Source: Trichosphaerium sp. ATCC 40318
Lineage: Eukaryota; Protista; Tubulinea
DNA length: 64,000 nt
Assembly (NCBI GenBank): GCA_038496445.1
Contig: JALMLS010000228.1
Coordinates: 434,001 to 498,000, forward strand
Direction of reading: 5' to 3'
The translations under genes were made by a program, and so were the position numbers. The notes below the pieces were generated by a model. It did no database searches and was not told the origin of the DNA. It worked only from the letters and a program-made list of their open reading frames with translations. Shown here one piece after another: positions 1 through 64,000 of the stretch. Numbering within the stretch: the first letter of the stretch is position 1; each line of letters begins with the position of its first letter.

Positions 1-27
1 CCTTGTGCCTTGCTATTTAGTCATTGA

Positions 28-285
28 GTGCACTTAACTTGTAACGACATCGGTGTACGTACCTCTTCAAAGATGGAGTTTGCGCGAGAAATGACAGCAG
101 CCTCTTCACTTCCAGCGTTGGGTGCTAAATTCAGGGTCAGTGTTGCGCCTGTTGACACAAGTTGTGCACCAGGGGCACTACCAACTCCACCTGGGTTTAA
201 ACACGATGGTACATGCGTAGTGACGAAGCTTGTAAACGGTACAGCGCAAAAGCGGCAATTGAGTTCGTTTCTTGAAAGCTCATAA
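28..285 (+). CDS. Possible 3' end of an unknown gene running in from the left edge
   Basis: Open frame ending in TAA at 285; no recognisable motif. Confidence 0.25.
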   Translation: MHLTCNDIGVRTSSKMEFAREMTAASSLPALGAKFRVSVAPVDTSCAPGALPTPPGFKHDGTCVVTKLVNGTAQKRQLSSFLESS

Positions 286-869
286 ACAAGCACTACCAAC
301 ACGTTTGTTTACGCACGTAGTTGTCATTACGAACCCCAACTGTCGCTAGTTTAAAAAATTTTCAAAAGTATGCTCTACAAAAACATAATGCTCACAAATC
401 TCTCTTAATGCAGGTGCACGCGTTCGCGAATACAATTTTATTAAATTAAAGATAGAGGGGAAGAACGCTTCAGTGCTCATTAGTACGCTTTCTGTACTAC
501 CCATTATATCTGACAAACAACCCAGGCGAACATGAGTGGTCGACGTCGTATCGTGACAAGTGTCAAAATCTTCCGTTGATACCAAAAGTTCGCGCTCTTT
601 TTTCTTCCTTTCGTGTTTTTTTTAAAGTTCTTCTAACGTTTTTAAAAAGGTGACTTCGTCTCGGCCAGTTGAACATAGTTCAAGATATGTAAAGTACCTA
701 TCAGGTTACTTTGGACCAACAGATTGGTTGTCACCTTGTAGTCAAGGAAAAGCAGGACTTAAGAGTACGTTGATCTCCTTTAAAGTGACAAGCTATTTAC
801 TAATTTTGACCCAAAGGCGTTATCGAATCTCAGACAGTTCCTGAGATTCCTGAGCTTAATGAACATATG

Positions 870-2980
870 GAAATGTATAATGCAATATCCGAGTACGAAT
901 AGAGTATGAATGCATAGACAAGTTGATCACGTGCATAGACATTTCAAAAACAAAAAAGCAAATGGCTTTGAACTTAAAGGTACGCGTATACTAGCGTCTT
1001 TTATTGTACAAGTCAAACTAATAATATAATAGCTTATATTGGTAATATGCGCATATGTTATCACATAGACGGTGGATGTAATTCGCAAGTTGAGGAGCAA
1101 TCAGCTATTGGTGTACGTAGATTTTGATTTCTAATATGTTTCAGTAACAGTGAGTGTAAGGCATTCCACTTCACACCAGTACCAAAAGCAAGGAAAGAAG
1201 TGAGTATTAAAAGTACGCAAAGTCTTAATGATGAGCGTAGTGACTAACATAAAAAGCTGATAAGGGAGTGCTCACATTCGTGACTAAATCTGGTGCTTGG
1301 ATGCTTGTTGGTCCAGATGCACAAATAATCGTAGGCGGTTTTTGATTTGGTTTTTTGTCTCCTTCCACGTGTACTTACGCAGAAAATAGTATCATTCTAT
1401 TAAAATATTAGGAGTATCTCTTGAGAACTCTAAGCATATATCTCATTATACAATGGTCTTTAGAACACAATCTAAACTTGGAAAGGTAAAGTAGCTAATT
1501 CCTCATTGTGGAATCTATTCTGACTTCTCTTTAGTATCTTATGCATTCAAGTGCTTGTCAACGTTCCCGAGAAGAAAAAAAGCTACTTAATGAATTCCGT
1601 AATGGCTCTACAAAAGATCGCACATATGAAGAACTTAAAACAAGAAGGCAAAATGGTACTCTTTTTTGACAGTGTACCATTTTTTTAAACAACATATTCT
1701 AGGACCACAACTTTACTACGATCCCAACGTTTTATTGCATAGGCTCAATAAACATATGATTATATCTGGGCCTATGTCGAGTACGCGAAGAGTAGAATTT
1801 AAGGAAGGTCAGAGATTTGTAAACGATAGAAATGCGCTTGTTGCAATGGGATTTCTTGTGAACCATATGTGTACGTCACAATGTTGCTATACACTGTTTA
1901 TTACTACTCAATAGTAGCTTTTTATTGTGTGAATATTCTTGAGCTAATAGTTAATTCCTACAGCAATGTTTCATGGACCTTCAAGTTCGTACGTTTTTCT
2001 TCTTCCATTTTTGTTTTAACATGTGTTAGTGGTAGCATGCTTTCCATTATTTTATCCAAACCAGGACATAGAGGGTCTTCATACTCTTTGTTTGATGGAA
2101 TAAACACAACTATTGTAATTGAAGGACAACAAAGAAATTTTGGTAGAGCTGGAGATGATCTCTGGGCGAACAAGTGGATGAAAAATAGTTTGAGAACACA
2201 AGAACGGATAAACTTTTTTATAGTCCAAAAGTACGTATACTAGCCCCTCTTTAATAATATTAACTTTATTACAGAATTTTAAATCCTCAGTCAAAGGACA
2301 ACAGCTTGGTAATCAAAGCAGAGTTTTTTCAATTGAAGGTGTTTTTCTCACTTTTTTCTTAGGTTTTGCAATATTTTTATTTGCATAAGTATGGCATGGC
2401 CAAAAATAAACATTGGTATTATGTATTCAAGAAGACGCCTTTAACTGCAAAAAAAGTGTGCACTCGACCTTACTATCAATGTCCTTGCTGTCAAGGAGTC
2501 CAGCCTGAAATCAACGGTACATCGTCTGCTTTGAAATTGTAGTATTAATTCTTTCTTTTAGCGCCTCCAAAAGACCTTGTGGACAGACCTAAGCCACAAC
2601 GAAAGAAAAGAAAAGCTAGTGGTCAGAAATTTAAAACGAGTTTCTTTTACGGTATTCCTGCTCCACAGGAACAGTGTCAACTCAAGAAGAGAAGAAAAAC
2701 AATACCTATCCAGAACGAAATAGCTGAATTACAATGGCCTTGTATGAGATATGTATCATCTATTACTTCGTCTCCTGCTGGCGATATACTACCATCATTT
2801 AAGTATATAGAGAGTTTCGTGACGGATTTTAATATCGAGGTACGTTACCTACACAAGAAATTACTCTAAAAGTCCTTAGGCTGCAAGAAATCCGCACAAC
2901 ACGAGATTTAGACATAGTATGCCAAAAGAAGGTGAAGCTCGTATGCTATTGCGAAAGGTGTACGGGAGCATTGTAATCTA
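870..2980 (+). CDS. Hypothetical multi-exon protein (boundaries approximate)
   Basis: Many short open segments separated by GT..AG introns (e.g. DGINTTIVIEGQQRNFGRAGDDLWANKW, RPYYQCPCCQG, basic RKKRK/KKRRK stretches); no family recognised. Confidence 0.4.
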
Positions 2981-3093
2981 ATAAACTACACCTTCACGTC
3001 TATTAAAATAGAATTCAGTGAAATAAGTTAATATTAAATACTTTATTCACAGTTTGTACTGTAAAATTAACAAACGACAAGCTATAAATTGAT

Positions 3094-3947
3094 ATGAATG
3101 AGTATCATATTCTCGTAATGGGCCCTGCAGGCGTTGGAAAATCAGTAACAACAATACAACTAGTTCAAAATGTATTTCTAGACGAACGCGACCCAACCAT
3201 AGAAGATTCGTACGTATATAGCTGTTGTAACGTAAAAAGTCTGAAAACAGTCTAAAACAACTTTAAACCTCACTCACGGTAAGGTATCGCACGCAAGTCA
3301 TCATAGACAACGAACCTGCCTTGCTTGATATTCTTGATACAGCGGGCCATGAATGTCCGCGTGTATCGGTAATTTTATAACGTTTAAACAGCTGAATATT
3401 ATAACAGCAGGTTGTAGTATGTTCGAAATGGACGAGGCTTTATTTTAATGTACAGCACCACAGACAGACTATCATTTGAAAAGATACCAGACTATTTTGA
3501 CGAGGTTTACAGGTACCAGAACTAGTTTTTTTGTTAAAACTATCTTGATAGTTTCCACTATTTTCACTTAGTTAAAAGCAGCTGCTTGTGGTGGGTCTAG
3601 CCATTTGGTTGTAACCACAATATCACGTTGTTTGAGCTGTTAATGATAGTATTAATGAAAACAGGTTTTAACACTAAGTGTTTGTGTACAGGGCAAAAAG
3701 TCTAGAAAAATTCAGAATTCCTATTGTACTCGTGGGAAATAAAATAGATTTGGACGAAGATAGACAAGTAACAACAGAAGAAGGAAAGGAACTTGCACGA
3801 AAGCATGAATGTGCATTTTTTGAAGCATCTGCCAAAACACGTGTCAATGTTGAGGAACAGTTTTATGAACTTGTAAGAGAGATTTGTAAATTTGATAAAC
3901 TCAAAGCTTCAGTATCACGCAAACAGCGTGGATGTATTGTAATGTGA
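3094..3947 (+). CDS. Ras-family small GTPase, 4 exons, atypical (A at position 12, H at position 61)
   Basis: [17 protein letters not shown] (G1), DPTIEDS (G2), DILDTAGH (G3), NKID (G4), SAK (G5), CAAX CIVM; introns at about 3210-3282, 3369-3417 and 3513-3691. Confidence 0.9.
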
Positions 3948-4036
3948 TTAAAATATTGTTTAATAATTGCTTGTTTGTATAAAGATGCGGGCAACAACAA
4001 TATGATGGTAAGCTATGTATATTAAGTCCTTGTTGT

Positions 4037-4649
4037 AGTGATGTTAAACGACTGAAGTCAAGTCGAGTTGAGTCGACTGACTCGCCAAGTCGACTCAAAA
4101 TTTTGGCATCTGCTGACTTGGACTTGAAATGGCCTCAATTTCAGAAAAAATTATGAAAATACAGCGCCTAAGCACTTTGGTGGCATCACATTGGTGTGTC
4201 ACGTTACCGCTCACTCTATGTTGGTGCTGTGGCGCTTGTAGCGTATTCTCACAAAAAACTCATTGTTGTGAAAAATTAGAATTCTGAAAGGCTCAAAGGG
4301 AGTACCCTTTGACGTTCAAGTCGCCCAAGTCAGTAAGTCGATTTTTTTGGCGATGAGTATCCCTCACAATGGGTGAGTCACTCAGGTCTGTTTTAACCCT
4401 GACAGAAGCTTACTCACCATGCACAATCAACCACAATGAGCCCCAAAGTCAGTGTTGTCAAGTGCTGTAGATTGATAGTGTGAAAATAAACTAAACATGT
4501 GGTGACTCATGACTCAACGTTGATTTTAACCACAATTCGGGCATGTGACTGAACTAAAGTTGACTCACCACAGTGGTTAACCTAACGCTGTATGAGTACA
4601 ACCGGTGCACTGAGTCGAGCCAGTCGAAAGTCGACTCTTTAACACCACT
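4037..4649. mobile_element. Non-autonomous TIR element (MITE, hAT-like)
   Basis: TIRs AGTGATGTTAAA / TTTAACACCACT; flanks CTTGTTG(T) and CTTGTTG(C) form a 7-8 bp TSD; many subterminal AGTCGA/GACTC motifs; no coding capacity. Confidence 0.7.
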
Positions 4650-4855
4650 CTTGTTGCTTCTACGAAAAGCTCTTGAAGACTGTGAACCATGACATATTGA
4701 TTGGTTGGACTTCACCACAAACACAACGAGCAGTAAAATGACATACAAATCATACCCTAAAGGATGGCTTGTGCTCTTTATTTTTGTGATGGCTTCAATA
4801 GTCAGACTAAAAGTGTAGAGGAGAAAAACATAATACTGTTGAATAGTGTTTATTG

Positions 4856-5330
4856 CTAAAACTTACAAAGTTTATAGAGCTCTACTTTCAATTGTTTGTA
4901 ATCAAGGTTACTGGCGCTATCCATACATGCCCTCCATGGCTTTAGAACTTTTTGCCATATTTTACGAAGCTTCGCAAGAAAATTTGGAGTATCCCTCTTC
5001 ACCCAATCATAGTAGGCAGTATCAATTCTATTCTTAACGTGTTTTGCTGAAAACATGTATACGAAAACTGCAACAAAGGCCATCAAATCGTCTTTTTTTT
5101 CATAGAATATTGTTGATGACATGTCTGTTCCAGTAACATGCAAATGAGGAGTAAACTTCCATCCCTCACCTACTACTTTTTTTTCATTTATGTATGTAGC
5201 ACTTCCCCAACCGACTAACCTGTAGTCTCCTTTTCCGAAGGTCTTCATTATAGCTGAATTTGTTATATTTCTGCAATAAAAATAGCCGAGTGTAACTTAC
5301 AGCTTACAAGTTTTTTTAATCTGTTAGCTT
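4856..5330 (-). pseudogene. Truncated pseudokinase-type member of the local kinase family (last exon plus a deleted remnant)
   Basis: Exon from 5270: NITNSAIM...LVGWGSA...KFTPH...KDDLMAF...W..C...DYK aligns to the family C-lobe; only a short decayed NYKLG-like remnant lies upstream. Confidence 0.65.
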
Positions 5331-5399
5331 TTGCTTAATTTGTGGATAAGAAAATTACACATTTCTTTACAGAGATCCATCCTTATGCGTATTGTGTTC

Positions 5400-6995
5400 A
5401 GACATGTAATCATTGATTATTTCTATATAAGATCTGGTTGGATTTGGATGTAAAGGGTCTGTCAACGCAGCCCATAATCCAAAAGGTACTAATACAGATT
5501 TAACAAAATGTGAGAAAAATAAAAGAAAATAATACCTGCTATAACACAAACACCGGCAGCAAGAAACATCATCCTTGATCGAAACTTCCCAGAAGGAGCA
5601 TTTACAACAACATGCATGCCAACTGTCTGGAGCACAAAAAGAGGACTCCAATAGACAACACCTCTACAAATAGTTGTCAGTTTTGATTGATTCAAAAAAA
5701 TCAAAAAAATGAATTGAGGTGAGAAGATGCTTGTTCAGCTGGAACGTTATGATACATACCTTGCTACACTCCAGAAACAAGCATAACTCAAATGTGCTAG
5801 TACCAAATATATCCCGTAAGGTCCAAAGGTATAAAATAAGATTTTGTAGAGAAAAAGACCAGTAAGGTATGTTACAAAATTAACAATGTTTGCGCTCAAG
5901 AAAGGGACCCAATAAGCAATCTTTAAGTACTAAAAGAAATAATCAGAGCAATATGATGTATAACTTAAATTCTAATAGCAGCTAAGTCAAGAAGTGTCAG
6001 ATGAGCACACGCATACAACAGGCTCAATAATGACAATCAAATCATGTAGAGTCATTTGATTGGAAAATGAAGCTGGCGTCCATCGCAACACTTTTTGACT
6101 ACAACCTGACACTCTTTGATATTTAACATACTTGCATATGGCGTTCTTTGACTCCTATAGATCTGAATATAGCTCCAGGTGCTTCTGCACATGTGTTTAG
6201 TATATCTATAGCCACATCATCTATTTTCCTGTATTGATGCATTGTAATACACCTTTACTAAAGTCAGAACAAGACCAACAAAATACAAAAACGTTACCAA
6301 GATAGTACGAAGCATATCACAGACGCATAGAAAATATGAGTTGAAAACTTCTCAGATGCCGCTTGACGGTCGCGGATCCTATTTCTTTCAGTATCCTTTT
6401 TACTAGAACAGACATTGGTAATGTAAACGTTAGCGGACCATTGTTACTTTACGCTATGTTTCTCTTTTTCAAATACTATTATTTTTTCTCTAATTTGTTC
6501 ATTGGCCAATTTATCTTCTCTGGTTCTCCTTCTAAGGCTATACATGTATTAGAGTATATGAATAGTTTAACAAGGGTACAGATTATTTTCTTTAGATATA
6601 AGAACACCACTCTCCCTATTTTCAAAATTATTTTTCTATTGTGTCAAATATGTAAATCATTTACCTTTCTATTTCTAGCACTCTATCATTATACTTCAGG
6701 TCCTCCTCTAGATCTTCAGCACTTATAATATTTTGTATAGCCTTTATAAGAAGCTTCGCACGTTTCTCTATGCACAAAAAGCATAAGCTCTTAACAACTA
6801 CAAAAAACCAAAACTACTCAAAAACCATTCGCCGTTATTACCTGGATCTTGAACAGTGTTTATTTTATTAGCAAGTTCTTCAGGTAATGTTATATTTGCT
6901 AAATCAACTCTACTCATCGGCATACTGGAGTTCTCTTGTGGTACTAATGTTGATGGATTACCCTCTGCCTCTTCCTTTTGCATTTTATTTATCAT
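5400..6995 (-). CDS. Hypothetical multi-exon protein with coiled coil and hydrophobic segments (boundaries approximate)
   Basis: Series of short open segments bounded by GT/AG (MINKMQKEEAEG..., KRAKLLIKAIQNIISAEDLEEDLK, HQYRKIDDVAIDILNTCAE, MMFLAAGVCVIAG). Confidence 0.4.
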
Positions 6996-7327
6996 TGCGT
7001 TTTGGGTTTTTATAGCCCAATCTAAACGTGTGAGTGAGAAAGTCTGGAGGTTTTTCTTTGTTCAGTAAAGTAACGTACTGCTGTACCATGTAGACATAGT
7101 TTCTATAAGACTAAGTGCCACAATAAAGGCTTGATGTGTCAGCTATGTTATACACGAATAGACCAACCTCTTACCTACTGCTACAATAACCATAGCTCTT
7201 TGCTCTTGTGTATTTGGATTATCCAATTCTCTAGGTGGCAAGCTACTGACAACATGAACATCTTTAGGTCCTAAGGGCCATGTCATTTTTTAAACAGTAA
7301 AATAACAAAGCAGGTAACTGATGCCAT

Positions 7328-8308
7328 TCACACTGCGCCACAGCACGAAAACTCATACGCACCTATTTTTTTTTTGATAGCACTAAAAAAAGGTACAACA
7401 TAATCAATAAGTTTATGTTGCCTTTTGTCCCATTTTTCGTTTGCTCGTTCGATAACCCGGGAAGTTATTTCGTCAGTAGTGTTATCGCGTGTTATCTCAT
7501 GTTTCGCAAAGTCTGATATGAATATATACGTAGCCTCGCTCAGTATAACGCTCTCTCCATCATCTTCTCTTCTTGGTTCAATATGATCAAGGAAGTCTTG
7601 AAAGATTGCGATAACTTCTGGATGAAAAACCTGTAATTGAACGTAAAAACAGTCAATAAACAATGAAAAGAGGGTTTGTTTTGGCGAAGTAAACGATTAA
7701 ACAGCGCGAGTGTAAGGCTAATTTAATGCGGTTTCTATGAAAGGTATTTCAAATATCGTACCTCAGCATTATCAAGTACAATGACAGATGCAGGACATTT
7801 TTTAAGTTGTGACAATAGCTTTTTGTTTAGCCGTGTTCGAGTTGCATAAGTGTCACCTCGATGCAATGAAAATACGCGCCCTGAAAGTTGCAGAACTCCA
7901 TTAATGCGTGAATGTGCCTTGAATAAACCTTTTGTGATTGACGTCGCTGCTAACGTCTTTCCAACACCGCTGTCGCCTACAAAATGCATAGATAGAGGTC
8001 GTTGTTTGGTTTTAGCTTTAAACGCATTCATTATCATCTGAATAGCCTTTGGTTGCCCAAAAACATTGTTTTGGAGACTCTCCTTGATTGCATCAATGTC
8101 TAGAGCGTAATTAGCTTATTTCGACGTTTTAGGGTGCCAGTACCATTTCTTGCGCATGGATCATAGCCCGTAAGCTTATAAAATGTCTTCAAATAGCTAC
8201 CGGAGCCTTTGTGATTGTTACAGGTCAATACAGTCATACAGATAAACGAGTACCTAGTACGCTCGTTGCGCATAACGCTAACACCAATATTGTGAGAAAT
8301 GCTTTCAT
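7328..8308 (-). CDS. Torsin-like AAA+ ATPase copy 1, C-terminally truncated
   Basis: Signal peptide MKAFLTILVLALCATSVLG, DPC..D....LQNNVFGQ, RPLSMHFVGDSGVGKT, CPASVIVLDNAE, LIDYVVPF; stops about 100 aa earlier than copy 2. Confidence 0.75.
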
Positions 8309-8738
8309 TTAGAGTAAGTTTCGAAGAACAAACGTATTTTTGCAGTCAGTTGAAATCGCTTTGAGTAACTCATATTTATGTATTGTTCTCGAGAACATGA
8401 AAGCATGAATGTAGCGTTCTGAGCTTACATGCCTAAATAGGAGATATTCTCACCATACTCAAACAAGAAATTCCAACAACACAAATCAACTCCGAACTAG
8501 TGCCCGTATGCTGTTACAAAGGCGGTTACAAAGGCTTTCGGGGGGAGTTCTCCAATAAAGTTGCTTGCCTGGAAGTTTTTTTGTTATAATTTTAGCCACC
8601 AGCTAGCAATTGTTCCATTGGTTACAACCAAATATTTAAAGAGGAATTCTTCCCAGGCTATAACGTATTGAGCTAAAGGAAATGCTTGATTAAAGCCGTT
8701 TATTTACAATCACTAATTACGTATGTTTTTACTTTTGC

Positions 8739-11251
8739 TCAGGTGAGTACTGTACTGCATGTACAAAGAGAAGAGAACTCACTACAATCCTTACAGCGCT
8801 CAGTGTTACCTGAAATACAATCAACCATTTCCTTTAAAAGACCTTTGTAGTCTGTTACATTAGCTAGTTCCATACAACGTTTCCACTTTTGAGGCAGCAC
8901 TTTCGCCCATGCCCTTCCAAGCTCTTCAGATTGTGTTGTTTTCATCGATATAATGCGAGTAGTATTTGCTTGAAGTAAACCATGATACGCCAAATCTATT
9001 TTTAACTTGTTGCTATTAGGTAGATGGAAGTATGCCATCACTAAAACAAACGAGTATAAATCGTCCTTTGGTGTGTAGGTATGAGTTGGAAGGTCGCACT
9101 TGCACCATTCTTTGTATAGTTGTGGAGCAAACTTCATACCACCGCTTATCACTATGGGCTCTATGTTTGTTGTAGCAGCTCCCCAATCAATTAACATATA
9201 TCGTGGTTCGTCTTCTTCTGAAGCTTCTGGTAACAGCATAATATTAGAAGCAGAAATGTCTCTTTTAAATGAAGCGTTAACAGATGGCCAATATTATGTA
9301 AACAATGTACCTGTGAACGACACCTTTATTGTGAACAAGCTCAAGAGTCGAGATTATTTGTTTTGCGAGTAATACAAAATCAAATGTGACATCTTTACGG
9401 CTTTGACAAATACAATCCATTCCAAATCCAACTCCCGGAACTACTCCAGCCTTTATAAAAAAATAGAGCAATCAGAAGTAGCTTTAAACGTTAGAACGTA
9501 CAACTGTTGGAACACCAGGAATGCCTTTGAGAAGTTCCAGTATCCGTGTTTCACGATCCAACTTGGGCTGTACTCGATCAGTCATATCCCCAATGTACTC
9601 TTTGAATGCTATAAACTTTGGAGGCTCATTATTTGGCGAATAAATCATGTACACTGTGCCATAAGCACCCAATCCAAGTACTTTTCGTGGTACACATGAG
9701 AATCCGTTGATTTTAAACACTTTTGAATTGTATCCAAGATCCCCAAGTTTGTAGTTTAATAAACTTACCAATTGCTTTAATCCATCACCAGGAGCACTTG
9801 ATTCAATCAAGTATTGTTCATGAGTTGCATAATACACTGTTTCAAGCTTACCCCTGAGAGTCATTTTGAAGAATCGTATTTTCTTGTAGTTCTGAAGAAT
9901 ACCATACACAAAGGTACGTCGAGGTTGGGCTTTTAGAAGGGTTTTCATGTTACTCCATATCATTCCTATGTCGTGTGTGGTGAATTGAGCTAATTAACTA
10001 TAAGCTATGGTTAAATTGAGTCGAGTCAGTACCATTCCCTTCCAATATCTCCCAAGCTAAAACATGATGACACAATGTATAATCTCGTTCACCACAAAAG
10101 GGTATAGCTCTTTCTGTTATTCGAAAACATGGTGGATTGAACGATTTGGCATCTGGAACGACATTTGCACGAATATTTGGACAAACATCACGGCGTGATA
10201 TAAATGATGCAAACTGGGTACGAAATTCATCAAGAGGAGATGATTTGAGCTTTAATATCGTTGTTTGAAACTTTTGACAAGCTTCTTTGTGTTCTTTAGA
10301 GTTTTCAGGAAAACAAAATGAGTGTCGTATCTCTATGCGTTCATCCAATGCATTTGCAATAGCAGGATACCCTTGCAAATATTGAGTCAAAACAAAAATA
10401 AAAAGTTGTAATACCCCGTATCGTTTTCTGACTCAAAGATACATCTCTGAATGAGTGCATTAGTCGCAGGTACAAGTGCGTGTTCTTGTTTTCCATCGCC
10501 CTATGACGTTTGTATTCAGCGTTGATATCTTCTTCCTGCCGACGTTGTCTTTTTAAATGAAGATCAATTTTACGTTGGTTTGAAGCATCTATCTTTGTGT
10601 TTTCAGCAATTTGCGCTGTGTTTTGGGCAATTTGCGCTTCGTTTTTTGCAATTTCAGCAGCCATTTCTTTTCGAACCTGGTCCTTCATTTGTGCTTTGAG
10701 GGTAGAAGATACAATAGAATTAAAGTACGCAAGTAGAGATTCAAGGTCACGTCTACTACTTGGGGGTTGGGATATGATAATGCTACCTTCAGCTACTGTG
10801 TTAACAGCAGATAAATGCGGCCTATCTAATTGTGGAGCTAGAACAAGCGTTATTAAATAGGGTCAATGTAAGATGGAGGATAATTAAGGATGGACGTGCC
10901 TGTGGTTTTGGTACAAGCGTCAAATACCAAATCGATAAGTGCTGGCTTATGCGGAATATCAGTAACATTGACATTACACTCAATTGCCATTGCTTTGAGC
11001 TCGTTGCTAGAGAATTTGTTCAATTGCTTCTTGGTCAAAGCAACACCCGTTGTGTCCTGCTTGGCTGTCAGGATACCTTACAATTATCATAAACTAACCT
11101 TGTTTTTGATGTGCGCAGCGACAATCATGCCAACAAGTGCTGTCTTACGCAAACCCTTTGTAACAGCTATTTTACACCGAGACGCCCAGGTCGTTAGCTC
11201 TTTGATGGTGAACTTGTGGAATTGTTTCTTGTTTAATAGAGCTGTAGTCAT
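8739..11251 (-). CDS. Kinase family copy A (2x Rho_N/HeH-like, coiled coil, REase-like, FunK1-like kinase, Cys-rich tail); appears intact
   Basis: 7 in-phase exons; GLGAYG, IAFK, VHRDISASN, IDWG, TPKDDLYS; tail CKDC-x6-CTC. Confidence 0.85.
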
Positions 11252-11679
11252 TTGCGCTACGCTGTGGTCAAAACGAATATCGAAAGGAGCACTAAAATTG
11301 TGCCTGGTAGCGCTTTTACTGCCAGTAGTGATGGTATGAATCACCTTTACGGTACTTCGCAGAGTTGGCAACTTACAGCAACACCAATGCAAAAGCAACG
11401 TATTTTTGGCGTCTCAAAGGTTGAACCGGAATAAAAGACGCACAGGGAACGTTTTTGCGCCAACAGTACTATCTTGAGGTTATCTTCACTGGTTAAGCGA
11501 TAAAACGCTGCGTTTTCTCTGTTATGCGTACTTTCGTTGTTGCTTTTCTTCATAATGAAGACGAGTTCTGAACTTGCTATAAAAGGAATTGAAACAACAT
11601 ACAGCCACTATCAAATACCTCTCGGAGTACAACAATCTTATCCAGAGAAAAGAAAGAATTCACATGTGTTCTTCTCTTG

Positions 11680-12108
11680 ATTAAACTTGTAAGCTATAAA
11701 TTACAAACTCGGCTATCTTGGATACACTTCATACTGATTTCACAAAAAACCGTCTAGTAGTCGGACCACCAACAGCACTATTACAACACCTTCATTGGTA
11801 GTGTTTACATTATCACTAAACTATATCTGCTCTCTTCAAACATTTATGCGCTTAAAAACGCATTTTCAACTAACGCGAATAGGAAATACGATCGTTTCTT
11901 GTACAAACGTGTTCTTACGTAGTAAAACAAGGCATTTGTCAACTCATGGAGTATAGCAAAAGTATTTTGAAAATGCGTGGCAAATATCCAGTTCTCCTTT
12001 CGAAATGTCCTACGTGTCATGTGTCAAAATGAGTGTCAGAAAAAAATAAGAATTACATACTTGCGAATATTCATTCACAGCTACATAAAGTACTTGGATT
12101 GGGTGCTC
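11680..12108 (+). pseudogene. Scattered remnants of a kinase-family copy
   Basis: NYKLGYLGYTS-coding piece near 11698-11731 and an exact KVLGLGA-coding 22-mer at 12087-12108. Confidence 0.5.
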
Positions 12109-12323
12109 GACTTTCAGAGGTTGCCGGCTCATGTCGTTGGCGAACAAAAACCGAATAAACTATCACGCCTTAATGATTTTGGTGGGAAAAAATAAGTGAA
12201 AGCTTGAAATAGTACGACATATTGTTAAAACAGTCATAAGGACAGAAAGTAGTAGCTATATACAGCTAAAAGTCAGCAAAAAGCTAATTCTCATCAGTTT
12301 CTAACTCATTTTGACACATGACA
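12015..12323. repeat. Perfect 20-bp inverted repeat pair, MITE-like
   Basis: TGTCATGTGTCAAAATGAGT (12015-12034) / ACTCATTTTGACACATGACA (12304-12323); outer TGGCAAAT / ATTTGCCA at 11978 and 12331; no TSD seen. Confidence 0.6.
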
Positions 12324-12528
12324 AATGTGAATTTGCCATTTAAATACCTGCCTTTACGTGCGTATGAGATCCCAGTTCAACTATTTGTACGTATTTCATA
12401 AGTGTTGTGAGCGAGAGGCTATAGCGTTATGTTGGTACTCAAAAACTGTCACAGATTGAGTAAAGTACCAACGGCACAAACGGTCCTTTATTATTTCTTT
12501 GTTTTCCTTTTTTTGTTAATATTTGTTA

Positions 12529-13784
12529 CTATAACTCGCTTAGTGGCGCCCAAACAAATTTAATATCTCCTTCTTCAACATACAAATAAACCACATGATC
12601 TGATATCCCATACTCTTCAATGTCATTTATCAATTGTGCTACTATCTGACTTTTAAACTCTACTTCGATTCCTCTGTAGTTAGATTTTCTATTTTGTCCG
12701 TTCTCAGTTACATCGAATATAACATCAGCAATCTCTTTCATATCACAATAAGTATTTTCAACAGTAAACCTTGCTTTCCTTACAACGTAATTCTGTCTAA
12801 GTAGATGTTCGAACATATACTCAACCATATGATGTGTACCATCTCTGGTTTTTTTAAAAAAAGGTACAATATAATCTATAAGTTCATGTTGTTTGGGATC
12901 AATCCATATGCTATTTGCTTTTTTCACAACCATAGAAGTAATTTCATCAGTAGTTTTATCATGTGTTATATTAGCTTTCATAAAGTCTGATATGAATATA
13001 TACGTAGCCTCGCTCAGTATAATAGTCTCTCCGTTGTCTTTTATTAGTTCAGTATGATCTAGGAAGTCTTGAAAGATTGTCATAGTTCGGTGGTGAAGAA
13101 GCTATCGAAGAAAAGACGTCAATACAATAAAGAAAGGGAAGGTTCTTTTGGCTTCAGTTTAACGATTTGAACCATTCTTTTAGTAAAGGGCTGGCGTAGT
13201 ATTTATTTTCAAGGTATGTAGAAGGTAGTACCTCAGCATCATCAAGTACAATGAGAGACGCGGGACACTTCTTTAGTTGAGACATTATTTGTTCCTTTAT
13301 GGCCGCCATAGTCTTATCTATGGTTTCATCCTTATGGGGTCCCTTAAAATCGTGTCCTTTAAGTAGTAGAAATCCGTCAACGAGTGAGTACGGCGCGAAT
13401 AAACCTTTTGCAATTGAAACAGCCGCCAACGTCTTTCCAACACCGCTGTCGCCTACAAAATGCATAGATAGAGGTCGTCGTTTGGTTTTAGTTTTAAACG
13501 CATTTACTATCATCTGAATAGCCTTTGGTTGCCCAAAAACATTGTTTTGGAGACTCTCCTTGATTGCATCAATGTCTAGAGCGTAATTAGCATATTTCGA
13601 TGTTTTAGGGTGCCAGTACCATTTCTTGCGCATGGATCATAGCCCATAAGCTTATAAAATGTCTTCAAATAGCTACCGGAGCCTTTGTGATTGTTACAGG
13701 TCAATACAGTCATACAGATAAACGAGTACCTAGTACGCTCGTTGCACATAACGCTACCACCAATGTTGTGAGAAATGCTTTCAT
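12529..13784 (-). CDS. Torsin-like AAA+ ATPase copy 2, apparently complete (4 exons, signal peptide)
   Basis: MKAFLTTLVVALCATSVLG; VFGQ; Walker A GDSGVGKT; Walker B IVLDDAE; YIFISD; LIDYIVPF; C-terminal small domain with NYRG. Confidence 0.85.
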
Positions 13785-14269
13785 TTAGAGTAATTTTGTG
13801 ATACAAGGCATATTTCCATTTTTAAGTCAAAATGAATCTTTTGCAACTGTAACGAACCGCTTTAGATCTCAAACCGTGAATGTTATGTTCTGTGCTTACA
13901 TGCCTAAATAGGAGATATTCTCACCATACTTAAAAAAGAAATCAGCCAACGACATAAATCATACTGTCCAACGGTCCGGCTGCAGTACTGTTGGAGATCT
14001 CCACAATAGCAAGTTTCTTCGGCCTTCTTAAGACACAAACTGTAGTAGCACCACGGCTTTGGCCAAATGTGGAAACCAAGTCAAAATTAGTAGCTGTAAC
14101 TTTGAAAGCAATACAGAAAACATACAAGGTACTTAATATTAGTAATTACTAATAAATAAATATACCCTCATTATGAGATACAAATGCTTGTGCGCACATA
14201 AATAGCACGAAATGCTTCGAATTGGTGCCATCATTGGTACTCATTCAGTTCAGGACTTTACACAGCTCG

Positions 14270-15177
14270 ATGAAGACTATTTTAGTGGCTTTTTGCATAT
14301 TTGCAGCTATCTCAGGCCTTAACATTTGTGGGTATGACTTTGGTGCGTTAATAAAGTACAACGAAATACAATATCGCAACAATTCACGCTAAAAGTGTTA
14401 GCAATGCGCTAAGAACCTTTTTAAAGCTCTAACTGTTGGTATTGTAGACAAGCTTAGAAATGTTGCAGCCGCTTGGAAAGGTTCCGGTGTGGATTTGAGT
14501 TTCGACCCTTGTGCCGTACAAACTAGGGTAGTAAATACCCTTGCAAACTTAATAAGGTACGCAAAAGAAGCAAATCAGTCTAGAAATTCAAAGCGCTTTA
14601 GAAATCAAATACCTGGTTTTCTAGATAATGCATCTGTTTTTGTGACCATGGGCTCATCAACCGGCCAAGGGGTTCACGGATCAGGAGTACTGTCTGTTGC
14701 TGTGAGTAATAAGCAAGCGGGATGCTATTTTACACCCGCTGTAGGTATGTCGTGAAGGCTTTTCTTCATTCCTGCTAACTGGTTGTTTCGGTATCGGATT
14801 ATCCTACGGAGCAGAAGCGCATTTTGGTGTTGGTGTTATGTGTAAACCCAGAGATTTAGACGGTAAGCAAGCTTTACGAAGATACTATGTCTAACTATTC
14901 ACGAGGAATGTTCTTTTCTGCAACCTATGAGTCAGAGTCGTCTATTGGTATTGGTGGTCGGTATTTTGTGTATCCGACCTCAGGCGTGGAGATATATTTC
15001 TGTTCAGGTTATGGTTTCACAGCAATCGCAGACATTGGATACACGTTCGCATGGCGTAAATTTAATGTGCTTACCAATAGTACAATATCCAACACACTTG
15101 TCAATAAGTGGAAAGAAGTTATGGCCAAGGAAGCGCAGAAAGAGCTTCGGAATAGGAATCAGAGTAAAAAAAAGTAG
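14270..15177 (+). CDS. Hypothetical secreted protein, multi-exon, Gly/aromatic-rich beta-type C-terminal half
   Basis: Signal peptide MKTILVAFCIFAAISG; ORFs 14489-14755 and 14887-15177 joined by short introns. Confidence 0.55.
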
Positions 15178-16016
15178 CTGGCACAATAATACGAAATAAA
15201 CTGGTTTCCATTGAACCCGGTTCAGTTTGCTGTTAGACCTTTTTATAATAACTTGTTGTAATTAACATTACCTAACAAACTTGGCAAAGCAAAATAATCG
15301 CTATTAATGCACTCATTCAGAGATGTATACTTGAGCCAGATTACCTAAGATCCCGCACATTCTTATTGGCGTTAAAACTTACTGTTAAATGAGATTGTGT
15401 AGTGTGAAAGCATAAAGTTATGCTGTAAGCGAAAAAATATTTGTGAATTGTTGACAAAAAACTTGCTTTAAAAGTAACGTAGCAACATACGGAGCCTGCA
15501 TTCTATGATGCCTCGCATACAGTATAACAGACTAAGTTAGGTGGGAACAGAACTAAAGATGTAAACAGTGTAGTTGGTTGAAAAAGCTCTTATAAATCGA
15601 GCAACAATACTCTATGTCCTTTTCTACGCGTAGAGGGAGTGTGAGTACGCACAAAACGCCTTTTAAAACAAACAGGCTATAAAAAGGTAAAACGCCCTCA
15701 AACATATTCTACTACGCATATTTAAACCCCATTATTCCTGATACAGCTATTCGTTGGCCCTAGCCTTCAATATGGTTTTACATAAAATGTTCCTCCGTAT
15801 ATTCATCCATAAAATCAATCTGATTAATTTTAGTTCAGTTGAATAGTTCAGGCACAAAATGATGATCAGCTATTAAATAACTGGCATCTAAACAAAGAAA
15901 ACACAATATGTGCGAAGATGACTAGTAAACAGTTGGAAAATAGAGCTATTTTTACGAAATGTACATTTATTTTTGTGTCTTTAGTCTTCTGGAAAGTTCT
16001 TCCATGTTTTATACCT

Positions 16017-18428
16017 TTATGAGGCGTTTCTGGAAGTATAGAAATCGGGATCAATAAGCGGTTTGTTGCTCTTAACAATGACATTACCTGAAATACAATG
16101 AAGTATTTCGTCTGACACACCTTCATAATCCATGAGATCTGCTTTTTTGAGACACCGCTTCCAGTGTCGAGGGAGAACTGTTCTCCAAGTTGTTTTAAAA
16201 GCTCTAGCAAAGAGGCTTTTAAATGTTGTTTTCGAGATGTATTCTTTAATAAACTTAGCGTAAGCTATGTCTATTTTGTCTTTATCACTGTTTGATAAAT
16301 AAAAGTATGCCATCACATAAATAAAAGAATACAAGTCATCCTTCGGTGTGTAGGCATGTGTTGGAGTGTCATGGAGCCAGTCTTCATACATATGAGGTGA
16401 AAACTTGGCTCCTCCACTTATTTTTATTGGTGCTGTGTTTGTTGTAGCAGATCCCCAATCAATCAACATGTATCTTGGTTCCTTTGTGAACGGCTGAGGT
16501 TGAAGCATTATATTTGAAGCAGAAATATCTCTAAAATATATTTTAGTTGACAACAAATGAGTACGTTGTTACCTGTGAACCACACCTTTACTGTGAACAA
16601 TCTTGAGAGTCGAGAGTATTTGTTTTGTGAGTACTACAAAGTCGAATGGAGCATCTTTACGTTCTTGGCAAATACAATCCATCGCAAACCCAACTCCTGG
16701 AGCTACTCCCACCTTTGGTAGAAAATCAGAACAATCAAAATGTGCGTAAGCCTTAAATACACGCACGACTTTTGGAACACCAGGAATGCCTTTCAGGATA
16801 CCCAGTGTTCGTGTTTCACGATCCAATTTGGGCTGTACTGGATCATCCACATCATATATGTAATCTTTGAAAGCGACATACTTTGGAGGATCATTGTTGG
16901 CCAAGTACATCATGTACACTGTGCCATGAGCACCCAATCCAAGTACTTTTCGAGGTACATATTCGAATCCGTTGATTTTAAACACTTTTGAATTGTATCC
17001 AAGATCCCCAAGTTTGTAGTTTAATAAACTTACCAATTGCTTTAATCCTTCACCAGGTTCACGGAACTCAAATAAATTCATTTCAGGTGTTGCATAATAC
17101 TCAACTGTTGCACTGAGAGTGCCTCCGACCATCTTGAAGAATCGAATTTTCTCGTAGTTCTGAAGCATACCGTACACTGTTGTACGTAGGGGTTGGGCTT
17201 TTAGGAGTGTTTTCATGTCGCTCCATATCATACCTTCATCGTGTGCAGTGAATGGTACTAATTGAATAATAAACAAAGATAGCACGAATAAAATCAAAAA
17301 GAGGAATATAAATCTCAGTACCGTTGCCTTCCAATATCTCCCAAGCCAAAACATGATGATACAATGTACAATCACATTCACGAATAGTTTTGAGTTGTGG
17401 TGTTACTCGAAAACGTGATGGATTGAAAGATTTGGCATCTGGAACAACATCTGCACGAATATTTGGACAAACACCATCACGTGATAAAAATGATGCAAAC
17501 TGTTCTCTGTATTTGTCAAGAGGAGATGACTTGAGCTTTAACATCGCTGTTTGAAACTTTTGACAAGCTTCAATGTACTGTTTGGAGTTTTCAGGATAAC
17601 AAAACGAATGTCGAGATATTGTATCTTCAGCAATGGCATTTGCAATGGCAGGATACCCTTAGAACAATTTTGTTAGCAGTTTTAACATGCAATAAGATAA
17701 ATACCTCGGATTGTTTTCTGACTCAAGGATGTATCTCTGAATGAGTATAATAATTGCAAGTACAACCCGTCGTTCTTGTTTTCCATTGCTCTATGACGTT
17801 TATGTTCAGCTTTGTTGTCTTCTGCATCTTCACGCTGTCTCTTGTCTAGGTTCGCTATGGCTTCTTGGTTGGCTGCTATCTCTTTTGCGTATTCTTCCCT
17901 TACTTCCGTGACAACTGCTTTTTTCAATTGTTCTGTTGTGATAGACTTAAGCAGTAGAACGAATTCGCTGTCAGTTTCGCTGGGTTTCAGTATAGATAGG
18001 GATAGGTCTTGGTTGGAAGCTTGAGCTGTTGAGTCTACAAAAGTTAATGTTTCGAAATAAGATGTAGTGCATGCGATTGACGTGCCTGTGTTGTTACAAG
18101 CGTTAAATACTAAATTCACAAGGGCCGGCTTTCGCAAACCATTTGTGACTTTGATATCACATTGCTTTGCCATGGACGCGAGCTCGTTGATAGTGAATCT
18201 TTTCAATTGTTTCGAAGTCAATACAGTACCATTGGCATCCTACAGCAATTAGAGCGATAAATACGTAAAACACACCTTCAATTGTCTAAAGGCGTCAAAG
18301 ATCGAATCTACTAGCGCTGCTTTACGCAAACCCTGCGTTACAGTGACATCACGCTGAGTTGCCATGGCTGTAAGCTCTTTGACAGTGAATTTATGAAATT
18401 GCTTCTTGGTTAACAAGGCTGTAGTCAT
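16017..18428 (-). CDS. Kinase family copy B; appears intact
   Basis: Same exon pattern as copy A; GLGAHG, VAFK, HRDISASN, IDWG, TPKDDLYS. Confidence 0.85.
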
Positions 18429-18783
18429 TGTGCTGCGCAAAAGTCAGTGCAACGAAATAATATCGAAGTAGTTAAAACTTGATACAAATCGATTAATTGT
18501 ATCTTACATACGCTGGTACTTTGTATTTTGTTGTATAACCTTCAAACTGTTTTGTTTGTAAACGTGTACGTACGCGAGGTTTCTCAAAGTCCCGCAGTGA
18601 AGTGGCGATGTCGTTGGTTAAAAAGTAAGAGAAAAAATGCGTAAGTGCTAAGAAATAGCAAGAAACTAATTCACACAGTTACAACTATAAACGTTTAAAT
18701 CATACCGCGCTGTAGTTGAATGGGCGTTGGCGTGCTCCGTTTAATTTAGAGTTTTCTGAAAAAAACCTGAAGTTGTCTGAAAG

Positions 18784-18896
18784 TAATACTACGGTGTTTT
18801 CTTTGTACCAATGCGTTAAACATTAATGTGGTGAAGTCAATTTGAACGTAATAATGTTTAAACGCATTGCGCACAAGAAAAACCGTAGCAGTATTA
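18784..18896. repeat. Imperfect inverted repeat (~45-bp arms) in the divergent intergenic region between copies B and C
   Basis: TAATACTACGGTGTTTTCTTTGTACCAATGCGTTAAACATTA pairs with TAATGTTTAAACGCATTGCGCACAAGAAAAACCGTAGCAGTATTA. Confidence 0.65.
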
Positions 18897-19185
18897 TTTA
18901 CAATAAAATGCATAGACCTGTTTGCTGCCTTTTTAAGTAAGGTCAGGCGAGGTTCTTTTACCTAATTTGGCTGCCGAGTCAAGGCCGAAAATTGAACTGT
19001 ACACCAATCTTATCACAGTCTTACATACAAACCTAACTACTTGTGTTTTTGGCGTCCAAAAACGCAAAATTTGCCAGAACTAATACACAAACTACTCTGG
19101 CATCTCGGACTGCACCTTTACAACACAACATCAGTACGTGAGTTATTTAAAGTTCAAAGTAACCACGTTAATGCTCATCTTAGCA

Positions 19186-21498
19186 ATGGAGATTCCGAAC
19201 TTACTGATAGGCCTAGTTCTAAACGAGCTATCTGTTGATGTGCTTAAACATATAGCAGCCCAGTTTCACATTGAAGTTGAGGCTAATAACTACAAAGAAG
19301 CAGTTTCAAAAGCTTTAGGAGGTACATTTTGTTCTCCGCGCTGCATTCATAAGTTTTACTTCTCCTTAGACAACCGTACCGATTTTAAGGAATTGTATTT
19401 TGCCGTACATGTAGCTGTAGTGTCTGCAAGAAGTGCTAGATCAGCCCACCATACCAACCAAGAACAGCGAAGAGAATATATTTCTAGAGGAGGAACAAGT
19501 CCGTCCCTGAAAACTAGCTCTAGCGCAGAGCGAAGTGTAAATACAAGGTTGGCAGGTCAAAAGCGAAGTGCTACTTCGCCAAATCAGCCACACAAGAGAT
19601 TCAAAGCAACAAACATAGGCACCGAAAAAGGCAGAGTGTTCCAAGAGTTGCAAATTCTCCTAGGGCGCGTTTCAATAGCGGATAAAGTAAGAAACGAAGG
19701 TACCAGGCGACTTTGAAAGAGCTAAACGGGAAAAAAAGGCTATTTGTCTAAACAAGTTTTATTTTCTTCAAGCTTCAAATCATGCTAATACAATTCCAGC
19801 GATGCACAAAATCATAGGGGACAAGCCTAGTAAAGGCACATTGTTTCCAGCGAACATTTATAAAAAAGAAGATATCTCTGCCTTTCAAACGAAGGTTCAT
19901 GAAGTTCAAGGCTGTATGAACGAACAGAAGCAACTATCAACCAATGTTACTGCCACCCTGCGCGTTCTAGTCGATAAATGTGCTAGTACTCCTATACGAG
20001 TCATTCCTGCTGCTACAAAAACCGTCAACGCTAACGTAGCTACATTATACCATCAAGTTTTATCTTGGAAGATATTAACATCTGATGGCACCTACAATAT
20101 TTTCTAACTGTTTGCTTATTTGAATCTACCTAGAACCGTTCACTCCAGCCGAAGAAGGTGAGGTCTGGAAAGAAATGCACGAAATTTTAAACGAGCAGCC
20201 TGAACGAACGTTGGTATTTGGGGTACTTCAGAACAAGTCGAAAATCAAGATGTATAAGATGGAAATTAAGCATCACCTTAAATACCCACAGTATTCTTAC
20301 AGTGAAAGTTCAGTAATGGAATTATACTCGACAACCTCGAAGAATACGTATTCACCGACCCCAAAATCGAACACAAATACGCAATTCAAGGGCTACATGA
20401 ACGGGTTCGTACTCGTACAAAGAGTGTTTCAGCGAATGACAGCGTCTGAGAACAATTCCGTCGACCTTCCCAACGCTCCTGCAGTTGGGATTGAACAGCT
20501 ACACTTTTTGATGAGTCTAGAACTCAAAGACCTTGGCTATTTCCCAAAAGTGTGTACAGTTTCACAAAATAGGTATACTCCTACAGCGGTATTGGGCGTA
20601 AGCTCTATGACTACTGTGTATAAGATTAAGCTGTTGCCTGGTGGTATGTACGACGCTATGGATGTCGCGTTTAAAGATTACACCAAAAGCAGAAATATAC
20701 AGTTATTAGCTCATGAACTGGATATACTCGGAAACCTAGTGACCACTCCCGGAGTTCCAACAGTTGTATGTTCTTCTAAGTTATTTCTAGCTTTCACTCT
20801 AATTGCTTTTTTGTAGTACTACTCTGAACCAATAGGCTTTGCTATGGAGTGGCTTTCACCAAATACGCTTGACTGTGCGAAGATAGCAGAAGATATACTC
20901 ATTACTCTGAAAGAAGTACATTCGAAGAATATAGTTCATGGGTAAGTTTTTTTAGCAACAAGAAATTATGTTGTGCGTTACCCAAAGTAGCCTTCGGAAA
21001 TAATTTATCAAAAAGTTTGCGAATGATTCAATACATTTTTTGTAGAACAGAAATATTTCTAACTTTTGTTGTAGAAATATAACTGTGGATAATATAATGG
21101 TGAACAAAAACGGCCGTTATATGCTTATCGGTTGGTCAGGTGCCATACAGGCAGGAGAGCGACAGTACATTCGTGAAGGCATAAAGTTTACACCTCATTT
21201 ACACCAAGCAGTATTGTCTATTAACTCAAGTCATGTGTACACACGCATCGAGGACTTGTACTCTCTTGTTAATGTAATTGGATACATCTGCTTACCACAA
21301 GAAGCAAAGGAAGCCATTGATGTAGCCTACAATATGTGGGTCTACACGGATAATGAGCTACATATTCGCGAACTAACGGACTTGTGGTCTCGCTATCTTC
21401 CGTTTTGGCTCAATTGCTACGATGCAGCACGTCTGTTGGATTATGAGCTGGTAAAAACAGAAATTCTTAAGGTGCTCCCTAACAATGTTGTACAATAA
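19186..21498 (+). CDS. Divergent pseudokinase paralog (copy C); start uncertain
   Basis: Same domain order (HeH-like NELSVDVLKHIA, LYHQVLSWKIL, QPERTLVFGVLQN); Gly loop is VLGVSSMT, HRD is HGN, DWG is GWS; exons appear open. Confidence 0.8.
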
Positions 21499-22094
21499 AC
21501 CGTTTCGAACAGTAACGTTACCTACAATGTAATTATTGAAAAAACTAGTGGTGTTTGTATTTCATTGTGTTGGTACCTTGTGCCATGATTTTGCTAGTTT
21601 TTATGTAATTGGCAGCGTCAAGCAGTACTAACAATGTTCCAAACGAATATTTGGTCAGAAAACTATTTACAAAATCGGATAGATTAGGCAATCAGAAAAA
21701 GCCAACTTTATACTAGATAAATACTAAAAACTGGCTAATCTGTTAACACTTGGCAAGGCTGGCAATCTGAATGCATCACATTCCACAACAAGAGAACGCA
21801 CCTTGCCGCGCTTATGTACCTTAAGCCAAGTAAAGAATACAATGTCAAAGTCATACTATACGGTTATTATTGTACGTTATACAGCTTTGACTGTTCATTA
21901 ATGAATGATTTCAGTTCTGTCAGACCACCGTATGCCAAAACCCTGCACTGCAGTGTTAACTGCCAAGAACCTACATTTGAAATTATAAACCCACTGATAA
22001 ATGTGATACAAGGGTGTCTCCGGAAGGTATTTTCCAAGGCTTGGAAGAAAAAAAACCAATTGTTGATTTTGGTTTTTTATTTAGCATCGTTCCA

Positions 22095-22495
22095 TTAAAG
22101 CTGAAGTCATCTCCTCTTGAAAAATACAGAGAACAGTTTGCATTATTTTTATCACGTGATGATATTACAAACAGATGTCGTTCCAGATAGTAAATCGTTC
22201 AATGCTGATTTCTTTCAAATAACACCACAGCTCAAAACGAGATTATACATTGTTTTATTGGCTTGGGAGATATTGGAGGGCAACATGTCTTGCTAGCAAG
22301 AATACCATACATGAATGTACAAACTCGACGATCTCGGATACACTTCATTCAAAAATGTTTAAAATCAACGGTTACTCATGTACCTCAAAAAGTACTTGGA
22401 TTGGGTGCTCATGGCACAGTGTACATGATGTACTTGGACAACAATGATCCTCCAAAGTATGTCGTCAAAGAGTACATTGGAAGTGTGAACGATCA
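22095..22495 (+). pseudogene. Internally deleted, frameshifted kinase-family fragment
   Basis: KLKSSPL, LAWEILEG and KVLGLGAHGTVY pieces in different frames with deletions between them. Confidence 0.8.
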
Positions 22496-22779
22496 AATAA
22501 ACTTTAGATCAAATAGCGACATAAACACAAAATACAGTTTATACTGGATTAGAACTACGAGGTTAACATACTTCAAACAAATATTTCTTTTATTTATTGA
22601 CTTGATGCTAGCACCTATTGTAACACAATCAACAACCAACACTACATGTACACTGATAGTAATGAGATATAGATGACTTGAGCTCTTTAGTGTACATTTT
22701 CTTTAATTGCTGATTGTATGTAGTAACAAGAAGCATGAGCGTCCATACCATCACAACATCTAATTACAATCCAACCGGC

Positions 22780-22950
22780 TGTCACGATTAGGAGACTGAT
22801 AAGACCTCATTCACATTGAAGATCATTCACATAACGGATTACTCACATTCATGAATTCATTCTCAACCTTCATGAGATAGTTCATGAGATCATTCATGAG
22901 ATTGTAACCGTTCTTGTAACCCAGATAAACAGATATCTTAAAACCTAACA
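22780..22950. mobile_element. Solo LTR (171 bp) of a second LTR family
   Basis: TGTCA...TAACA termini flanked by 5-bp direct repeat CCGGC (22775-22779, 22951-22955); internal TTCATGAGAT x3. Confidence 0.7.
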
Positions 22951-23607
22951 CCGGCAATTCCAACACTATGTACACGTCAACGTTGTTATGTTCAAATAAG
23001 AGTAACTACCGATTTACTAAAAAAATGGAAGCGAGATGCTGCAATGTTTGGTGTTGAGCAGTGATCTACGTCAGCACTTGACTTTTACCTAATAAGGAAA
23101 TGAGGAAGGACGTTCTTACCTTACTTAAAAGGGCATTAAAAAACAGTGCTTTTCAACAGCAATTGGTCAGAGAATAGAACCTTCTCTCATCCTCTACAGT
23201 TTGTAGGTTTGGATGATGTCAACATTTTGTGCCTAATTTGGTGGAACTTTGCAAAAGTCACTCTTTAAGCTTACGCCAACTACATCACATTTTTCGCTCG
23301 AACTCAGCAGTTTTTCTAAAGCCTTACGTAAGACAAAGTCAAACGCAACTTTGAAACCCGAACTTAACAATTGCACTAACACGCCAGCGTATTCGCAATA
23401 AACAGTCTGTACTGTACTTCCAAAACAGTTTCTATCCAACTCGTTGTAGATCTTTCAAGTGGCATACAATACGTACCAAACTTACTAGTACTAAACACAC
23501 GAAGGTAATAGCATATTTCGACTACAAACCAAGAAAATGTTAGCGAACGTAAAAAAGTGAACAACAACGCTTATTAACTTTCTATTTTGTTGCTGACTTT
23601 GAATAGC

Positions 23608-25931
23608 ATGACAACAGCTTTATTAAACAAGAAACAATTTCACAAGTTCACAATCAAAGAGCTTGCGGCTATCGCAACTAGGCATGACGTCAAAGTTACA
23701 AATGGATTGCAGAAGGCAGCACTTGTAGATCTAGTATTTGACGCGTGCAAGTACAAGGCGAGACAAATTTTGGTCGTTTGTTGAAGCCGCTAATTGAATT
23801 AGGCTATGACTACAGTACTTACTGCAAAGCAATTGCTCAAGTTCACCATCAACGAGCTTAAAGTATTGGCAACGCACTACAATATTAATATTACAAACGG
23901 TTTACGCAAGACAACAATTGTAAATTTGATATTTGATGCTTGTAGTAAAAAACCAGGTATGTAATCATCCTTACAATATTCAATCTTACATTGCTCTACA
24001 GCTCAAGCCTCTAAAAACCAAGTGCAAACTTCTGATACAACTGAATCCATCGATGATACCACTTTGTGCTTTATTAAGTTGGTTAAGAGTCTCACACCAG
24101 ATTCATTGGAGAAATTAACTCAATTTCGCGACGACTTGGAAAAGCTGAACAAAAGACAGCGTCAAGATGAAGAAGAAAACTTAGCCGAATACAAACGTCA
24201 CAGAGCAATGGAAAACAAGAACAACCGATTGTACTTGCGATTATTGTACTCATTCAGAGATACATCCTTGAGCCAGAAAACACTCCGAGGTATATCATCG
24301 TATTATAAGTTGCAAGTACTAACATAATTATCGTAAGGGTATCCTGCCATTGCAAATGCTATTGCTGAAAATACTATTTCTCAGCAGTCGTTCTGTTATC
24401 TTGATGAGTCTAAACAGTACATAGAAGCTTGTCAAAAGTTTCAAACAGCGATATTAAAGCTGCAGTCATCTCCTCTTGACAAATACAGAGAACAGTTCGC
24501 ATCATTTTTATCACGTGATGATATTTGTCCGAATATTCGTGCAGATGTTGTTCCAGATGCCAAATCGTTCAATCCATCGCGTTTTCGAATAACACCTCAA
24601 CTCAAAACAATACGGGAACGAGACTGTACATTGTATCATCACATTTTGGCTTGGGAGATATTGGAAGGCAACGGTGTGAAAGTTTTACTTTTTTGTCAAT
24701 TCCTTTGCTATTCTTGATTCACTTATGTTTTAATTAAGCTCCATTCACCACACACGATGAAGGTATGATATGGAGTGATATTAATACCATCATGAAGGCC
24801 CAACCTCGGCGTACATTCGTGTATGGTATTCTTCAGAACTATGAGAAAATTCGATTCTTCAAAATGGTTAGAGGAGGCACTTTCACTGCAAAATTTAAGT
24901 ATTACACAACGCCTGATCTGGATTTGATTGATCCACGTACTCCAGGTGAAGGATTAAAACAACTGGTAAGTTTGTTAAATTACAAACTTGACGACCTTGG
25001 ATACATTTCAAAAGTGTTTAAAATCAACGGATTCGAATATGTGCCCCGAAAAGTACTTGGATTGGGTGCTCATGGCACAGTGTACATGGTATACATGGCC
25101 AATAATGATCCTCCAAAGTATGTCGCATTCAAAGAGTACATTGGAAGTGTGAACGATCCAGTACAGCCCAAATTGGATCATGAAACGCGAATACTGGAAA
25201 TTCTTCAATACGTTCCTTGTGTTCCAAAAGTTGTACGCTGGCTATTTTAAGCCTAAAGCCGCTTAGCTGTTCTAATTTTCTACCAAGGTTGGGATAGTTC
25301 CAGGCATAGGGTTTGCAATGGATTGTATTTGCCAAGAACGTAAGGATGCACCATTTGACTACGTATTGCTGGCAAAACAAATAATTGATACTCTTGATTA
25401 TATTCACGGAAAAGGTGTCGTTCACAGGCAAACAACTTATTCTTTTGCTGCTCTACCTCTTACTTATATTTTAGAGATATTTCTGCTTCGAATATCATGC
25501 TTCAACCTCAATATTCCGAAAATCAACCACAATATATGTTGATTGATTGGGGATCTGCTACAACAAACACAGCACCAATGAAGATAAGTGGAGGAGCCAA
25601 GTTTTCACCTCACATGTATGAAGAGTGGCTCCTCGACACTCCAACACATGCCTACACACCGAAGGATGACTTGTATTCTTTTATTTATGTGATGGCATAC
25701 TGGCATTTGTCAAACCAAAACAAGGACAAAATAGACGTAGCTTATGCTAAGTTTGTTCAAGCCCTCATCACCAAAACATACAAAGAAGGATTTGCAAAAA
25801 AATTCAAAGAGACATGGACAACAGTTCTCCCTCGATACTGGAAACGGTGTATTGAAAAAGCAGATCTCATGGATTACCTAGGTGTCTTGGATGAAATACT
25901 CTTTTGTATTGCAGGCACCAGTAAAACCTAG
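23608..25931 (+). CDS. Kinase family copy D; appears intact (needs two GC-AG introns)
   Basis: 7 in-phase exons; HRDISASN, IDWG, TPKDDLYS. Confidence 0.85.
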
Positions 25932-26951
25932 TCGTGTTATTAAAGTGAACTATTTGGCTAAGACGGCATTTTTGTATCTACAACCTGAATCTGACTTTTC
26001 TAAATAAATCTGTACACGAAAGCATGTTTTAAGACAAACTGACTTAAAGCAAAAAAAAAAAAACCTGTTTCTGCCTGCTGAGATCTGCTTCTGACAGATC
26101 TTGCAAATGTCATTTTTTTTAATGTGATCTACCCTCAATATTCCTGTCCAGTGAATCGTTACAGAACTGCTAGTAAATTTTTGGTACACTTGTATTGGTT
26201 GAGTTCCGAGACACTTTCAAACAATTTTTCAAAAAAATCTGCGGGAGGAAGTCAAGTTTAAAGTTGTACAGCACCTCCCCAACCGATAAGCATATAACGA
26301 CCACTCTTTTCTACCGTAATATTATCGTCAGTAATATTTCTACAACAAAGTTAGTAAATAATTCTCAAATACAAAAAAAACTGCCCGTGTACTGCTGTAG
26401 GAGTGTAGTACTGCCCAGCTATTTTACACTCTTTGGTACAATATCCAAGTAGTAAGATTCGCATGTTCAAGAGGCAATGTAGCTGGATTAGCCCCAAGCC
26501 AGGAGCAGGGACAGGTACTACCATACTATAAACTGTTTTCATCTTGTTGAAAATTGCGCCAATTCACAAAGTCGAACGCTTTTTAAAAACAACACTTAAA
26601 ACCACGTGTATTATTCTACTTTACTTGACCGTTAAAAAAGAGCTACTTGCCTGTTCTACGTTCTAGCAAAGTTCAAGTACGGTTTTTTGCCTGCTAAGTA
26701 CTTAAATGCCTGTTAGGGTAGATACATTACTGCAAAGGCCTCAATCTGTACGAACTAAAAGATTGTCTCACATAATTAGTGAAACTGCGTTTTAGCTTAT
26801 TACTTTACAGCTTTTTTTTATTTTGTATAGTCCCAACGTTCTCACAAAACAGGCGCCAAAGAACCTATTTTCCTCATTTTAGACCAAAACATCGCTGACG
26901 TGCCTGTACATAAAGTGATCATTACCAACAAGAGGTTGTACAATACGAACA

Positions 26952-29323
26952 ATGACTACAGCTTTATTAAACAAGAAGCAACTCCAGAAGTTTACCATCA
27001 AAGAGCTCACAACCATGGCAACTCAATGTAACGTCACTGTTACGAATGGTTTACGTAAGACAGCGCTTGTAGATTTAGTCTTTGACGCCTGTAGCAAGGT
27101 GCGTTTGGGTTGTTCTTTTGTCGTTCAATCTAATAGAAGTAGGAAACTGACAGTACAGCTTTGACTTTGAAACAATTACAGAAGTTTACCATCAAAGAGC
27201 TCACAACCATGGCAACTCAATGTAACATCACTGTTACGAATGGTTTACGTAAGACGGCAATTGTGGATTTGATCTTTGAAGCTTGCGGAAACAAACAAAA
27301 AGGCATGTAACATCCCGATAGTTACAATCTTACCTGTACAGATGCCACAACTGCCCAAACGCAAAAAAACATGAGCGAAAGTGAGTTGTTTGAACACATG
27401 ACGGCGCTTTTTGTAGCTCAACAGAGAGAAAAAGCTACCAAGATAGTGAGGGAAGAATACGCAGAAGAGATGGCAGCCAACCAAGAAGCTATAGCGAACC
27501 TAAAAAAAAGACAGCGTGAATATGAAGAAGAAAATGAAGCTGAACATAAACGTCACAGAGCAATTGAAAACAAGAACAACCGATTGCACTTGCGATTATT
27601 GTACTCATTCAGAGATACATCCTTGAGCCAGAAAACACTCCGAGGTAACACATCGTATTACAAGTTGCAAGTACTAACATAATTGTCGTAAGGGTATCCC
27701 GCCATTGCAAATGCCATTGCTGAAGATACAATATCTCGACAGTCGTTCTGTTATCCTGAAAAATCTAACCAGTACAATGAAGCTTGTCAAAAGTTTCAAA
27801 CAGCAATATTAAAGCTGAAGTCATCTCCTCTTGATGAATTTCGTTCAGAGTTTGCATCATTTTTATCACGTGATGATATTTGTCCAAACATTTGCGCAGA
27901 TGTTGTTCCAGATGCCAAATCGTTCAATCCACCATGTTTTAGAATAACACCACAACTCAAAACTATTCGTGAACGTGATTGTACATTGTATCATCATGCT
28001 TTGGCTTGGGAGATATTGGAAGGCAACGGTACTGAGATTTATATTCCTCTTTTTGATTTTATTTGTGTTATCTTTGTTTATTATTCAATTAGTACCATTC
28101 ACTGCACACGATGAAGGTATGATATGGAGCGATATGAATACACTCCTAAAAGCACAACCTCGACGTACAACAGTGTATGGTATTCTTCAGAACTACGAGA
28201 AAATTCGATTCTTCAAAATGGTTAGAGGTGGCACTTTCACTGCAACATTTGAGTATTATGCAACGTCTGAAATGAACTTGATTGATTCAGGTACTCCTGG
28301 CAATGGATTAAAAGAACTGGTTAGTTTATTAAACTACAAACTCGGTGATCTTGGATACAATTCAAAAGTGTTTAAAATCAACGGATTCTCATGTGTACCA
28401 CGAAAAGTACTTGGATTGGGTGCTCATGGCACAGTGTACATGATGTACTTGGCCAACAATGATCCTCCAAAGTATGTTGCATTCAAGGAGTACATAGATG
28501 ATGTGGACGATCCTATAAAGCCCAAGTTGGATCGTGAAACACGAATACTGGAACTTCTGAAAGACATTCCTGGTGTTCCAAAAGTTGTCGTTCTTTTTTT
28601 TAAGTCTTGTTTTGATCGTTCTGATTTTATACCAAAGGTTGGGATTGCTCCTGGCGTCGGATTTGCCATGGATTGTATTTGCCAAGAACGTAAAGACACT
28701 CCATTCGATTTTGTAGTACTCACAAAACAAATAATCTCAACTCTTGAGCTTGTTCACAGTAAAGGTGTCGTGCACAGGTAAACAAAACTTGCTCTTTTGT
28801 TATGACAACAAACTCTTGATTTATTTATATTTTAGAGATATTTCTGCTTCGAATATCATGCTTCAACCTCAGCCGTTCGAAAAAGTACCACGATACATGT
28901 TGATTGATTGGGGATCTGCTACAACAAACACAGCACCAATGAAGATAAGTGGAGGAGCCAAGTTTTCACCTCATATGTTTGAAGAGTGGCTCCACGACAC
29001 TCCAACACATGCCTACACACCAAAGGACGACTTGTATTCTTTTATTTATGTGATGGCATACTTACACTTACCAAACAAAAATAAGGACAAAGTAGATATG
29101 GATTACGCTAAGTTTGTTGAAGCGTTTTAAAAAACAAGCCACAATGGGCTGAAATATTTAGAAACACTTGGACAGAAGTTCTACCTCGACAGTGGAACGG
29201 TGTATGGAAAAAGCAGATCTCATGGATTACAAAGGTGTCTTGGATGAAATACTCCATTGCATTTCAGGCACTCCTACAGTATATGTGTTCCCTAAGTTTG
29301 GGGCAAATAAAAATACAACGTAG
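26952..29323 (+). pseudogene. Kinase family copy E; intact until a premature stop and frameshifts in the last ~60 codons
   Basis: TAA at 29128-29130 and a missing A in TGG-AA-CGG relative to paralogs; could be homopolymer sequencing errors. Confidence 0.65.
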
Positions 29324-29599
29324 AAAAAAAAACAAAACAAGTTCTGACTGAACTCTGCCTCAATATCAATCAAACTTTTATTGTTGACAGTCCTAATCTT
29401 TCTTGACAAGGTTTCCTGCATAAATACCACTTGTAAATGTATGGTCTTAAGATATAAACACTTACTCGCGTGTTGCGTTAGAGCCACAGAGGTATGGATG
29501 CTCGAATTGCTTTGTGCTAGGATGTACGTATTGTACAAAACTCATGTACGGAAAGTTGTAGAAATCCATCAACGAGCGAATACGTATTGACCTTTTGCA

Positions 29600-29890
29600 G
29601 TATACACAGCTGCTAACGTCTTTCCAATACCGCCGTCGCCTACAAAATGCATATAGAGCTGTTGTTGTTTGGTTTTAGTCAGGAACATATTATCATCTGA
29701 ATAGCGTCTGGTTGACCAAAACATTGTTTGTGCTTGTCTCGATTGCGTGTGGCTAGAGCGTAATTAGCATGTTTCGATGTCTTATGCTGCCAGTACCATT
29801 TCGTGCGAATGGATCATGGCCCAGAAGCTTATACATGCCTTTAATAGCTACCAGAGCCTTTTGATGTTGTTAACGTGAGAAACGCTTACA
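29600..29890 (-). pseudogene. Decayed torsin-like copy 3
   Basis: Recognisable DP..RN, FGQPDAIQMI and Walker A GDGGIGKT with many small deletions. Confidence 0.75.
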
Positions 29891-30376
29891 GCAAGTTACT
29901 AAATATGGCGGCATGCCTAAATACGAAATATTCCAACCACACGTTGCCCATAGATCAAACTCTGTACCACCCCAATGAAAGATAAATGTATAGTTGCGTC
30001 TAGCTAATTTCAAGCCTTAGAGTCCGTTGTGACTTACATGCCTAAATAGGAGATATTCTTCCCATACTTAAAATAGAAATTATCCGACTATCTCACTCAT
30101 TAAACTCTGCACCATCTCAGCTTTCGAAGGTGAGTGTTGTAGATATTAACTACACCTCATACGTTTGTTTGTGGGTAAACCCGAACTCGCAGATGGACAA
30201 ACCATAGGATTGAGCCATAGGATTATCCTGGACAGCAATGGTTTCCGAACAAGTGTTGAAATTGCATTCATATTTGCTTTGCAAATATTTGATATGATCA
30301 TGGCGGCAAAGCATATTAGACAACAAGAACAGAGAAAAAAAGCGCAACTGTTTTAAAGTTTATTCATTCTAACTAG

Positions 30377-32824
30377 TTATGGCGCACGTGCTGTACAAAA
30401 TGAAGTGAACGTGTTACAGTCCTTACAGTGTTCGTCGTTACCTGATATACATCGGAGCATTTCAGTTAAAAGACCTTTGTAGTCTGTGGCATCAGCACGT
30501 TCCAGACAACCTCTCCATTTTTGAGGGAGAGTACTTGCCCACATACTTTCGAGTTCTTGTGCAAATCCTTTCCTGTTATGATTTGATCTACCTATTTGTG
30601 CGTAGCATCCATCTATATTACTCTTGCTACCTTTTGGCAAGTGCATGTAAGCCACCACAAAAATGAGGGAGTACAAGTCATCTTTCGGTGTGTAGACATG
30701 TGGTTCATCAGCAGCCCATTCTTTGTATAATTGAGGTGAAAACCTGAAACCTCCACTTATACTTATGGGTGTGGTGTTTGTTGTAGCAGATCCCCAATCA
30801 ATCAACATATATCGTGGTTTGTCTTCAAACGGCTGAGGCTGAAGCATGATATTTGAAATAGAAATGTCTCTGATGGAGAAGTAAATATCAAACAAGAGAG
30901 AATAACACTATATACCTGTGAACAACACCTTTACTGTGAACAAGCTCAAGAGTCGAGATTATTTGTTTTGTAAGCAACACAAAATCAAAGACTACGTTTT
31001 TACGGCTTTGACAAATACAATCCATCGCAAATCCGACTCCTGGAGCAATTGTGACCTTGAATGAATTTAGCAATAAAAAACATAAGTGCAAATATGAACG
31101 TACAACTTTTGGAACACCAGGAATGTCTTTCAGAAGTTCCAGTATCTGTGTTTCATGATCCAATTTGGGCTGTACTTACTGGATCGTTCACACTTCCTAT
31201 GTACTCTTTGAACGCGACATATTTTGGAGGATCATTGCTGGCCAAGTACATCATGTACACTGTGCCATGAGCACCCAATCCAAGTACTTTTCGTGGTACA
31301 CATGAGTATCCGTTGATTTTAAACACTTTTGAAGTGTATCCAAGATCACCAAGATTGTAGTTTAATAAACTAACCAGTTGATGTAGTCCTTCAGCTGAAG
31401 CACCTGATTCTATCAAATTCAGTACAGGCGTTAAATAATAACTAGGTTCTCTGTTATGTAGGACGATTCTGAAGAATCTAATTTTCTTGTAGTTCTGAAG
31501 AATACCATACACCCTTGTACGTTGAGGTTGGGCTTTTAGTATAGCTTTCATATCACTCCACATCATTCCTTCATCATGTGGAGTGAATAAAGCTAATAAA
31601 ATCATTAGCATGTGACCATATAAATGTGAGGTTTTAAAGCGACATACTGTTGCCTTCCAATATCTCCCACGCCACAACATGATGATACAATGTATAGTCT
31701 CGTACACGAATCACAGTTTTGAGTTGAGATGTTATTCGAAAACATGGTGGATTGAACGATTTGGCATCTGGAACGACATCTGCACGAATGTTTGGACAAA
31801 TATCATCACATGATAAAAATGATGCAAACTCTGCTCTATATTTGTCAAGAGGAGATGACTTAAGCTTCAGTACTATTGTTTGAAACTTTTGACAGGCTTC
31901 AATGTGTTGTTTAGACTTATCAGGGAAGCAAAACGAGTATTGATGTATTAAGTCTTGGGCAATAGCATTGGCAATTGCAGGATACCCTTTGACAGGTGTG
32001 AGATAATAAGTCAAGTTTAGCTAGAATACATTAAACCTATACCTTGTATTGTTCTCCTACTCAAGGATAAATCTCTCATAGAATACAGCAATTGCAAAAC
32101 AAAACGTGTATTCGTGTTTTCTTCTGTTTTCCGACGTTTACATTCATCTACGCTTTCCTCTCTATCCCTGAGCCTTTTCCTGTCACCTTCCTCTTCAGTT
32201 TTCTGGTTTTCATTAAGCTTGTTGAACAAAGCGAACAATTCTTCTTTGTATTGTTCCCTTACTGTAGCTTCAATCTTCTGTTTCAATGACTTCTCAAAAT
32301 ACTTAAGTATGGCTTGGGCTTCGGGCGTTTGGTATTCAGGTGGTAGGCATCACTTCCTTGCTTTCTAGGGATTAAAGGTAGGACTGCAGGCTCAGATTCT
32401 AGAATGAAGGTGTTACTGTACAAGAAGGTGAATACAAAACGAGCTTGATCATTTATTGTAAAATGGGAGTACCTTTCTGTTTGTTACAGGAATCAAATAT
32501 CAAATCTATAAGCGCTGTCTTATGAATACCTTGTGTAACAGTGATACCACACCGAGATGCCAAGGATGTAAGTTCTTTGATGGTGAGTTTGTGCAATTGC
32601 TTTTTGGTCAAAGCTGTACTCAGTTCATTCTAGAAAGTCATTGGCAAAACCTTACAACGATGGTAACTTGCCTTATTGTTGACATGAGCAGTACAGATCA
32701 AATCTACAAGTGCTGCCTTACGCAGACCGTTTGTAATACTTATATCGCACTGAGCTGCAATGCCTGCCAGCTCATTAATTGTGAACTTGTGGAATTGCTT
32801 CTTGTTTAATAAATTTGTGGTCAT
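30377..32824 (-). pseudogene. Kinase family copy F, disrupted
   Basis: Full exon set, but a 4-bp duplication (TACTTACT, 31173-31180) frameshifts the N-lobe, and in-frame stops lie near 32350-32402. Confidence 0.8.
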
Positions 32825-33477
32825 TGCACTGTGTAGCAGTAAGTGCAACGAGAAAAAAGCGAAATACCATATCAAGAAGCAACAAATACATAAAACGGTG
32901 TTTTTATCTTAGTTTTGGTGCGTTCTATGTACCTTGACACCTTTTCGTACTGTAGGTATGTAGTTGTAAGACAATTACCTCAAAACAACGCTAAAATACT
33001 GTTTTCGCTATTGAATAGTTAACACAACGCGTAAATACTGTTTTCAGTATAAATCGGCGTCTAAGGACGAATTTAGCTTATTGAACAAACAAGAGTGCAG
33101 TTAACGAACTGTTCTACGTTTATAACTTACTAGTTCAATACTTGACAATTAAACCAAGTCGTTAGCCCGTTGTCACAGTTTTTTGGTTTGTTTTAAGGTC
33201 TGAACTTGTCTGGTTTTGAAATCTGTCACACGGACGAAAGATGACTTAAATATTCTCGCTGTAACAACAGACGGCAAAGCAAGAAAAAGCTATAATTTGA
33301 GTTTATACCAATGAGCTTTTTTTTTTTGAACAAGTTTAATCGATCTCTTATTTACACAGATTATTCTTACAAAGCGAAAACCCTTTCAACCCATTCACCA
33401 AAAAATTACAAGAAAAAAAAAGGAAAAAAAAAAGAGAGAAGGAAAAAAGAACTATTCTTCCTCTTTTTTTCTTCTGG

Positions 33478-36400
33478 TCAGCGATATCCAGTCTGGTTCG
33501 TGTTGTCCTTGTGATAACGCTTTTCTTGTGGCCCAGAAATACGTCCATTATAATTTTCTAGACTACGTTTTATACCATGTCGTTCTAGAAGAGGTTTTTC
33601 CTGAACAGGAGTAGCTTTTTTCTGGCTTGAATTGAAAAGTCTTTCAGCGAAAGTTTGTCCTCTCTTTTTAACCTGAGATGCACCAATAGCACTAAATAAT
33701 GGACTCTCCTTGGCACCCTAGTTTTAAAATAATCAATATGGGTTCAGTTACAAGTAGAGAGTGTGGTAGTGAACAAAATGTAAAAGAACACCAATAAATT
33801 ACCTGTAGAACAATCCAAGGATCAATTCCTGTAGGATACGTGTGTAAAGCGCTGACACGCTCTTTTACAACCAGGGGTGGTAATACATGCTCTAAACGGA
33901 GTTGTATACCCTCACCAAATTTCTTTTGTTTAAAATGTTCCTACAAGAGTTTGTTAATCAAATAAAGACAAAACACGAAAAAGTCGGTAATTCCAAAAAA
34001 TTGATTGCATTTTCATAGTCACGTGGTACTCCTTTTGGAAGTATTTATGTGCACTGTTGCACATACCTTGATTTTACGTTTAATCTTATCGTTGGTAACG
34101 ACAATCTGTTTAAAACTAGCCAGCATGTCAACAAGCAGAGTAATCAATTCATCACCTAATAAAAACAAATGAGTCTAACTGAAAAGAGGCACCTGAGGTA
34201 AGGTGAGTATTTATGTTCTTTTGCGTACGTTGATTACCACCGTTATAATTAGTTACTATAGGCATAGTCAAAAGGTCCATTAGGCTAGACATGAATCTCC
34301 AAGGAAAGTCTTGTGAAATATCAGTTGGTTTGGAAGCCATCTGTCGAATACTTGGAAGTAGTATCCTTAGGTATACACAAAGAATATCTCTTTGTCTAAG
34401 AATTGAGACAAGATCTCTTTGACCTGTTATACGATGATCCTTATGTATACTATCACTTTTTATAAAAGCTTCAAGACGCGCAAGAAGACTTTCAATAAAC
34501 TTATTTAATTCAATGTCCTTAGGATGTATCTTGGTAACAACAGGTAGAACAATATCCAAGAAAGCTAAAGAGAACTGTGAGAACACATAGGAAACATCTA
34601 ACAGTTATGAGGATATTTAAATCGCATACCTCGTGCTACCATGATTGAGAGATTCTCAGGCAAGTTCGAGTCCTGAAAGCAATTCCGTTAGGCATAAATA
34701 AAGATTATGCTACTACTTACTGGTGGTCTAGGCTCATCTGTAGGTGTAGGAGGCGTCAACGGTTCGCGAAAACTGAGAGGAATCCTGGAGTTATTGAGAT
34801 GAATTTTATAATGACGATTTTAAACCGTCGAAACAATGGTAAATACGTACGATAATTGTTTAAGCCTATTTTTGAGCTGAGATTTTCCTTGGAGTAGATC
34901 ACTTGTATCTAGTATCCTCTGTGTAGCTTTAAGTATCTCAGTTGGCGCCAAAACGAGTTTATTAAGCATCCAACCAAATATTACTGAGCTGTTCGGTCGA
35001 TAAACGATCTGTTCAATCACATTAGTTCGGACTCAAAAAAAAAAAATCAAAAACTGTTTTTATGGCAACAAAAGGCAAGTAAATCGAGGATTCTAGCCCT
35101 TTCGTTAGATCCAAGAACATGACGTCATATTATATCATATTTTGAAGAAGAAAACTACGTACTCTGTACAAAATGAGCTCAATAACAGAGCGAATAGAGT
35201 TATCACTTTCTTTTAGCTCTGCATGCTTACAATTAAGTAACCACCACCAATGATCAATACATAACTGAAGTTCTAACCATGCCTTGCTAAGAGTCCATAG
35301 ATCTGCCTTATCTATTATTTTAAGTACAGCCTTAGGTCCCTCGCTTAAGACATTTTCCTTTGATAATGTAACACCAATGTCAGCGATGCTACCTGGTCGT
35401 CGTCTTGCAAACAATCTGTTATAGACAATTGGACAGTACTCTGGATTTCTTAGAATAGTCTTAAACATTTCATAAAGATAGTGTGTATCTTCTAAGCAGA
35501 GCTGACCATTCACAAATATTTTTTCAAATCTGATCTGATCAAATGCCTGAGCATGCACACCACGATTCTCGAGTTTCTCTATAGAATAAAAGCACTGAAT
35601 AAACTCCATGATGATTTTTAGATGTTGGTCGTGGGTTGTAATGTGTAGTGACCTCATTTCCTAAGACCATAAGTTGTTTATTTGCGTTTTTTCTTTGTTT
35701 TCTATTATTTCAGAAAAAAAATCAATAAAGATTAACGTACTCGGGGTGATATTATACGCCCTATGAGATCTTTATCGAATAGAACAACGCGTAAGAATAG
35801 AATATGTACAGAGAGGTTTTCCTACGATTGAAAATAAGCACAAAAAAAATAAAGTTCGTTTTCCCGCAGTACTGTAAGTAATAAGAAAATAATGAGATGT
35901 ATTCACACAAAATATTGCATTTTCCGGAAACACGTGCCTCCGCGGTTTTGAGTTTCGCTTCCAAACTTTCCATAAGTGGTAATACAATGGTAGATAAAAA
36001 ATTGTCGAAATTTACAATGCGCTTCTCGACTAATAAGACCAAAAATGTGAAAGTAGTCTTGTAGTATTCAAAATATCCGTCTTCAGGAGAAGCGCCAGGT
36101 TGCGATTCAAGTTTGCTCTTTATGGCAAGGAGTAAAGAGTCCAATAGAACCTAATTCGTATTAATCTCTACAGACAAAATGACTGATAATGAGTCTTAGT
36201 GGCCTCTTTCAACTTGATAAGCATTACGTACTTGTTCGAAAGCAGCTGGCATGTACACAAAACGAAGTTGGATGAGCAGTTCCAAAAGTAACTCCACCTT
36301 AGGCTTAAAGTGCGGAGAGCTAAATAGTTTAAGAACAAGAAGGAATCATAGATGCTCAAACGAGCGACAAAATAGAGCACGTACCCCCTTTCTTGATCTA

Positions 36401-39400
36401 GAATACCAAACAACAAGCGAACAAGACTTTGAACTGAATTTTCGCTTGATAAATAAGGACGAAACTCCTTACAAACACAAACGATAATATTGTAATGTTC
36501 CTGCAATGATTGCGCTTGTAGTGCGGACATGAGGTCATCAATAAATTTCTTGAGTCTTGATTCATCCACAACCCGTACACAGTTCGCAGACATACCAGAG
36601 AAGCTCAGAGAGTTCTAAAAAAAACGTCACAATGTTGATCATTTAAATAAATAAAGAAAAAAGCATCAACGCACGTTTCTAGAAGCTTGTGCTGATTTGA
36701 GTAGTGCATTGGATAGCTTGGTTAGCTTAGAACGTATGAATTCGACAACTGGATAACCTGAGTTTGGTACAGTGTATTTTTGTCGAAAAGTAGCAACGTA
36801 AGCTACAATATGCGCTTTTGTTGCTTGCCCAACACCGTGTTCCTGGTACTATTTTTTTAATTAGCTTATAGTTGAACAGTAGCGCTTTCCAGCCTTTATA
36901 TATACGTACTTTGTCATTTATACAACGGAAAAGCGAGTCTGTAGCGTCCAGGCAGAAAATTGTGTATTCGAATTTTCTTAGATAACTCAATATTAACACT
37001 TCATGTTGACGTGCTCCTTTCATTAACCAAAACAGTGTTTGTATCAGAGAAGGTAGATTCGAAACTGTTTCGCATATAGACACAACATAAGGTAGAACAC
37101 GAGCCCATTTTTGAGCAGTTTGTTCAATAGCCGATGATGTAAGTCCAGTTCTAAAATAACAAAGAATATCAACAAAAATAAGAAAACATGGAAACGAAAC
37201 GAACCTTTGCTCTGAAGTAAAAACCTCCTTGAGTCTCTGTAGAACCCATTCGCTTATATACATTTGGTAGTAAATAGGTACATTTGAGAGATACTCCAAA
37301 GATGCTTCACAATCGCAAGTAGGAAGACTACAGAGTTTCTAAAAAAGAAGATCAAGTCAGAATAAAATAATATTTTCATAAAAGGGCTTCTTCTTCGTAC
37401 TTCAATACAATCATTAATCTTGGAAATACCAGTAGTGATAAAATATTCATCAGATTCTTGCAAACCATATTTACTCCCTGGTTCTGCTTCCAAGTAACCT
37501 TCAAGAGCTATTCTTCGTTGTGTACGCTCATCTGTCTCTTCGAATATTGGCATGTGTAACAGATACCGTAAATGCCGTTGTGATGGCTAATAAATGTGAG
37601 AAAAGAAAGGAAGAATAAAATGATTGCGTACACTTGGTAATTCTACGTTGTTGTCCAATGGAGCAATACCACGCGAAATAAGGCTTCTGACATATTTATT
37701 ATGAGAAAACAGTCCCTTTCTTATCAATTCTCCATAAAATCGAATCATCATTTCTTCGTCTATTGAAATAACGTCAAATTTCATCCAAATCCCACTGAGA
37801 AAGTTTTTTTTTTTTCTGACTTACCTTCTACGCTTGGAACGTATGTATTAATAAAAGACATTAAGATGTCCTGTATAAATAAATCTCTAGCTTCAAGAGT
37901 TTCTGAACGCTGCTATTAAGTGTAAAAACACAAGAACACGAACTCAACCGCGAACATCATTTTTCTGTCTTCTCAAACAAAAGCAAGAAAAATAATATTA
38001 TTTTCATTACAATAATAAAATCGTACACAAGGTATTTTTGTAAGCAGTGTAGTTACTAAAAACGCTCTATTTACATTATGAACTCTATAAAAAAAAGAAA
38101 AAATTAGCTCGAAAAACCGCGAAAGCAAAAAGCTTGTAGCCTCGCTTTGTACCTCTGCGTGGTAACTACCCATTCTAATGCTGTCCATATTACTTTACCT
38201 CGTAGTTCCTAGCGTATTTAGCGGTTCACAAAGCGTTTACTACGTATTAAAGAAAACTCACTTGTGCCATTACAGAAGGCCTAGTAATAGGCTTTGTGAA
38301 TATTTCAACTACCACCATTTTGAAATCGCGCAAGCGGAAAAATTGATCCAGAAGTTCCACAACACGAGGTAAGCATCCCTTTTGGAAATGATGAGTATTG
38401 TGATACAAATATGCTGAAGTAAAAGAAAGCCACGGACATCTCTTTTTTTCGAAGTTGGAAAAAAAACTAAAACGACTTTTTTTGATTTCTACTCGTACGC
38501 GTATGGGTTGTATTGCGTGTGTGATATTTGTACGTCTGTGCTGTATATTGTAGAATAGTATTTTATCCATAAAAGCTTGGTTCGTAGCTTCTGGGTGCTA
38601 GGATAAGAGTTTAGTTTTTCAACCAACCGAAAAAACCAAAAACTCAGTTTTGTACATTAATAATATCAAGAATATCTTCACCAGTTGTTGGAGCTTCCCT
38701 CCGTACAAGAAGATGTTTTATAGAGGAGGAAAATTCGCTCAGAACGAAAATATCAGGCGCGTGCCGAATAACCTGCTGTAGTAGACTTGTAAGTATCTCC
38801 TTACGACTACGGAGTAGTTGAGGGTGACAGTTGCTTGGTCCCCTTGCCTGTACAACACGTAAGTACCAGAGAAAATCAGGTGTTAGAATTTTGTAGTGCG
38901 ATTACGCCAAAAAAAAACCAAAAATTTGATTGATGTGATGTGACGTACAATGTTCTTGTTACAGTGATCCACAATCTTTCTTAGTTCCCTTGTCTGATTT
39001 TTACCCATAAACGGTAGGTACCGTCGAAGTATAGAGCAAACAAAACACTCTTGTAAGACATCAAGCTATAGTAATTTGTGAGATTGATGTAGTTTTTTGG
39101 AGCTTTTTTTTTAGTAAAGCGCACCCCTTTTTGTAATAGTAGTACAAGAGCTAGAAACAGCGTCTCTCTATTCAATAAAAATTAGAGGAAGGTCCTAGAG
39201 TATTTTTTGCTACTTGTAGCAATGTGTAGAGTCAAAAATAAGAGTTTTTCAAATTTCCAAAGTGTATGACGTACATGTCAACTAAACCTTCATTATTTGT
39301 CCATTCAAGCAAGTGACATATATATTCAAAACGAAAAGCCAAGCTAGCTATTTTTTTATTATCAGATGAAATAGCTAAGAAGAAGTTAGTTTTTATAGTA

Positions 39401-40814
39401 AACAAGTATGAAATGAAAATAATTATTGAAACAAACCTTGAGAACTTCGCTGATATCTATTGTAATTTGTAGATCCACAACTGTCCAATAGACTTGCCAG
39501 TGATTCTTCAAGTGCCTTTGTCCATTTATGAGACGCTTTCGAATGCTTACTTCTGTTAACTGAAAGGAATTGTGAGTATTTGCAATATTACCTTTTGTTG
39601 AGCGTCTTGTGCCGTATTAAGCGCGTTTTTATCATTGAGATATACAATCTTGATAAACCAGCTCGCTCTGTTTAGAGGCACACGATATTCAAACAGTTTT
39701 GGAATCAAAGTTAGCTTCCTAAATGAGCAAAAAATCAGAAACTAACTTTCAATTTCACAATTTATCTTCTTACGGATTACTCAATTTTGGAACTTTGACA
39801 GATAACTCGTGAAGTGGTACTTTACCAGCCAATCGCCTGAACCATTGCCTTTCGAACTCATTATTTATTGCCTAGATGCAAGTAAGTAACGAAAACCCGA
39901 AAATACTAAACCGGTAATACAAAATAAATAAAAAAAAACCCATATCGAGAAAAACAGCTCACAACAACAATGTATGCATATTTTCAGCCATGTTTCTATT
40001 TTAAAAAACTTCACATCAACAATATTGTACCTTTGCGATTGGAAATAATGGTCTTTGCTTCGGGTTAGGCCAGTCACCCTGCTAAATGTTTATTTTAGCG
40101 AAAAGAAAATTTATTTGGAGAATTTGTACCGGTTTTGGCTTATTTCTATTACGTTCGCGACCTTTGAAGTACAAGCTTGTAAGACTAATAAAAGATCGAT
40201 CAGTACAAAAAAAAAATTAAAAAACTTATGGAAAATGTCAAAGTTAACAAAGCAAAACTACAGCTGCCATTGAGATCGTTATACGTACCTCGACGATAAT
40301 CTACGTTTAAAGTCTGTAAAAAGCTGTGGATTTTGTCCAAAACGCTTTCGAACGTCGCTACGTAATGAAGAGTATTCGTCCTACAGGATCGTTAACGCAA
40401 CAAACGCAAAAAAGTTAGGTTGTGGTACTTTGACAATTTTAAGCGTAACGTAACCGTTTGAAATGGCAGTACGTGTCATTGTTTGTTCATCAGCGGTTCT
40501 CGGGTCAAATGGAAAGTAATCTGGAATGCCCAATTTTGCGTTCATGGGTTGAATGTTTGGAGCTTGTTCTTCCCATTTTTGCACCGCATGCGATGCGTAG
40601 TTTCCACCGTACTGAGGGCGACTTCGCTGGCGAACAGCCGCTGGAGGGTTAGAAGGGTAGTGCATCGCTCTATTTGCGTGATCGCGGCGACTTGGTTGGC
40701 GGTTGTAACCTGATTTGTAAACAGTAAGGGATCGAGCGTCAATGTGACCTTTAGGGCAAACTAATGGCAGAAAATAATAGTACCATGCGACGGGGGTCTA
40801 GAGTTATGGCTCAT
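33478..40814 (-). CDS. MED12: Mediator kinase-module subunit 12, many exons
   Basis: LGIPDYFPFDP...EQTMT; WFRRLAGKVPLHELS...VPLNRASWFIK (Med12 domain); FYGELIRKGLFSHNKYVRSLISRG; C-terminal IDPWIVLQG. Confidence 0.85.
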
Positions 40815-41200
40815 TTGTACGCAAAGCCTCCAAGATACTTTATTTCGTTAAATCTTATCCGGAGGCCTAGATTTTACGTATGGAGTAAGGCAGAGCTTAC
40901 ATATGTTCGTGGTGTTAATAGAATTGGCTAACACGAAATTCCATCAAACAAATGGGTGTTAAACTAGATTCAACGAAAGTCATGAAATATTTGGTTGACG
41001 TCTGACAGTTAATACAAATAGAAAGACTGACTCATTGACAAGGCACACGCATGTATTTACAAGACGGTAATCTACCCAATTAGTTTTTTTTTGTCGCCTT
41101 GTTCAGAATATTTTAACGATTTCAGACCATACAATCAGACACGCTTTAAACCAAGGCGTAGCTCTTCCATATTTTGAGCTTTTCATGGTAATGCTGTCCT

Positions 41201-42181
41201 TTACATTTCTAAACTCCGCTGTACACACCGCCTGACGGCCTTTTTGAATTCTTTTGGCTTTTCTCGCCATTGTTTCTATGCAACATAAGCAAATAGACGG
41301 GTAAAATAAAATCCCATTTTGATTATTTCGTACTGCTGCTTCAATATTAGCTGGGGATTGGTCGTTTGGGTCTGACAACATTGAAATTACGCTGATGAGA
41401 ATAGTTTCCGCTGTACAACGTTACCACGTTATCAGAAATAGTATTTTTCATTTCTTACCTGTGTGGATTGGCAGCCACCTTTCACTAGCTTTTTCATAAC
41501 CGTACTTATCATCGCCAGGAGGATGTAAAATAGATATACACACTTCTCCGTGCTTGTAAACTAAATAGTAGTTAGTACAACTATTACATGATGACAGGTT
41601 GAATAGGCAATTGCACATACAGTATACTGTCTATACAATTTACTGTCGCTTGTACAAGAGCGAATAAAGAGCAAAGTTTTTTTCAGAATGGTATTTTTGG
41701 TTGTGGGCTCGTAGAGTACTAAAGGATGCGTGTACCATTAGGATGCCATATGTTAGTGGTGAACGTCATCTTAGGAGGCGAATCAGGGTGATTGTAGTTG
41801 AACTTGAGGATTGCATTGAACATGCCGCCTTCACTACGCAATAAAGTCAGTTTTTTTGTTTTAAAACGCTAAATCACACGACAGGCGTTATTCAGAGTTA
41901 ATTTAACAGTGTTTGAAAGCAATAATTTGTCAAAAAACGCACTACAAGGTATCAGGAGGTCCAACTATGAGTATTTGCCATTCAAATATATTAGAGTCGT
42001 CAACCAAGCCTACAGAGAAGCCCTCAACTGGATTTTTTTGTAGTTCTGTAATTGGCACTAGTAAGAAGCTTCCGCGAGTATTATTTACGCACTAACCCCT
42101 TAATTGCTTTTGTAGAATCAAAGTGGCCGTTTGAGATTTAGACTTGTAGTCTGGGTCGTTTTTACCGTCGTTCTCCGCCAT
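41201..42181 (-). CDS. UBE2G: Ubiquitin-conjugating enzyme E2 G (Ubc7/UBE2G1-like)
   Basis: GFSVGLVDDSNIFEW, GPPDTLYEGG, WHPN, VCISILHPPGDDKYGYEKASERWLPIHT with the acidic loop, SPANIEAA. Confidence 0.93.
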
Positions 42182-42769
42182 GTGCTTCTTTGTGGTAAAT
42201 ATTGTTTTTTTTGGTTCTGTTAAGCAGTGTTGGCAAAACGCAACGTCTTAGCAATCGATACTCAAAAACGATGCATCTGATTTAGAAACTCTGAGTTTGG
42301 GCGGTTGTCTAATTGAACGCAAACGGTCTCGTAACGCATTGACAAAAGTGTCACTTTTGTGTAACATGTCATCGACAGCGACAACTTTCAAAATATGTTT
42401 GTAAGCGCAAAACACTGTTCTCACTTAGAGTGAGCACTATTGGTACTAAATTAATTTGTACTACGACAGTGACTCTAAGAGTAATATTTCAGTGAAAGAA
42501 AAGTTAATTAATTCCAACAGAAATTTCATTTGTTTTAAAACACCATGAACTGGTTTTTAAACGTATCCAAAGCTATTGCTCGTTGATACATGCAATTCAA
42601 TGCGCCGATATCGATGCATACCTCTGTGCACTAAGTTCGTGTAAGGGTAGCTTGAAAGTAATTCGCCTTTCACGTCTTTTTATAATTCTTCTCCTTTCTG
42701 AACATTACTAGGTTTACTAGGTTTACATTTGTCTGCTACTGCTGAACAGCATTCTGCCATAAAACTACT

Positions 42770-43921
42770 TTATTTCTTTATAAATGACTCGCAAATTGAC
42801 CACAAAGCTTCATTCTTTGCCTTGTCAGTAAATTGTAGTCTACCTTGTGATCCGACACCATTCCAGAACTTTCCTGTTTCTTTGTTAGATGAACGCACAA
42901 CATAATAAACTTACCTGTAATCCCTTCCACGTCCTTGTGCGTGGCTAAATACAATGCAATCGCTGCACCATCGGCAGGACTTTTGCCACCACCAAATCCA
43001 AGATCAGAAAGAAGCTTAAATACCGGTGTCATTATTTAACTTTTTTAGTTGGGTGATAAAATTCGTACCTTAGTGTTGCACATGCCGGGCGTCATTGTAT
43101 TCAATATAATCTTTGATCCCTGTTCTCTCAATTTCTCATTCAAAACCCAGCTGAGCATACGGTTTGCTTGCTTACTTTGTTGATAAGCTGCGTTCGCAGA
43201 GTACGTTCTTTTATCGAAGTTGAGATCATTAATATCAAACTGACCAACATAACCTTAAGACTGGTTAACAGCAATAGCTCCTATTTTGCAGTAAAAAAAC
43301 ATACTAGAGGCCACATTGACTATACGGGCATTTCCGGTCTTATTAAGCTGAGGTAGAAGAAGATTTGATAATAAAAAGTATCCCATTACGTTTGTCCCAA
43401 AAACCTTTTCAAGGCCATCAACACTACCTTGTTTTTAAGACTACAGCTTCTCTATGGACAACGTACGTAGTCTCTTTTTTATTTGCACCACCTATACCAG
43501 CATTGTTGACCAGAATGTCCAATCTATCGTACTGTTCTGAAAAGTTTTTTGCAAAGTTACGAATTGACGCTTGTGAAGAGGTGTCAAGGATCATGAGGTG
43601 TACTCTTTCTTCTGGAGCCTTTGTGGTGCCCACTGTCAATAATTAGGCAATTTAAGGCTAGATGGATAGAATTGACATGATTATTGTTCTCGTATGAGCT
43701 ACAATAGCATTTTGGTACCAAGTACGTACTTATGTCTTTAACGGCGGTTTTTCCACGGCTTTCGTTTCTACATCCTAAAATTACAGTGCCGCCCCTTGAG
43801 ACAAGTCCTGATACCAATTATCCTTGTTTACACTCAAAAAACTTGCGATACCTCTTGCAGTCTCCAAACCAACACCTTGGTTAGCTCCTGTCACGACACA
43901 TATTTTACCTGCTATGCTCAT
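42770..43921 (-). CDS. Short-chain dehydrogenase/reductase (retinol dehydrogenase/WWOX-like)
   Basis: VVTGANQGVG, GCRN, LDILVNNAG, AYQQSK (YxxxK), TPG, ALW C-terminus. Confidence 0.9.
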
Positions 43922-44278
43922 TGATATACGTTGGAAAAGTATCGATTTGTCGTTAAGTCAAATGCCAGAGATGCTACAAAATAAAAAAAAACTCTTACAG
44001 ACGATACATGATAAAAAAAGAGCAGTAGAAGAGGAAATACACACTTAGAGGAGCTACAAAAAAGAAAGTCAATTAATAGAGAACTTTGACAAGTGCTCTG
44101 ACAATAAATGCGAATAAATCAATCACCTTTTCTTGTAAGTATTCGAGTAAATTGCTTGCGCTTTTAATAGCTATTTGTTGTTTATAATTATTTAAGCCAA
44201 CTGTGTGGCTGAAATGTCGTTTATTTGGTTGTGTTTTGATTGCTTGAATCTAAAAGATGTATGTCTCCCCTTTGTTGC

Positions 44279-47200
44279 TTACGATGTACCTTGATCAAGT
44301 GTCCATATATTCCAATGTTGGGCATTATTCCCAGGAACTCTTGCTCTGCATCCGTTACAGCAACTTTGTTTTCTTACACAGAAGCAATGAACTGCTGTTT
44401 GGTCTCCATGAGTTTGCCATGGAAGGTCTTGTGTGATAATTTCATTAGTACAATCCGGATCTTCTAAAGCAACAGCAGCGCATTCTCCACTGTAAAACCA
44501 TTGGTTCCAGATACCTGCACGTCCTCTGATGAGTAATTTTTTGTGACATCTACTTTCAGCGCCATTGTTACACGAATGGTGCTGTCTGCCGCCTCCAAGG
44601 TTTTCCCAGTAGTTGTTGAACCCATCACAATACTTACCAGCTTCTTTGATTATAAGTTGAGGAGGATTGAATGGAGGTGTATCAATCTTTGGTTCCAAGT
44701 CACAATTTCTGCAATCATCCGTCATTGGCCACTTGGGTATACGAGTAACATTTTTGTTAAGATTTGCAGAGTCACAAGAAATGCATTTGTCACCATGTCT
44801 CCATGGGATATCTTGATGTTGTGGTGGAATTACGTAACCAGGGAAGAGACGTCCAGATCCTCTCAAATAGCATGTTGAGTGATATGCTGGATCACCAGCA
44901 TGTACGACTTCTGTAGTTCCAAATGTCTCCGAAGGCAAACGAGCGCGTACTGTAAAGCAAACATCAGCGTTACTACCTGCATTGCCAAGGTTTACTACAA
45001 TGTCTTTGCATAATTGAGGTAGAAGATTAGCTTGTCCGTTGTACTGGTTTGGTTCACTAAATCTTGGCATGACAACAAATCCTTGACAACCAGGTTTTCT
45101 GCCTGTACATAATTTTTCGCATACACTGAGGTCATTGTAAACTCTGTGACAGTCTATGAATCAAAGTAAGAAATACAACGAAGGATGTTAGAGGAAAAAA
45201 CAAACTAACATACCAAAAACTTCACGATAATCAGGAAAGAAACAGTGATCGACACGTCTAAAAATCAAAATAGTCAACACCAATAAACAACAGTGTTGAG
45301 AAAAAACAAAGAAAAGCACGTGGAATACAAAAGGTAAAAAAACTGCTTACGTGAAACCGCCGTCAGGGTTAACCAAACCATAGATGTCTTGGACTTGTCT
45401 GTTGACGTAATCAACATCAACGCAATCCCTATATCCTCTCCATTGCCATTGTATAACGTAAGAACCAAAATCAGATCCTGAAGGAATGGAAAGTCTAACC
45501 ATATCGGAATCTTGAGGTCTGTGCGCAAAGTGATCAAACTTGAAAATACCTTTTACAAAAGGCATTTTACTGTTTGTGTATTCGCAATAATTCCTCAATT
45601 CAAGGTCATCCTTGTACCCAAACAATGTAGCATCATCTCTCCATACACCAAAGGCTGATGGACGAGGGATAAAATTAGGAGAAGAACGAGGGATTTCTCC
45701 GCTGTAGTATTGAAGGAACGGATCGAACCCAGCATTCCGAGCTTGGAACTGTCTGTGATAAACAGGCAAGTCTTTGCAAGCACTGTTTGGTGCCTCGTTC
45801 AGGTACACCTCCATTGAAGCGAAAGAAACTTCTCTAAGCCGTGGTTCATCTTCTGCTTTGACTATAACATAGTATGATGGTTGAGTGTGACCTACAGACC
45901 ACTCAATCTCGAATGGCTGTCCCGGACCAACTTGAACATGTGGAGAGCCTTGTATTCTTGCTGGGCATGGAGTTTGTGTACTTGCTATATCTTTACTTCT
46001 TCCTAGTCCTTGCCAGTTATGGGCGCGAATTGTTGGTAACGAAACTAAAGCAATAACACAGAGAGCCAATACCATTGAAGTTGTCATGTTTTTAGGTGAT
46101 CGGATTGATAAGCCAAGTATAGCAAGAGTCATGAAGATAAAAGCAGATATCGATTTTGTGGCAGATGATTTTGTAGCGCCTTTAGCTGCAATAATTGTCT
46201 CACCAGGATTAGCTGGAGGAAGAGTGGTAGCGAGACATTTGCACATGCGAAGACTGGGAAAAAGTGAGAAATTGTAACAATTAGTTTTGACACGTACCCA
46301 ATTCTTTCATCACCACTTCTGGCGTCACAAGTTACACGTTGTCTATTGCGACCCTGGTCCGCACATCTTGAGTCATCGTAGTAGCATAGACCATCAGTAC
46401 CCATTGTAGCACCTTTGTTGCTGCAACTGCTTACGTACGGAAGTTTGCACCGAAAGCTTTGAGGAAGAATAATGTTCTCAATACGTGTTGGACTGTTAAT
46501 ACGCTCCATGTGAACACGATCACATAGAAGATTCTCCTCAGCGCATCTATTTGTGCATGATTGACCTCTCTACAAAAGTTTAGGAAGGATCAAAGAAACG
46601 AAAAAAAACAAAAAAAATGATCGGATTTTCTGAAAAACGCGAGCCAGCGTTTAATGCGTTTTATTACCTTGGATTGGAACCATGTTTGACGTGGTTTGGT
46701 TTTTGTTGATTCAGTAAGTGTAAGAGGACCAGATCCGCCGTTGTTTGGCCAATAAAAAGCGCCAGTGTTGGCATCACCTTGCTTTATCAGACAATGGAAC
46801 GTTACTTTTCCTGTTCCCTTAATCGGAGCCTTCCACTTCCATGTAGACTTGAGAGGCTTTAGTTCCGCACTGTTATGTGTAATGCTTTGGCTACAAGAGT
46901 GTGAGTTAGGCCAAGGTAACTGGAAGAACGCTACAAGGACAGTAAGACAAAATAGTCAAAAGTTGTCGGAAAAAAAACACATTTTGTTTTCTGAACTTAC
47001 GATTCTGTTCATCAGGTAAAAGCCATTCGCCAACTCTGTTACCATCTTCATCTTGAGCGTAGATTAGAATACCGCGGTATTTGAGGGCATAATTCTTGAC
47101 ACGAATACTAATGTCCATGACAGTGCCAGGAATATATTCTGTGAGCTTAGCTTCTTCTTTTCCAGCCCAAGTGATGTAGGCATTGCTACGAACAACTTTT

Positions 47201-47403
47201 GTAGCCCATGACATACGAGGCTCTGGTCGTTTGTTACAAGTAAGTCTGTCAACTCTACCATTCGGGAATACTCTGTAATCTCCGGGAGGACATCCCCAGT
47301 CAGGTGAAGCTGCATCACAGTTGGGCACTGACTCTGTAGGCCTTGATGCGCCATTTGCTAGAGCTAAAATAGCTACTACACAAAGTACTAAACAAGCACG
47401 CAT
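44279..47403 (-). CDS. Secreted/membrane polyprotein: signal peptide, Reeler domain, Cys-rich domain, TM, internal signal peptide, LPMO-like domain, Cys-rich C-terminal domains
   Basis: MRACLVLCVVAILALANG; Reeler motifs YIPG, YRGILIYA, VGEW, CSQSITH, WKAP, VTFH; in-frame exons lead to TIRA-HNW...WSVGH...YVIQWQWRGYRDCVDV. Confidence 0.8.
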
Positions 47404-48865
47404 TCTAAACAGACAATCAAAATGCCGTCTTTTTATCACGTGATTTATAAAAAGCAAGCGAGAAGAATTGTATACGAATAGAAGGTACGTACTTTGAAAC
47501 GCACGAGGAGTTGCTGTGAGCGTTGTATGTGTTCGAACTAAATAAGATAAAAACGGAAAGAGATGATAAGACAAGGTTACAGAAAGGGTTTTGGTTCAAA
47601 ATAGCACCTTAGCATCAAATAAGAGAAGGACCGCGGTCTATATGTTAAAGGTTTGAACTGTCGGAATAGTGGGCTAACAGTGTCCCTTACCATAAATCAT
47701 TTCATAGTGCTACCTTTTTTAAAGGGTATGCCTATGCTCGCGATCAATACAAACAGACAAGCTACAGCTTGTTACGACCATATATCCGTTCACAGATTTG
47801 AACACATTCGCTTTCCGGCCTAGCGTGCTCGTTGAGCCAAAACTAAGGTGCTAACCAACGTCCAAACTTCGGTGTATACTCACAATTCACGTGATACATA
47901 CAGCGAAAAAAAAAGTGAATACAAGTGTGGTCCAATAGTTCATATACTGACGAAAGCTAACAACAGTCGCATTAAAGATTTGTACAGTTCTGTGGCATCA
48001 ACTTGTATTGTTAATTGATATTCCATAGTGGACCACAGTCTGATAACTAACGCATGATGCAAAAATATTACTGCTACTTTCCTGCTGTATTGACGCCGTT
48101 CTTGGTAATAAAAAGAAATGCAATATTGTAGCAACAATGTAAAGAGACTATACCGAAAATTAATGTTAAAGAACAATACAATTGAAACGAGCACTGTTGT
48201 CACTTTTGCAAATAGTCCATTACCAATCTGACACTGGACTCCCACAATATAAAAGTTATTTTCCATGCTTACCACATCGATGATAAATGTGAGGAGAAAA
48301 GAACCACGGTAAAACGTGATGTGTACAGCTCTGTTTATTGGTTTGGAACATATGTTCTAATATACAAAACCTCTACACTTGCCGGCTTGTTGTGTGTTGG
48401 CAGACGTCTTTATACCAACAATAGGTTAATTACATACTCCCAGAAAACGTGAAGATACGTCGTAAAGTGTTCACGAATAGCGTGAGGATGACCAACAAGA
48501 ACTGACGTTTTGTCTTTGTAAAAGTGTCAACGTGCTGTTTACCAAACCTTGAGAACTCTTTGACAACGAAAGTTGTATGAATGCTTAAGGCTTTTAACTT
48601 GTCGACATCACTAGCGTTTCACTTGAGGACGTTAATGTTTACAGTGGGCTTGTGATTGTCATAAAATCGAACCTTCTCACTGGATTGAGTAAAAGAGCTA
48701 TAGACGATGTTGACATAGCTTACTGATAACTAAATTTGGAGTGAAAAAATTAGTAAAGGATTTGCAGTTGAACCTGTTAACTAACATAAAAAAAGAATAG
48801 TCTTAAAGTGTTTAATTTACAAGTGCATACAAAACGGGTCTTTTTTCCCTTCAATCTGTGGTTGT

Positions 48866-51492
48866 TTAAGGCAATCTTGGAACCCAACTCCTGTCAGCAA
48901 CATACTGTCCTTTTTCGACATTCTTCAGCCTATGTGGTGCGACAACATTATCAGTCGCTCCAATAACCGAAACATCCAAAACTTGACAAGTTACTTCCAA
49001 TAAACCAGGACTAGATGCTTTCCTCGTGTTTACATCTCTTCCTTTACCTTTAATGTCCAATGAATCAGGTGGTATCACAAAAACGACGACCAATGGTGCT
49101 GTTGCATTATCTTTAATTTGAAGCTCCGTTGGTGGTACGATATGATGAACTGAGTCACACATTAGGTAGGTGCAGTTAGGTTTCCAGTGCGTTATCTCTG
49201 GTACAATTCGCTCTTCTGTTTTCACAATGTGAGCATCTGAGGCATCCATAACCATTCTTACTTCTGATGGCATATCCTGAAAAAAAAATCAGAAAGAGTT
49301 CTCAAAGCAACCGAAAGAAAAAAAAGAAAAAAAAATGGTTTTTGTTTTGAATAAAGTCGTACCTCATCGTGATGCTCAACAATGTTCATTGCGTGCGAAC
49401 CGGACACAGAACGCGTGCCCTTAACCAAGCCATTCTCTCCGGCTGGTTTTTCACGGGCACCTGCGTTATCACTTGCAGATTGTCCTTTCTCACCGCGCTC
49501 TTCACTTTGGTTAACTCCAAAGGCTACAGCGCCTTCGTTGTCATAACCGCTACCGTCAGCGGCGTTTGATTGGCGAGATGAAGCTGATGAGTCATTATCA
49601 GAAGATGCTTGTTGAGAAGATGTTGAAGAAGGTTGGATCATTTGAGGTTGGGCAGATACTAATCGTGGTGAATCAGATTGGATTGATTGTGAGCCTTGGA
49701 CAGCTGCAAATCGTTTTGCTTGTGGTTGTGGTGATGATGTTGTTACAGTTGATGCTTCTTTTTGTTGTTTAGTTTGCGAAGCCTCTCGGTTATGGACTGC
49801 ACGTTCCATGCGGATTCTATTTCTTGCTTGGTCTGGTTGGCTAACTTCAATAATTTCGCCCGACTTTCCTCTATGTCCGTCGAAACGGAGTGGATGGCGT
49901 GCATGCGAGTTATAGTGGACGTGAGGGACCGACGTCTGGCGTAGCCCGGCAAAAGGGGACTAGAGAAAAAAAGTTAGAGACAAAACAAGTCAAACAAAAA
50001 AAGAAAAGAAAGAAAAAAAAAACCAAGTTGTACCTGTGTGTGATTCCAGAGGAGTCCGAAAGAGAAGAGGACCAAGAGGAGACAAACAGACGACGTGCTT
50101 ACATTTGACGTCTGCCAGGATTGCTGTTTAGTGCTGGATCGAAGGAAATGGTTTGTTGTTTGATTACGCTGCGGCGACATTCGTTTTCTTCCGCCCATCT
50201 GGAGCGGAGACTGTTGCGGTGACTGTTGCGGTGATTGTTGCGGCGATTCGAATTGTATTCCGTGCGGTGACTGTTGTTGTTGCTGTTGGTCTCGCGGCGC
50301 AGTTAGGTTTTGCAAGTATTGTATACCTAAAACAAGTAAGTAAGCAAAAAGATTTGTCATGTATGTCAAAAAAAGTTTTTTTGTAGAGTGGTGCGTACCG
50401 GAATATATTGCTCGTAATCCCTTATTTTTTCGAACAAGGTTGCGCAAATACTCCATCTCTTTCTTCATGGTACCATTCTCGCTTTGAGCTGCGAGAAGCT
50501 GGTTTCGTAGAGTGGTATTCTCGGATTGGAGAGTTGTTACTTTCTCCTCTAGCTTGGCGAAGTGTTGTTTGGTGTTGCGTCTCGACTTTTTAGCGGATTC
50601 GCGGTTTTTCACCTTTCTGCGCTGAAGTTTGAACTCACGCAATTCTTCGGTATCTAGAGTCCTCATATCCTGCGAGAAAGTGTCAATGGAGCAGTTTATA
50701 ACGTTTAAAAAAAATTGTAGAGAGCGTACAAGGACTTTTTTGAAATAAATTTCAAACGTATCGCTGGTCATGGAACGTAGCGTTTCTGCCGATAAAAGTA
50801 CAGAACCTTCCAAAGGAGGCTCAGGTACAGAGATTTCGGACGCCTTGCGTTTGTTGCTTCTAGACTTCGCAGGAGTTCTATTTAACGTCAGAAAAAATTA
50901 TTTAACGAAGTAAAAGGTTTTAGTGGTTTTTTTTTGTTGCGTACCTCATTTTGAGTTTATTTTTGGTTGGAGGCTCTGTAGGCGCTGTAGCAGTGTGAGG
51001 TACTACGTACAAGTTTTGTGTTGGTACGAAACTCGTTTGCTGAACCACTGGCGCTTGCTGGAATACTTGAGGCACAGTAGTTGGCTGGGGACGCTGCTGG
51101 GGTACAGGTAGGTTCGCGAGAACTGGTTCGTTGTTCATGAAACTAGCCAGTTGTTGTAAATCCACAGCAGAGTTCGCTGAGAACGCAAACGGGTCCACAT
51201 TATTTGATGGTGGAGGCTCGTACTGTAATTGGTTCGAATTGAATAAAGGGAGTGGTTGATGGGTAGTTAGCTCGGTTAAATCGTCAGCAGAGCCTGAAAG
51301 ACTCGGCGAATACGAAGTTGAGTCAACCTCCATTTCAGAAGAGGGACTGGGCGCGTAGCTGCTCCCGCTGTCAGTGTAGCTCTCAGGACTGTCCGGTAAG
51401 GGCAACTGGTAGCTCTCGCACAGGGGCAAGCCACCGCCAGCTCTAAATTCTGGCGCGAAGAAGTCGTCTACGTCTAATAAATTAGTTGCCAT
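48866..51492 (-). CDS. Membrane-tethered bZIP transcription factor (ATF6/CREB3/bZIP28-like)
   Basis: RRKVKNRESAKKSR plus leucine heptads; TM SSVCLLLVLFSFGLLW; RRRSLT S1P-like site; luminal LLEVTCQVLDVSVI resembling the ATF6 C-terminus. Confidence 0.85.
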
Positions 51493-52414
51493 TGAGTAGT
51501 GCGGCGACTTTTGTTGGTGATGTAATTAATAGCTATGTTTAAGTGAACGGAAAATGCAAGAAAGGATTGCCACGCTGGCACAAGAAAATCGCAGGAACAT
51601 TCACGGAAAAACTGACTTGCCAACCAAAATTATGCTAAATTTCACCCAGAAACGACGCGTTCTATTACTGGCTCCTTTAATAATGTAGTTGAAGGTACAA
51701 GAGAATGCTTCAAAAATAGAAAACGTGCAAAACACTTTCGCTAATTGTTTGTTGCGTTGCTTATGACTTAAGTGAATCAGTAATCGACTGAGTGGCGTTA
51801 ACACAAGGAATTCTTGGCTTTTGGACGTGAGTGTAACTCAACAGTGACACACAAACAAATGATTACGCTTAACTAGTCAAGTTAAGTAGGCTTTCCAAAG
51901 ATGAGAAAAATGGTCATAAATATCAATGAAGTCTGCGAATACTGTTTTGTGCCTTGTCAGTTTTTTCTCGAACCATCTGTACGTGTAGGGTGTATATTTG
52001 CGTTGTCAATGGAATACACAATTTGCAGTGGTGACGTGTTGATGACTTTACAGTACTAAAAGTTCACTTAGTTACACATAAATAGCGTTTTAAAAGGTGC
52101 CCTTTACGTCACTATCTATACTACACGTGTCCATTACGCCCATCAGTGAAAGCATAACATAGGACTATTTTTATGTAAACATTTTGAACACAGTGTACCC
52201 GCATCGGAAACTATTCATCTAGCATAAAACTGTCATGTTCTACGCAGAACCAAACCTTATCACTACCAAAAGAGCTAAAAACCTATTGCTATGATGGTGC
52301 GCGCGTAGTAGCATTTTGGTACTCAGTACGTACATTTCGTCCAATGAGGCTAAACACTCACGTAAGCTGAATTACGGCGTTTTATCGTTGTATTGTTGCT
52401 CGCTTCCTTGATAT

Positions 52415-52565
52415 TGTCGTATAACTTAGCTACGGTTATAAGACGTTGTAAATAGTACAAGGTAAGGAGAAATCTAATTTATTAACTAACTTATATACAT
52501 AGGGATTAAGTACTTCGTTATCTGAATGATGACGAATGACGAATATGACAAGGTCATATACGACA
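52415..52565 (-). repeat. 3' LTR
   Basis: TGTCGTATA...TATACGACA; identical by eye to 61819-61969. Confidence 0.97.
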
Positions 52566-52580
52566 TACTCCCTCCGTTTT
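52566..52580 (-). other. Polypurine tract
   Basis: AAAACGGAGGGAGTA directly before the 3' LTR on the minus strand. Confidence 0.85.
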
Positions 52581-52830
52581 TAAGAGAACCGTCTCGGCTT
52601 CTGAATTTCATGTTCGAACTCAGCGTCAAAGTGGTTAATCCATCTATCCAATAGAGTGAGAGCTTGATCTTTTGTAGTGGCTTTTGTAATTTCGCGTTTG
52701 TAATTAGTAGCGCGGTCTCTGTTCTTAATAAAGCCAGCACTTGGTTCAACCATGTTCTTCAGGTTTGATCGGAAAGAGCTGTGAAGTTTAGCTCTTGTTG
52801 TCTTAGCGATTTTATCGCGTATGTTTTCAA

Positions 52831-53889
52831 CAGGTCTAAAAATTAAAGTGGTATATACCAGTTTTTTTATGGTATATACCACTTTTTTCAACAAAATGGT
52901 ATATGAACTGGTATATACCATTTTGAAATACCACTTTTTTTAGAAATTAAGTGAATAAAAAAGTGGTATATGGAAGTGGTATATACCACTTTTCATTCAC
53001 ATAATGAGACCTTCTAAAAATGGTATATAAAGTGGTATATACCACTTTTTTATGGTATGTGGTATATACCACCTTTTTATTGGTATATACCACTTTTATG
53101 GTATGCTTCAAGAAGGTCATTAAGGAGCTTTTTGGTAATGGGTTTTCTTGTTGAACGATCATAGACGTCATACATTGAACGGTGCGTAGGGACCTTAGTA
53201 TATCATAGAATCTAACCAAACTAAGCTCATTCGAACCGCAGGACCTGATTCCAGTACCAACATTAAGGAAACTATATTGCAGGTATTATACAGACGTTCG
53301 TGGGTACCAGACAAAGTTTTATTTTATTTTCGTTTGATATACATTAACTGACCTCCGTAGGCCTTAGTAATTGATGGATTCAGGTGGGACCACTTTCATT
53401 AGGTGCGCAGCATGTTTTTACAGTAGGTACAGCAATATCATGGAGATGGACGAATTTTCCAGACGCCCATAGTAATGTAACTGTAGTGGACATTGTCCAA
53501 AACTTGTAACTCACAAACTGTGTATTAAATAAAGTGTATTTTCTGGAATTGCAGGTGTACCATAAGTAGGCATAAAGTGGTATATAAGAGTGGTATATAC
53601 CATGAAAAACTGGTATAAAAAAGTGGTATATAACTGGTATATACCTAAAAATAGTGGTATAAAAAAGTGGTATATTTTTTTTTTTCTGGTGAAAAAAAGT
53701 GGTATATTTTCTGTTTTTATACCTCTTTTTTTTGGTATATTGTTGGTATATTTGGTCAATATACCACTTTTTTTGGTATATTTTGGTTAAAATATACCAC
53801 TTTTTTGGTATATACCATAAAAAACTGGTATAAAAAAGTGGTATAAAAGTGGTATATACCAAAAAAACTGGTATATTTTTTTAGACCTG
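52831..53889. mobile_element. Non-autonomous TIR DNA transposon (1059 bp) with palindromic subterminal repeats
   Basis: TIR CAGGTCTAAAAA / TTTTTAGACCTG, AA duplicated on both sides, GTGGTATATACCAC arrays at both ends. Confidence 0.9.
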
Positions 53890-56800
53890 AAGCATTTCTT
53901 TAAACGTTTTCATAAGAGGAGGATATTCTTTGGACTGTTCGACTGCAACTTCAGAGACAGTATCTTTCGGAGGTGGAGGTTGTGAGGCAGGAGGAGAGAC
54001 TGTTGATGGAGTGATATCATTGTCACCCTCAACGTTTACGGCGACCGAGCTTGGTACGATTTGACTCGAAATTTTTTGAGAATCGATATTTTCAGCATTG
54101 AAAATTCGATCATAAGGTTCATCATCACGAAGATGGTATTTAGCGTGAGGTAGGTTTTTAAAAAGCTTATTAACTGCTTCACGTGTTTCTCTATCAACAC
54201 GCTCAACTGAGTCGTGTGACTTGTACTCGATTATGCGTTTCATGTCAACGCTTTCGGTATGGCCTTTTTCATTACGCCGTAATTTATAAGTTTTTGGACC
54301 GATGACACCTGTTACTGTGTATGGACCGTGTCTCTTATTTTTTAGTTTTTTAGGACCTTCGCCTTGTAGTTCTTTCCATACCAAGACTTGTTGTCCGATG
54401 GAGAACTTCTTGATTTCATCAGGTACGTTTCTATCTTTGTACTTTTGATATTCAGCTTGACGCTTTTGCGTATGCTGCCTGACGAGTTCTTGAGTATCAG
54501 CAATGGTCTTAACCATGTTAGCTGTATAAGTTGCTGCATCAATGTGATCAGTAGGGATGTTAGTTGCATACACTTGGTCGATTGGCAATCTAGGTTCTCT
54601 ACCAAAAAGAGCAAAGTGTGGGCTAACACCTATGGTACGGTTGATCGTACTATTGAAGGCAAACTGAAGGAAAGGAAGTTTATTGTCCCATTCGTGAGGG
54701 TCATTTGCGGTAAGCGCACGAAGTAAAGGTACTGCTGTACCAAAAGACCTTTCAGCTTGGCCATTACATTGAGGATTGTATGGTGAAATAAATCGATTTT
54801 CGATTTTAAGAGTTTCACAGATTTTGCTGATTATAGCACTGCGAAAGTTAGAGCCGTTATCACTAATAATAGCTCTGAACGCACCAAACTTGGTTATAAT
54901 GCGTTCACAAATAGCGTCCGCGACTAAGTCGGATGTTGTCGAGCTCATTGGTACGAACTCGTGCCATTTAGATAGCAGATCTGAGATAGAGAGTACATAA
55001 GAGTTACCTCTATAAGAAGTAGGGAAAGGACCAGATATGTCCACAGCTATTATATCCCAAGGATGTTTAGCAGTGATTGGGATCATATGACCATCCTTAG
55101 TAGTCTTTGAACGGAATTTACGCTTTTGGCAGATATCACATTTGGATGTGTAATTCTGGATGTCTGCTAACATATTTTTCCAGTAGAAACGAGTTTTAAT
55201 ATTGTGATACATTTTATTAACGCCAACATGAGCGCCAAGAAGTGAGTCATGGAAGTGTCTTAGGACATCTTCCTTTAAACTATTGGGTATCACAATTCGA
55301 AACACACCATTCGCCTTTACGTGACCAGGAGGAACAGTGAAATTATTAAGAACGCCATCAGCGTCTAAGGCGAATGTGCCATTACGAGTATTCTTTGGCT
55401 GAGTAACTTTAGATGTTCTGAGCTCAGCAATTAAAGGAAATAAATCAGGATCAGATTCTTGTAATTTTCTGATATTTATTTTTCTTTGTTTAAGTTCTGG
55501 TACAAATTCAGAACTAGTAGATACAGTAGTGTTGTTAACTTTATGAACGACGTTTCCATTGACGTCTTTGATGTTAAATTTGAGGTTTGCTTTTTCTAAA
55601 TCTTTTGGATCTAGAAGATCGTCTAGATCCTCTTGATAATCTTTGTCGTCTTCAAACTCTAATCGTGAGAGCGCATCAGCATTAGCATGGGATTTACCTC
55701 TTCGGTACATTACATCGAAATCGTACTCAGAGAGTTTCATTACCCAACGCATTAACATTGGTTCAGGTTCTTTAAAGTTTTTTAGATACAGCAATGCTTT
55801 ATGATCAGTCACTACTGTGAACTTGTTAGGTAAGAGGTAGTGCCTGAATTTAGTGATAGCGGCTACCATTGCCCAGCATTCCTTTTTCCATATTTCCCAT
55901 TTTAACACTCTTTCAGGTGCTAGTTTTTTAGAGAAGTACTCTACAACATGTAGTTCTCCATTGTATTCTTGTTCAAGTACAGCGCCAATTGCATATTTGC
56001 ATGCGTCTGTGTGGAGAATAAAGGGTTTAGAGAAGTCAGGAGGGACTAAGACTGGGTACGAAGTGAGTTTACCAATTAAATCGTTCCAGGCTTTACCTTG
56101 AACCGACTCATTCCAAACAAAGGGAACATCGTCTTTAAAAAGCTTAGTAAGAGGCTGAGTTATACCAGCGAAGTCTTTAACAAACTTTCGGTAGTAACCA
56201 GCTAAGTGAATAATTGAGCTAAGCTGTTTTTTACCAGTAGGCTTTGTGACAGAAAGAAGTTTATTAATTTTTTGTTCACTAGGTACAATGGCTTTACCGA
56301 CAAGCGTGTGACCTAGGTGGTCCATTTCTGTAGCAAATAAAACAGTCTTTTTCGGTGACATGCGTACATTGTATTTAATACAAACATCATAGAACTCTTC
56401 TAGATGTTTTAACATTTGATCGACTGTGTTGGCGCCTGTGCCAACATCATCAAAGTAGGGTTCAGTGTGTTCGAGCGAACTGAATATATTGTTCATCGCT
56501 TCTTGGAACTCACCAGGTGAGTTCTTATAACCCATAGATAGAACATTGAAGACATATACGCCTTCTTTAGTAACAAAGGCAGTATACTTACGACTACTCT
56601 TGTCAATAAGAAACTGGAAGAAACCTTGAGGTAAATCATGAGCGCATTTTATTTTCCATTTTGCAAATTTATTTAACATTTCATTACAATCAGGTATTTG
56701 ATACGGATAGAACTCCGTATTTTCATTAACTTTAGCTGGGTCAATTATAAAACGATCATCGCCACTTCTCTTTTTGATAACCATGGCGTGAGAAACCCAA

Positions 56801-59159
56801 TCAGAACCAGAAACCTTAGAAACTATGCCTTGTGCAACTAATCTGTCAACACATTTTTGAAGGCGTTTTTCATAATTATTTGCATATCGTCTACGTTTGA
56901 CTCTATGTGGTACTGCATTAGCTCTGATTTTAAGTTTGATAGGTGGGTATTTAACTTGACCGAACTGTTCAGGTTTTGTATAAACACGTGTACCCTTATG
57001 TTCTAGTAAAGTAACCAAATCTCTTTTTTGGCCTTTAGAAAGAATACCAGTATTGACTTGTATGTCTTTAAGTGTGAGGTTGTGTTTCACTTCGGGTAAT
57101 GTCTCAGTGTACGTGTTTGGTTTTCGTTTGAGAAAACGTTCAACAGGAGGGGGAGTTCCATTTTTTGGATCAAAAGTAGGCATGTTTTTTGAAGCTTTGT
57201 TAAACTCAAAAGAAAGGTTTGACTTTTCAGCGTCAGGAATTAAGACAGTGTAATCTGATCTATGTTTATTGTTGTTGATTGACACTTTACCGAAACGGTT
57301 TACAAAAGCGTAAGCGATTACATCTCCTTTGTTGATTACAATAGGAGTGTCCATGTTGTCGCCATCTCGGTGGACAACACGTAATTCGATTGGACGGTTG
57401 TTGTTGGTTTGTCCTAACCCTAGAACCGTGATGTTGGCGTTGTTGTTTCTGCGCAACATTTGTGCTTCAGTAACTGTTATCTGAGAGTTACGAGGGAGGG
57501 TAGGAAGTTTGAAAGTGAAACAAGCACCCATGGTGTCGGTGTAGCGGATCTCGTGCGATTGGTCGGCTACCAGTGCTGTCTTTCGGATGTCGGTTGATTC
57601 GTAGCGGATCTCTGCCGTGTGCATTGGAATCTTTTTGGTGTCAATTGTATCCATAAAGCCTTCAATATCTTTTTGCGTTTGGAGAGGTTTTTTATCGCAA
57701 TTGTTGGATGAGGTTTCAGACTGAAGTTGAATATTATCGTTGTATTCTCCTTCAATGAGTTCTTTTTGCAGGTCATCCATGGGACTAGTAGGAAGGTTAT
57801 CGTCATCTACCATTGGAATTGGAGAACTGACGTCTTCACTACTTGTTTTTGAGTTGGTAGCAGCGTTACCAGTAATTTCACTACTTGGTTCGCTCTTAAG
57901 TGTTATGAAGGACTGTGCTGCTTTAGTACCAAAGGTAGGTACGGTCATGTATTCGCCGCCTGAGTAAATGATACCGTTTTTAAAATCACAGATGGCATTG
58001 GTACGCATCAAGGTATTAATACCTAGTACGACTTTGAATTTTGGTTTTTTCATGACATGGAAGTTCTCATAGAGAAAGTCGTCCATGAATTCTATGCCAG
58101 TACTCAACAGACCTAAAGTACATTCAGAAACGTCATTAAGAATGTCACTAGTGACTTGTATTTTCTTACTGTGATCGTATTCAAGGCGAGTACGTTGTTT
58201 GCCATTTGGTGCTTTACCATTATTTCTCTTGATTGCGTGATTGATATCTCTGATACACGACTTACTGATGATAGAGATGGTAGAGCCAGAATCGATCATG
58301 GCTTCAATCTTAACACCAGCCATAATAATAGTGACTATAGGAAGCTTTTCGCCATCTAGGCTGAGTGCTCTAGTGCCGGCGCTTGGAATATGTTCTTTGA
58401 TTGATTGAGACTCATATTTGTAGAGAAGTTTCTGTACTTTTGGTCCAAACATTTTCATTGTTGGAACTTTATGTACTGTTGCACGTCTTTGTTGACAGGG
58501 AGAGTTTGGTGGTGATATGTCATCTGGTATAAATGGAGCACAATCACTGTCGACCGAATGATCATTCAAAGGTGGACTTGGAGGTGGCGGTGGTGGCGGT
58601 GGTACTGGCGCTAAAGAAAGAGCAACATTAGAGTTTGTAGTCGAATTAGAAGACTTACTCTTTTTGGCGTTTTCGATATTCTTCTTGCGTGTATCCGCTA
58701 AACTATTCTTCCAGGTGATGAAATGTGGACATTCTTCACCATTTTTGTGTTCTTCACCGCAATGACGGCATAGTTTTTTGCCGTTAATAAACATTGGTCT
58801 TTGTTGACTATTGTTGTTGTTATTGTAACCACGTTGGTTGTTACCACGTTGGTTATTGTTGTTGTAACCACATTGGTTATTGTTGTTGTAACCTTGTTGG
58901 TTGTTGTTGTAACCTTGTTGGTTATTATAATTACGCTGATTGTTATTGTAATTGCGTTGATTATTGTTGAAATTTCTGTCATTGTTGTAACGTTGATTGT
59001 TATTATTCCAGTCACGTTGACCGTTATTTTGACGATAGTTGTTACGCTGTTGCTTTTGTGGGCGTCTATCGTTGTTATGGTTATTGTTATCGTACTTTCT
59101 ATTATTAGAAGTCAGTTTTTCAATTTTTTGCCTTAATTTTGCAATTTCTTTTTCAAGGT

Positions 59160-60191
59160 CAGTAGTAAAATAGAAATGGGAATTTTTAAGTAATCCACCC
59201 TGTTTTCCTATGGGAAAAGTAGACGGAAAAACTCTTCCTTAATTCCCATTGAATTTATATGAAATTCCGTAAGTATTACTCATAGAATTCTTAGAGTATT
59301 ACTTTTGGAATTGCATATGTATTTTATATAGAATTCTCTATGTATTCTTTATAGCATTCCTTAATGTATTTTTTGTAGATTTCAATAAAAAATACTTTAT
59401 AAATTACACAAAATATTATTCAATACTTTGGTTCAGATTTAATGCAAAGTCATTTTATTTATTGATCATTACAAAATACAAACATCCTAAATAATACGTA
59501 CAAGTTAAATACATCGTGTCTTCATAAACGAAAGAAGTAATTTGATCGCATTTGGTTTTGAGAGCCTGAACAATAATTAATGCGTTTGTAAACGCTAAAT
59601 TAAGAACACGTAGGGTTTTTTGATAAATTAAGTGGAAATAAGCTTTAAAAACAACATACTTGGAGTTAATGCTTTAAATACATTCTTTAATGGTGTAATA
59701 AGGCTGTTGCAATGCTTTAATCATCCTAAAACAGATAAGTAAGAGATATTTATGTTTAAGTGATTTTCCAAACCACCTAAAACGCGTTCTCCATTACTTT
59801 TTGGATTAACGCACTTTAACCTGTACCATTGGTTTTTTCACCTTTAATAATAGCATGTGGATATTGTTTGCTAGAAAAACCTATGTACCTAAGGTGTTGA
59901 TGGTTTTTTGCAAATATAAAACTAAACCCTAACCCTAACTTAATTTGTACTTTCATAAACCTCAACCCTAGCCCTAACCCTAACCCTAACTAAATTAGTA
60001 CATTATTTGGTGGATTTTGTACAATAATTCTGAAAATTCCATATTTAAGGGAATATTATGGTAATTCTATCAAAAATCCTGCCATAAAAAAAAATAAAAA
60101 TAAGAATTCTTCACAAATTACCTTAAAAATCCCTAAAACAAAGGAATTTAGTGGGATTTATATCCAAAATCCCGTTTTCATTTTACCACTG
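59160..60191. mobile_element. Non-autonomous TIR DNA transposon (1032 bp)
   Basis: Imperfect TIR CAGTAGTAAAATAGAAATGGGA / TCCCGTTTTCATTTTACCACTG, GT duplicated, very AT-rich and non-coding. Confidence 0.88.
59925..59990 (+). repeat. Short telomere-like (CCCTAA)n tracts inside the TIR element
   Basis: AACCCTAACCCTAAC and AACCCTAGCCCTAACCCTAACCCTAAC. Confidence 0.8.
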
Positions 60192-61800
60192 GTCACGTGC
60201 CTTTTCTGACTGTACGGGTTTAGTGACATAGTTAAAGAACGTATTAGTTGTTTGCAGATTACCAGCGTAAGGATTACGGCTCTTAGGATAAGACGACGTA
60301 TATGCATTACTACTTAAGTTAGTATTGAGATTGTAGAGATTAAATTGAATCTCTTTTTTCTCTGCCTTTTGCAGAACACATTTGTTATACGCCTCAGCCG
60401 TTATTAATTGTTGGTCAAACATTTTTTTGTACTCTAGATATTTCGCGTATATCTGAGACTGCAGGTCTTTTCTTAGACCGATCACAAATTGTTCCGTAAT
60501 CTCGGAGACTGATTTGTTTGCGTAAATGGCTAACTCGTTGAATCGCCTCATATATTTCCTGCAAGGTTCATCTTGCATGTGAACACACTCACGAAAACGT
60601 AGTACAGTTTGCGCTTTATCCAGCGGAGTTACTATCTCCTCTATGATAGCTTCATAAATTTGTTTTGAAGTAGCAGTGAGAGGGAGGGAAGTAAGCATGT
60701 CGCTAATATCTATATTTTTGATGCTCAATCTCAACGCAATTGCGAGATTTTCATCATCAATACGGTGCTTCTTTGCAATTTTAGTGCTAAGAGCATACCA
60801 ATAATCGATTGTAGAACGCTTATTATCATGAACCTTGGGTATTAGCCCAAGGGTGCCTTTTATTTTGTCAGATGTATGACGTTTATTTTTAGAGTGTTTG
60901 GACTTCTTCTTTCTAGAAGAGTCACTTCCGATTTTTTGTGAATCACCCGCAGACTTCGGTAATGTAACCGGGGGAAGTGTAGTACTCGAATTATTCGAGT
61001 TAACAGACTTGTCTGAGGTGCTAAGTATTCGCCTAGACCCTTTTTTCATAGCGGTATTGTTTTGTGATTTATCGGACATTTTGGGACTAATTATGAGTTC
61101 AGTTTCTACTGTCTTCTTTTTAGAAGATATCCCAGTCATATTGTCATACACCGCACTGTTGTTTTCAGTGTCATCTGCACTACGAGTTTCGTGTTGTTCA
61201 GTTTCTTGCTCTCTTTCGAGATCAGCTGCTCGTTGCTTTTCAGCTAACATGTCAGCTTTCATACTACTATCACTTTGTGATGATTCTGTCTCTACATACT
61301 CTGAGCCACTGTCATGATCTGATGTATTGTCGCTGGACGACGTGCCTACACCGAGGTCAATGTCTTTGGCCTGTGACGGAGAGCCAGACATGGCGTGGTA
61401 CAAGGCTCAATGCCAAGAAGAGAACGATACAAAAAGATGTGTTGGAGAGAGTTTTTTATTTATAGATACAAAGGCAATTAGCCTGATTATAGAGGGATTA
61501 TTATACCCTTGTAGAGCTTGGGAATACACTCCGAGAGGCTCCGGTTGGAATAGAATTCCAAGATTTAGCGAGATTAACTCGACTTACACGAAGAACTGGC
61601 TCCGTAAAGGTTTTTGCGTTATGGAACGACTTACACGACCGGAGTCTATCCGACGTAGGTACAGCGCTATAAGAGCGACTTATGTAGATATAAACGGTCT
61701 ATGCCGCAGGCTTATAGCCAAGAGGAGGAGCGTAGGGTACTCCGAATGTGTTTGCACGAAGGCGTGCCGAGAGTAAAAGTGTTTAGATACTTACCAATTC

Positions 61801-61816
61801 AAATCCAGTGTCGCCA
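61801..61816 (-). other. Primer-binding site (TGGCGAC type, possibly tRNA-Arg)
   Basis: TGGCGACACTGGATTT begins 2 nt inside the 5' LTR boundary. Confidence 0.75.
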
Positions 61817-61818
61817 CG

Positions 61819-61969
61819 TGTCGTATAACTTAGCTACGGTTATAAGACGTTGTAAATAGTACAAGGTAAGGAGAAATCTAATTTATTAACTAACTTATAT
61901 ACATAGGGATTAAGTACTTCGTTATCTGAATGATGACGAATGACGAATATGACAAGGTCATATACGACA
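61819..61969 (-). repeat. 5' LTR
   Basis: 151 bp, TG...CA, 9-bp terminal inverted repeat. Confidence 0.97.
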
Positions 61970-62629
61970 ATATTGGTTTCTAAAGGCTAAAAGCTGCTGA
62001 ACTAAAATGTCAGGGGGTATTCAACGTAACGCTTGACAACCAAAGACAGTCGTTGTTCAATGGATTATTTTGTTCCGAAAAGTGACAACTACTGCATCAA
62101 ATATGAACGTTGCGCACAAGAAACAGCGGTGAGGCACTAATAAAGCGGTCAAAATTCGTTAAAAAGTCAGTCAGAGTAAGCAACTTTTAAAGTACAAACG
62201 TTATCTTTAGTGTTGATCTTACATATGCTTGCCTTGAAATCGTAGGGTTAACGCTTTGTTTAAGATGAACGTCCAAAGAAGTACGTTTACAATTTTGTGT
62301 TGTAGCGCACATGGTACTAGCAGGAAAGAGGTGTCCTCAAAGTATGTTGTGCATCAAGAAGTAGTAGCAAGAAGAGCTCTCGTAGAGCGAAATCGGACGA
62401 CAAGTCTCCAAAAAGGAAGAGAAGTCATCTAAATCTAGCAAGCCCTCTAAAGAGTAAAGTGTAGAGTAACGTGATGCCAAGAACTGGAGTTCTGTACGAT
62501 CAACAGCCAATACATGGTTCACAGAAGACTTTTGGTGTGATTTTGCTCAATTTTGAAAGACAATAATAAGCGCATTGAGCAAACTGTTTTCGAAAAGTAT
62601 GAAATTACCTTTTTTTTTATTTTCCGTTA

Positions 62630-63310
62630 CTAGACTGAGAAACTTCAACACTGAATCTTGTCGACATTCCTGGTTCTAAAAGTTGTACGTTCATATTTAA
62701 ACCTAAGATGTTCACGCTTTCTTAGCAAGTGTCTAAGTTTCTATAAAAGGTTGAGATAGTTCCAGGAGTTGGATTTGATGACGAAACAAATAATCTCGAC
62801 TCAAGATTGTTCACAGTAAAGGTGTAGTTCACACGTACTTAGCTTTGTTTCATGGTTTTATTTACTTCTCCAACAGAGATATTTCTGCTTCGAATATCAT
62901 GCTTCAACCACAAGCTTTCGAATAAGATATATGTTAATTGATTGGGGATCTACCAGGACAGCACCAATAAATATAAGTGGAGGAGCCAAGTTTTCACCTC
63001 ATATGTATGAAGAGTGGCTTCATGACAGGCCAACACATGCCTACACACCAAACGATGACTTGTATTCTTTTATTTTCGTGATTGCATATTTTACCTGTGG
63101 ATAGTAGTGTCAAAGGTAAACAGAGTACAATGTGTTGAAGTATTTTAAACATGGAAGAGTGTTCTCCTTACCACTGGACACGTTGTATGAAAAAAGCAGA
63201 CATCTTGGATTACAAAGGTGTCTCAGATGAAATCCTTCGTTGTATTTCAGGCAATTTTGAGTATGAAGAGAGCTCTAACAACTCCTCTTCTTTTTGTACT
63301 ACAATGTAAA
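62630..63310 (+). pseudogene. Decayed kinase-family 3' fragment (copy G)
   Basis: RDISASNIMLQPQ, LIDWGS, SGGAKFSPH, TPNDDLYS with deletions and frameshifts. Confidence 0.85.
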
Positions 63311-63477
63311 AAACCAAAGCAATATCAGTAAAAAGTACAAAGTTGTTATGAATAGTAATTTTGGTTTATTATTTTTCTGTTTTTGTTGTACTTGTAGTTT
63401 TTCAAATCATTTTGAATGAGAGTAGTCTTATCTGTATCTGGTTGAAGATAATACGTAATTGAATGGTAGTAAAGGGT

Positions 63478-63985
63478 TTATTCATCAACCATATCACCAT
63501 CTTCATTTTGATCACAGTCGCACATACTGGCAAATCCGTTACAGGTCTCACACTCTATTACAGAACCTAAAATGCATTTGAGGATTGCATCTTTCACGCC
63601 TTTGTAATCGGCGAGTTCTGCTTTCTCTAGGCAATCCTGCCAATGACATGGAGTATTAAGTACCCATTGCCGTTTGATACATTCAAGATTTTCGGTAGAA
63701 GCGTCGCGCACCCAAGTCGTGTAGGCAGTGTCGATTTCACCTCTCTGGGTTTGGGTTAAACGCATGTAAATAATAACATAAACAAACGATTTCACATTGT
63801 CCTTCTCTGTATACACGTGTGTCTCAGTTCCAGCCTTCAAGTGATCCAACAAATGTGGCGCGAACTTCACACCTGCCTCGCGTATCACTCTTTCGGTGTT
63901 AGCCTTTGTAGCGTTACCCCAACTGATAAACACATAGCGGGGATAAGTTTTGTTTATCGCCATAATGGTTGATGTAGAAATGTTT
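63478..63985 (-). CDS. Last exon of a pseudokinase paralog (copy H); gene extends beyond the window
   Basis: NISTSTIM in place of DISASNIM, FISWGNA in place of LIDWGSA, TEKDNVKS; Cys tail CETC-x6-CDC; frame open. Confidence 0.75.
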
Positions 63986-64000
63986 CTAATAAGGTAGAAT

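Follow-up and report, generated by a model that had tools for sequence, protein, structure and literature searches.

A clustered Crinkler/FunK1-like kinase gene family with a tandem Rho_N/HeH-like header and a nuclease-like middle domain in Trichosphaerium sp. ATCC 40318

The window, that is, the whole 64-kb stretch of DNA analysed, contains 11 copies or fragments of one gene family, as found by tblastn with exon pieces, eight of them within positions 8739-32824. The original prediction of at least ten copies, in both orientations and at all stages from intact to decayed, agrees well with this inventory. Five header-bearing full-length paralogues were recognized by the same searches: c1 (8739-11251, minus strand), with every exon open and its RAD motif reading RAN; c2 (16017-18428, minus), apparently intact and taken as the reference copy; c5 (23608-25931, plus), with open exons; c7 (26952-29272, plus), whose 3' end is damaged by a premature stop (29128-29130) and, downstream of it, a 1-bp deletion; and c8 (30377-32824, minus), where a 4-bp insertion near 31175 shifts the frame within the kinase N-lobe. 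Besides these five, c3 (19138-21498, plus), arranged head-to-head with c2, is a full-length but divergent paralogue (29-33% identity in tblastn) which lacks the Rho_N pair and is predicted to be a pseudokinase: the Asp of HRD is replaced by Asn, DWG reads GWS, the Gly loop is degenerate and so are the REase motifs (WKIL). Two remnants are found in the same interval, one decayed, with frame-shifted bits of the middle domain and of the N-lobe (22080-22499, plus), and a small one from a c3-like paralogue (26264-26542, minus). Three further family pieces lie elsewhere in the window: the C-lobe exon of a pseudokinase-type paralogue (4856-5296, minus), with VGWG where DWG is expected; a decayed kinase fragment in several frames (62624-63303, plus); and the C-lobe exon of a divergent paralogue (63478-63996, minus), with ISWG at that position and truncated by the window edge. 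The tblastn matches themselves cover 8760-11254 (c1), 16083-18413 (c2), 19138-21486 (c3), 23602-25925 (c5), 26967-29272 (c7) and 30380-32809 (c8) and, for the two outer C-lobe exons, 4871-5281 and 63520-63996.

The full header-bearing copies share one order of parts: two Rho_N/HeH-like repeats, a variable coiled coil, a KRHR block, a middle domain and a kinase, and all the motifs quoted in the original prediction were found in the sequence. In c2, encoded on the minus strand, exon 1 (18276-18428) carries the first repeat, starting from the initiator Met (Rho_N, 19.4 bits), while exon 2 (17685-18239) carries the second (26.3 bits against a cut-off of 24.9), after which come a linker and coiled coil of variable sequence, the basic KRQR...KRHR block, which is conserved, and an LYLQLLYSFRD segment. 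The first middle-domain exon (17311-17658) encodes the N-terminal half of the REase-like domain, from IRADVVPD to VLAWEILEG. The next exon (16572-17240) encodes its C-terminal half (QPxR, VYGxLQN, IRFFK), a linker and the kinase N-lobe with the Gly loop, the VAFK lysine and the alpha-C Glu, and ends at the HR of HRD (Pkinase, E 1e-4). The kinase C-lobe exon (16017-16535) provides the D of HRD, SNIML, DWG and TPKDDLYS. The searches were carried out exon by exon, the joins between exons being inferred from open frames and GT-AG sites alone. For the middle domain, use was made of a natural 316-codon open frame in the sister copy c13, in which a 54-nt intron is in frame and stop-free.

The header repeats, of about 45 residues each, are encoded in separate exons. 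The expectation of two repeats in each full copy holds for the five header-bearing paralogues but not for c3. Their proposed match to the Rho_N pattern (PF07498) is supported by several scores over the gathering cut-off of 24.9, namely those of c2 repeat 2, the C194 repeat (28.3) and the C4 paralogues (25.1-26.0), the remaining repeats scoring 19-24.4 bits, below it. A header profile run against PDB sequences aligned the helix-extended-helix of the Rho N-terminus at an E value of 0.14-0.16, which is not significant, and the nearest ESM Atlas clusters are Rho_N/SAP (0.89). On these comparisons, the header is best described as a putative HeH pair. Most of its 30 matches in the genome, including all the strong ones, adjoin REase-kinase loci, and three of the 30 are single-header paralogues on C4; among 173 relatives retrieved, none has the header. 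Reading of the sequence revealed no signal-peptide-like stretch at the N-terminus.

The kinase lies right after the REase-like domain, and all ten subfamily copies preserve its Gly loop, VAFK, alpha-C Glu, HRD..N and DWG. With every catalytic motif kept, it is probably active. The C-lobe exon of c2 exceeds the Pkinase_fungal (PF17667) cut-off (27.5 bits against 24.1), as expected for the FunK1-like kinase originally proposed, while c8 reaches 18.1 and c1 gives no match, exon-wise scanning depressing such scores.

The middle domain presents a different picture as regards its catalytic signature. In all ten subfamily copies the alignment reads W(E/D)IL, with Leu at the position of the ExK lysine. 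Among the 58 relatives of alignment A2, which were picked for carrying the REase motif, P, D, K and R are each conserved in at least 90%, and paralogues on C4, C124 and C62 retain both KPD and ExK. It had been proposed that PD becomes AD and ExK becomes EIL in this family: the loss of the lysine is confirmed, whereas more than one place can be argued for the PD Asp: RA(D/N) varies (the D is N in two copies), the D four residues further on (that of VVPD) never changes, and in the model it is NP(P/S/N) that precedes strand 2. Certain PD-(D/E)xK enzymes take their lysine from another place, and the VVPD Asp remains, so that loss of ExK does not prove inactivity; the motif states nonetheless suggest that the domain no longer acts as a nuclease.

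The origin of this domain is recognized with different ease in its two halves. Pfam gave no match on the middle-domain exons even at E<=10, and neither DUF6826 nor the profile of the homologues matched the sequence of the N-terminal half. Moreover, hhalign of the alignment of the first middle-domain exon against that of the homologues returned a probability of 0.1, and a genome search with the profile of this exon, which is the most homogeneous part across copies, recovered the subfamily alone and one weak c3-like match. With a local HMM built from the REase region of the homologues, the c13 open frame scored 66.9 bits, the match covering HMM positions 72-156. At the level of sequence, homology of the subfamily to DUF6826/CR-REase is thus recognisable in the C-terminal half of the domain only. 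As for the fold, the model of the DUF6826 region of the homologue P0146 (pLDDT 81) has an alpha-beta-beta-beta-alpha-beta-beta layout, and nearly all of its best matches in structure comparison are PD-(D/E)xK nucleases, among them BpuSI (Z 11.3), DrdV (10.5), TT1808 (9.2) and 3ijm (8.9). A PD-(D/E)xK fold is accordingly predicted for this homologue, and the comparison ties Pfam DUF6826 to the restriction-endonuclease fold. The c13 model finds the same structures at or near the top with lower values (BpuSI 7.4, DrdV 7.3, TT1808 6.8); its alignment included the homologues, its Z values (<=7.8) fall in a range that the tool calls common, and its N-terminal half has a pLDDT of 33-71. The fold originally proposed is therefore well modelled in the homologue and putative in the subfamily of the window.

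A profile of the exon encoding the second middle-domain half and the N-lobe retrieved 276 proteins at E<=1e-3 from 1.84 billion representatives, the best at 3e-20. The domains found in the 58 relatives of A2 are DUF6826 (49), Pkinase (47) and Pkinase_fungal (22). Two relatives bear a Crinkler N-terminal domain: P0065 combines Crinkler, DUF6826 and Pkinase in one protein, and P0047 has Crinkler and DUF6826, its record stopping ahead of the kinase. Since the relatives are mostly DUF6826 plus kinase and two of them have the Crinkler N-terminal domain, the subfamily can be assigned to the known CR REase-kinase family, as the suggested kinship to Crinkler-type REase-kinase proteins implied. Named sources of homologues include the Amoebozoa Difflugia, Arcella and Ceratiomyxa, and also Diplonema. 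A word-index protein search with a 270-aa open frame returned nothing, a result which reflects the length window and divergence and is not evidence of absence. The Crinkler Ubl domain (PF20147) gave no match genome-wide, a weak negative, as the positive controls gave no match either.

At the genome level, at least 81 exon matches to the family and at least 70 paralogues were counted, and the HeH-headed subfamily has some ten full-length copies, grouped into three or four clusters, in a 70-Mb intron-bearing genome. A low-copy housekeeping kinase was also considered and is ruled out by these exon matches and by the patchy presence of the family elsewhere (276 matches in 1.84 billion). Throughout the genome, three of ten full-length subfamily copies have frame-breaking lesions and seven have open exons over some 750 codons. 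Every conserved exon is under purifying selection, with dN/dS of 0.1-0.35 at dS 0.3-1.3; the linker reaches 0.35-0.66, and in exon 2 the variable part has 0.56 and the KRHR part 0.27. The rapid turnover proposed at the outset is consequently seen as gene birth and death, whereas the copies themselves are neither very young nor, linker aside, fast-evolving. Strong differences in dS between exons suggest gene conversion. On C16, C206 and C567, pseudokinase paralogues are again found next to active-type kinase ones. A neighbouring torsin-like gene has been duplicated together with the family.

Taken as a whole, these data are probably best explained by a tandemly amplified, lineage-specific subfamily of CR REase-kinases that is headed by HeH repeats, has kept its kinase and has an ex-nuclease domain which no longer cuts. 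The header would be a tandem HeH (Rho_N/SAP-like) pair, followed by the variable coiled coil and the basic KRQR...KRHR block; the nuclease-like domain would keep its fold under strong conservation, with the ExK lysine lost and the catalytic half beyond detection by profiles. Such a protein may be an intracellular Ser/Thr kinase, probably nuclear, as the basic motif suggests, possibly dimeric, and tethered to nucleic acid or chromatin; DNA binding and dimerisation are both conceivable. The former nuclease domain would then have a binding or regulatory part to play instead of cutting.

CR/Crinkler REase-kinase modules are known chiefly from pathogens of plants and animals, where they are presumed to be toxins. 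The genes could encode exported toxins or effectors in the Crinkler sense, directed against prey, competitors or a host, with the HeH pair, a new header, targeting the recipient's nucleus or nucleic acids. Clustering in multiple copies, the pseudogenes and the variable linker would suit such a function, as would the homology to Crinkler-headed proteins and the view in the literature (PMC5289972) that CR C-termini are toxin modules whose headers can be exchanged. The lack of a signal peptide, of a Crinkler Ubl match in the genome (the weak negative given above) and of the signature of the presumed toxic nuclease argues in the opposite direction, as do the confinement of the header to this family within its own genome and the purifying selection in all conserved exons, with no sign of positive selection; export is considered unlikely. 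Function may also be questioned altogether: segmental duplication and gene conversion would then have amplified a family that is for the most part selfish or neutral DNA in decay. The lesions in three of ten copies, the several fragments, the uneven dS among exons and the co-duplicated torsin-like neighbour could be read in this way, but seven of ten copies remain open across about 750 codons, dN/dS is far under 1 in each conserved exon at dS 0.3-1.3 and the catalytic residues of the kinase are invariant, which makes this explanation very improbable.

A further alternative is an intracellular surveillance or immune role, in which foreign nucleic acid, that of giant viruses for instance, would be sensed by the HeH pair together with the nuclease-like module, the kinase would signal and the adjacent pseudokinases would act as partners or decoys. 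Clustered birth-and-death dynamics, the recurrent pairs of active-type kinase and pseudokinase, a nuclease fold that appears conserved yet non-catalytic, and the variable linker are all in keeping with it, but positive selection is not seen in the parts that would do the sensing (dN/dS 0.11-0.28) and known immune domains are absent, so that it is regarded as rather unlikely. The same doubt applies to its more specific form, a toxin module domesticated into a nuclear sensor-kinase, where the HeH pair and the dead nuclease fold would recognise foreign or damaged DNA or RNA and the pseudokinases would modulate the signal. Were this sensor-kinase form true, a protist would possess an innate-immunity-like receptor family made from Crinkler parts, with giant viruses as a possible target. 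On the preferred reading, that of the amplified REase-kinase subfamily with a non-cutting nuclease-like domain, the cluster is a naturally occurring instance where the nuclease signature is gone, the fold and kinase are still selected, and a delivery-type header has been swapped for a doubled nucleic-acid-binding-type motif. The possible re-use of a toxin module within the cell could be put to the test on this example.

Several known systems can be compared with this family. FunK1 (PF17667) has DWG-type and DDLxS-type motifs in common with it, the C-lobe exon of c2 lies above the FunK1 cut-off, and the homologues match both ends of the FunK1 model, including an N-terminal part spanning the REase-like region; the copies other than c2, in contrast, fall under the cut-off, and the named relatives are amoebozoan and diplonemid, not fungal. 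FunK1 proteins are not known to carry HeH headers, and the literature search found no mention of DUF6826, nor of FunK1 with a restriction endonuclease. With the HeH superfamily (Rho_N, SAP, LEM) the family shares a repeat of about 40 residues whose pattern resembles that of the Rho N-terminal domain; two such repeats in tandem form the N-terminus of a eukaryotic kinase here, and nothing else of Rho is present. Crinkler effectors proper (PF20147, LxLFLAK-type motif) differ in their front end, the proteins of the window beginning with an HeH repeat. The closest resemblance is to the CR REase-kinase C-terminal modules (Zhang et al. 2016, following the summary in PMC5289972, which also notes unrelated alpha-helical headers) and to DUF6826 (PF20713) plus Pkinase proteins: an REase-fold domain stands immediately ahead of a divergent kinase, the second REase half (QPxR, hGFLxx, IxFF), the linker and the kinase are homologous, headers are modular, and genes are multi-copy and clustered. 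Unlike them, the window subfamily has a tandem HeH/Rho_N-like pair at the position of the Crinkler Ubl, lacks the ExK lysine, has a catalytic half beyond profile recognition and gives no sign of export. The REase-kinase family was already known; what is new here is the doubled HeH header in place of the usual front end, together with the lost nuclease signature.

The window comes from a genome of 70.3 Mb (642 contigs, roughly 38% GC), whose introns are short and have GT-AG ends. Family copies in it were located by six-frame ORF lists and by tblastn of exon pieces; all searches ran on single exons or natural open frames, not on joined spliced proteins. The predicted architecture is borne out by five full-length paralogues in the window: c1 (8739-11251, -), c2 (16017-18428, -), c5 (23608-25931, +), c7 (26952-29272, +) and c8 (30377-32824, -). 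The same stretch holds c3 (19138-21498, +), a paralogue that is full-length but divergent, and two family remnants (22080-22499, +, and 26264-26542, -), while further pieces outside the predicted region are found at 4856-5296 (-), 62624-63303 (+) and 63478-63996 (-). The first exon of a full copy encodes repeat 1, beginning at the initiator Met, and the second encodes repeat 2 and a variable linker/coiled coil, followed by a conserved KRQR...KRHR...LYLxLLYSFRD block. The third exon is the first of the middle domain, the fourth fuses the second middle-domain exon to the kinase N-lobe, and the last encodes the kinase C-lobe; an additional short intron, in frame in some copies, splits the fourth exon.

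Five further full copies of this header-bearing subfamily lie outside the window: c9 on the same contig (C16) just beyond it, c10 and c11 on C194, and c12 and c13 on C206. Partial copies also exist, and C490 carries a header at its contig end. A locus on C567 (L008) scores identically to a C194 copy (L004/L009) in every search, and is probably a duplicate of c11, the C194 locus having been assembled twice or being present as a haplotig. Beside the kinase genes, a torsin-like AAA+ gene (12529-13633, -; Pfam Torsin 35.9 bits, cut-off 27) is found upstream of c1, with a partial second copy (7331-8100, -) upstream of the predicted pseudokinase piece at 4856-5296; because of these two positions, the duplicated unit seems to include both the torsin-like and the kinase gene. 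Outside the kinase cluster, a 1637-aa open frame (53881-58794, -) looks like a retrotransposon polyprotein.

The exons are open throughout in c1, c2 and c5. Lesions were found in c8 (a 4-bp insertion near 31175, shifting the frame within the N-lobe), c7 (a premature stop at 29128-29130 plus a 1-bp deletion further downstream) and c10 (an in-frame stop within the first middle-domain exon), so that seven of the ten full copies look intact. In c9, the first middle-domain exon (L006:2976-3389, -) carries an in-frame internal duplication of ~21 residues, the repeated segment ending in CPNIR. Per-exon dN/dS over the ten copies (Nei-Gojobori) was 0.16 and 0.22 for repeats 1 and 2, 0.56 for the variable linker, 0.27 for the KRHR block, 0.28 for middle-domain exon 1, 0.11 for the REase C-terminal half, 0.28 and 0.22 for the kinase N-lobe and catalytic part, and 0.35 for the C-terminal tail. 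Of the original prediction of a rapidly turning-over family, birth and death of genes are visible, but the proteins are conserved and, the linker excepted, do not evolve fast.

Synonymous divergence is uneven: over the ten copies dS spans about 0.3-1.3, the header exons standing at about 1.1 and those of the middle domain and N-lobe at 0.3-0.5. At the nucleotide level, the most uniform part is the first exon of the middle domain (in the window, 17311-17658, 24337-24684, 27692-28039 and 31637-32020). Its identity is 93-96% within the c10-c13 group and 84-91% within the C16 group of six, once the outlier c1 (78-81%) is set aside. Header identity is 67-94%, mostly 70-84%; among c10-c13 it is mostly 73-84%, with one c12/c13 pair at 94%. 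Such unevenness is a sign of gene conversion, of extra constraint, or of the two together; that the middle-domain exon stays uniform while the headers diverge speaks for gene conversion or for a recombination point at the linker.

Assignment of the header to the helix-extended-helix (HeH) type is reasonable at the level of sequence, given three lines of evidence. Pfam Rho_N scores 26.3 bits on repeat 2 and 19.4 bits on repeat 1 of c2 (cut-off 24.9), and exceeds the cut-off at six genomic places in a six-frame scan (per-genome E 1.6e-4 to 1.6e-3). A profile built from 22 repeats aligns to the Rho N-terminal helix-extended-helix motif in the PDB, with E of only 0.14-0.16, and Rho_N/SAP are the nearest named clusters in the ESM Atlas (0.89). 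The same profile matches 30 genomic places, of which 24 are the subfamily's own, three (on C4) are single headers ahead of REase-kinase paralogues (31% identity), one (C1) adjoins another REase-kinase match and two (C46, C14) are not tied to any REase-kinase gene. It has no match in 173 relatives retrieved from other organisms, and Rho_N is absent from all 58 relatives scanned. From this distribution, the header predates the subfamily, within which its tandem duplication happened.

In homologues the middle domain corresponds to Pfam DUF6826, whose canonical pattern there is KPD ... hhhG(E/D)hK ... GQ ... QPxR ... GFLTD..IQFF, with P, D, K and R at least 90% conserved. The model of P0146, a relative that spans this region alone (pLDDT 81, pTM 0.77), is laid out as alpha-beta-beta-beta-alpha-beta-beta. 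Its top Foldseek matches are DrdV, a putative REase-domain protein (9y1l), TT1808, D212 and BpuSI; in a Foldseek-independent search, Z was 11.3 for BpuSI, 10.5 for DrdV, 9.2 for TT1808, 8.9 for 3ijm, 8.5 for 9y1l and 8.0 for HsdR, and nearly all of the top 50 are PD-(D/E)xK nucleases. Judged by these model matches, DUF6826 is an REase-fold domain. The second half of the subfamily's middle domain is clearly homologous, scoring 66.9 bits with a local HMM built from the homologues, and the first exon of that domain is recognised by neither Pfam, hhalign nor that HMM; paralogues L001-L003 match over both halves and keep KPD as well as ExK. In c13 (L010:3266-4213, -), the 54-nt GT-AG intron between the middle-domain exons is in frame and stop-free, giving a natural 316-codon open frame in which retention would add 18 hydrophobic residues. 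The model of the c13 middle domain (pLDDT 69.9; C-terminal half at least 88, N-terminal half 33-71) has three strands, a helix and further strands, and retrieves the REase list seen with P0146, here at Z 5.3-7.8; it supports an REase fold in the subfamily, its modelling alignment having included homologues, so that this support is not independent.

As regards catalytic residues, W(E/D)IL occupies the (E/D)xK position of the relatives in all ten copies, so the predicted loss of the Lys stands. The accompanying equation of PD with AD is uncertain, because RAD becomes RAN in c1 and c10, the Asp four residues further on (VVPD; VVQD in c13) is invariant and aligned with KPD by MAFFT, and the c13 model places RAD within strand 1 and NP(P/S/N) ahead of strand 2. 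Whichever way PD is mapped, the catalytic Lys is missing, which makes a canonical nuclease mechanism unlikely.

In the kinase, which is apparently active, none of the ten copies departs from the catalytic motifs: Gly loop (LG(L/I)GAHGTVY), Lys of VAFK, Glu of alpha-C, HRD(I)SxSN and DWG. The DWG Asp is missing in c3 (GWS) and in the pieces at 4856-5296 (GWG) and 63478-63996 (SWG), all three predicted pseudokinases; in c3, moreover, the HRD Asp is replaced by Asn and the Gly loop is degenerate. An apparently active copy and a pseudokinase-type paralogue (HRD Asp to Asn, DWG to GWS/GWG) are neighbours in each of the clusters on C16, C206 and C567 (window 16017-21498; L005 802-2012; L010 7044-8556; L008 1847-3032), c2 and c3 being head to head with about 700 bp between them. 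A short Cys motif, CxxC...CxC, terminates c1, c8, c10-c13, the 63478 piece and the paralogue on C4 (window 8739-8800, 30377-30440 and 63478-63540; L001 1198-1260), and the final open frame of c2, c5 and c9 lacks it. The motif may form a zinc knuckle, or its coding sequence may sit on an alternative last exon.

The reading with most support is that of a known REase-kinase family in a new domain architecture, made up of a tandem HeH-like header, then a coiled coil and a basic block, a middle domain of probable nuclease fold that lacks the catalytic Lys, and an apparently active kinase. We infer that the protein would most likely work within the cell that makes it, as a kinase tethered to nucleic acid or chromatin. 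Rival explanations are that it is a delivered effector, that it is an immune-type sensor, or that the cluster is in neutral decay.

Concerning the wider family, at least 81 exon-level matches were found in the genome, with DUF6826 at four loci at E<=0.01 (two above cut-off); the Crinkler Ubl header gave no match in the genome scan, a weak negative. A profile covering the kinase N-lobe and the middle-domain exon before it, scored against 1.84 billion representatives, matched 276 at E<=1e-3, of which 24 reach E<=1e-10 and none reaches E<=1e-30; by this search, close relatives appear to be absent outside this genome. Named sources of the relatives include Difflugia, Arcella, Ceratiomyxa and Diplonema. 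Among 58 relatives picked for presence of the REase motif, DUF6826 stands directly ahead of the kinase in 49, Pkinase is found in 47 and Pkinase_fungal in 22. One relative, P0065, joins a Crinkler N-terminal domain (70.6 bits) to DUF6826 (123.7 bits) and Pkinase, and another, P0047, has the Crinkler domain and DUF6826 in a record that stops before the kinase. The window family thus falls into the REase-kinase class among CR (Crinkler/RHS-type) C-termini, as that class is described in the summary of Zhang et al. 2016 given in PMC5289972.

Follow-up and report, generated by a model that had tools for sequence, protein, structure and literature searches.

An internal signal peptide probably releases a histidine-first, LPMO-like protein from a Reeler-containing protist precursor

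One gene in the window, by which we mean the whole 64,000-nt stretch of DNA analysed, encodes a Reeler-like module, a Cys-rich module and a domain resembling lytic polysaccharide monooxygenases (LPMOs), and we consider it probable that the precursor is cut at an internal signal peptide to give a Reeler protein and an LPMO-like copper brace protein that starts with His1. In histidine-brace copper proteins the first residue must be a free histidine. To our knowledge, an LPMO-like domain always stands right behind an N-terminal signal peptide and never after another module, the accepted reason being this need for a free first histidine. The family described here, whose domain begins with H-N-W, suggests a way round the rule, namely a second signal peptide inside the chain, at which signal peptidase makes the N-terminus. 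We did not find this architecture in the literature on LPMOs in protists, diatoms and Amoebozoa, polyproteins, internal signal peptides, the histidine brace or Reeler domains.

We infer how the chain crosses the membrane, where it is cut, that it binds copper and whatever activity its products may have. A single secretory precursor would probably be split in two by the signal peptidase of the ER. Its N-terminal signal peptide would carry the upstream half, with its Reeler and Cys-rich modules, into the lumen, hydrophobic segment 1 would halt transfer and leave the basic loop in the cytosol, and hydrophobic segment 2 would act as an internal signal peptide with which translocation resumes. Cleavage by signal peptidase after ...I-R-A would leave a Reeler/Cys-rich protein held in the membrane, either through the hairpin or through a GPI anchor at the small-residue patch before segment 1, and a soluble protein with His1 of the LPMO-like domain at its start and a PAN/apple-like binding module at its end. 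A cut at this mid-protein site would therefore give two proteins and a free N-terminal histidine, whose amino group, together with His45 and probably Tyr197, may form a copper histidine brace.

Table 1. Features of the gene and of its predicted products, in window positions.
Feature	Position	Strand	Remarks
Whole gene	44279..47403	-	Six exons, 919-aa continuous frame; from exon assembly, translation and cDNA contigs
Exons	47403-47001, 46930-46668, 46569-46298, 46253-45351, 45257-45214, 45153-44279	-	Full model
Predicted N-terminal signal peptide of precursor MRACLVLCVVAILALANG	47350..47403	-	Read from translation; cleavage point approximate
Reeler-like module, aa 21-222	46668..47343	-	Spans intron 1; jackhmmer link to relatives
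Cys-rich module, aa 223-335	46187..46569	-	Spans 44-nt intron 3 (46297-46254); homologues; intron 3 skipped in X1 record 2
cDNA 5' end with template-switch-oligo letters	46248	-	5 nt inside exon 4; X2 record 7
Small-residue-rich patch AKGATKSSATKS	46151..46186	-	Directly before hydrophobic segment 1; resembles GPI omega site
Hydrophobic segment 1 ISAFIFMTLAILGLSI	46103..46150	-	Putative stop-transfer anchor, or hydrophobic tail of GPI signal
Short basic loop RSPKN	46088..46102	-	Predicted cytosolic
Putative internal signal peptide MTTSMVLALCVIALVSLPTIRA, ends I-R-A then H	46022..46087	-	Core length and -3/-1 rule
HNW domain, aa 391-613	45351..46021	-	Predicted LPMO-like beta-sandwich
His1 codon CAT	46019..46021	-	First residue of predicted mature domain; conservation; aligns with His1 of solved LPMOs
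His45 codon (..EWSVGH motif)	45887..45889	-	Candidate second brace histidine; conservation
Tyr197 codon, W.GY.DC.DV motif WQWRGYRDCVDV	45431..45433	-	Candidate axial tyrosine; conservation; model strand 197-205
Conserved Cys-rich C-terminal region	44282..45257	-	Exons 5-6
PAN/apple-like module	44671-44282	-	Last ~130 aa of C-terminal region

Results

The HNW domain

The HNW family comprises 418 clusters at 50% identity, from Amoebozoa, Rhizaria and marine metatranscriptomes. Across 115 sequences, His1 is at least 90% conserved, the second histidine (His45, in EIEWSVGH), 44 residues after His1, is invariant, and Tyr197, at the start of the last strand (197-205) of the predicted model, again reaches at least 90%. 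N2, W3 and R8 do not vary. The initial annotation would have been refuted by histidines that vary among homologs; both are conserved. At the sequence level, a histidine at +1, an invariant second histidine and a conserved last-strand tyrosine are together the signature of LPMOs: the AA9, AA10, AA11, AA13, AA15 (Thermobia domestica TdAA15A, PDB 5msz) and AA16 families share the histidine right after the signal-peptidase site, and LPMO families share the second conserved histidine after a beta-strand and the conserved tyrosine of the last strand. The consensus HNWLNSPSR is of the same type as the LPMO N-terminal motif H-x-aromatic-aliphatic-x-x-P-S-R, and we take it to be akin to the N-termini of AA10, AA13 and AA15. 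What differs from LPMO families is that the invariant N2 and W3 seem specific to the HNW family and that the second histidine comes just 44 residues after the first. In AA15 the second histidine is His91, and His45 is much nearer to His1 in sequence.

No AA-family profile (AA9, LPMO_10 or others) matches the HNW domain of the window gene, which has no Pfam match at all; a Pfam search of the six exon translations gave nothing relevant, just a sub-threshold Glyco_transf_18, and across the family Pfam left a faint AA9 trace in 3 of 115 members (E 0.025). Neither phmmer nor a profile search of PDB sequences found an LPMO, and a word-indexed profile search reached unannotated proteins alone, with no bridge to LPMO_10 or AA9. 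A word-indexed search with the 245-aa domain gave nothing, most relatives lying beyond the lengths it covers. The predicted model (pLDDT 91) has an LPMO-type Ig/FnIII-like beta-sandwich. Foldseek gave no clear match against PDB or BFVD. Among the best 50 structural matches, about one third are LPMO or LPMO-like chains, each aligned from its own His1; they place residue 1 of the HNW domain on that histidine, at 14-22% identity as compared with 3-13% in the other rows. Both an ESM Atlas shape search and a pLM feature search lead to clusters that hold LPMO_10. The LPMO-like fold suggested by the initial annotation agrees with the predicted one, whose residue 1 falls on His1 of solved LPMOs. These matched LPMOs align from their first mature residue, whereas the HNW domain is mostly internal, behind a hairpin.

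A domain of this kind could be cut free and yet hold no copper brace, being an Ig-like binding or adhesion domain whose likeness to LPMOs is that of a common beta-sandwich. The lack of a sequence-level link to the AA families fits such a domain, but we think it unlikely in view of the +1 histidine in nearly all members, the invariant second histidine, the conserved last-strand tyrosine, the higher identity of the LPMO rows that match their own His1, and the two feature and shape searches that end in LPMO_10-bearing clusters. Given a copper brace, oxidative action on a glycan is a serious possibility that stops short of being probable, and an X325-like role, in which copper is bound or handled, is conceivable but doubtful.

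Behind the HNW domain, the last ~130 residues of the conserved C-terminal region show a PAN/apple-type fold (MANEC, WSC-like).

One spliced frame and its transcripts

The 919-aa frame ends in TAA (44281-44279, minus strand) and is interrupted by GT..AG introns of 70, 98, 44, 93 and 60 nt. In the cDNA contigs of runs X1 and X2, introns 1, 3, 4 and 5 are absent exactly as modelled, which confirms four of the five; intron 2 is without cDNA cover, and its removal gives a joint that agrees with homologues (WF..GQSC). Exon 4 is a single open frame with zero stop codons. The 784-nt X1 record 2 covers 45625-46253 and 46298-46452, with intron 3 removed in frame, and therefore bridges the junction between the ectodomain and the His-domain; it leads without a gap from the Cys-rich exon, by way of hydrophobic segments 1 and 2, to the domain that starts with histidine. 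As contigs can merge overlapping transcripts, a single continuous mRNA is not strictly proven by this bridging contig. Exon assembly and cDNA contigs agree with the single spliced frame, from the Reeler/Cys-rich part into the His-start domain, that the initial annotation had described, and its hydrophobic segments, RSPKN loop, H-N-W, second histidine and domain ending were all recovered at the minus-strand positions it gave them. The window holds no second copy of the gene.

Several artefacts and other arrangements were considered and rejected. A merged gene model or chimeric assembly is at odds with a frame that is continuous within one exon, and with the recurrence of the fused frame on single Trinity transcripts from three transcriptomes (Flabellula, Rhizamoeba and Lapot) and as one intronless 953-aa gene on a 10-kb contig of another organism. 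SL trans-splicing and an operon were set aside since an AG acceptor is lacking immediately upstream of 46087-46100 and since the sole loose cDNA letters belong to a template-switch oligo and not to a leader. A stop codon made by polyadenylation is ruled out by the frame at CCT-AAA-AAC.

Some of the product might arise by way of an internal start. An internal promoter, or initiation at Met369 (ATG 46087), would give an ordinary signal-peptide-HNW protein and make the fused frame a read-through by-product. In the window gene the internal signal segment does begin with an ATG, preceded by A at -3. One X2 contig, record 7, ends at 46248 in a 19-nt loose end whose reverse complement is a template-switch-oligo tail, presumably that of a SMART-type oligo; a second X2 contig stops at 46100, and the depth of contigs drops from downstream toward the 5' end (15.9, 5.7 and 3). 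The domain can also work without a partner, as N-terminal and internal forms are interspersed on the domain tree. Against this, no stop codon precedes the domain, which leaves the upstream frame with no other way to end, and in a message from 46248 an ATG would lie 2 nt from the end and a short upstream ORF would run in another frame. A 3' depth bias is expected in any case from oligo-dT SMART cDNA. The methionine is absent from 62 of 78 relatives. The initial annotation had named production of the domain only from a separate transcript starting near 46087 as fatal to its proposal; the X1 contig bridges the junction, and just 16 of the 78 relatives have a methionine starting the internal signal segment. 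All told, we regard separate messages or starts as quite improbable as the main source of the two halves, and keep to the single precursor.

The predicted hairpin and the putative internal signal peptide

To see how far the layout extends, we used 150 distant relatives, each less than 50% identical to the others. The order of hydrophobic segment, basic loop, signal-like segment, small-x-small and H-N-W is found in 82 of them, so the layout described in the initial annotation is widely kept; in 32 others the HNW domain stands directly behind an ordinary N-terminal signal peptide. The layout occurs in Amoebozoa as well as in Rhizaria, and so in two eukaryotic supergroups at least.

Among the 83 internal-type proteins (the 82 relatives and the window gene), both hydrophobic segments were found in 78. 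The core of segment 1 has a family median of 14 aa, the loop between the segments a median of 7 aa, with a net charge of +1 or +2 in 65 of 78, and the core of the internal signal peptide a median of 14 aa, compared with 13 aa in the N-terminal signal peptides of the family. Before the histidine, position -1 is A, G or S and position -3 is A, V, S, T, C, G or I in 83/83 internal-type proteins; the residue after small-x-small, at +1, is H (rarely D) in all 83 and in all 32 N-terminal forms. In the internal forms, the histidine is the first mature residue only if the site is actually cut. Judged by these residues, the pattern occurs far more than chance would give, and the -3/-1 rule is kept at the internal site as strictly as in the N-terminal signal peptides of stand-alone members. 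The gene has the whole predicted series of N-terminal signal peptide, stop-transfer segment, positive loop and second segment with a -3/-1 motif, and the internal cut at A-H proposed in the initial annotation gains support from the rule in 83/83 proteins. That the precursor instead stays uncut, so that its two ectodomains remain linked by a lasting hairpin in the membrane and something other than a free N-terminus keeps the histidine conserved, we find very improbable: both segments are hydrophobic enough for membrane residence, but the -3/-1 rule holds in 83/83 with His at +1, as in the 32 relatives with a removable N-terminal signal peptide, and the median core of 14 aa is of signal-peptide length and below that typical of transmembrane segments.

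The upstream half

Using a crude hydrophobic-run test, we found a hydrophobic run within the first 40 aa of 48 of the 68 internal-type relatives that start with Met. Jackhmmer joins the Reeler-like module of the window gene to 70 of the 82 internal-type relatives, and to the homologues P0003 and P0005, in which Pfam Reeler (PF02014) scores 30.3 and 36.3 bits, above the cut-off of 21. The exon pieces of the window gene itself give no Pfam Reeler match, because intron 1 splits the domain. The Cys-rich module is present in 74 of the 82, and in 66/66 relatives it sits after the Reeler module and before the HNW domain. By sequence comparison, no other partner occurs than the Reeler and Cys-rich modules, whose order never varies (66/66). 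A search for a stand-alone Reeler/Cys-rich partner with a true C-terminal GPI signal gave only truncated or frame-shifted gene models.

Directly before hydrophobic segment 1, the window gene has GAT/SSA, a spacer and then the 16-aa hydrophobic segment. An omega-like small-residue triplet lies within 14 aa before segment 1 in 68 of 78 relatives, while 0.37 would be expected from control windows, and the G/A/S/N fraction before the segment is 0.46 versus 0.28. This composition hints at possible GPI addition at the patch. However, the GPI-like signal is internal, and linkers next to a membrane commonly abound in small residues as well.

Discussion

If the proposed processing is confirmed, phagotrophic protists would hold a large unclassified LPMO-like family with a dedicated Reeler-type partner. 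Annotation would also need a warning that an "internal" LPMO-like domain need not be inactive.

In X325 proteins it is the copper domain that bears the GPI anchor, at the C-terminus of that domain, whereas the HNW product ends without a hydrophobic tail and the GPI-like signal lies on the upstream Reeler partner. X325 (LaX325, PDB 6ibh; Bim1-type) and the HNW family share a histidine-brace-like N-terminus and a cell-surface, GPI-type context, with no sequence similarity detected between them.

Flavivirus prM-E and bunyavirus Gn-Gc have two-segment hairpins in which the second segment is an internal signal cut by the host signal peptidase. The hairpin of the HNW precursor is similar to those of such viral glycoprotein polyproteins, having two short hydrophobic segments with the putative internal signal second, but its gene is cellular and spliced, comes from a protist, lacks viral neighbours and has a single cut site. 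Mammalian IGSF1 is cut co-translationally by signal peptidase at an internal signal peptide, giving N- and C-terminal products (PMC5841168). Its layout is the same: signal peptide, ectodomain, transmembrane segment, short loop, internal signal peptide and second ectodomain. By this analogy, the cut mechanism has a cellular precedent. In IGSF1 the ectodomains are Ig loops and the cut serves trafficking, while the cut proposed here would in addition put a catalytic or metal-binding residue at the new N-terminus, in a layout conserved across at least two supergroups. Confirmation would extend conserved polyprotein processing by signal peptidase, so far seen in viruses and IGSF1, to a further cellular case.

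More speculatively, the precursor may be processed twice, by GPI transamidase at the small-residue patch and by signal peptidase after segment 2, so that one gene would give, 1:1, a GPI-anchored Reeler/Cys-rich protein and an enzyme with free His1 that belongs to a new LPMO family, paired at the cell surface by way of a partner, docking-site or electron-donor role; we offer this as a tentative idea that we would not expect to hold. If it did, it would be the first known route for placing a histidine-brace enzyme downstream of another protein in the same frame, and a natural counterpart of the engineered DAF-hGH construct. In that chimera, an ectodomain, a GPI signal and a second secretory protein follow one another, and the product was GPI-anchored at the normal site (Caras 1991; PMC2288913). 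Here, by comparison, GPI addition is suggested from composition. Anchoring of DAF-hGH persisted when the hydrophobic part was swapped for a signal peptide (PMC2288913), and the layout of the chimera is that of the patch and 16-aa hydrophobic segment of the window gene, followed by a signal peptide.

A single spliced frame and evidence for one transcript

We read positions 47800-44000 of the minus strand and assembled six exons into a single 919-residue frame, consistent with the initial annotation's claim that one continuous spliced frame runs into a domain resembling lytic polysaccharide monooxygenases (LPMOs) and beginning H-N-W (the HNW or His-start domain). Exon 4 has no stop codon and holds every element from the small-residue patch to Tyr197, including all of those that the annotation had listed.

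Gene model and exon 4 elements (His1, His45 and Tyr197 are the candidate copper ligands)
Feature	Position or length	Strand	Source
Exons 1-6	47403-47001, 46930-46668, 46569-46298, 46253-45351, 45257-45214, 45153-44279	minus	exon assembly
Introns 1-5, all GT..AG	70, 98, 44, 93, 60 nt	minus	exon assembly
Small-residue patch	46186-46151	minus	exon 4 translation
Hydrophobic segment 1, ISAFIFMTLAILGLSI	46150-46103	minus	exon 4 translation
Basic loop RSPKN	46102-46088	minus	exon 4 translation
Segment 2 (putative internal signal peptide), MTTSMVLALCVIALVSLPTIRA	46087-46022	minus	exon 4 translation
His1 codon CAT	46021-46019	minus	exon 4 translation
His45	45889-45887	minus	exon 4 translation
Tyr197, within ...WQWRGYRDCVDV	45433-45431	minus	exon 4 translation

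RNA evidence comes from a pair of small public runs (X1 and X2) on the same sample, in which the locus sequence is present with zero differing letters. Since introns 1, 3, 4 and 5 are absent from their contigs exactly at the modelled splice sites (CT..AC on the plus strand), these contigs represent cDNA. Intron 2 lacks cDNA cover, and its joint (..WFQSK/RGQSC..) agrees with homologues. Intron 3 (46254-46297), the shortest of the five at 44 nt (the rest are 60-98 nt), is excised precisely. X1 record 2 (784 nt) spans 45625-46253 and 46298-46452, so that it begins in the Cys-rich exon 3, crosses both hydrophobic segments and extends 400 nt into the His-start domain. This contig is strong evidence for one mRNA across the junction, as first proposed, and contradicts production of the domain only from a separate transcript starting near 46087; it is not final evidence, because contigs can merge overlapping molecules.

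The single-message model is weakened by a drop in cDNA depth toward the 5' end (15.9, 5.7, 3) and by the ends of two X2 contigs. One terminates at 46100; the other, record 7 (46098-46248), terminates at 46248, 5 nt into exon 4. The 19 unmatched letters at its end are the reverse complement of a SMART-type template-switch oligo tail and mark a cDNA 5' end; X2 gives no coverage farther upstream. The end at 46248 could reflect either a minor internal transcription start or a truncated reverse transcript, and the depth drop and the X2 ends fit 3'-biased, partly truncated SMART cDNA as well as they fit such a start.

X2 record 6 (2089 nt) matches the window only at 45531-45592 and 45886-45914, with 5 and 2 differing letters, and is flagged as diverged and of the same length; this contig represents a transcribed HNW-domain paralogue located elsewhere in the genome. 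Downstream, 43424-43921 on the minus strand belongs to a neighbouring spliced gene for a short-chain dehydrogenase, with a TGxxxGxG-type motif opening the exon translation of 43781-43921 and a Pfam adh_short match (E 1.3e-07) in that of 43424-43639.

Nature of the His-start domain

Across 115 aligned domains, N2, W3, R8 and His45 are invariant, and His1, P18, G44, Y73, D143, Y148, P154, G186, W194, G196, Tyr197, D199 and D202 are at least 90% conserved; both histidines of the proposed copper site are therefore kept in homologues. The AlphaFold2 model built from this alignment (pLDDT 91.1, pTM 0.88) is a beta-sandwich with W194 and Tyr197 on its last two strands. LPMO or LPMO-like chains make up about one third of the best 50 structural matches, and in each of these chains the N-terminal histidine (numbered 1, or 28, 29, 30 or 35 where the signal peptide is counted) aligns with model residue 1. 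The model supports the suggested LPMO-like fold. Foldseek against the PDB was unconvincing, with LPMOs scoring no better than E ~0.015 and TM ~0.3. The best match in an ESM Atlas shape search was a haptophyte cluster (TM 0.53; LPMO_10 in 19% of members), and a language-model feature search returned, as leads only, LPMO_10-bearing clusters and a "polysaccharide monooxygenase" cluster (0.88-0.89). No sequence profile was found to link the HNW family to any AA family, and AA9, matched faintly by 3 of 115 domains, is the only Pfam family matched by more than one member. We therefore rejected membership of a known AA family; on predicted fold and sequence signature, the HNW domain is LPMO-like and forms an unclassified family.

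Conservation of the internal site

An exhaustive HMMER search with a 245-aa query matched 418 cluster representatives, with E < 1e-10 for 207. Most matches lie at about residues 260-920 of 800-1500-aa proteins and start inside the signal-like segment. Among the 150 matches listed, 82 are internal forms, with the domain in mid-protein, and 32 are N-terminal forms (starting with Met, HNW within 60 residues). Across the 83 internal forms including the window's protein, the residue at -1 before His is A (71), G (8) or S (4), and that at -3 is always A, V, S, T, C, G or I. In 78 of the 83, two hydrophobic cores are present, each with a median length of 14 aa (13 aa in the family's N-terminal signal peptides); the loop between them has a median length of 7 aa and carries a net charge of +1 or +2 in 65/78. 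A Met within the loop or opening segment 2 is found in only 16/78, indicating that segment 2 is not a conserved start site and that the window's Met369 is a local feature.

Single Trinity transcripts encode the fused frame in two amoebozoans, Flabellula baltica and Rhizamoeba saxonica, and in the rhizarian Lapot gusevi. The fused frame also occurs in mRNA-length metatranscriptome contigs and in P0173, a 953-aa internal form whose single gene runs without interruption on a 10-kb metagenome contig. The acantharean Phyllostaurus carries an N-terminal form. The P0173 gene, intronless and from another organism, adjoins, on its 10,249-nt ENA contig, genes whose products contain the Pfam domains GHL15 (glycoside-hydrolase-like) and PAE (pectin acetylesterase). 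Two relatives, P0047 and P0123, have Asp at position 1 (DNW) and may be natural variants without the brace. Extra C-terminal modules include Mucin2_WxxW in P0003 and a WW domain ending the 1542-aa P0006.

Using jackhmmer with the window's own modules as queries, we found a Reeler-like module in 70/82 and a Cys-rich module in 74/82 internal forms, those missing one being mostly 5'-truncated, and neither module in the 32 N-terminal forms. The order Reeler, Cys-rich, HNW holds in 66/66, and two homologues score above the Pfam threshold for Reeler. A search for a complete stand-alone Reeler/Cys-rich protein found none. The two forms are interspersed on the HNW-domain tree, with 19 changes by parsimony, at least 10 of them forced by well-supported branches; the HNW domain thus always keeps its own signal peptide. 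The simplest reading of this tree is one old fusion whose partner was lost repeatedly.

Proposed processing

In literature searches across 8.4 million papers we found neither an internal LPMO-like domain preceded by a signal peptide nor a Reeler-LPMO pairing described, in line with the initial annotation, which knew of none. Co-translational processing is the most economical model: the N-terminal signal peptide would begin translocation, segment 1 would halt transfer, leaving the basic loop in the cytosol, and segment 2 would re-initiate translocation, with signal peptidase cleaving on the luminal side, ahead of His1. Viral glycoprotein precursors use the same co-translational internal cut. 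So does mammalian IGSF1, in which signal peptide peptidase then removes the intervening piece (PMC5841168). New would be the purpose: cleavage would make the free amino group of the putative histidine brace, which would explain why the site is kept so precisely in both forms.

The stretch ahead of segment 1 resembles a GPI-attachment signal, in that a triplet of small residues is followed, after a short spacer, by a hydrophobic tail of 16 aa. Omega-like triplets are present in 68/78 relatives (versus 0.37 expected in control windows), and the G/A/S/N fraction before segment 1 is 0.46 versus 0.28. Because small-residue linkers are common beside membranes, we offer this resemblance only as a hypothesis. 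Caras (1991; PMC2288913) showed that an internal GPI signal with another secretory protein behind it still directs anchoring, even when a signal peptide serves as its hydrophobic part.
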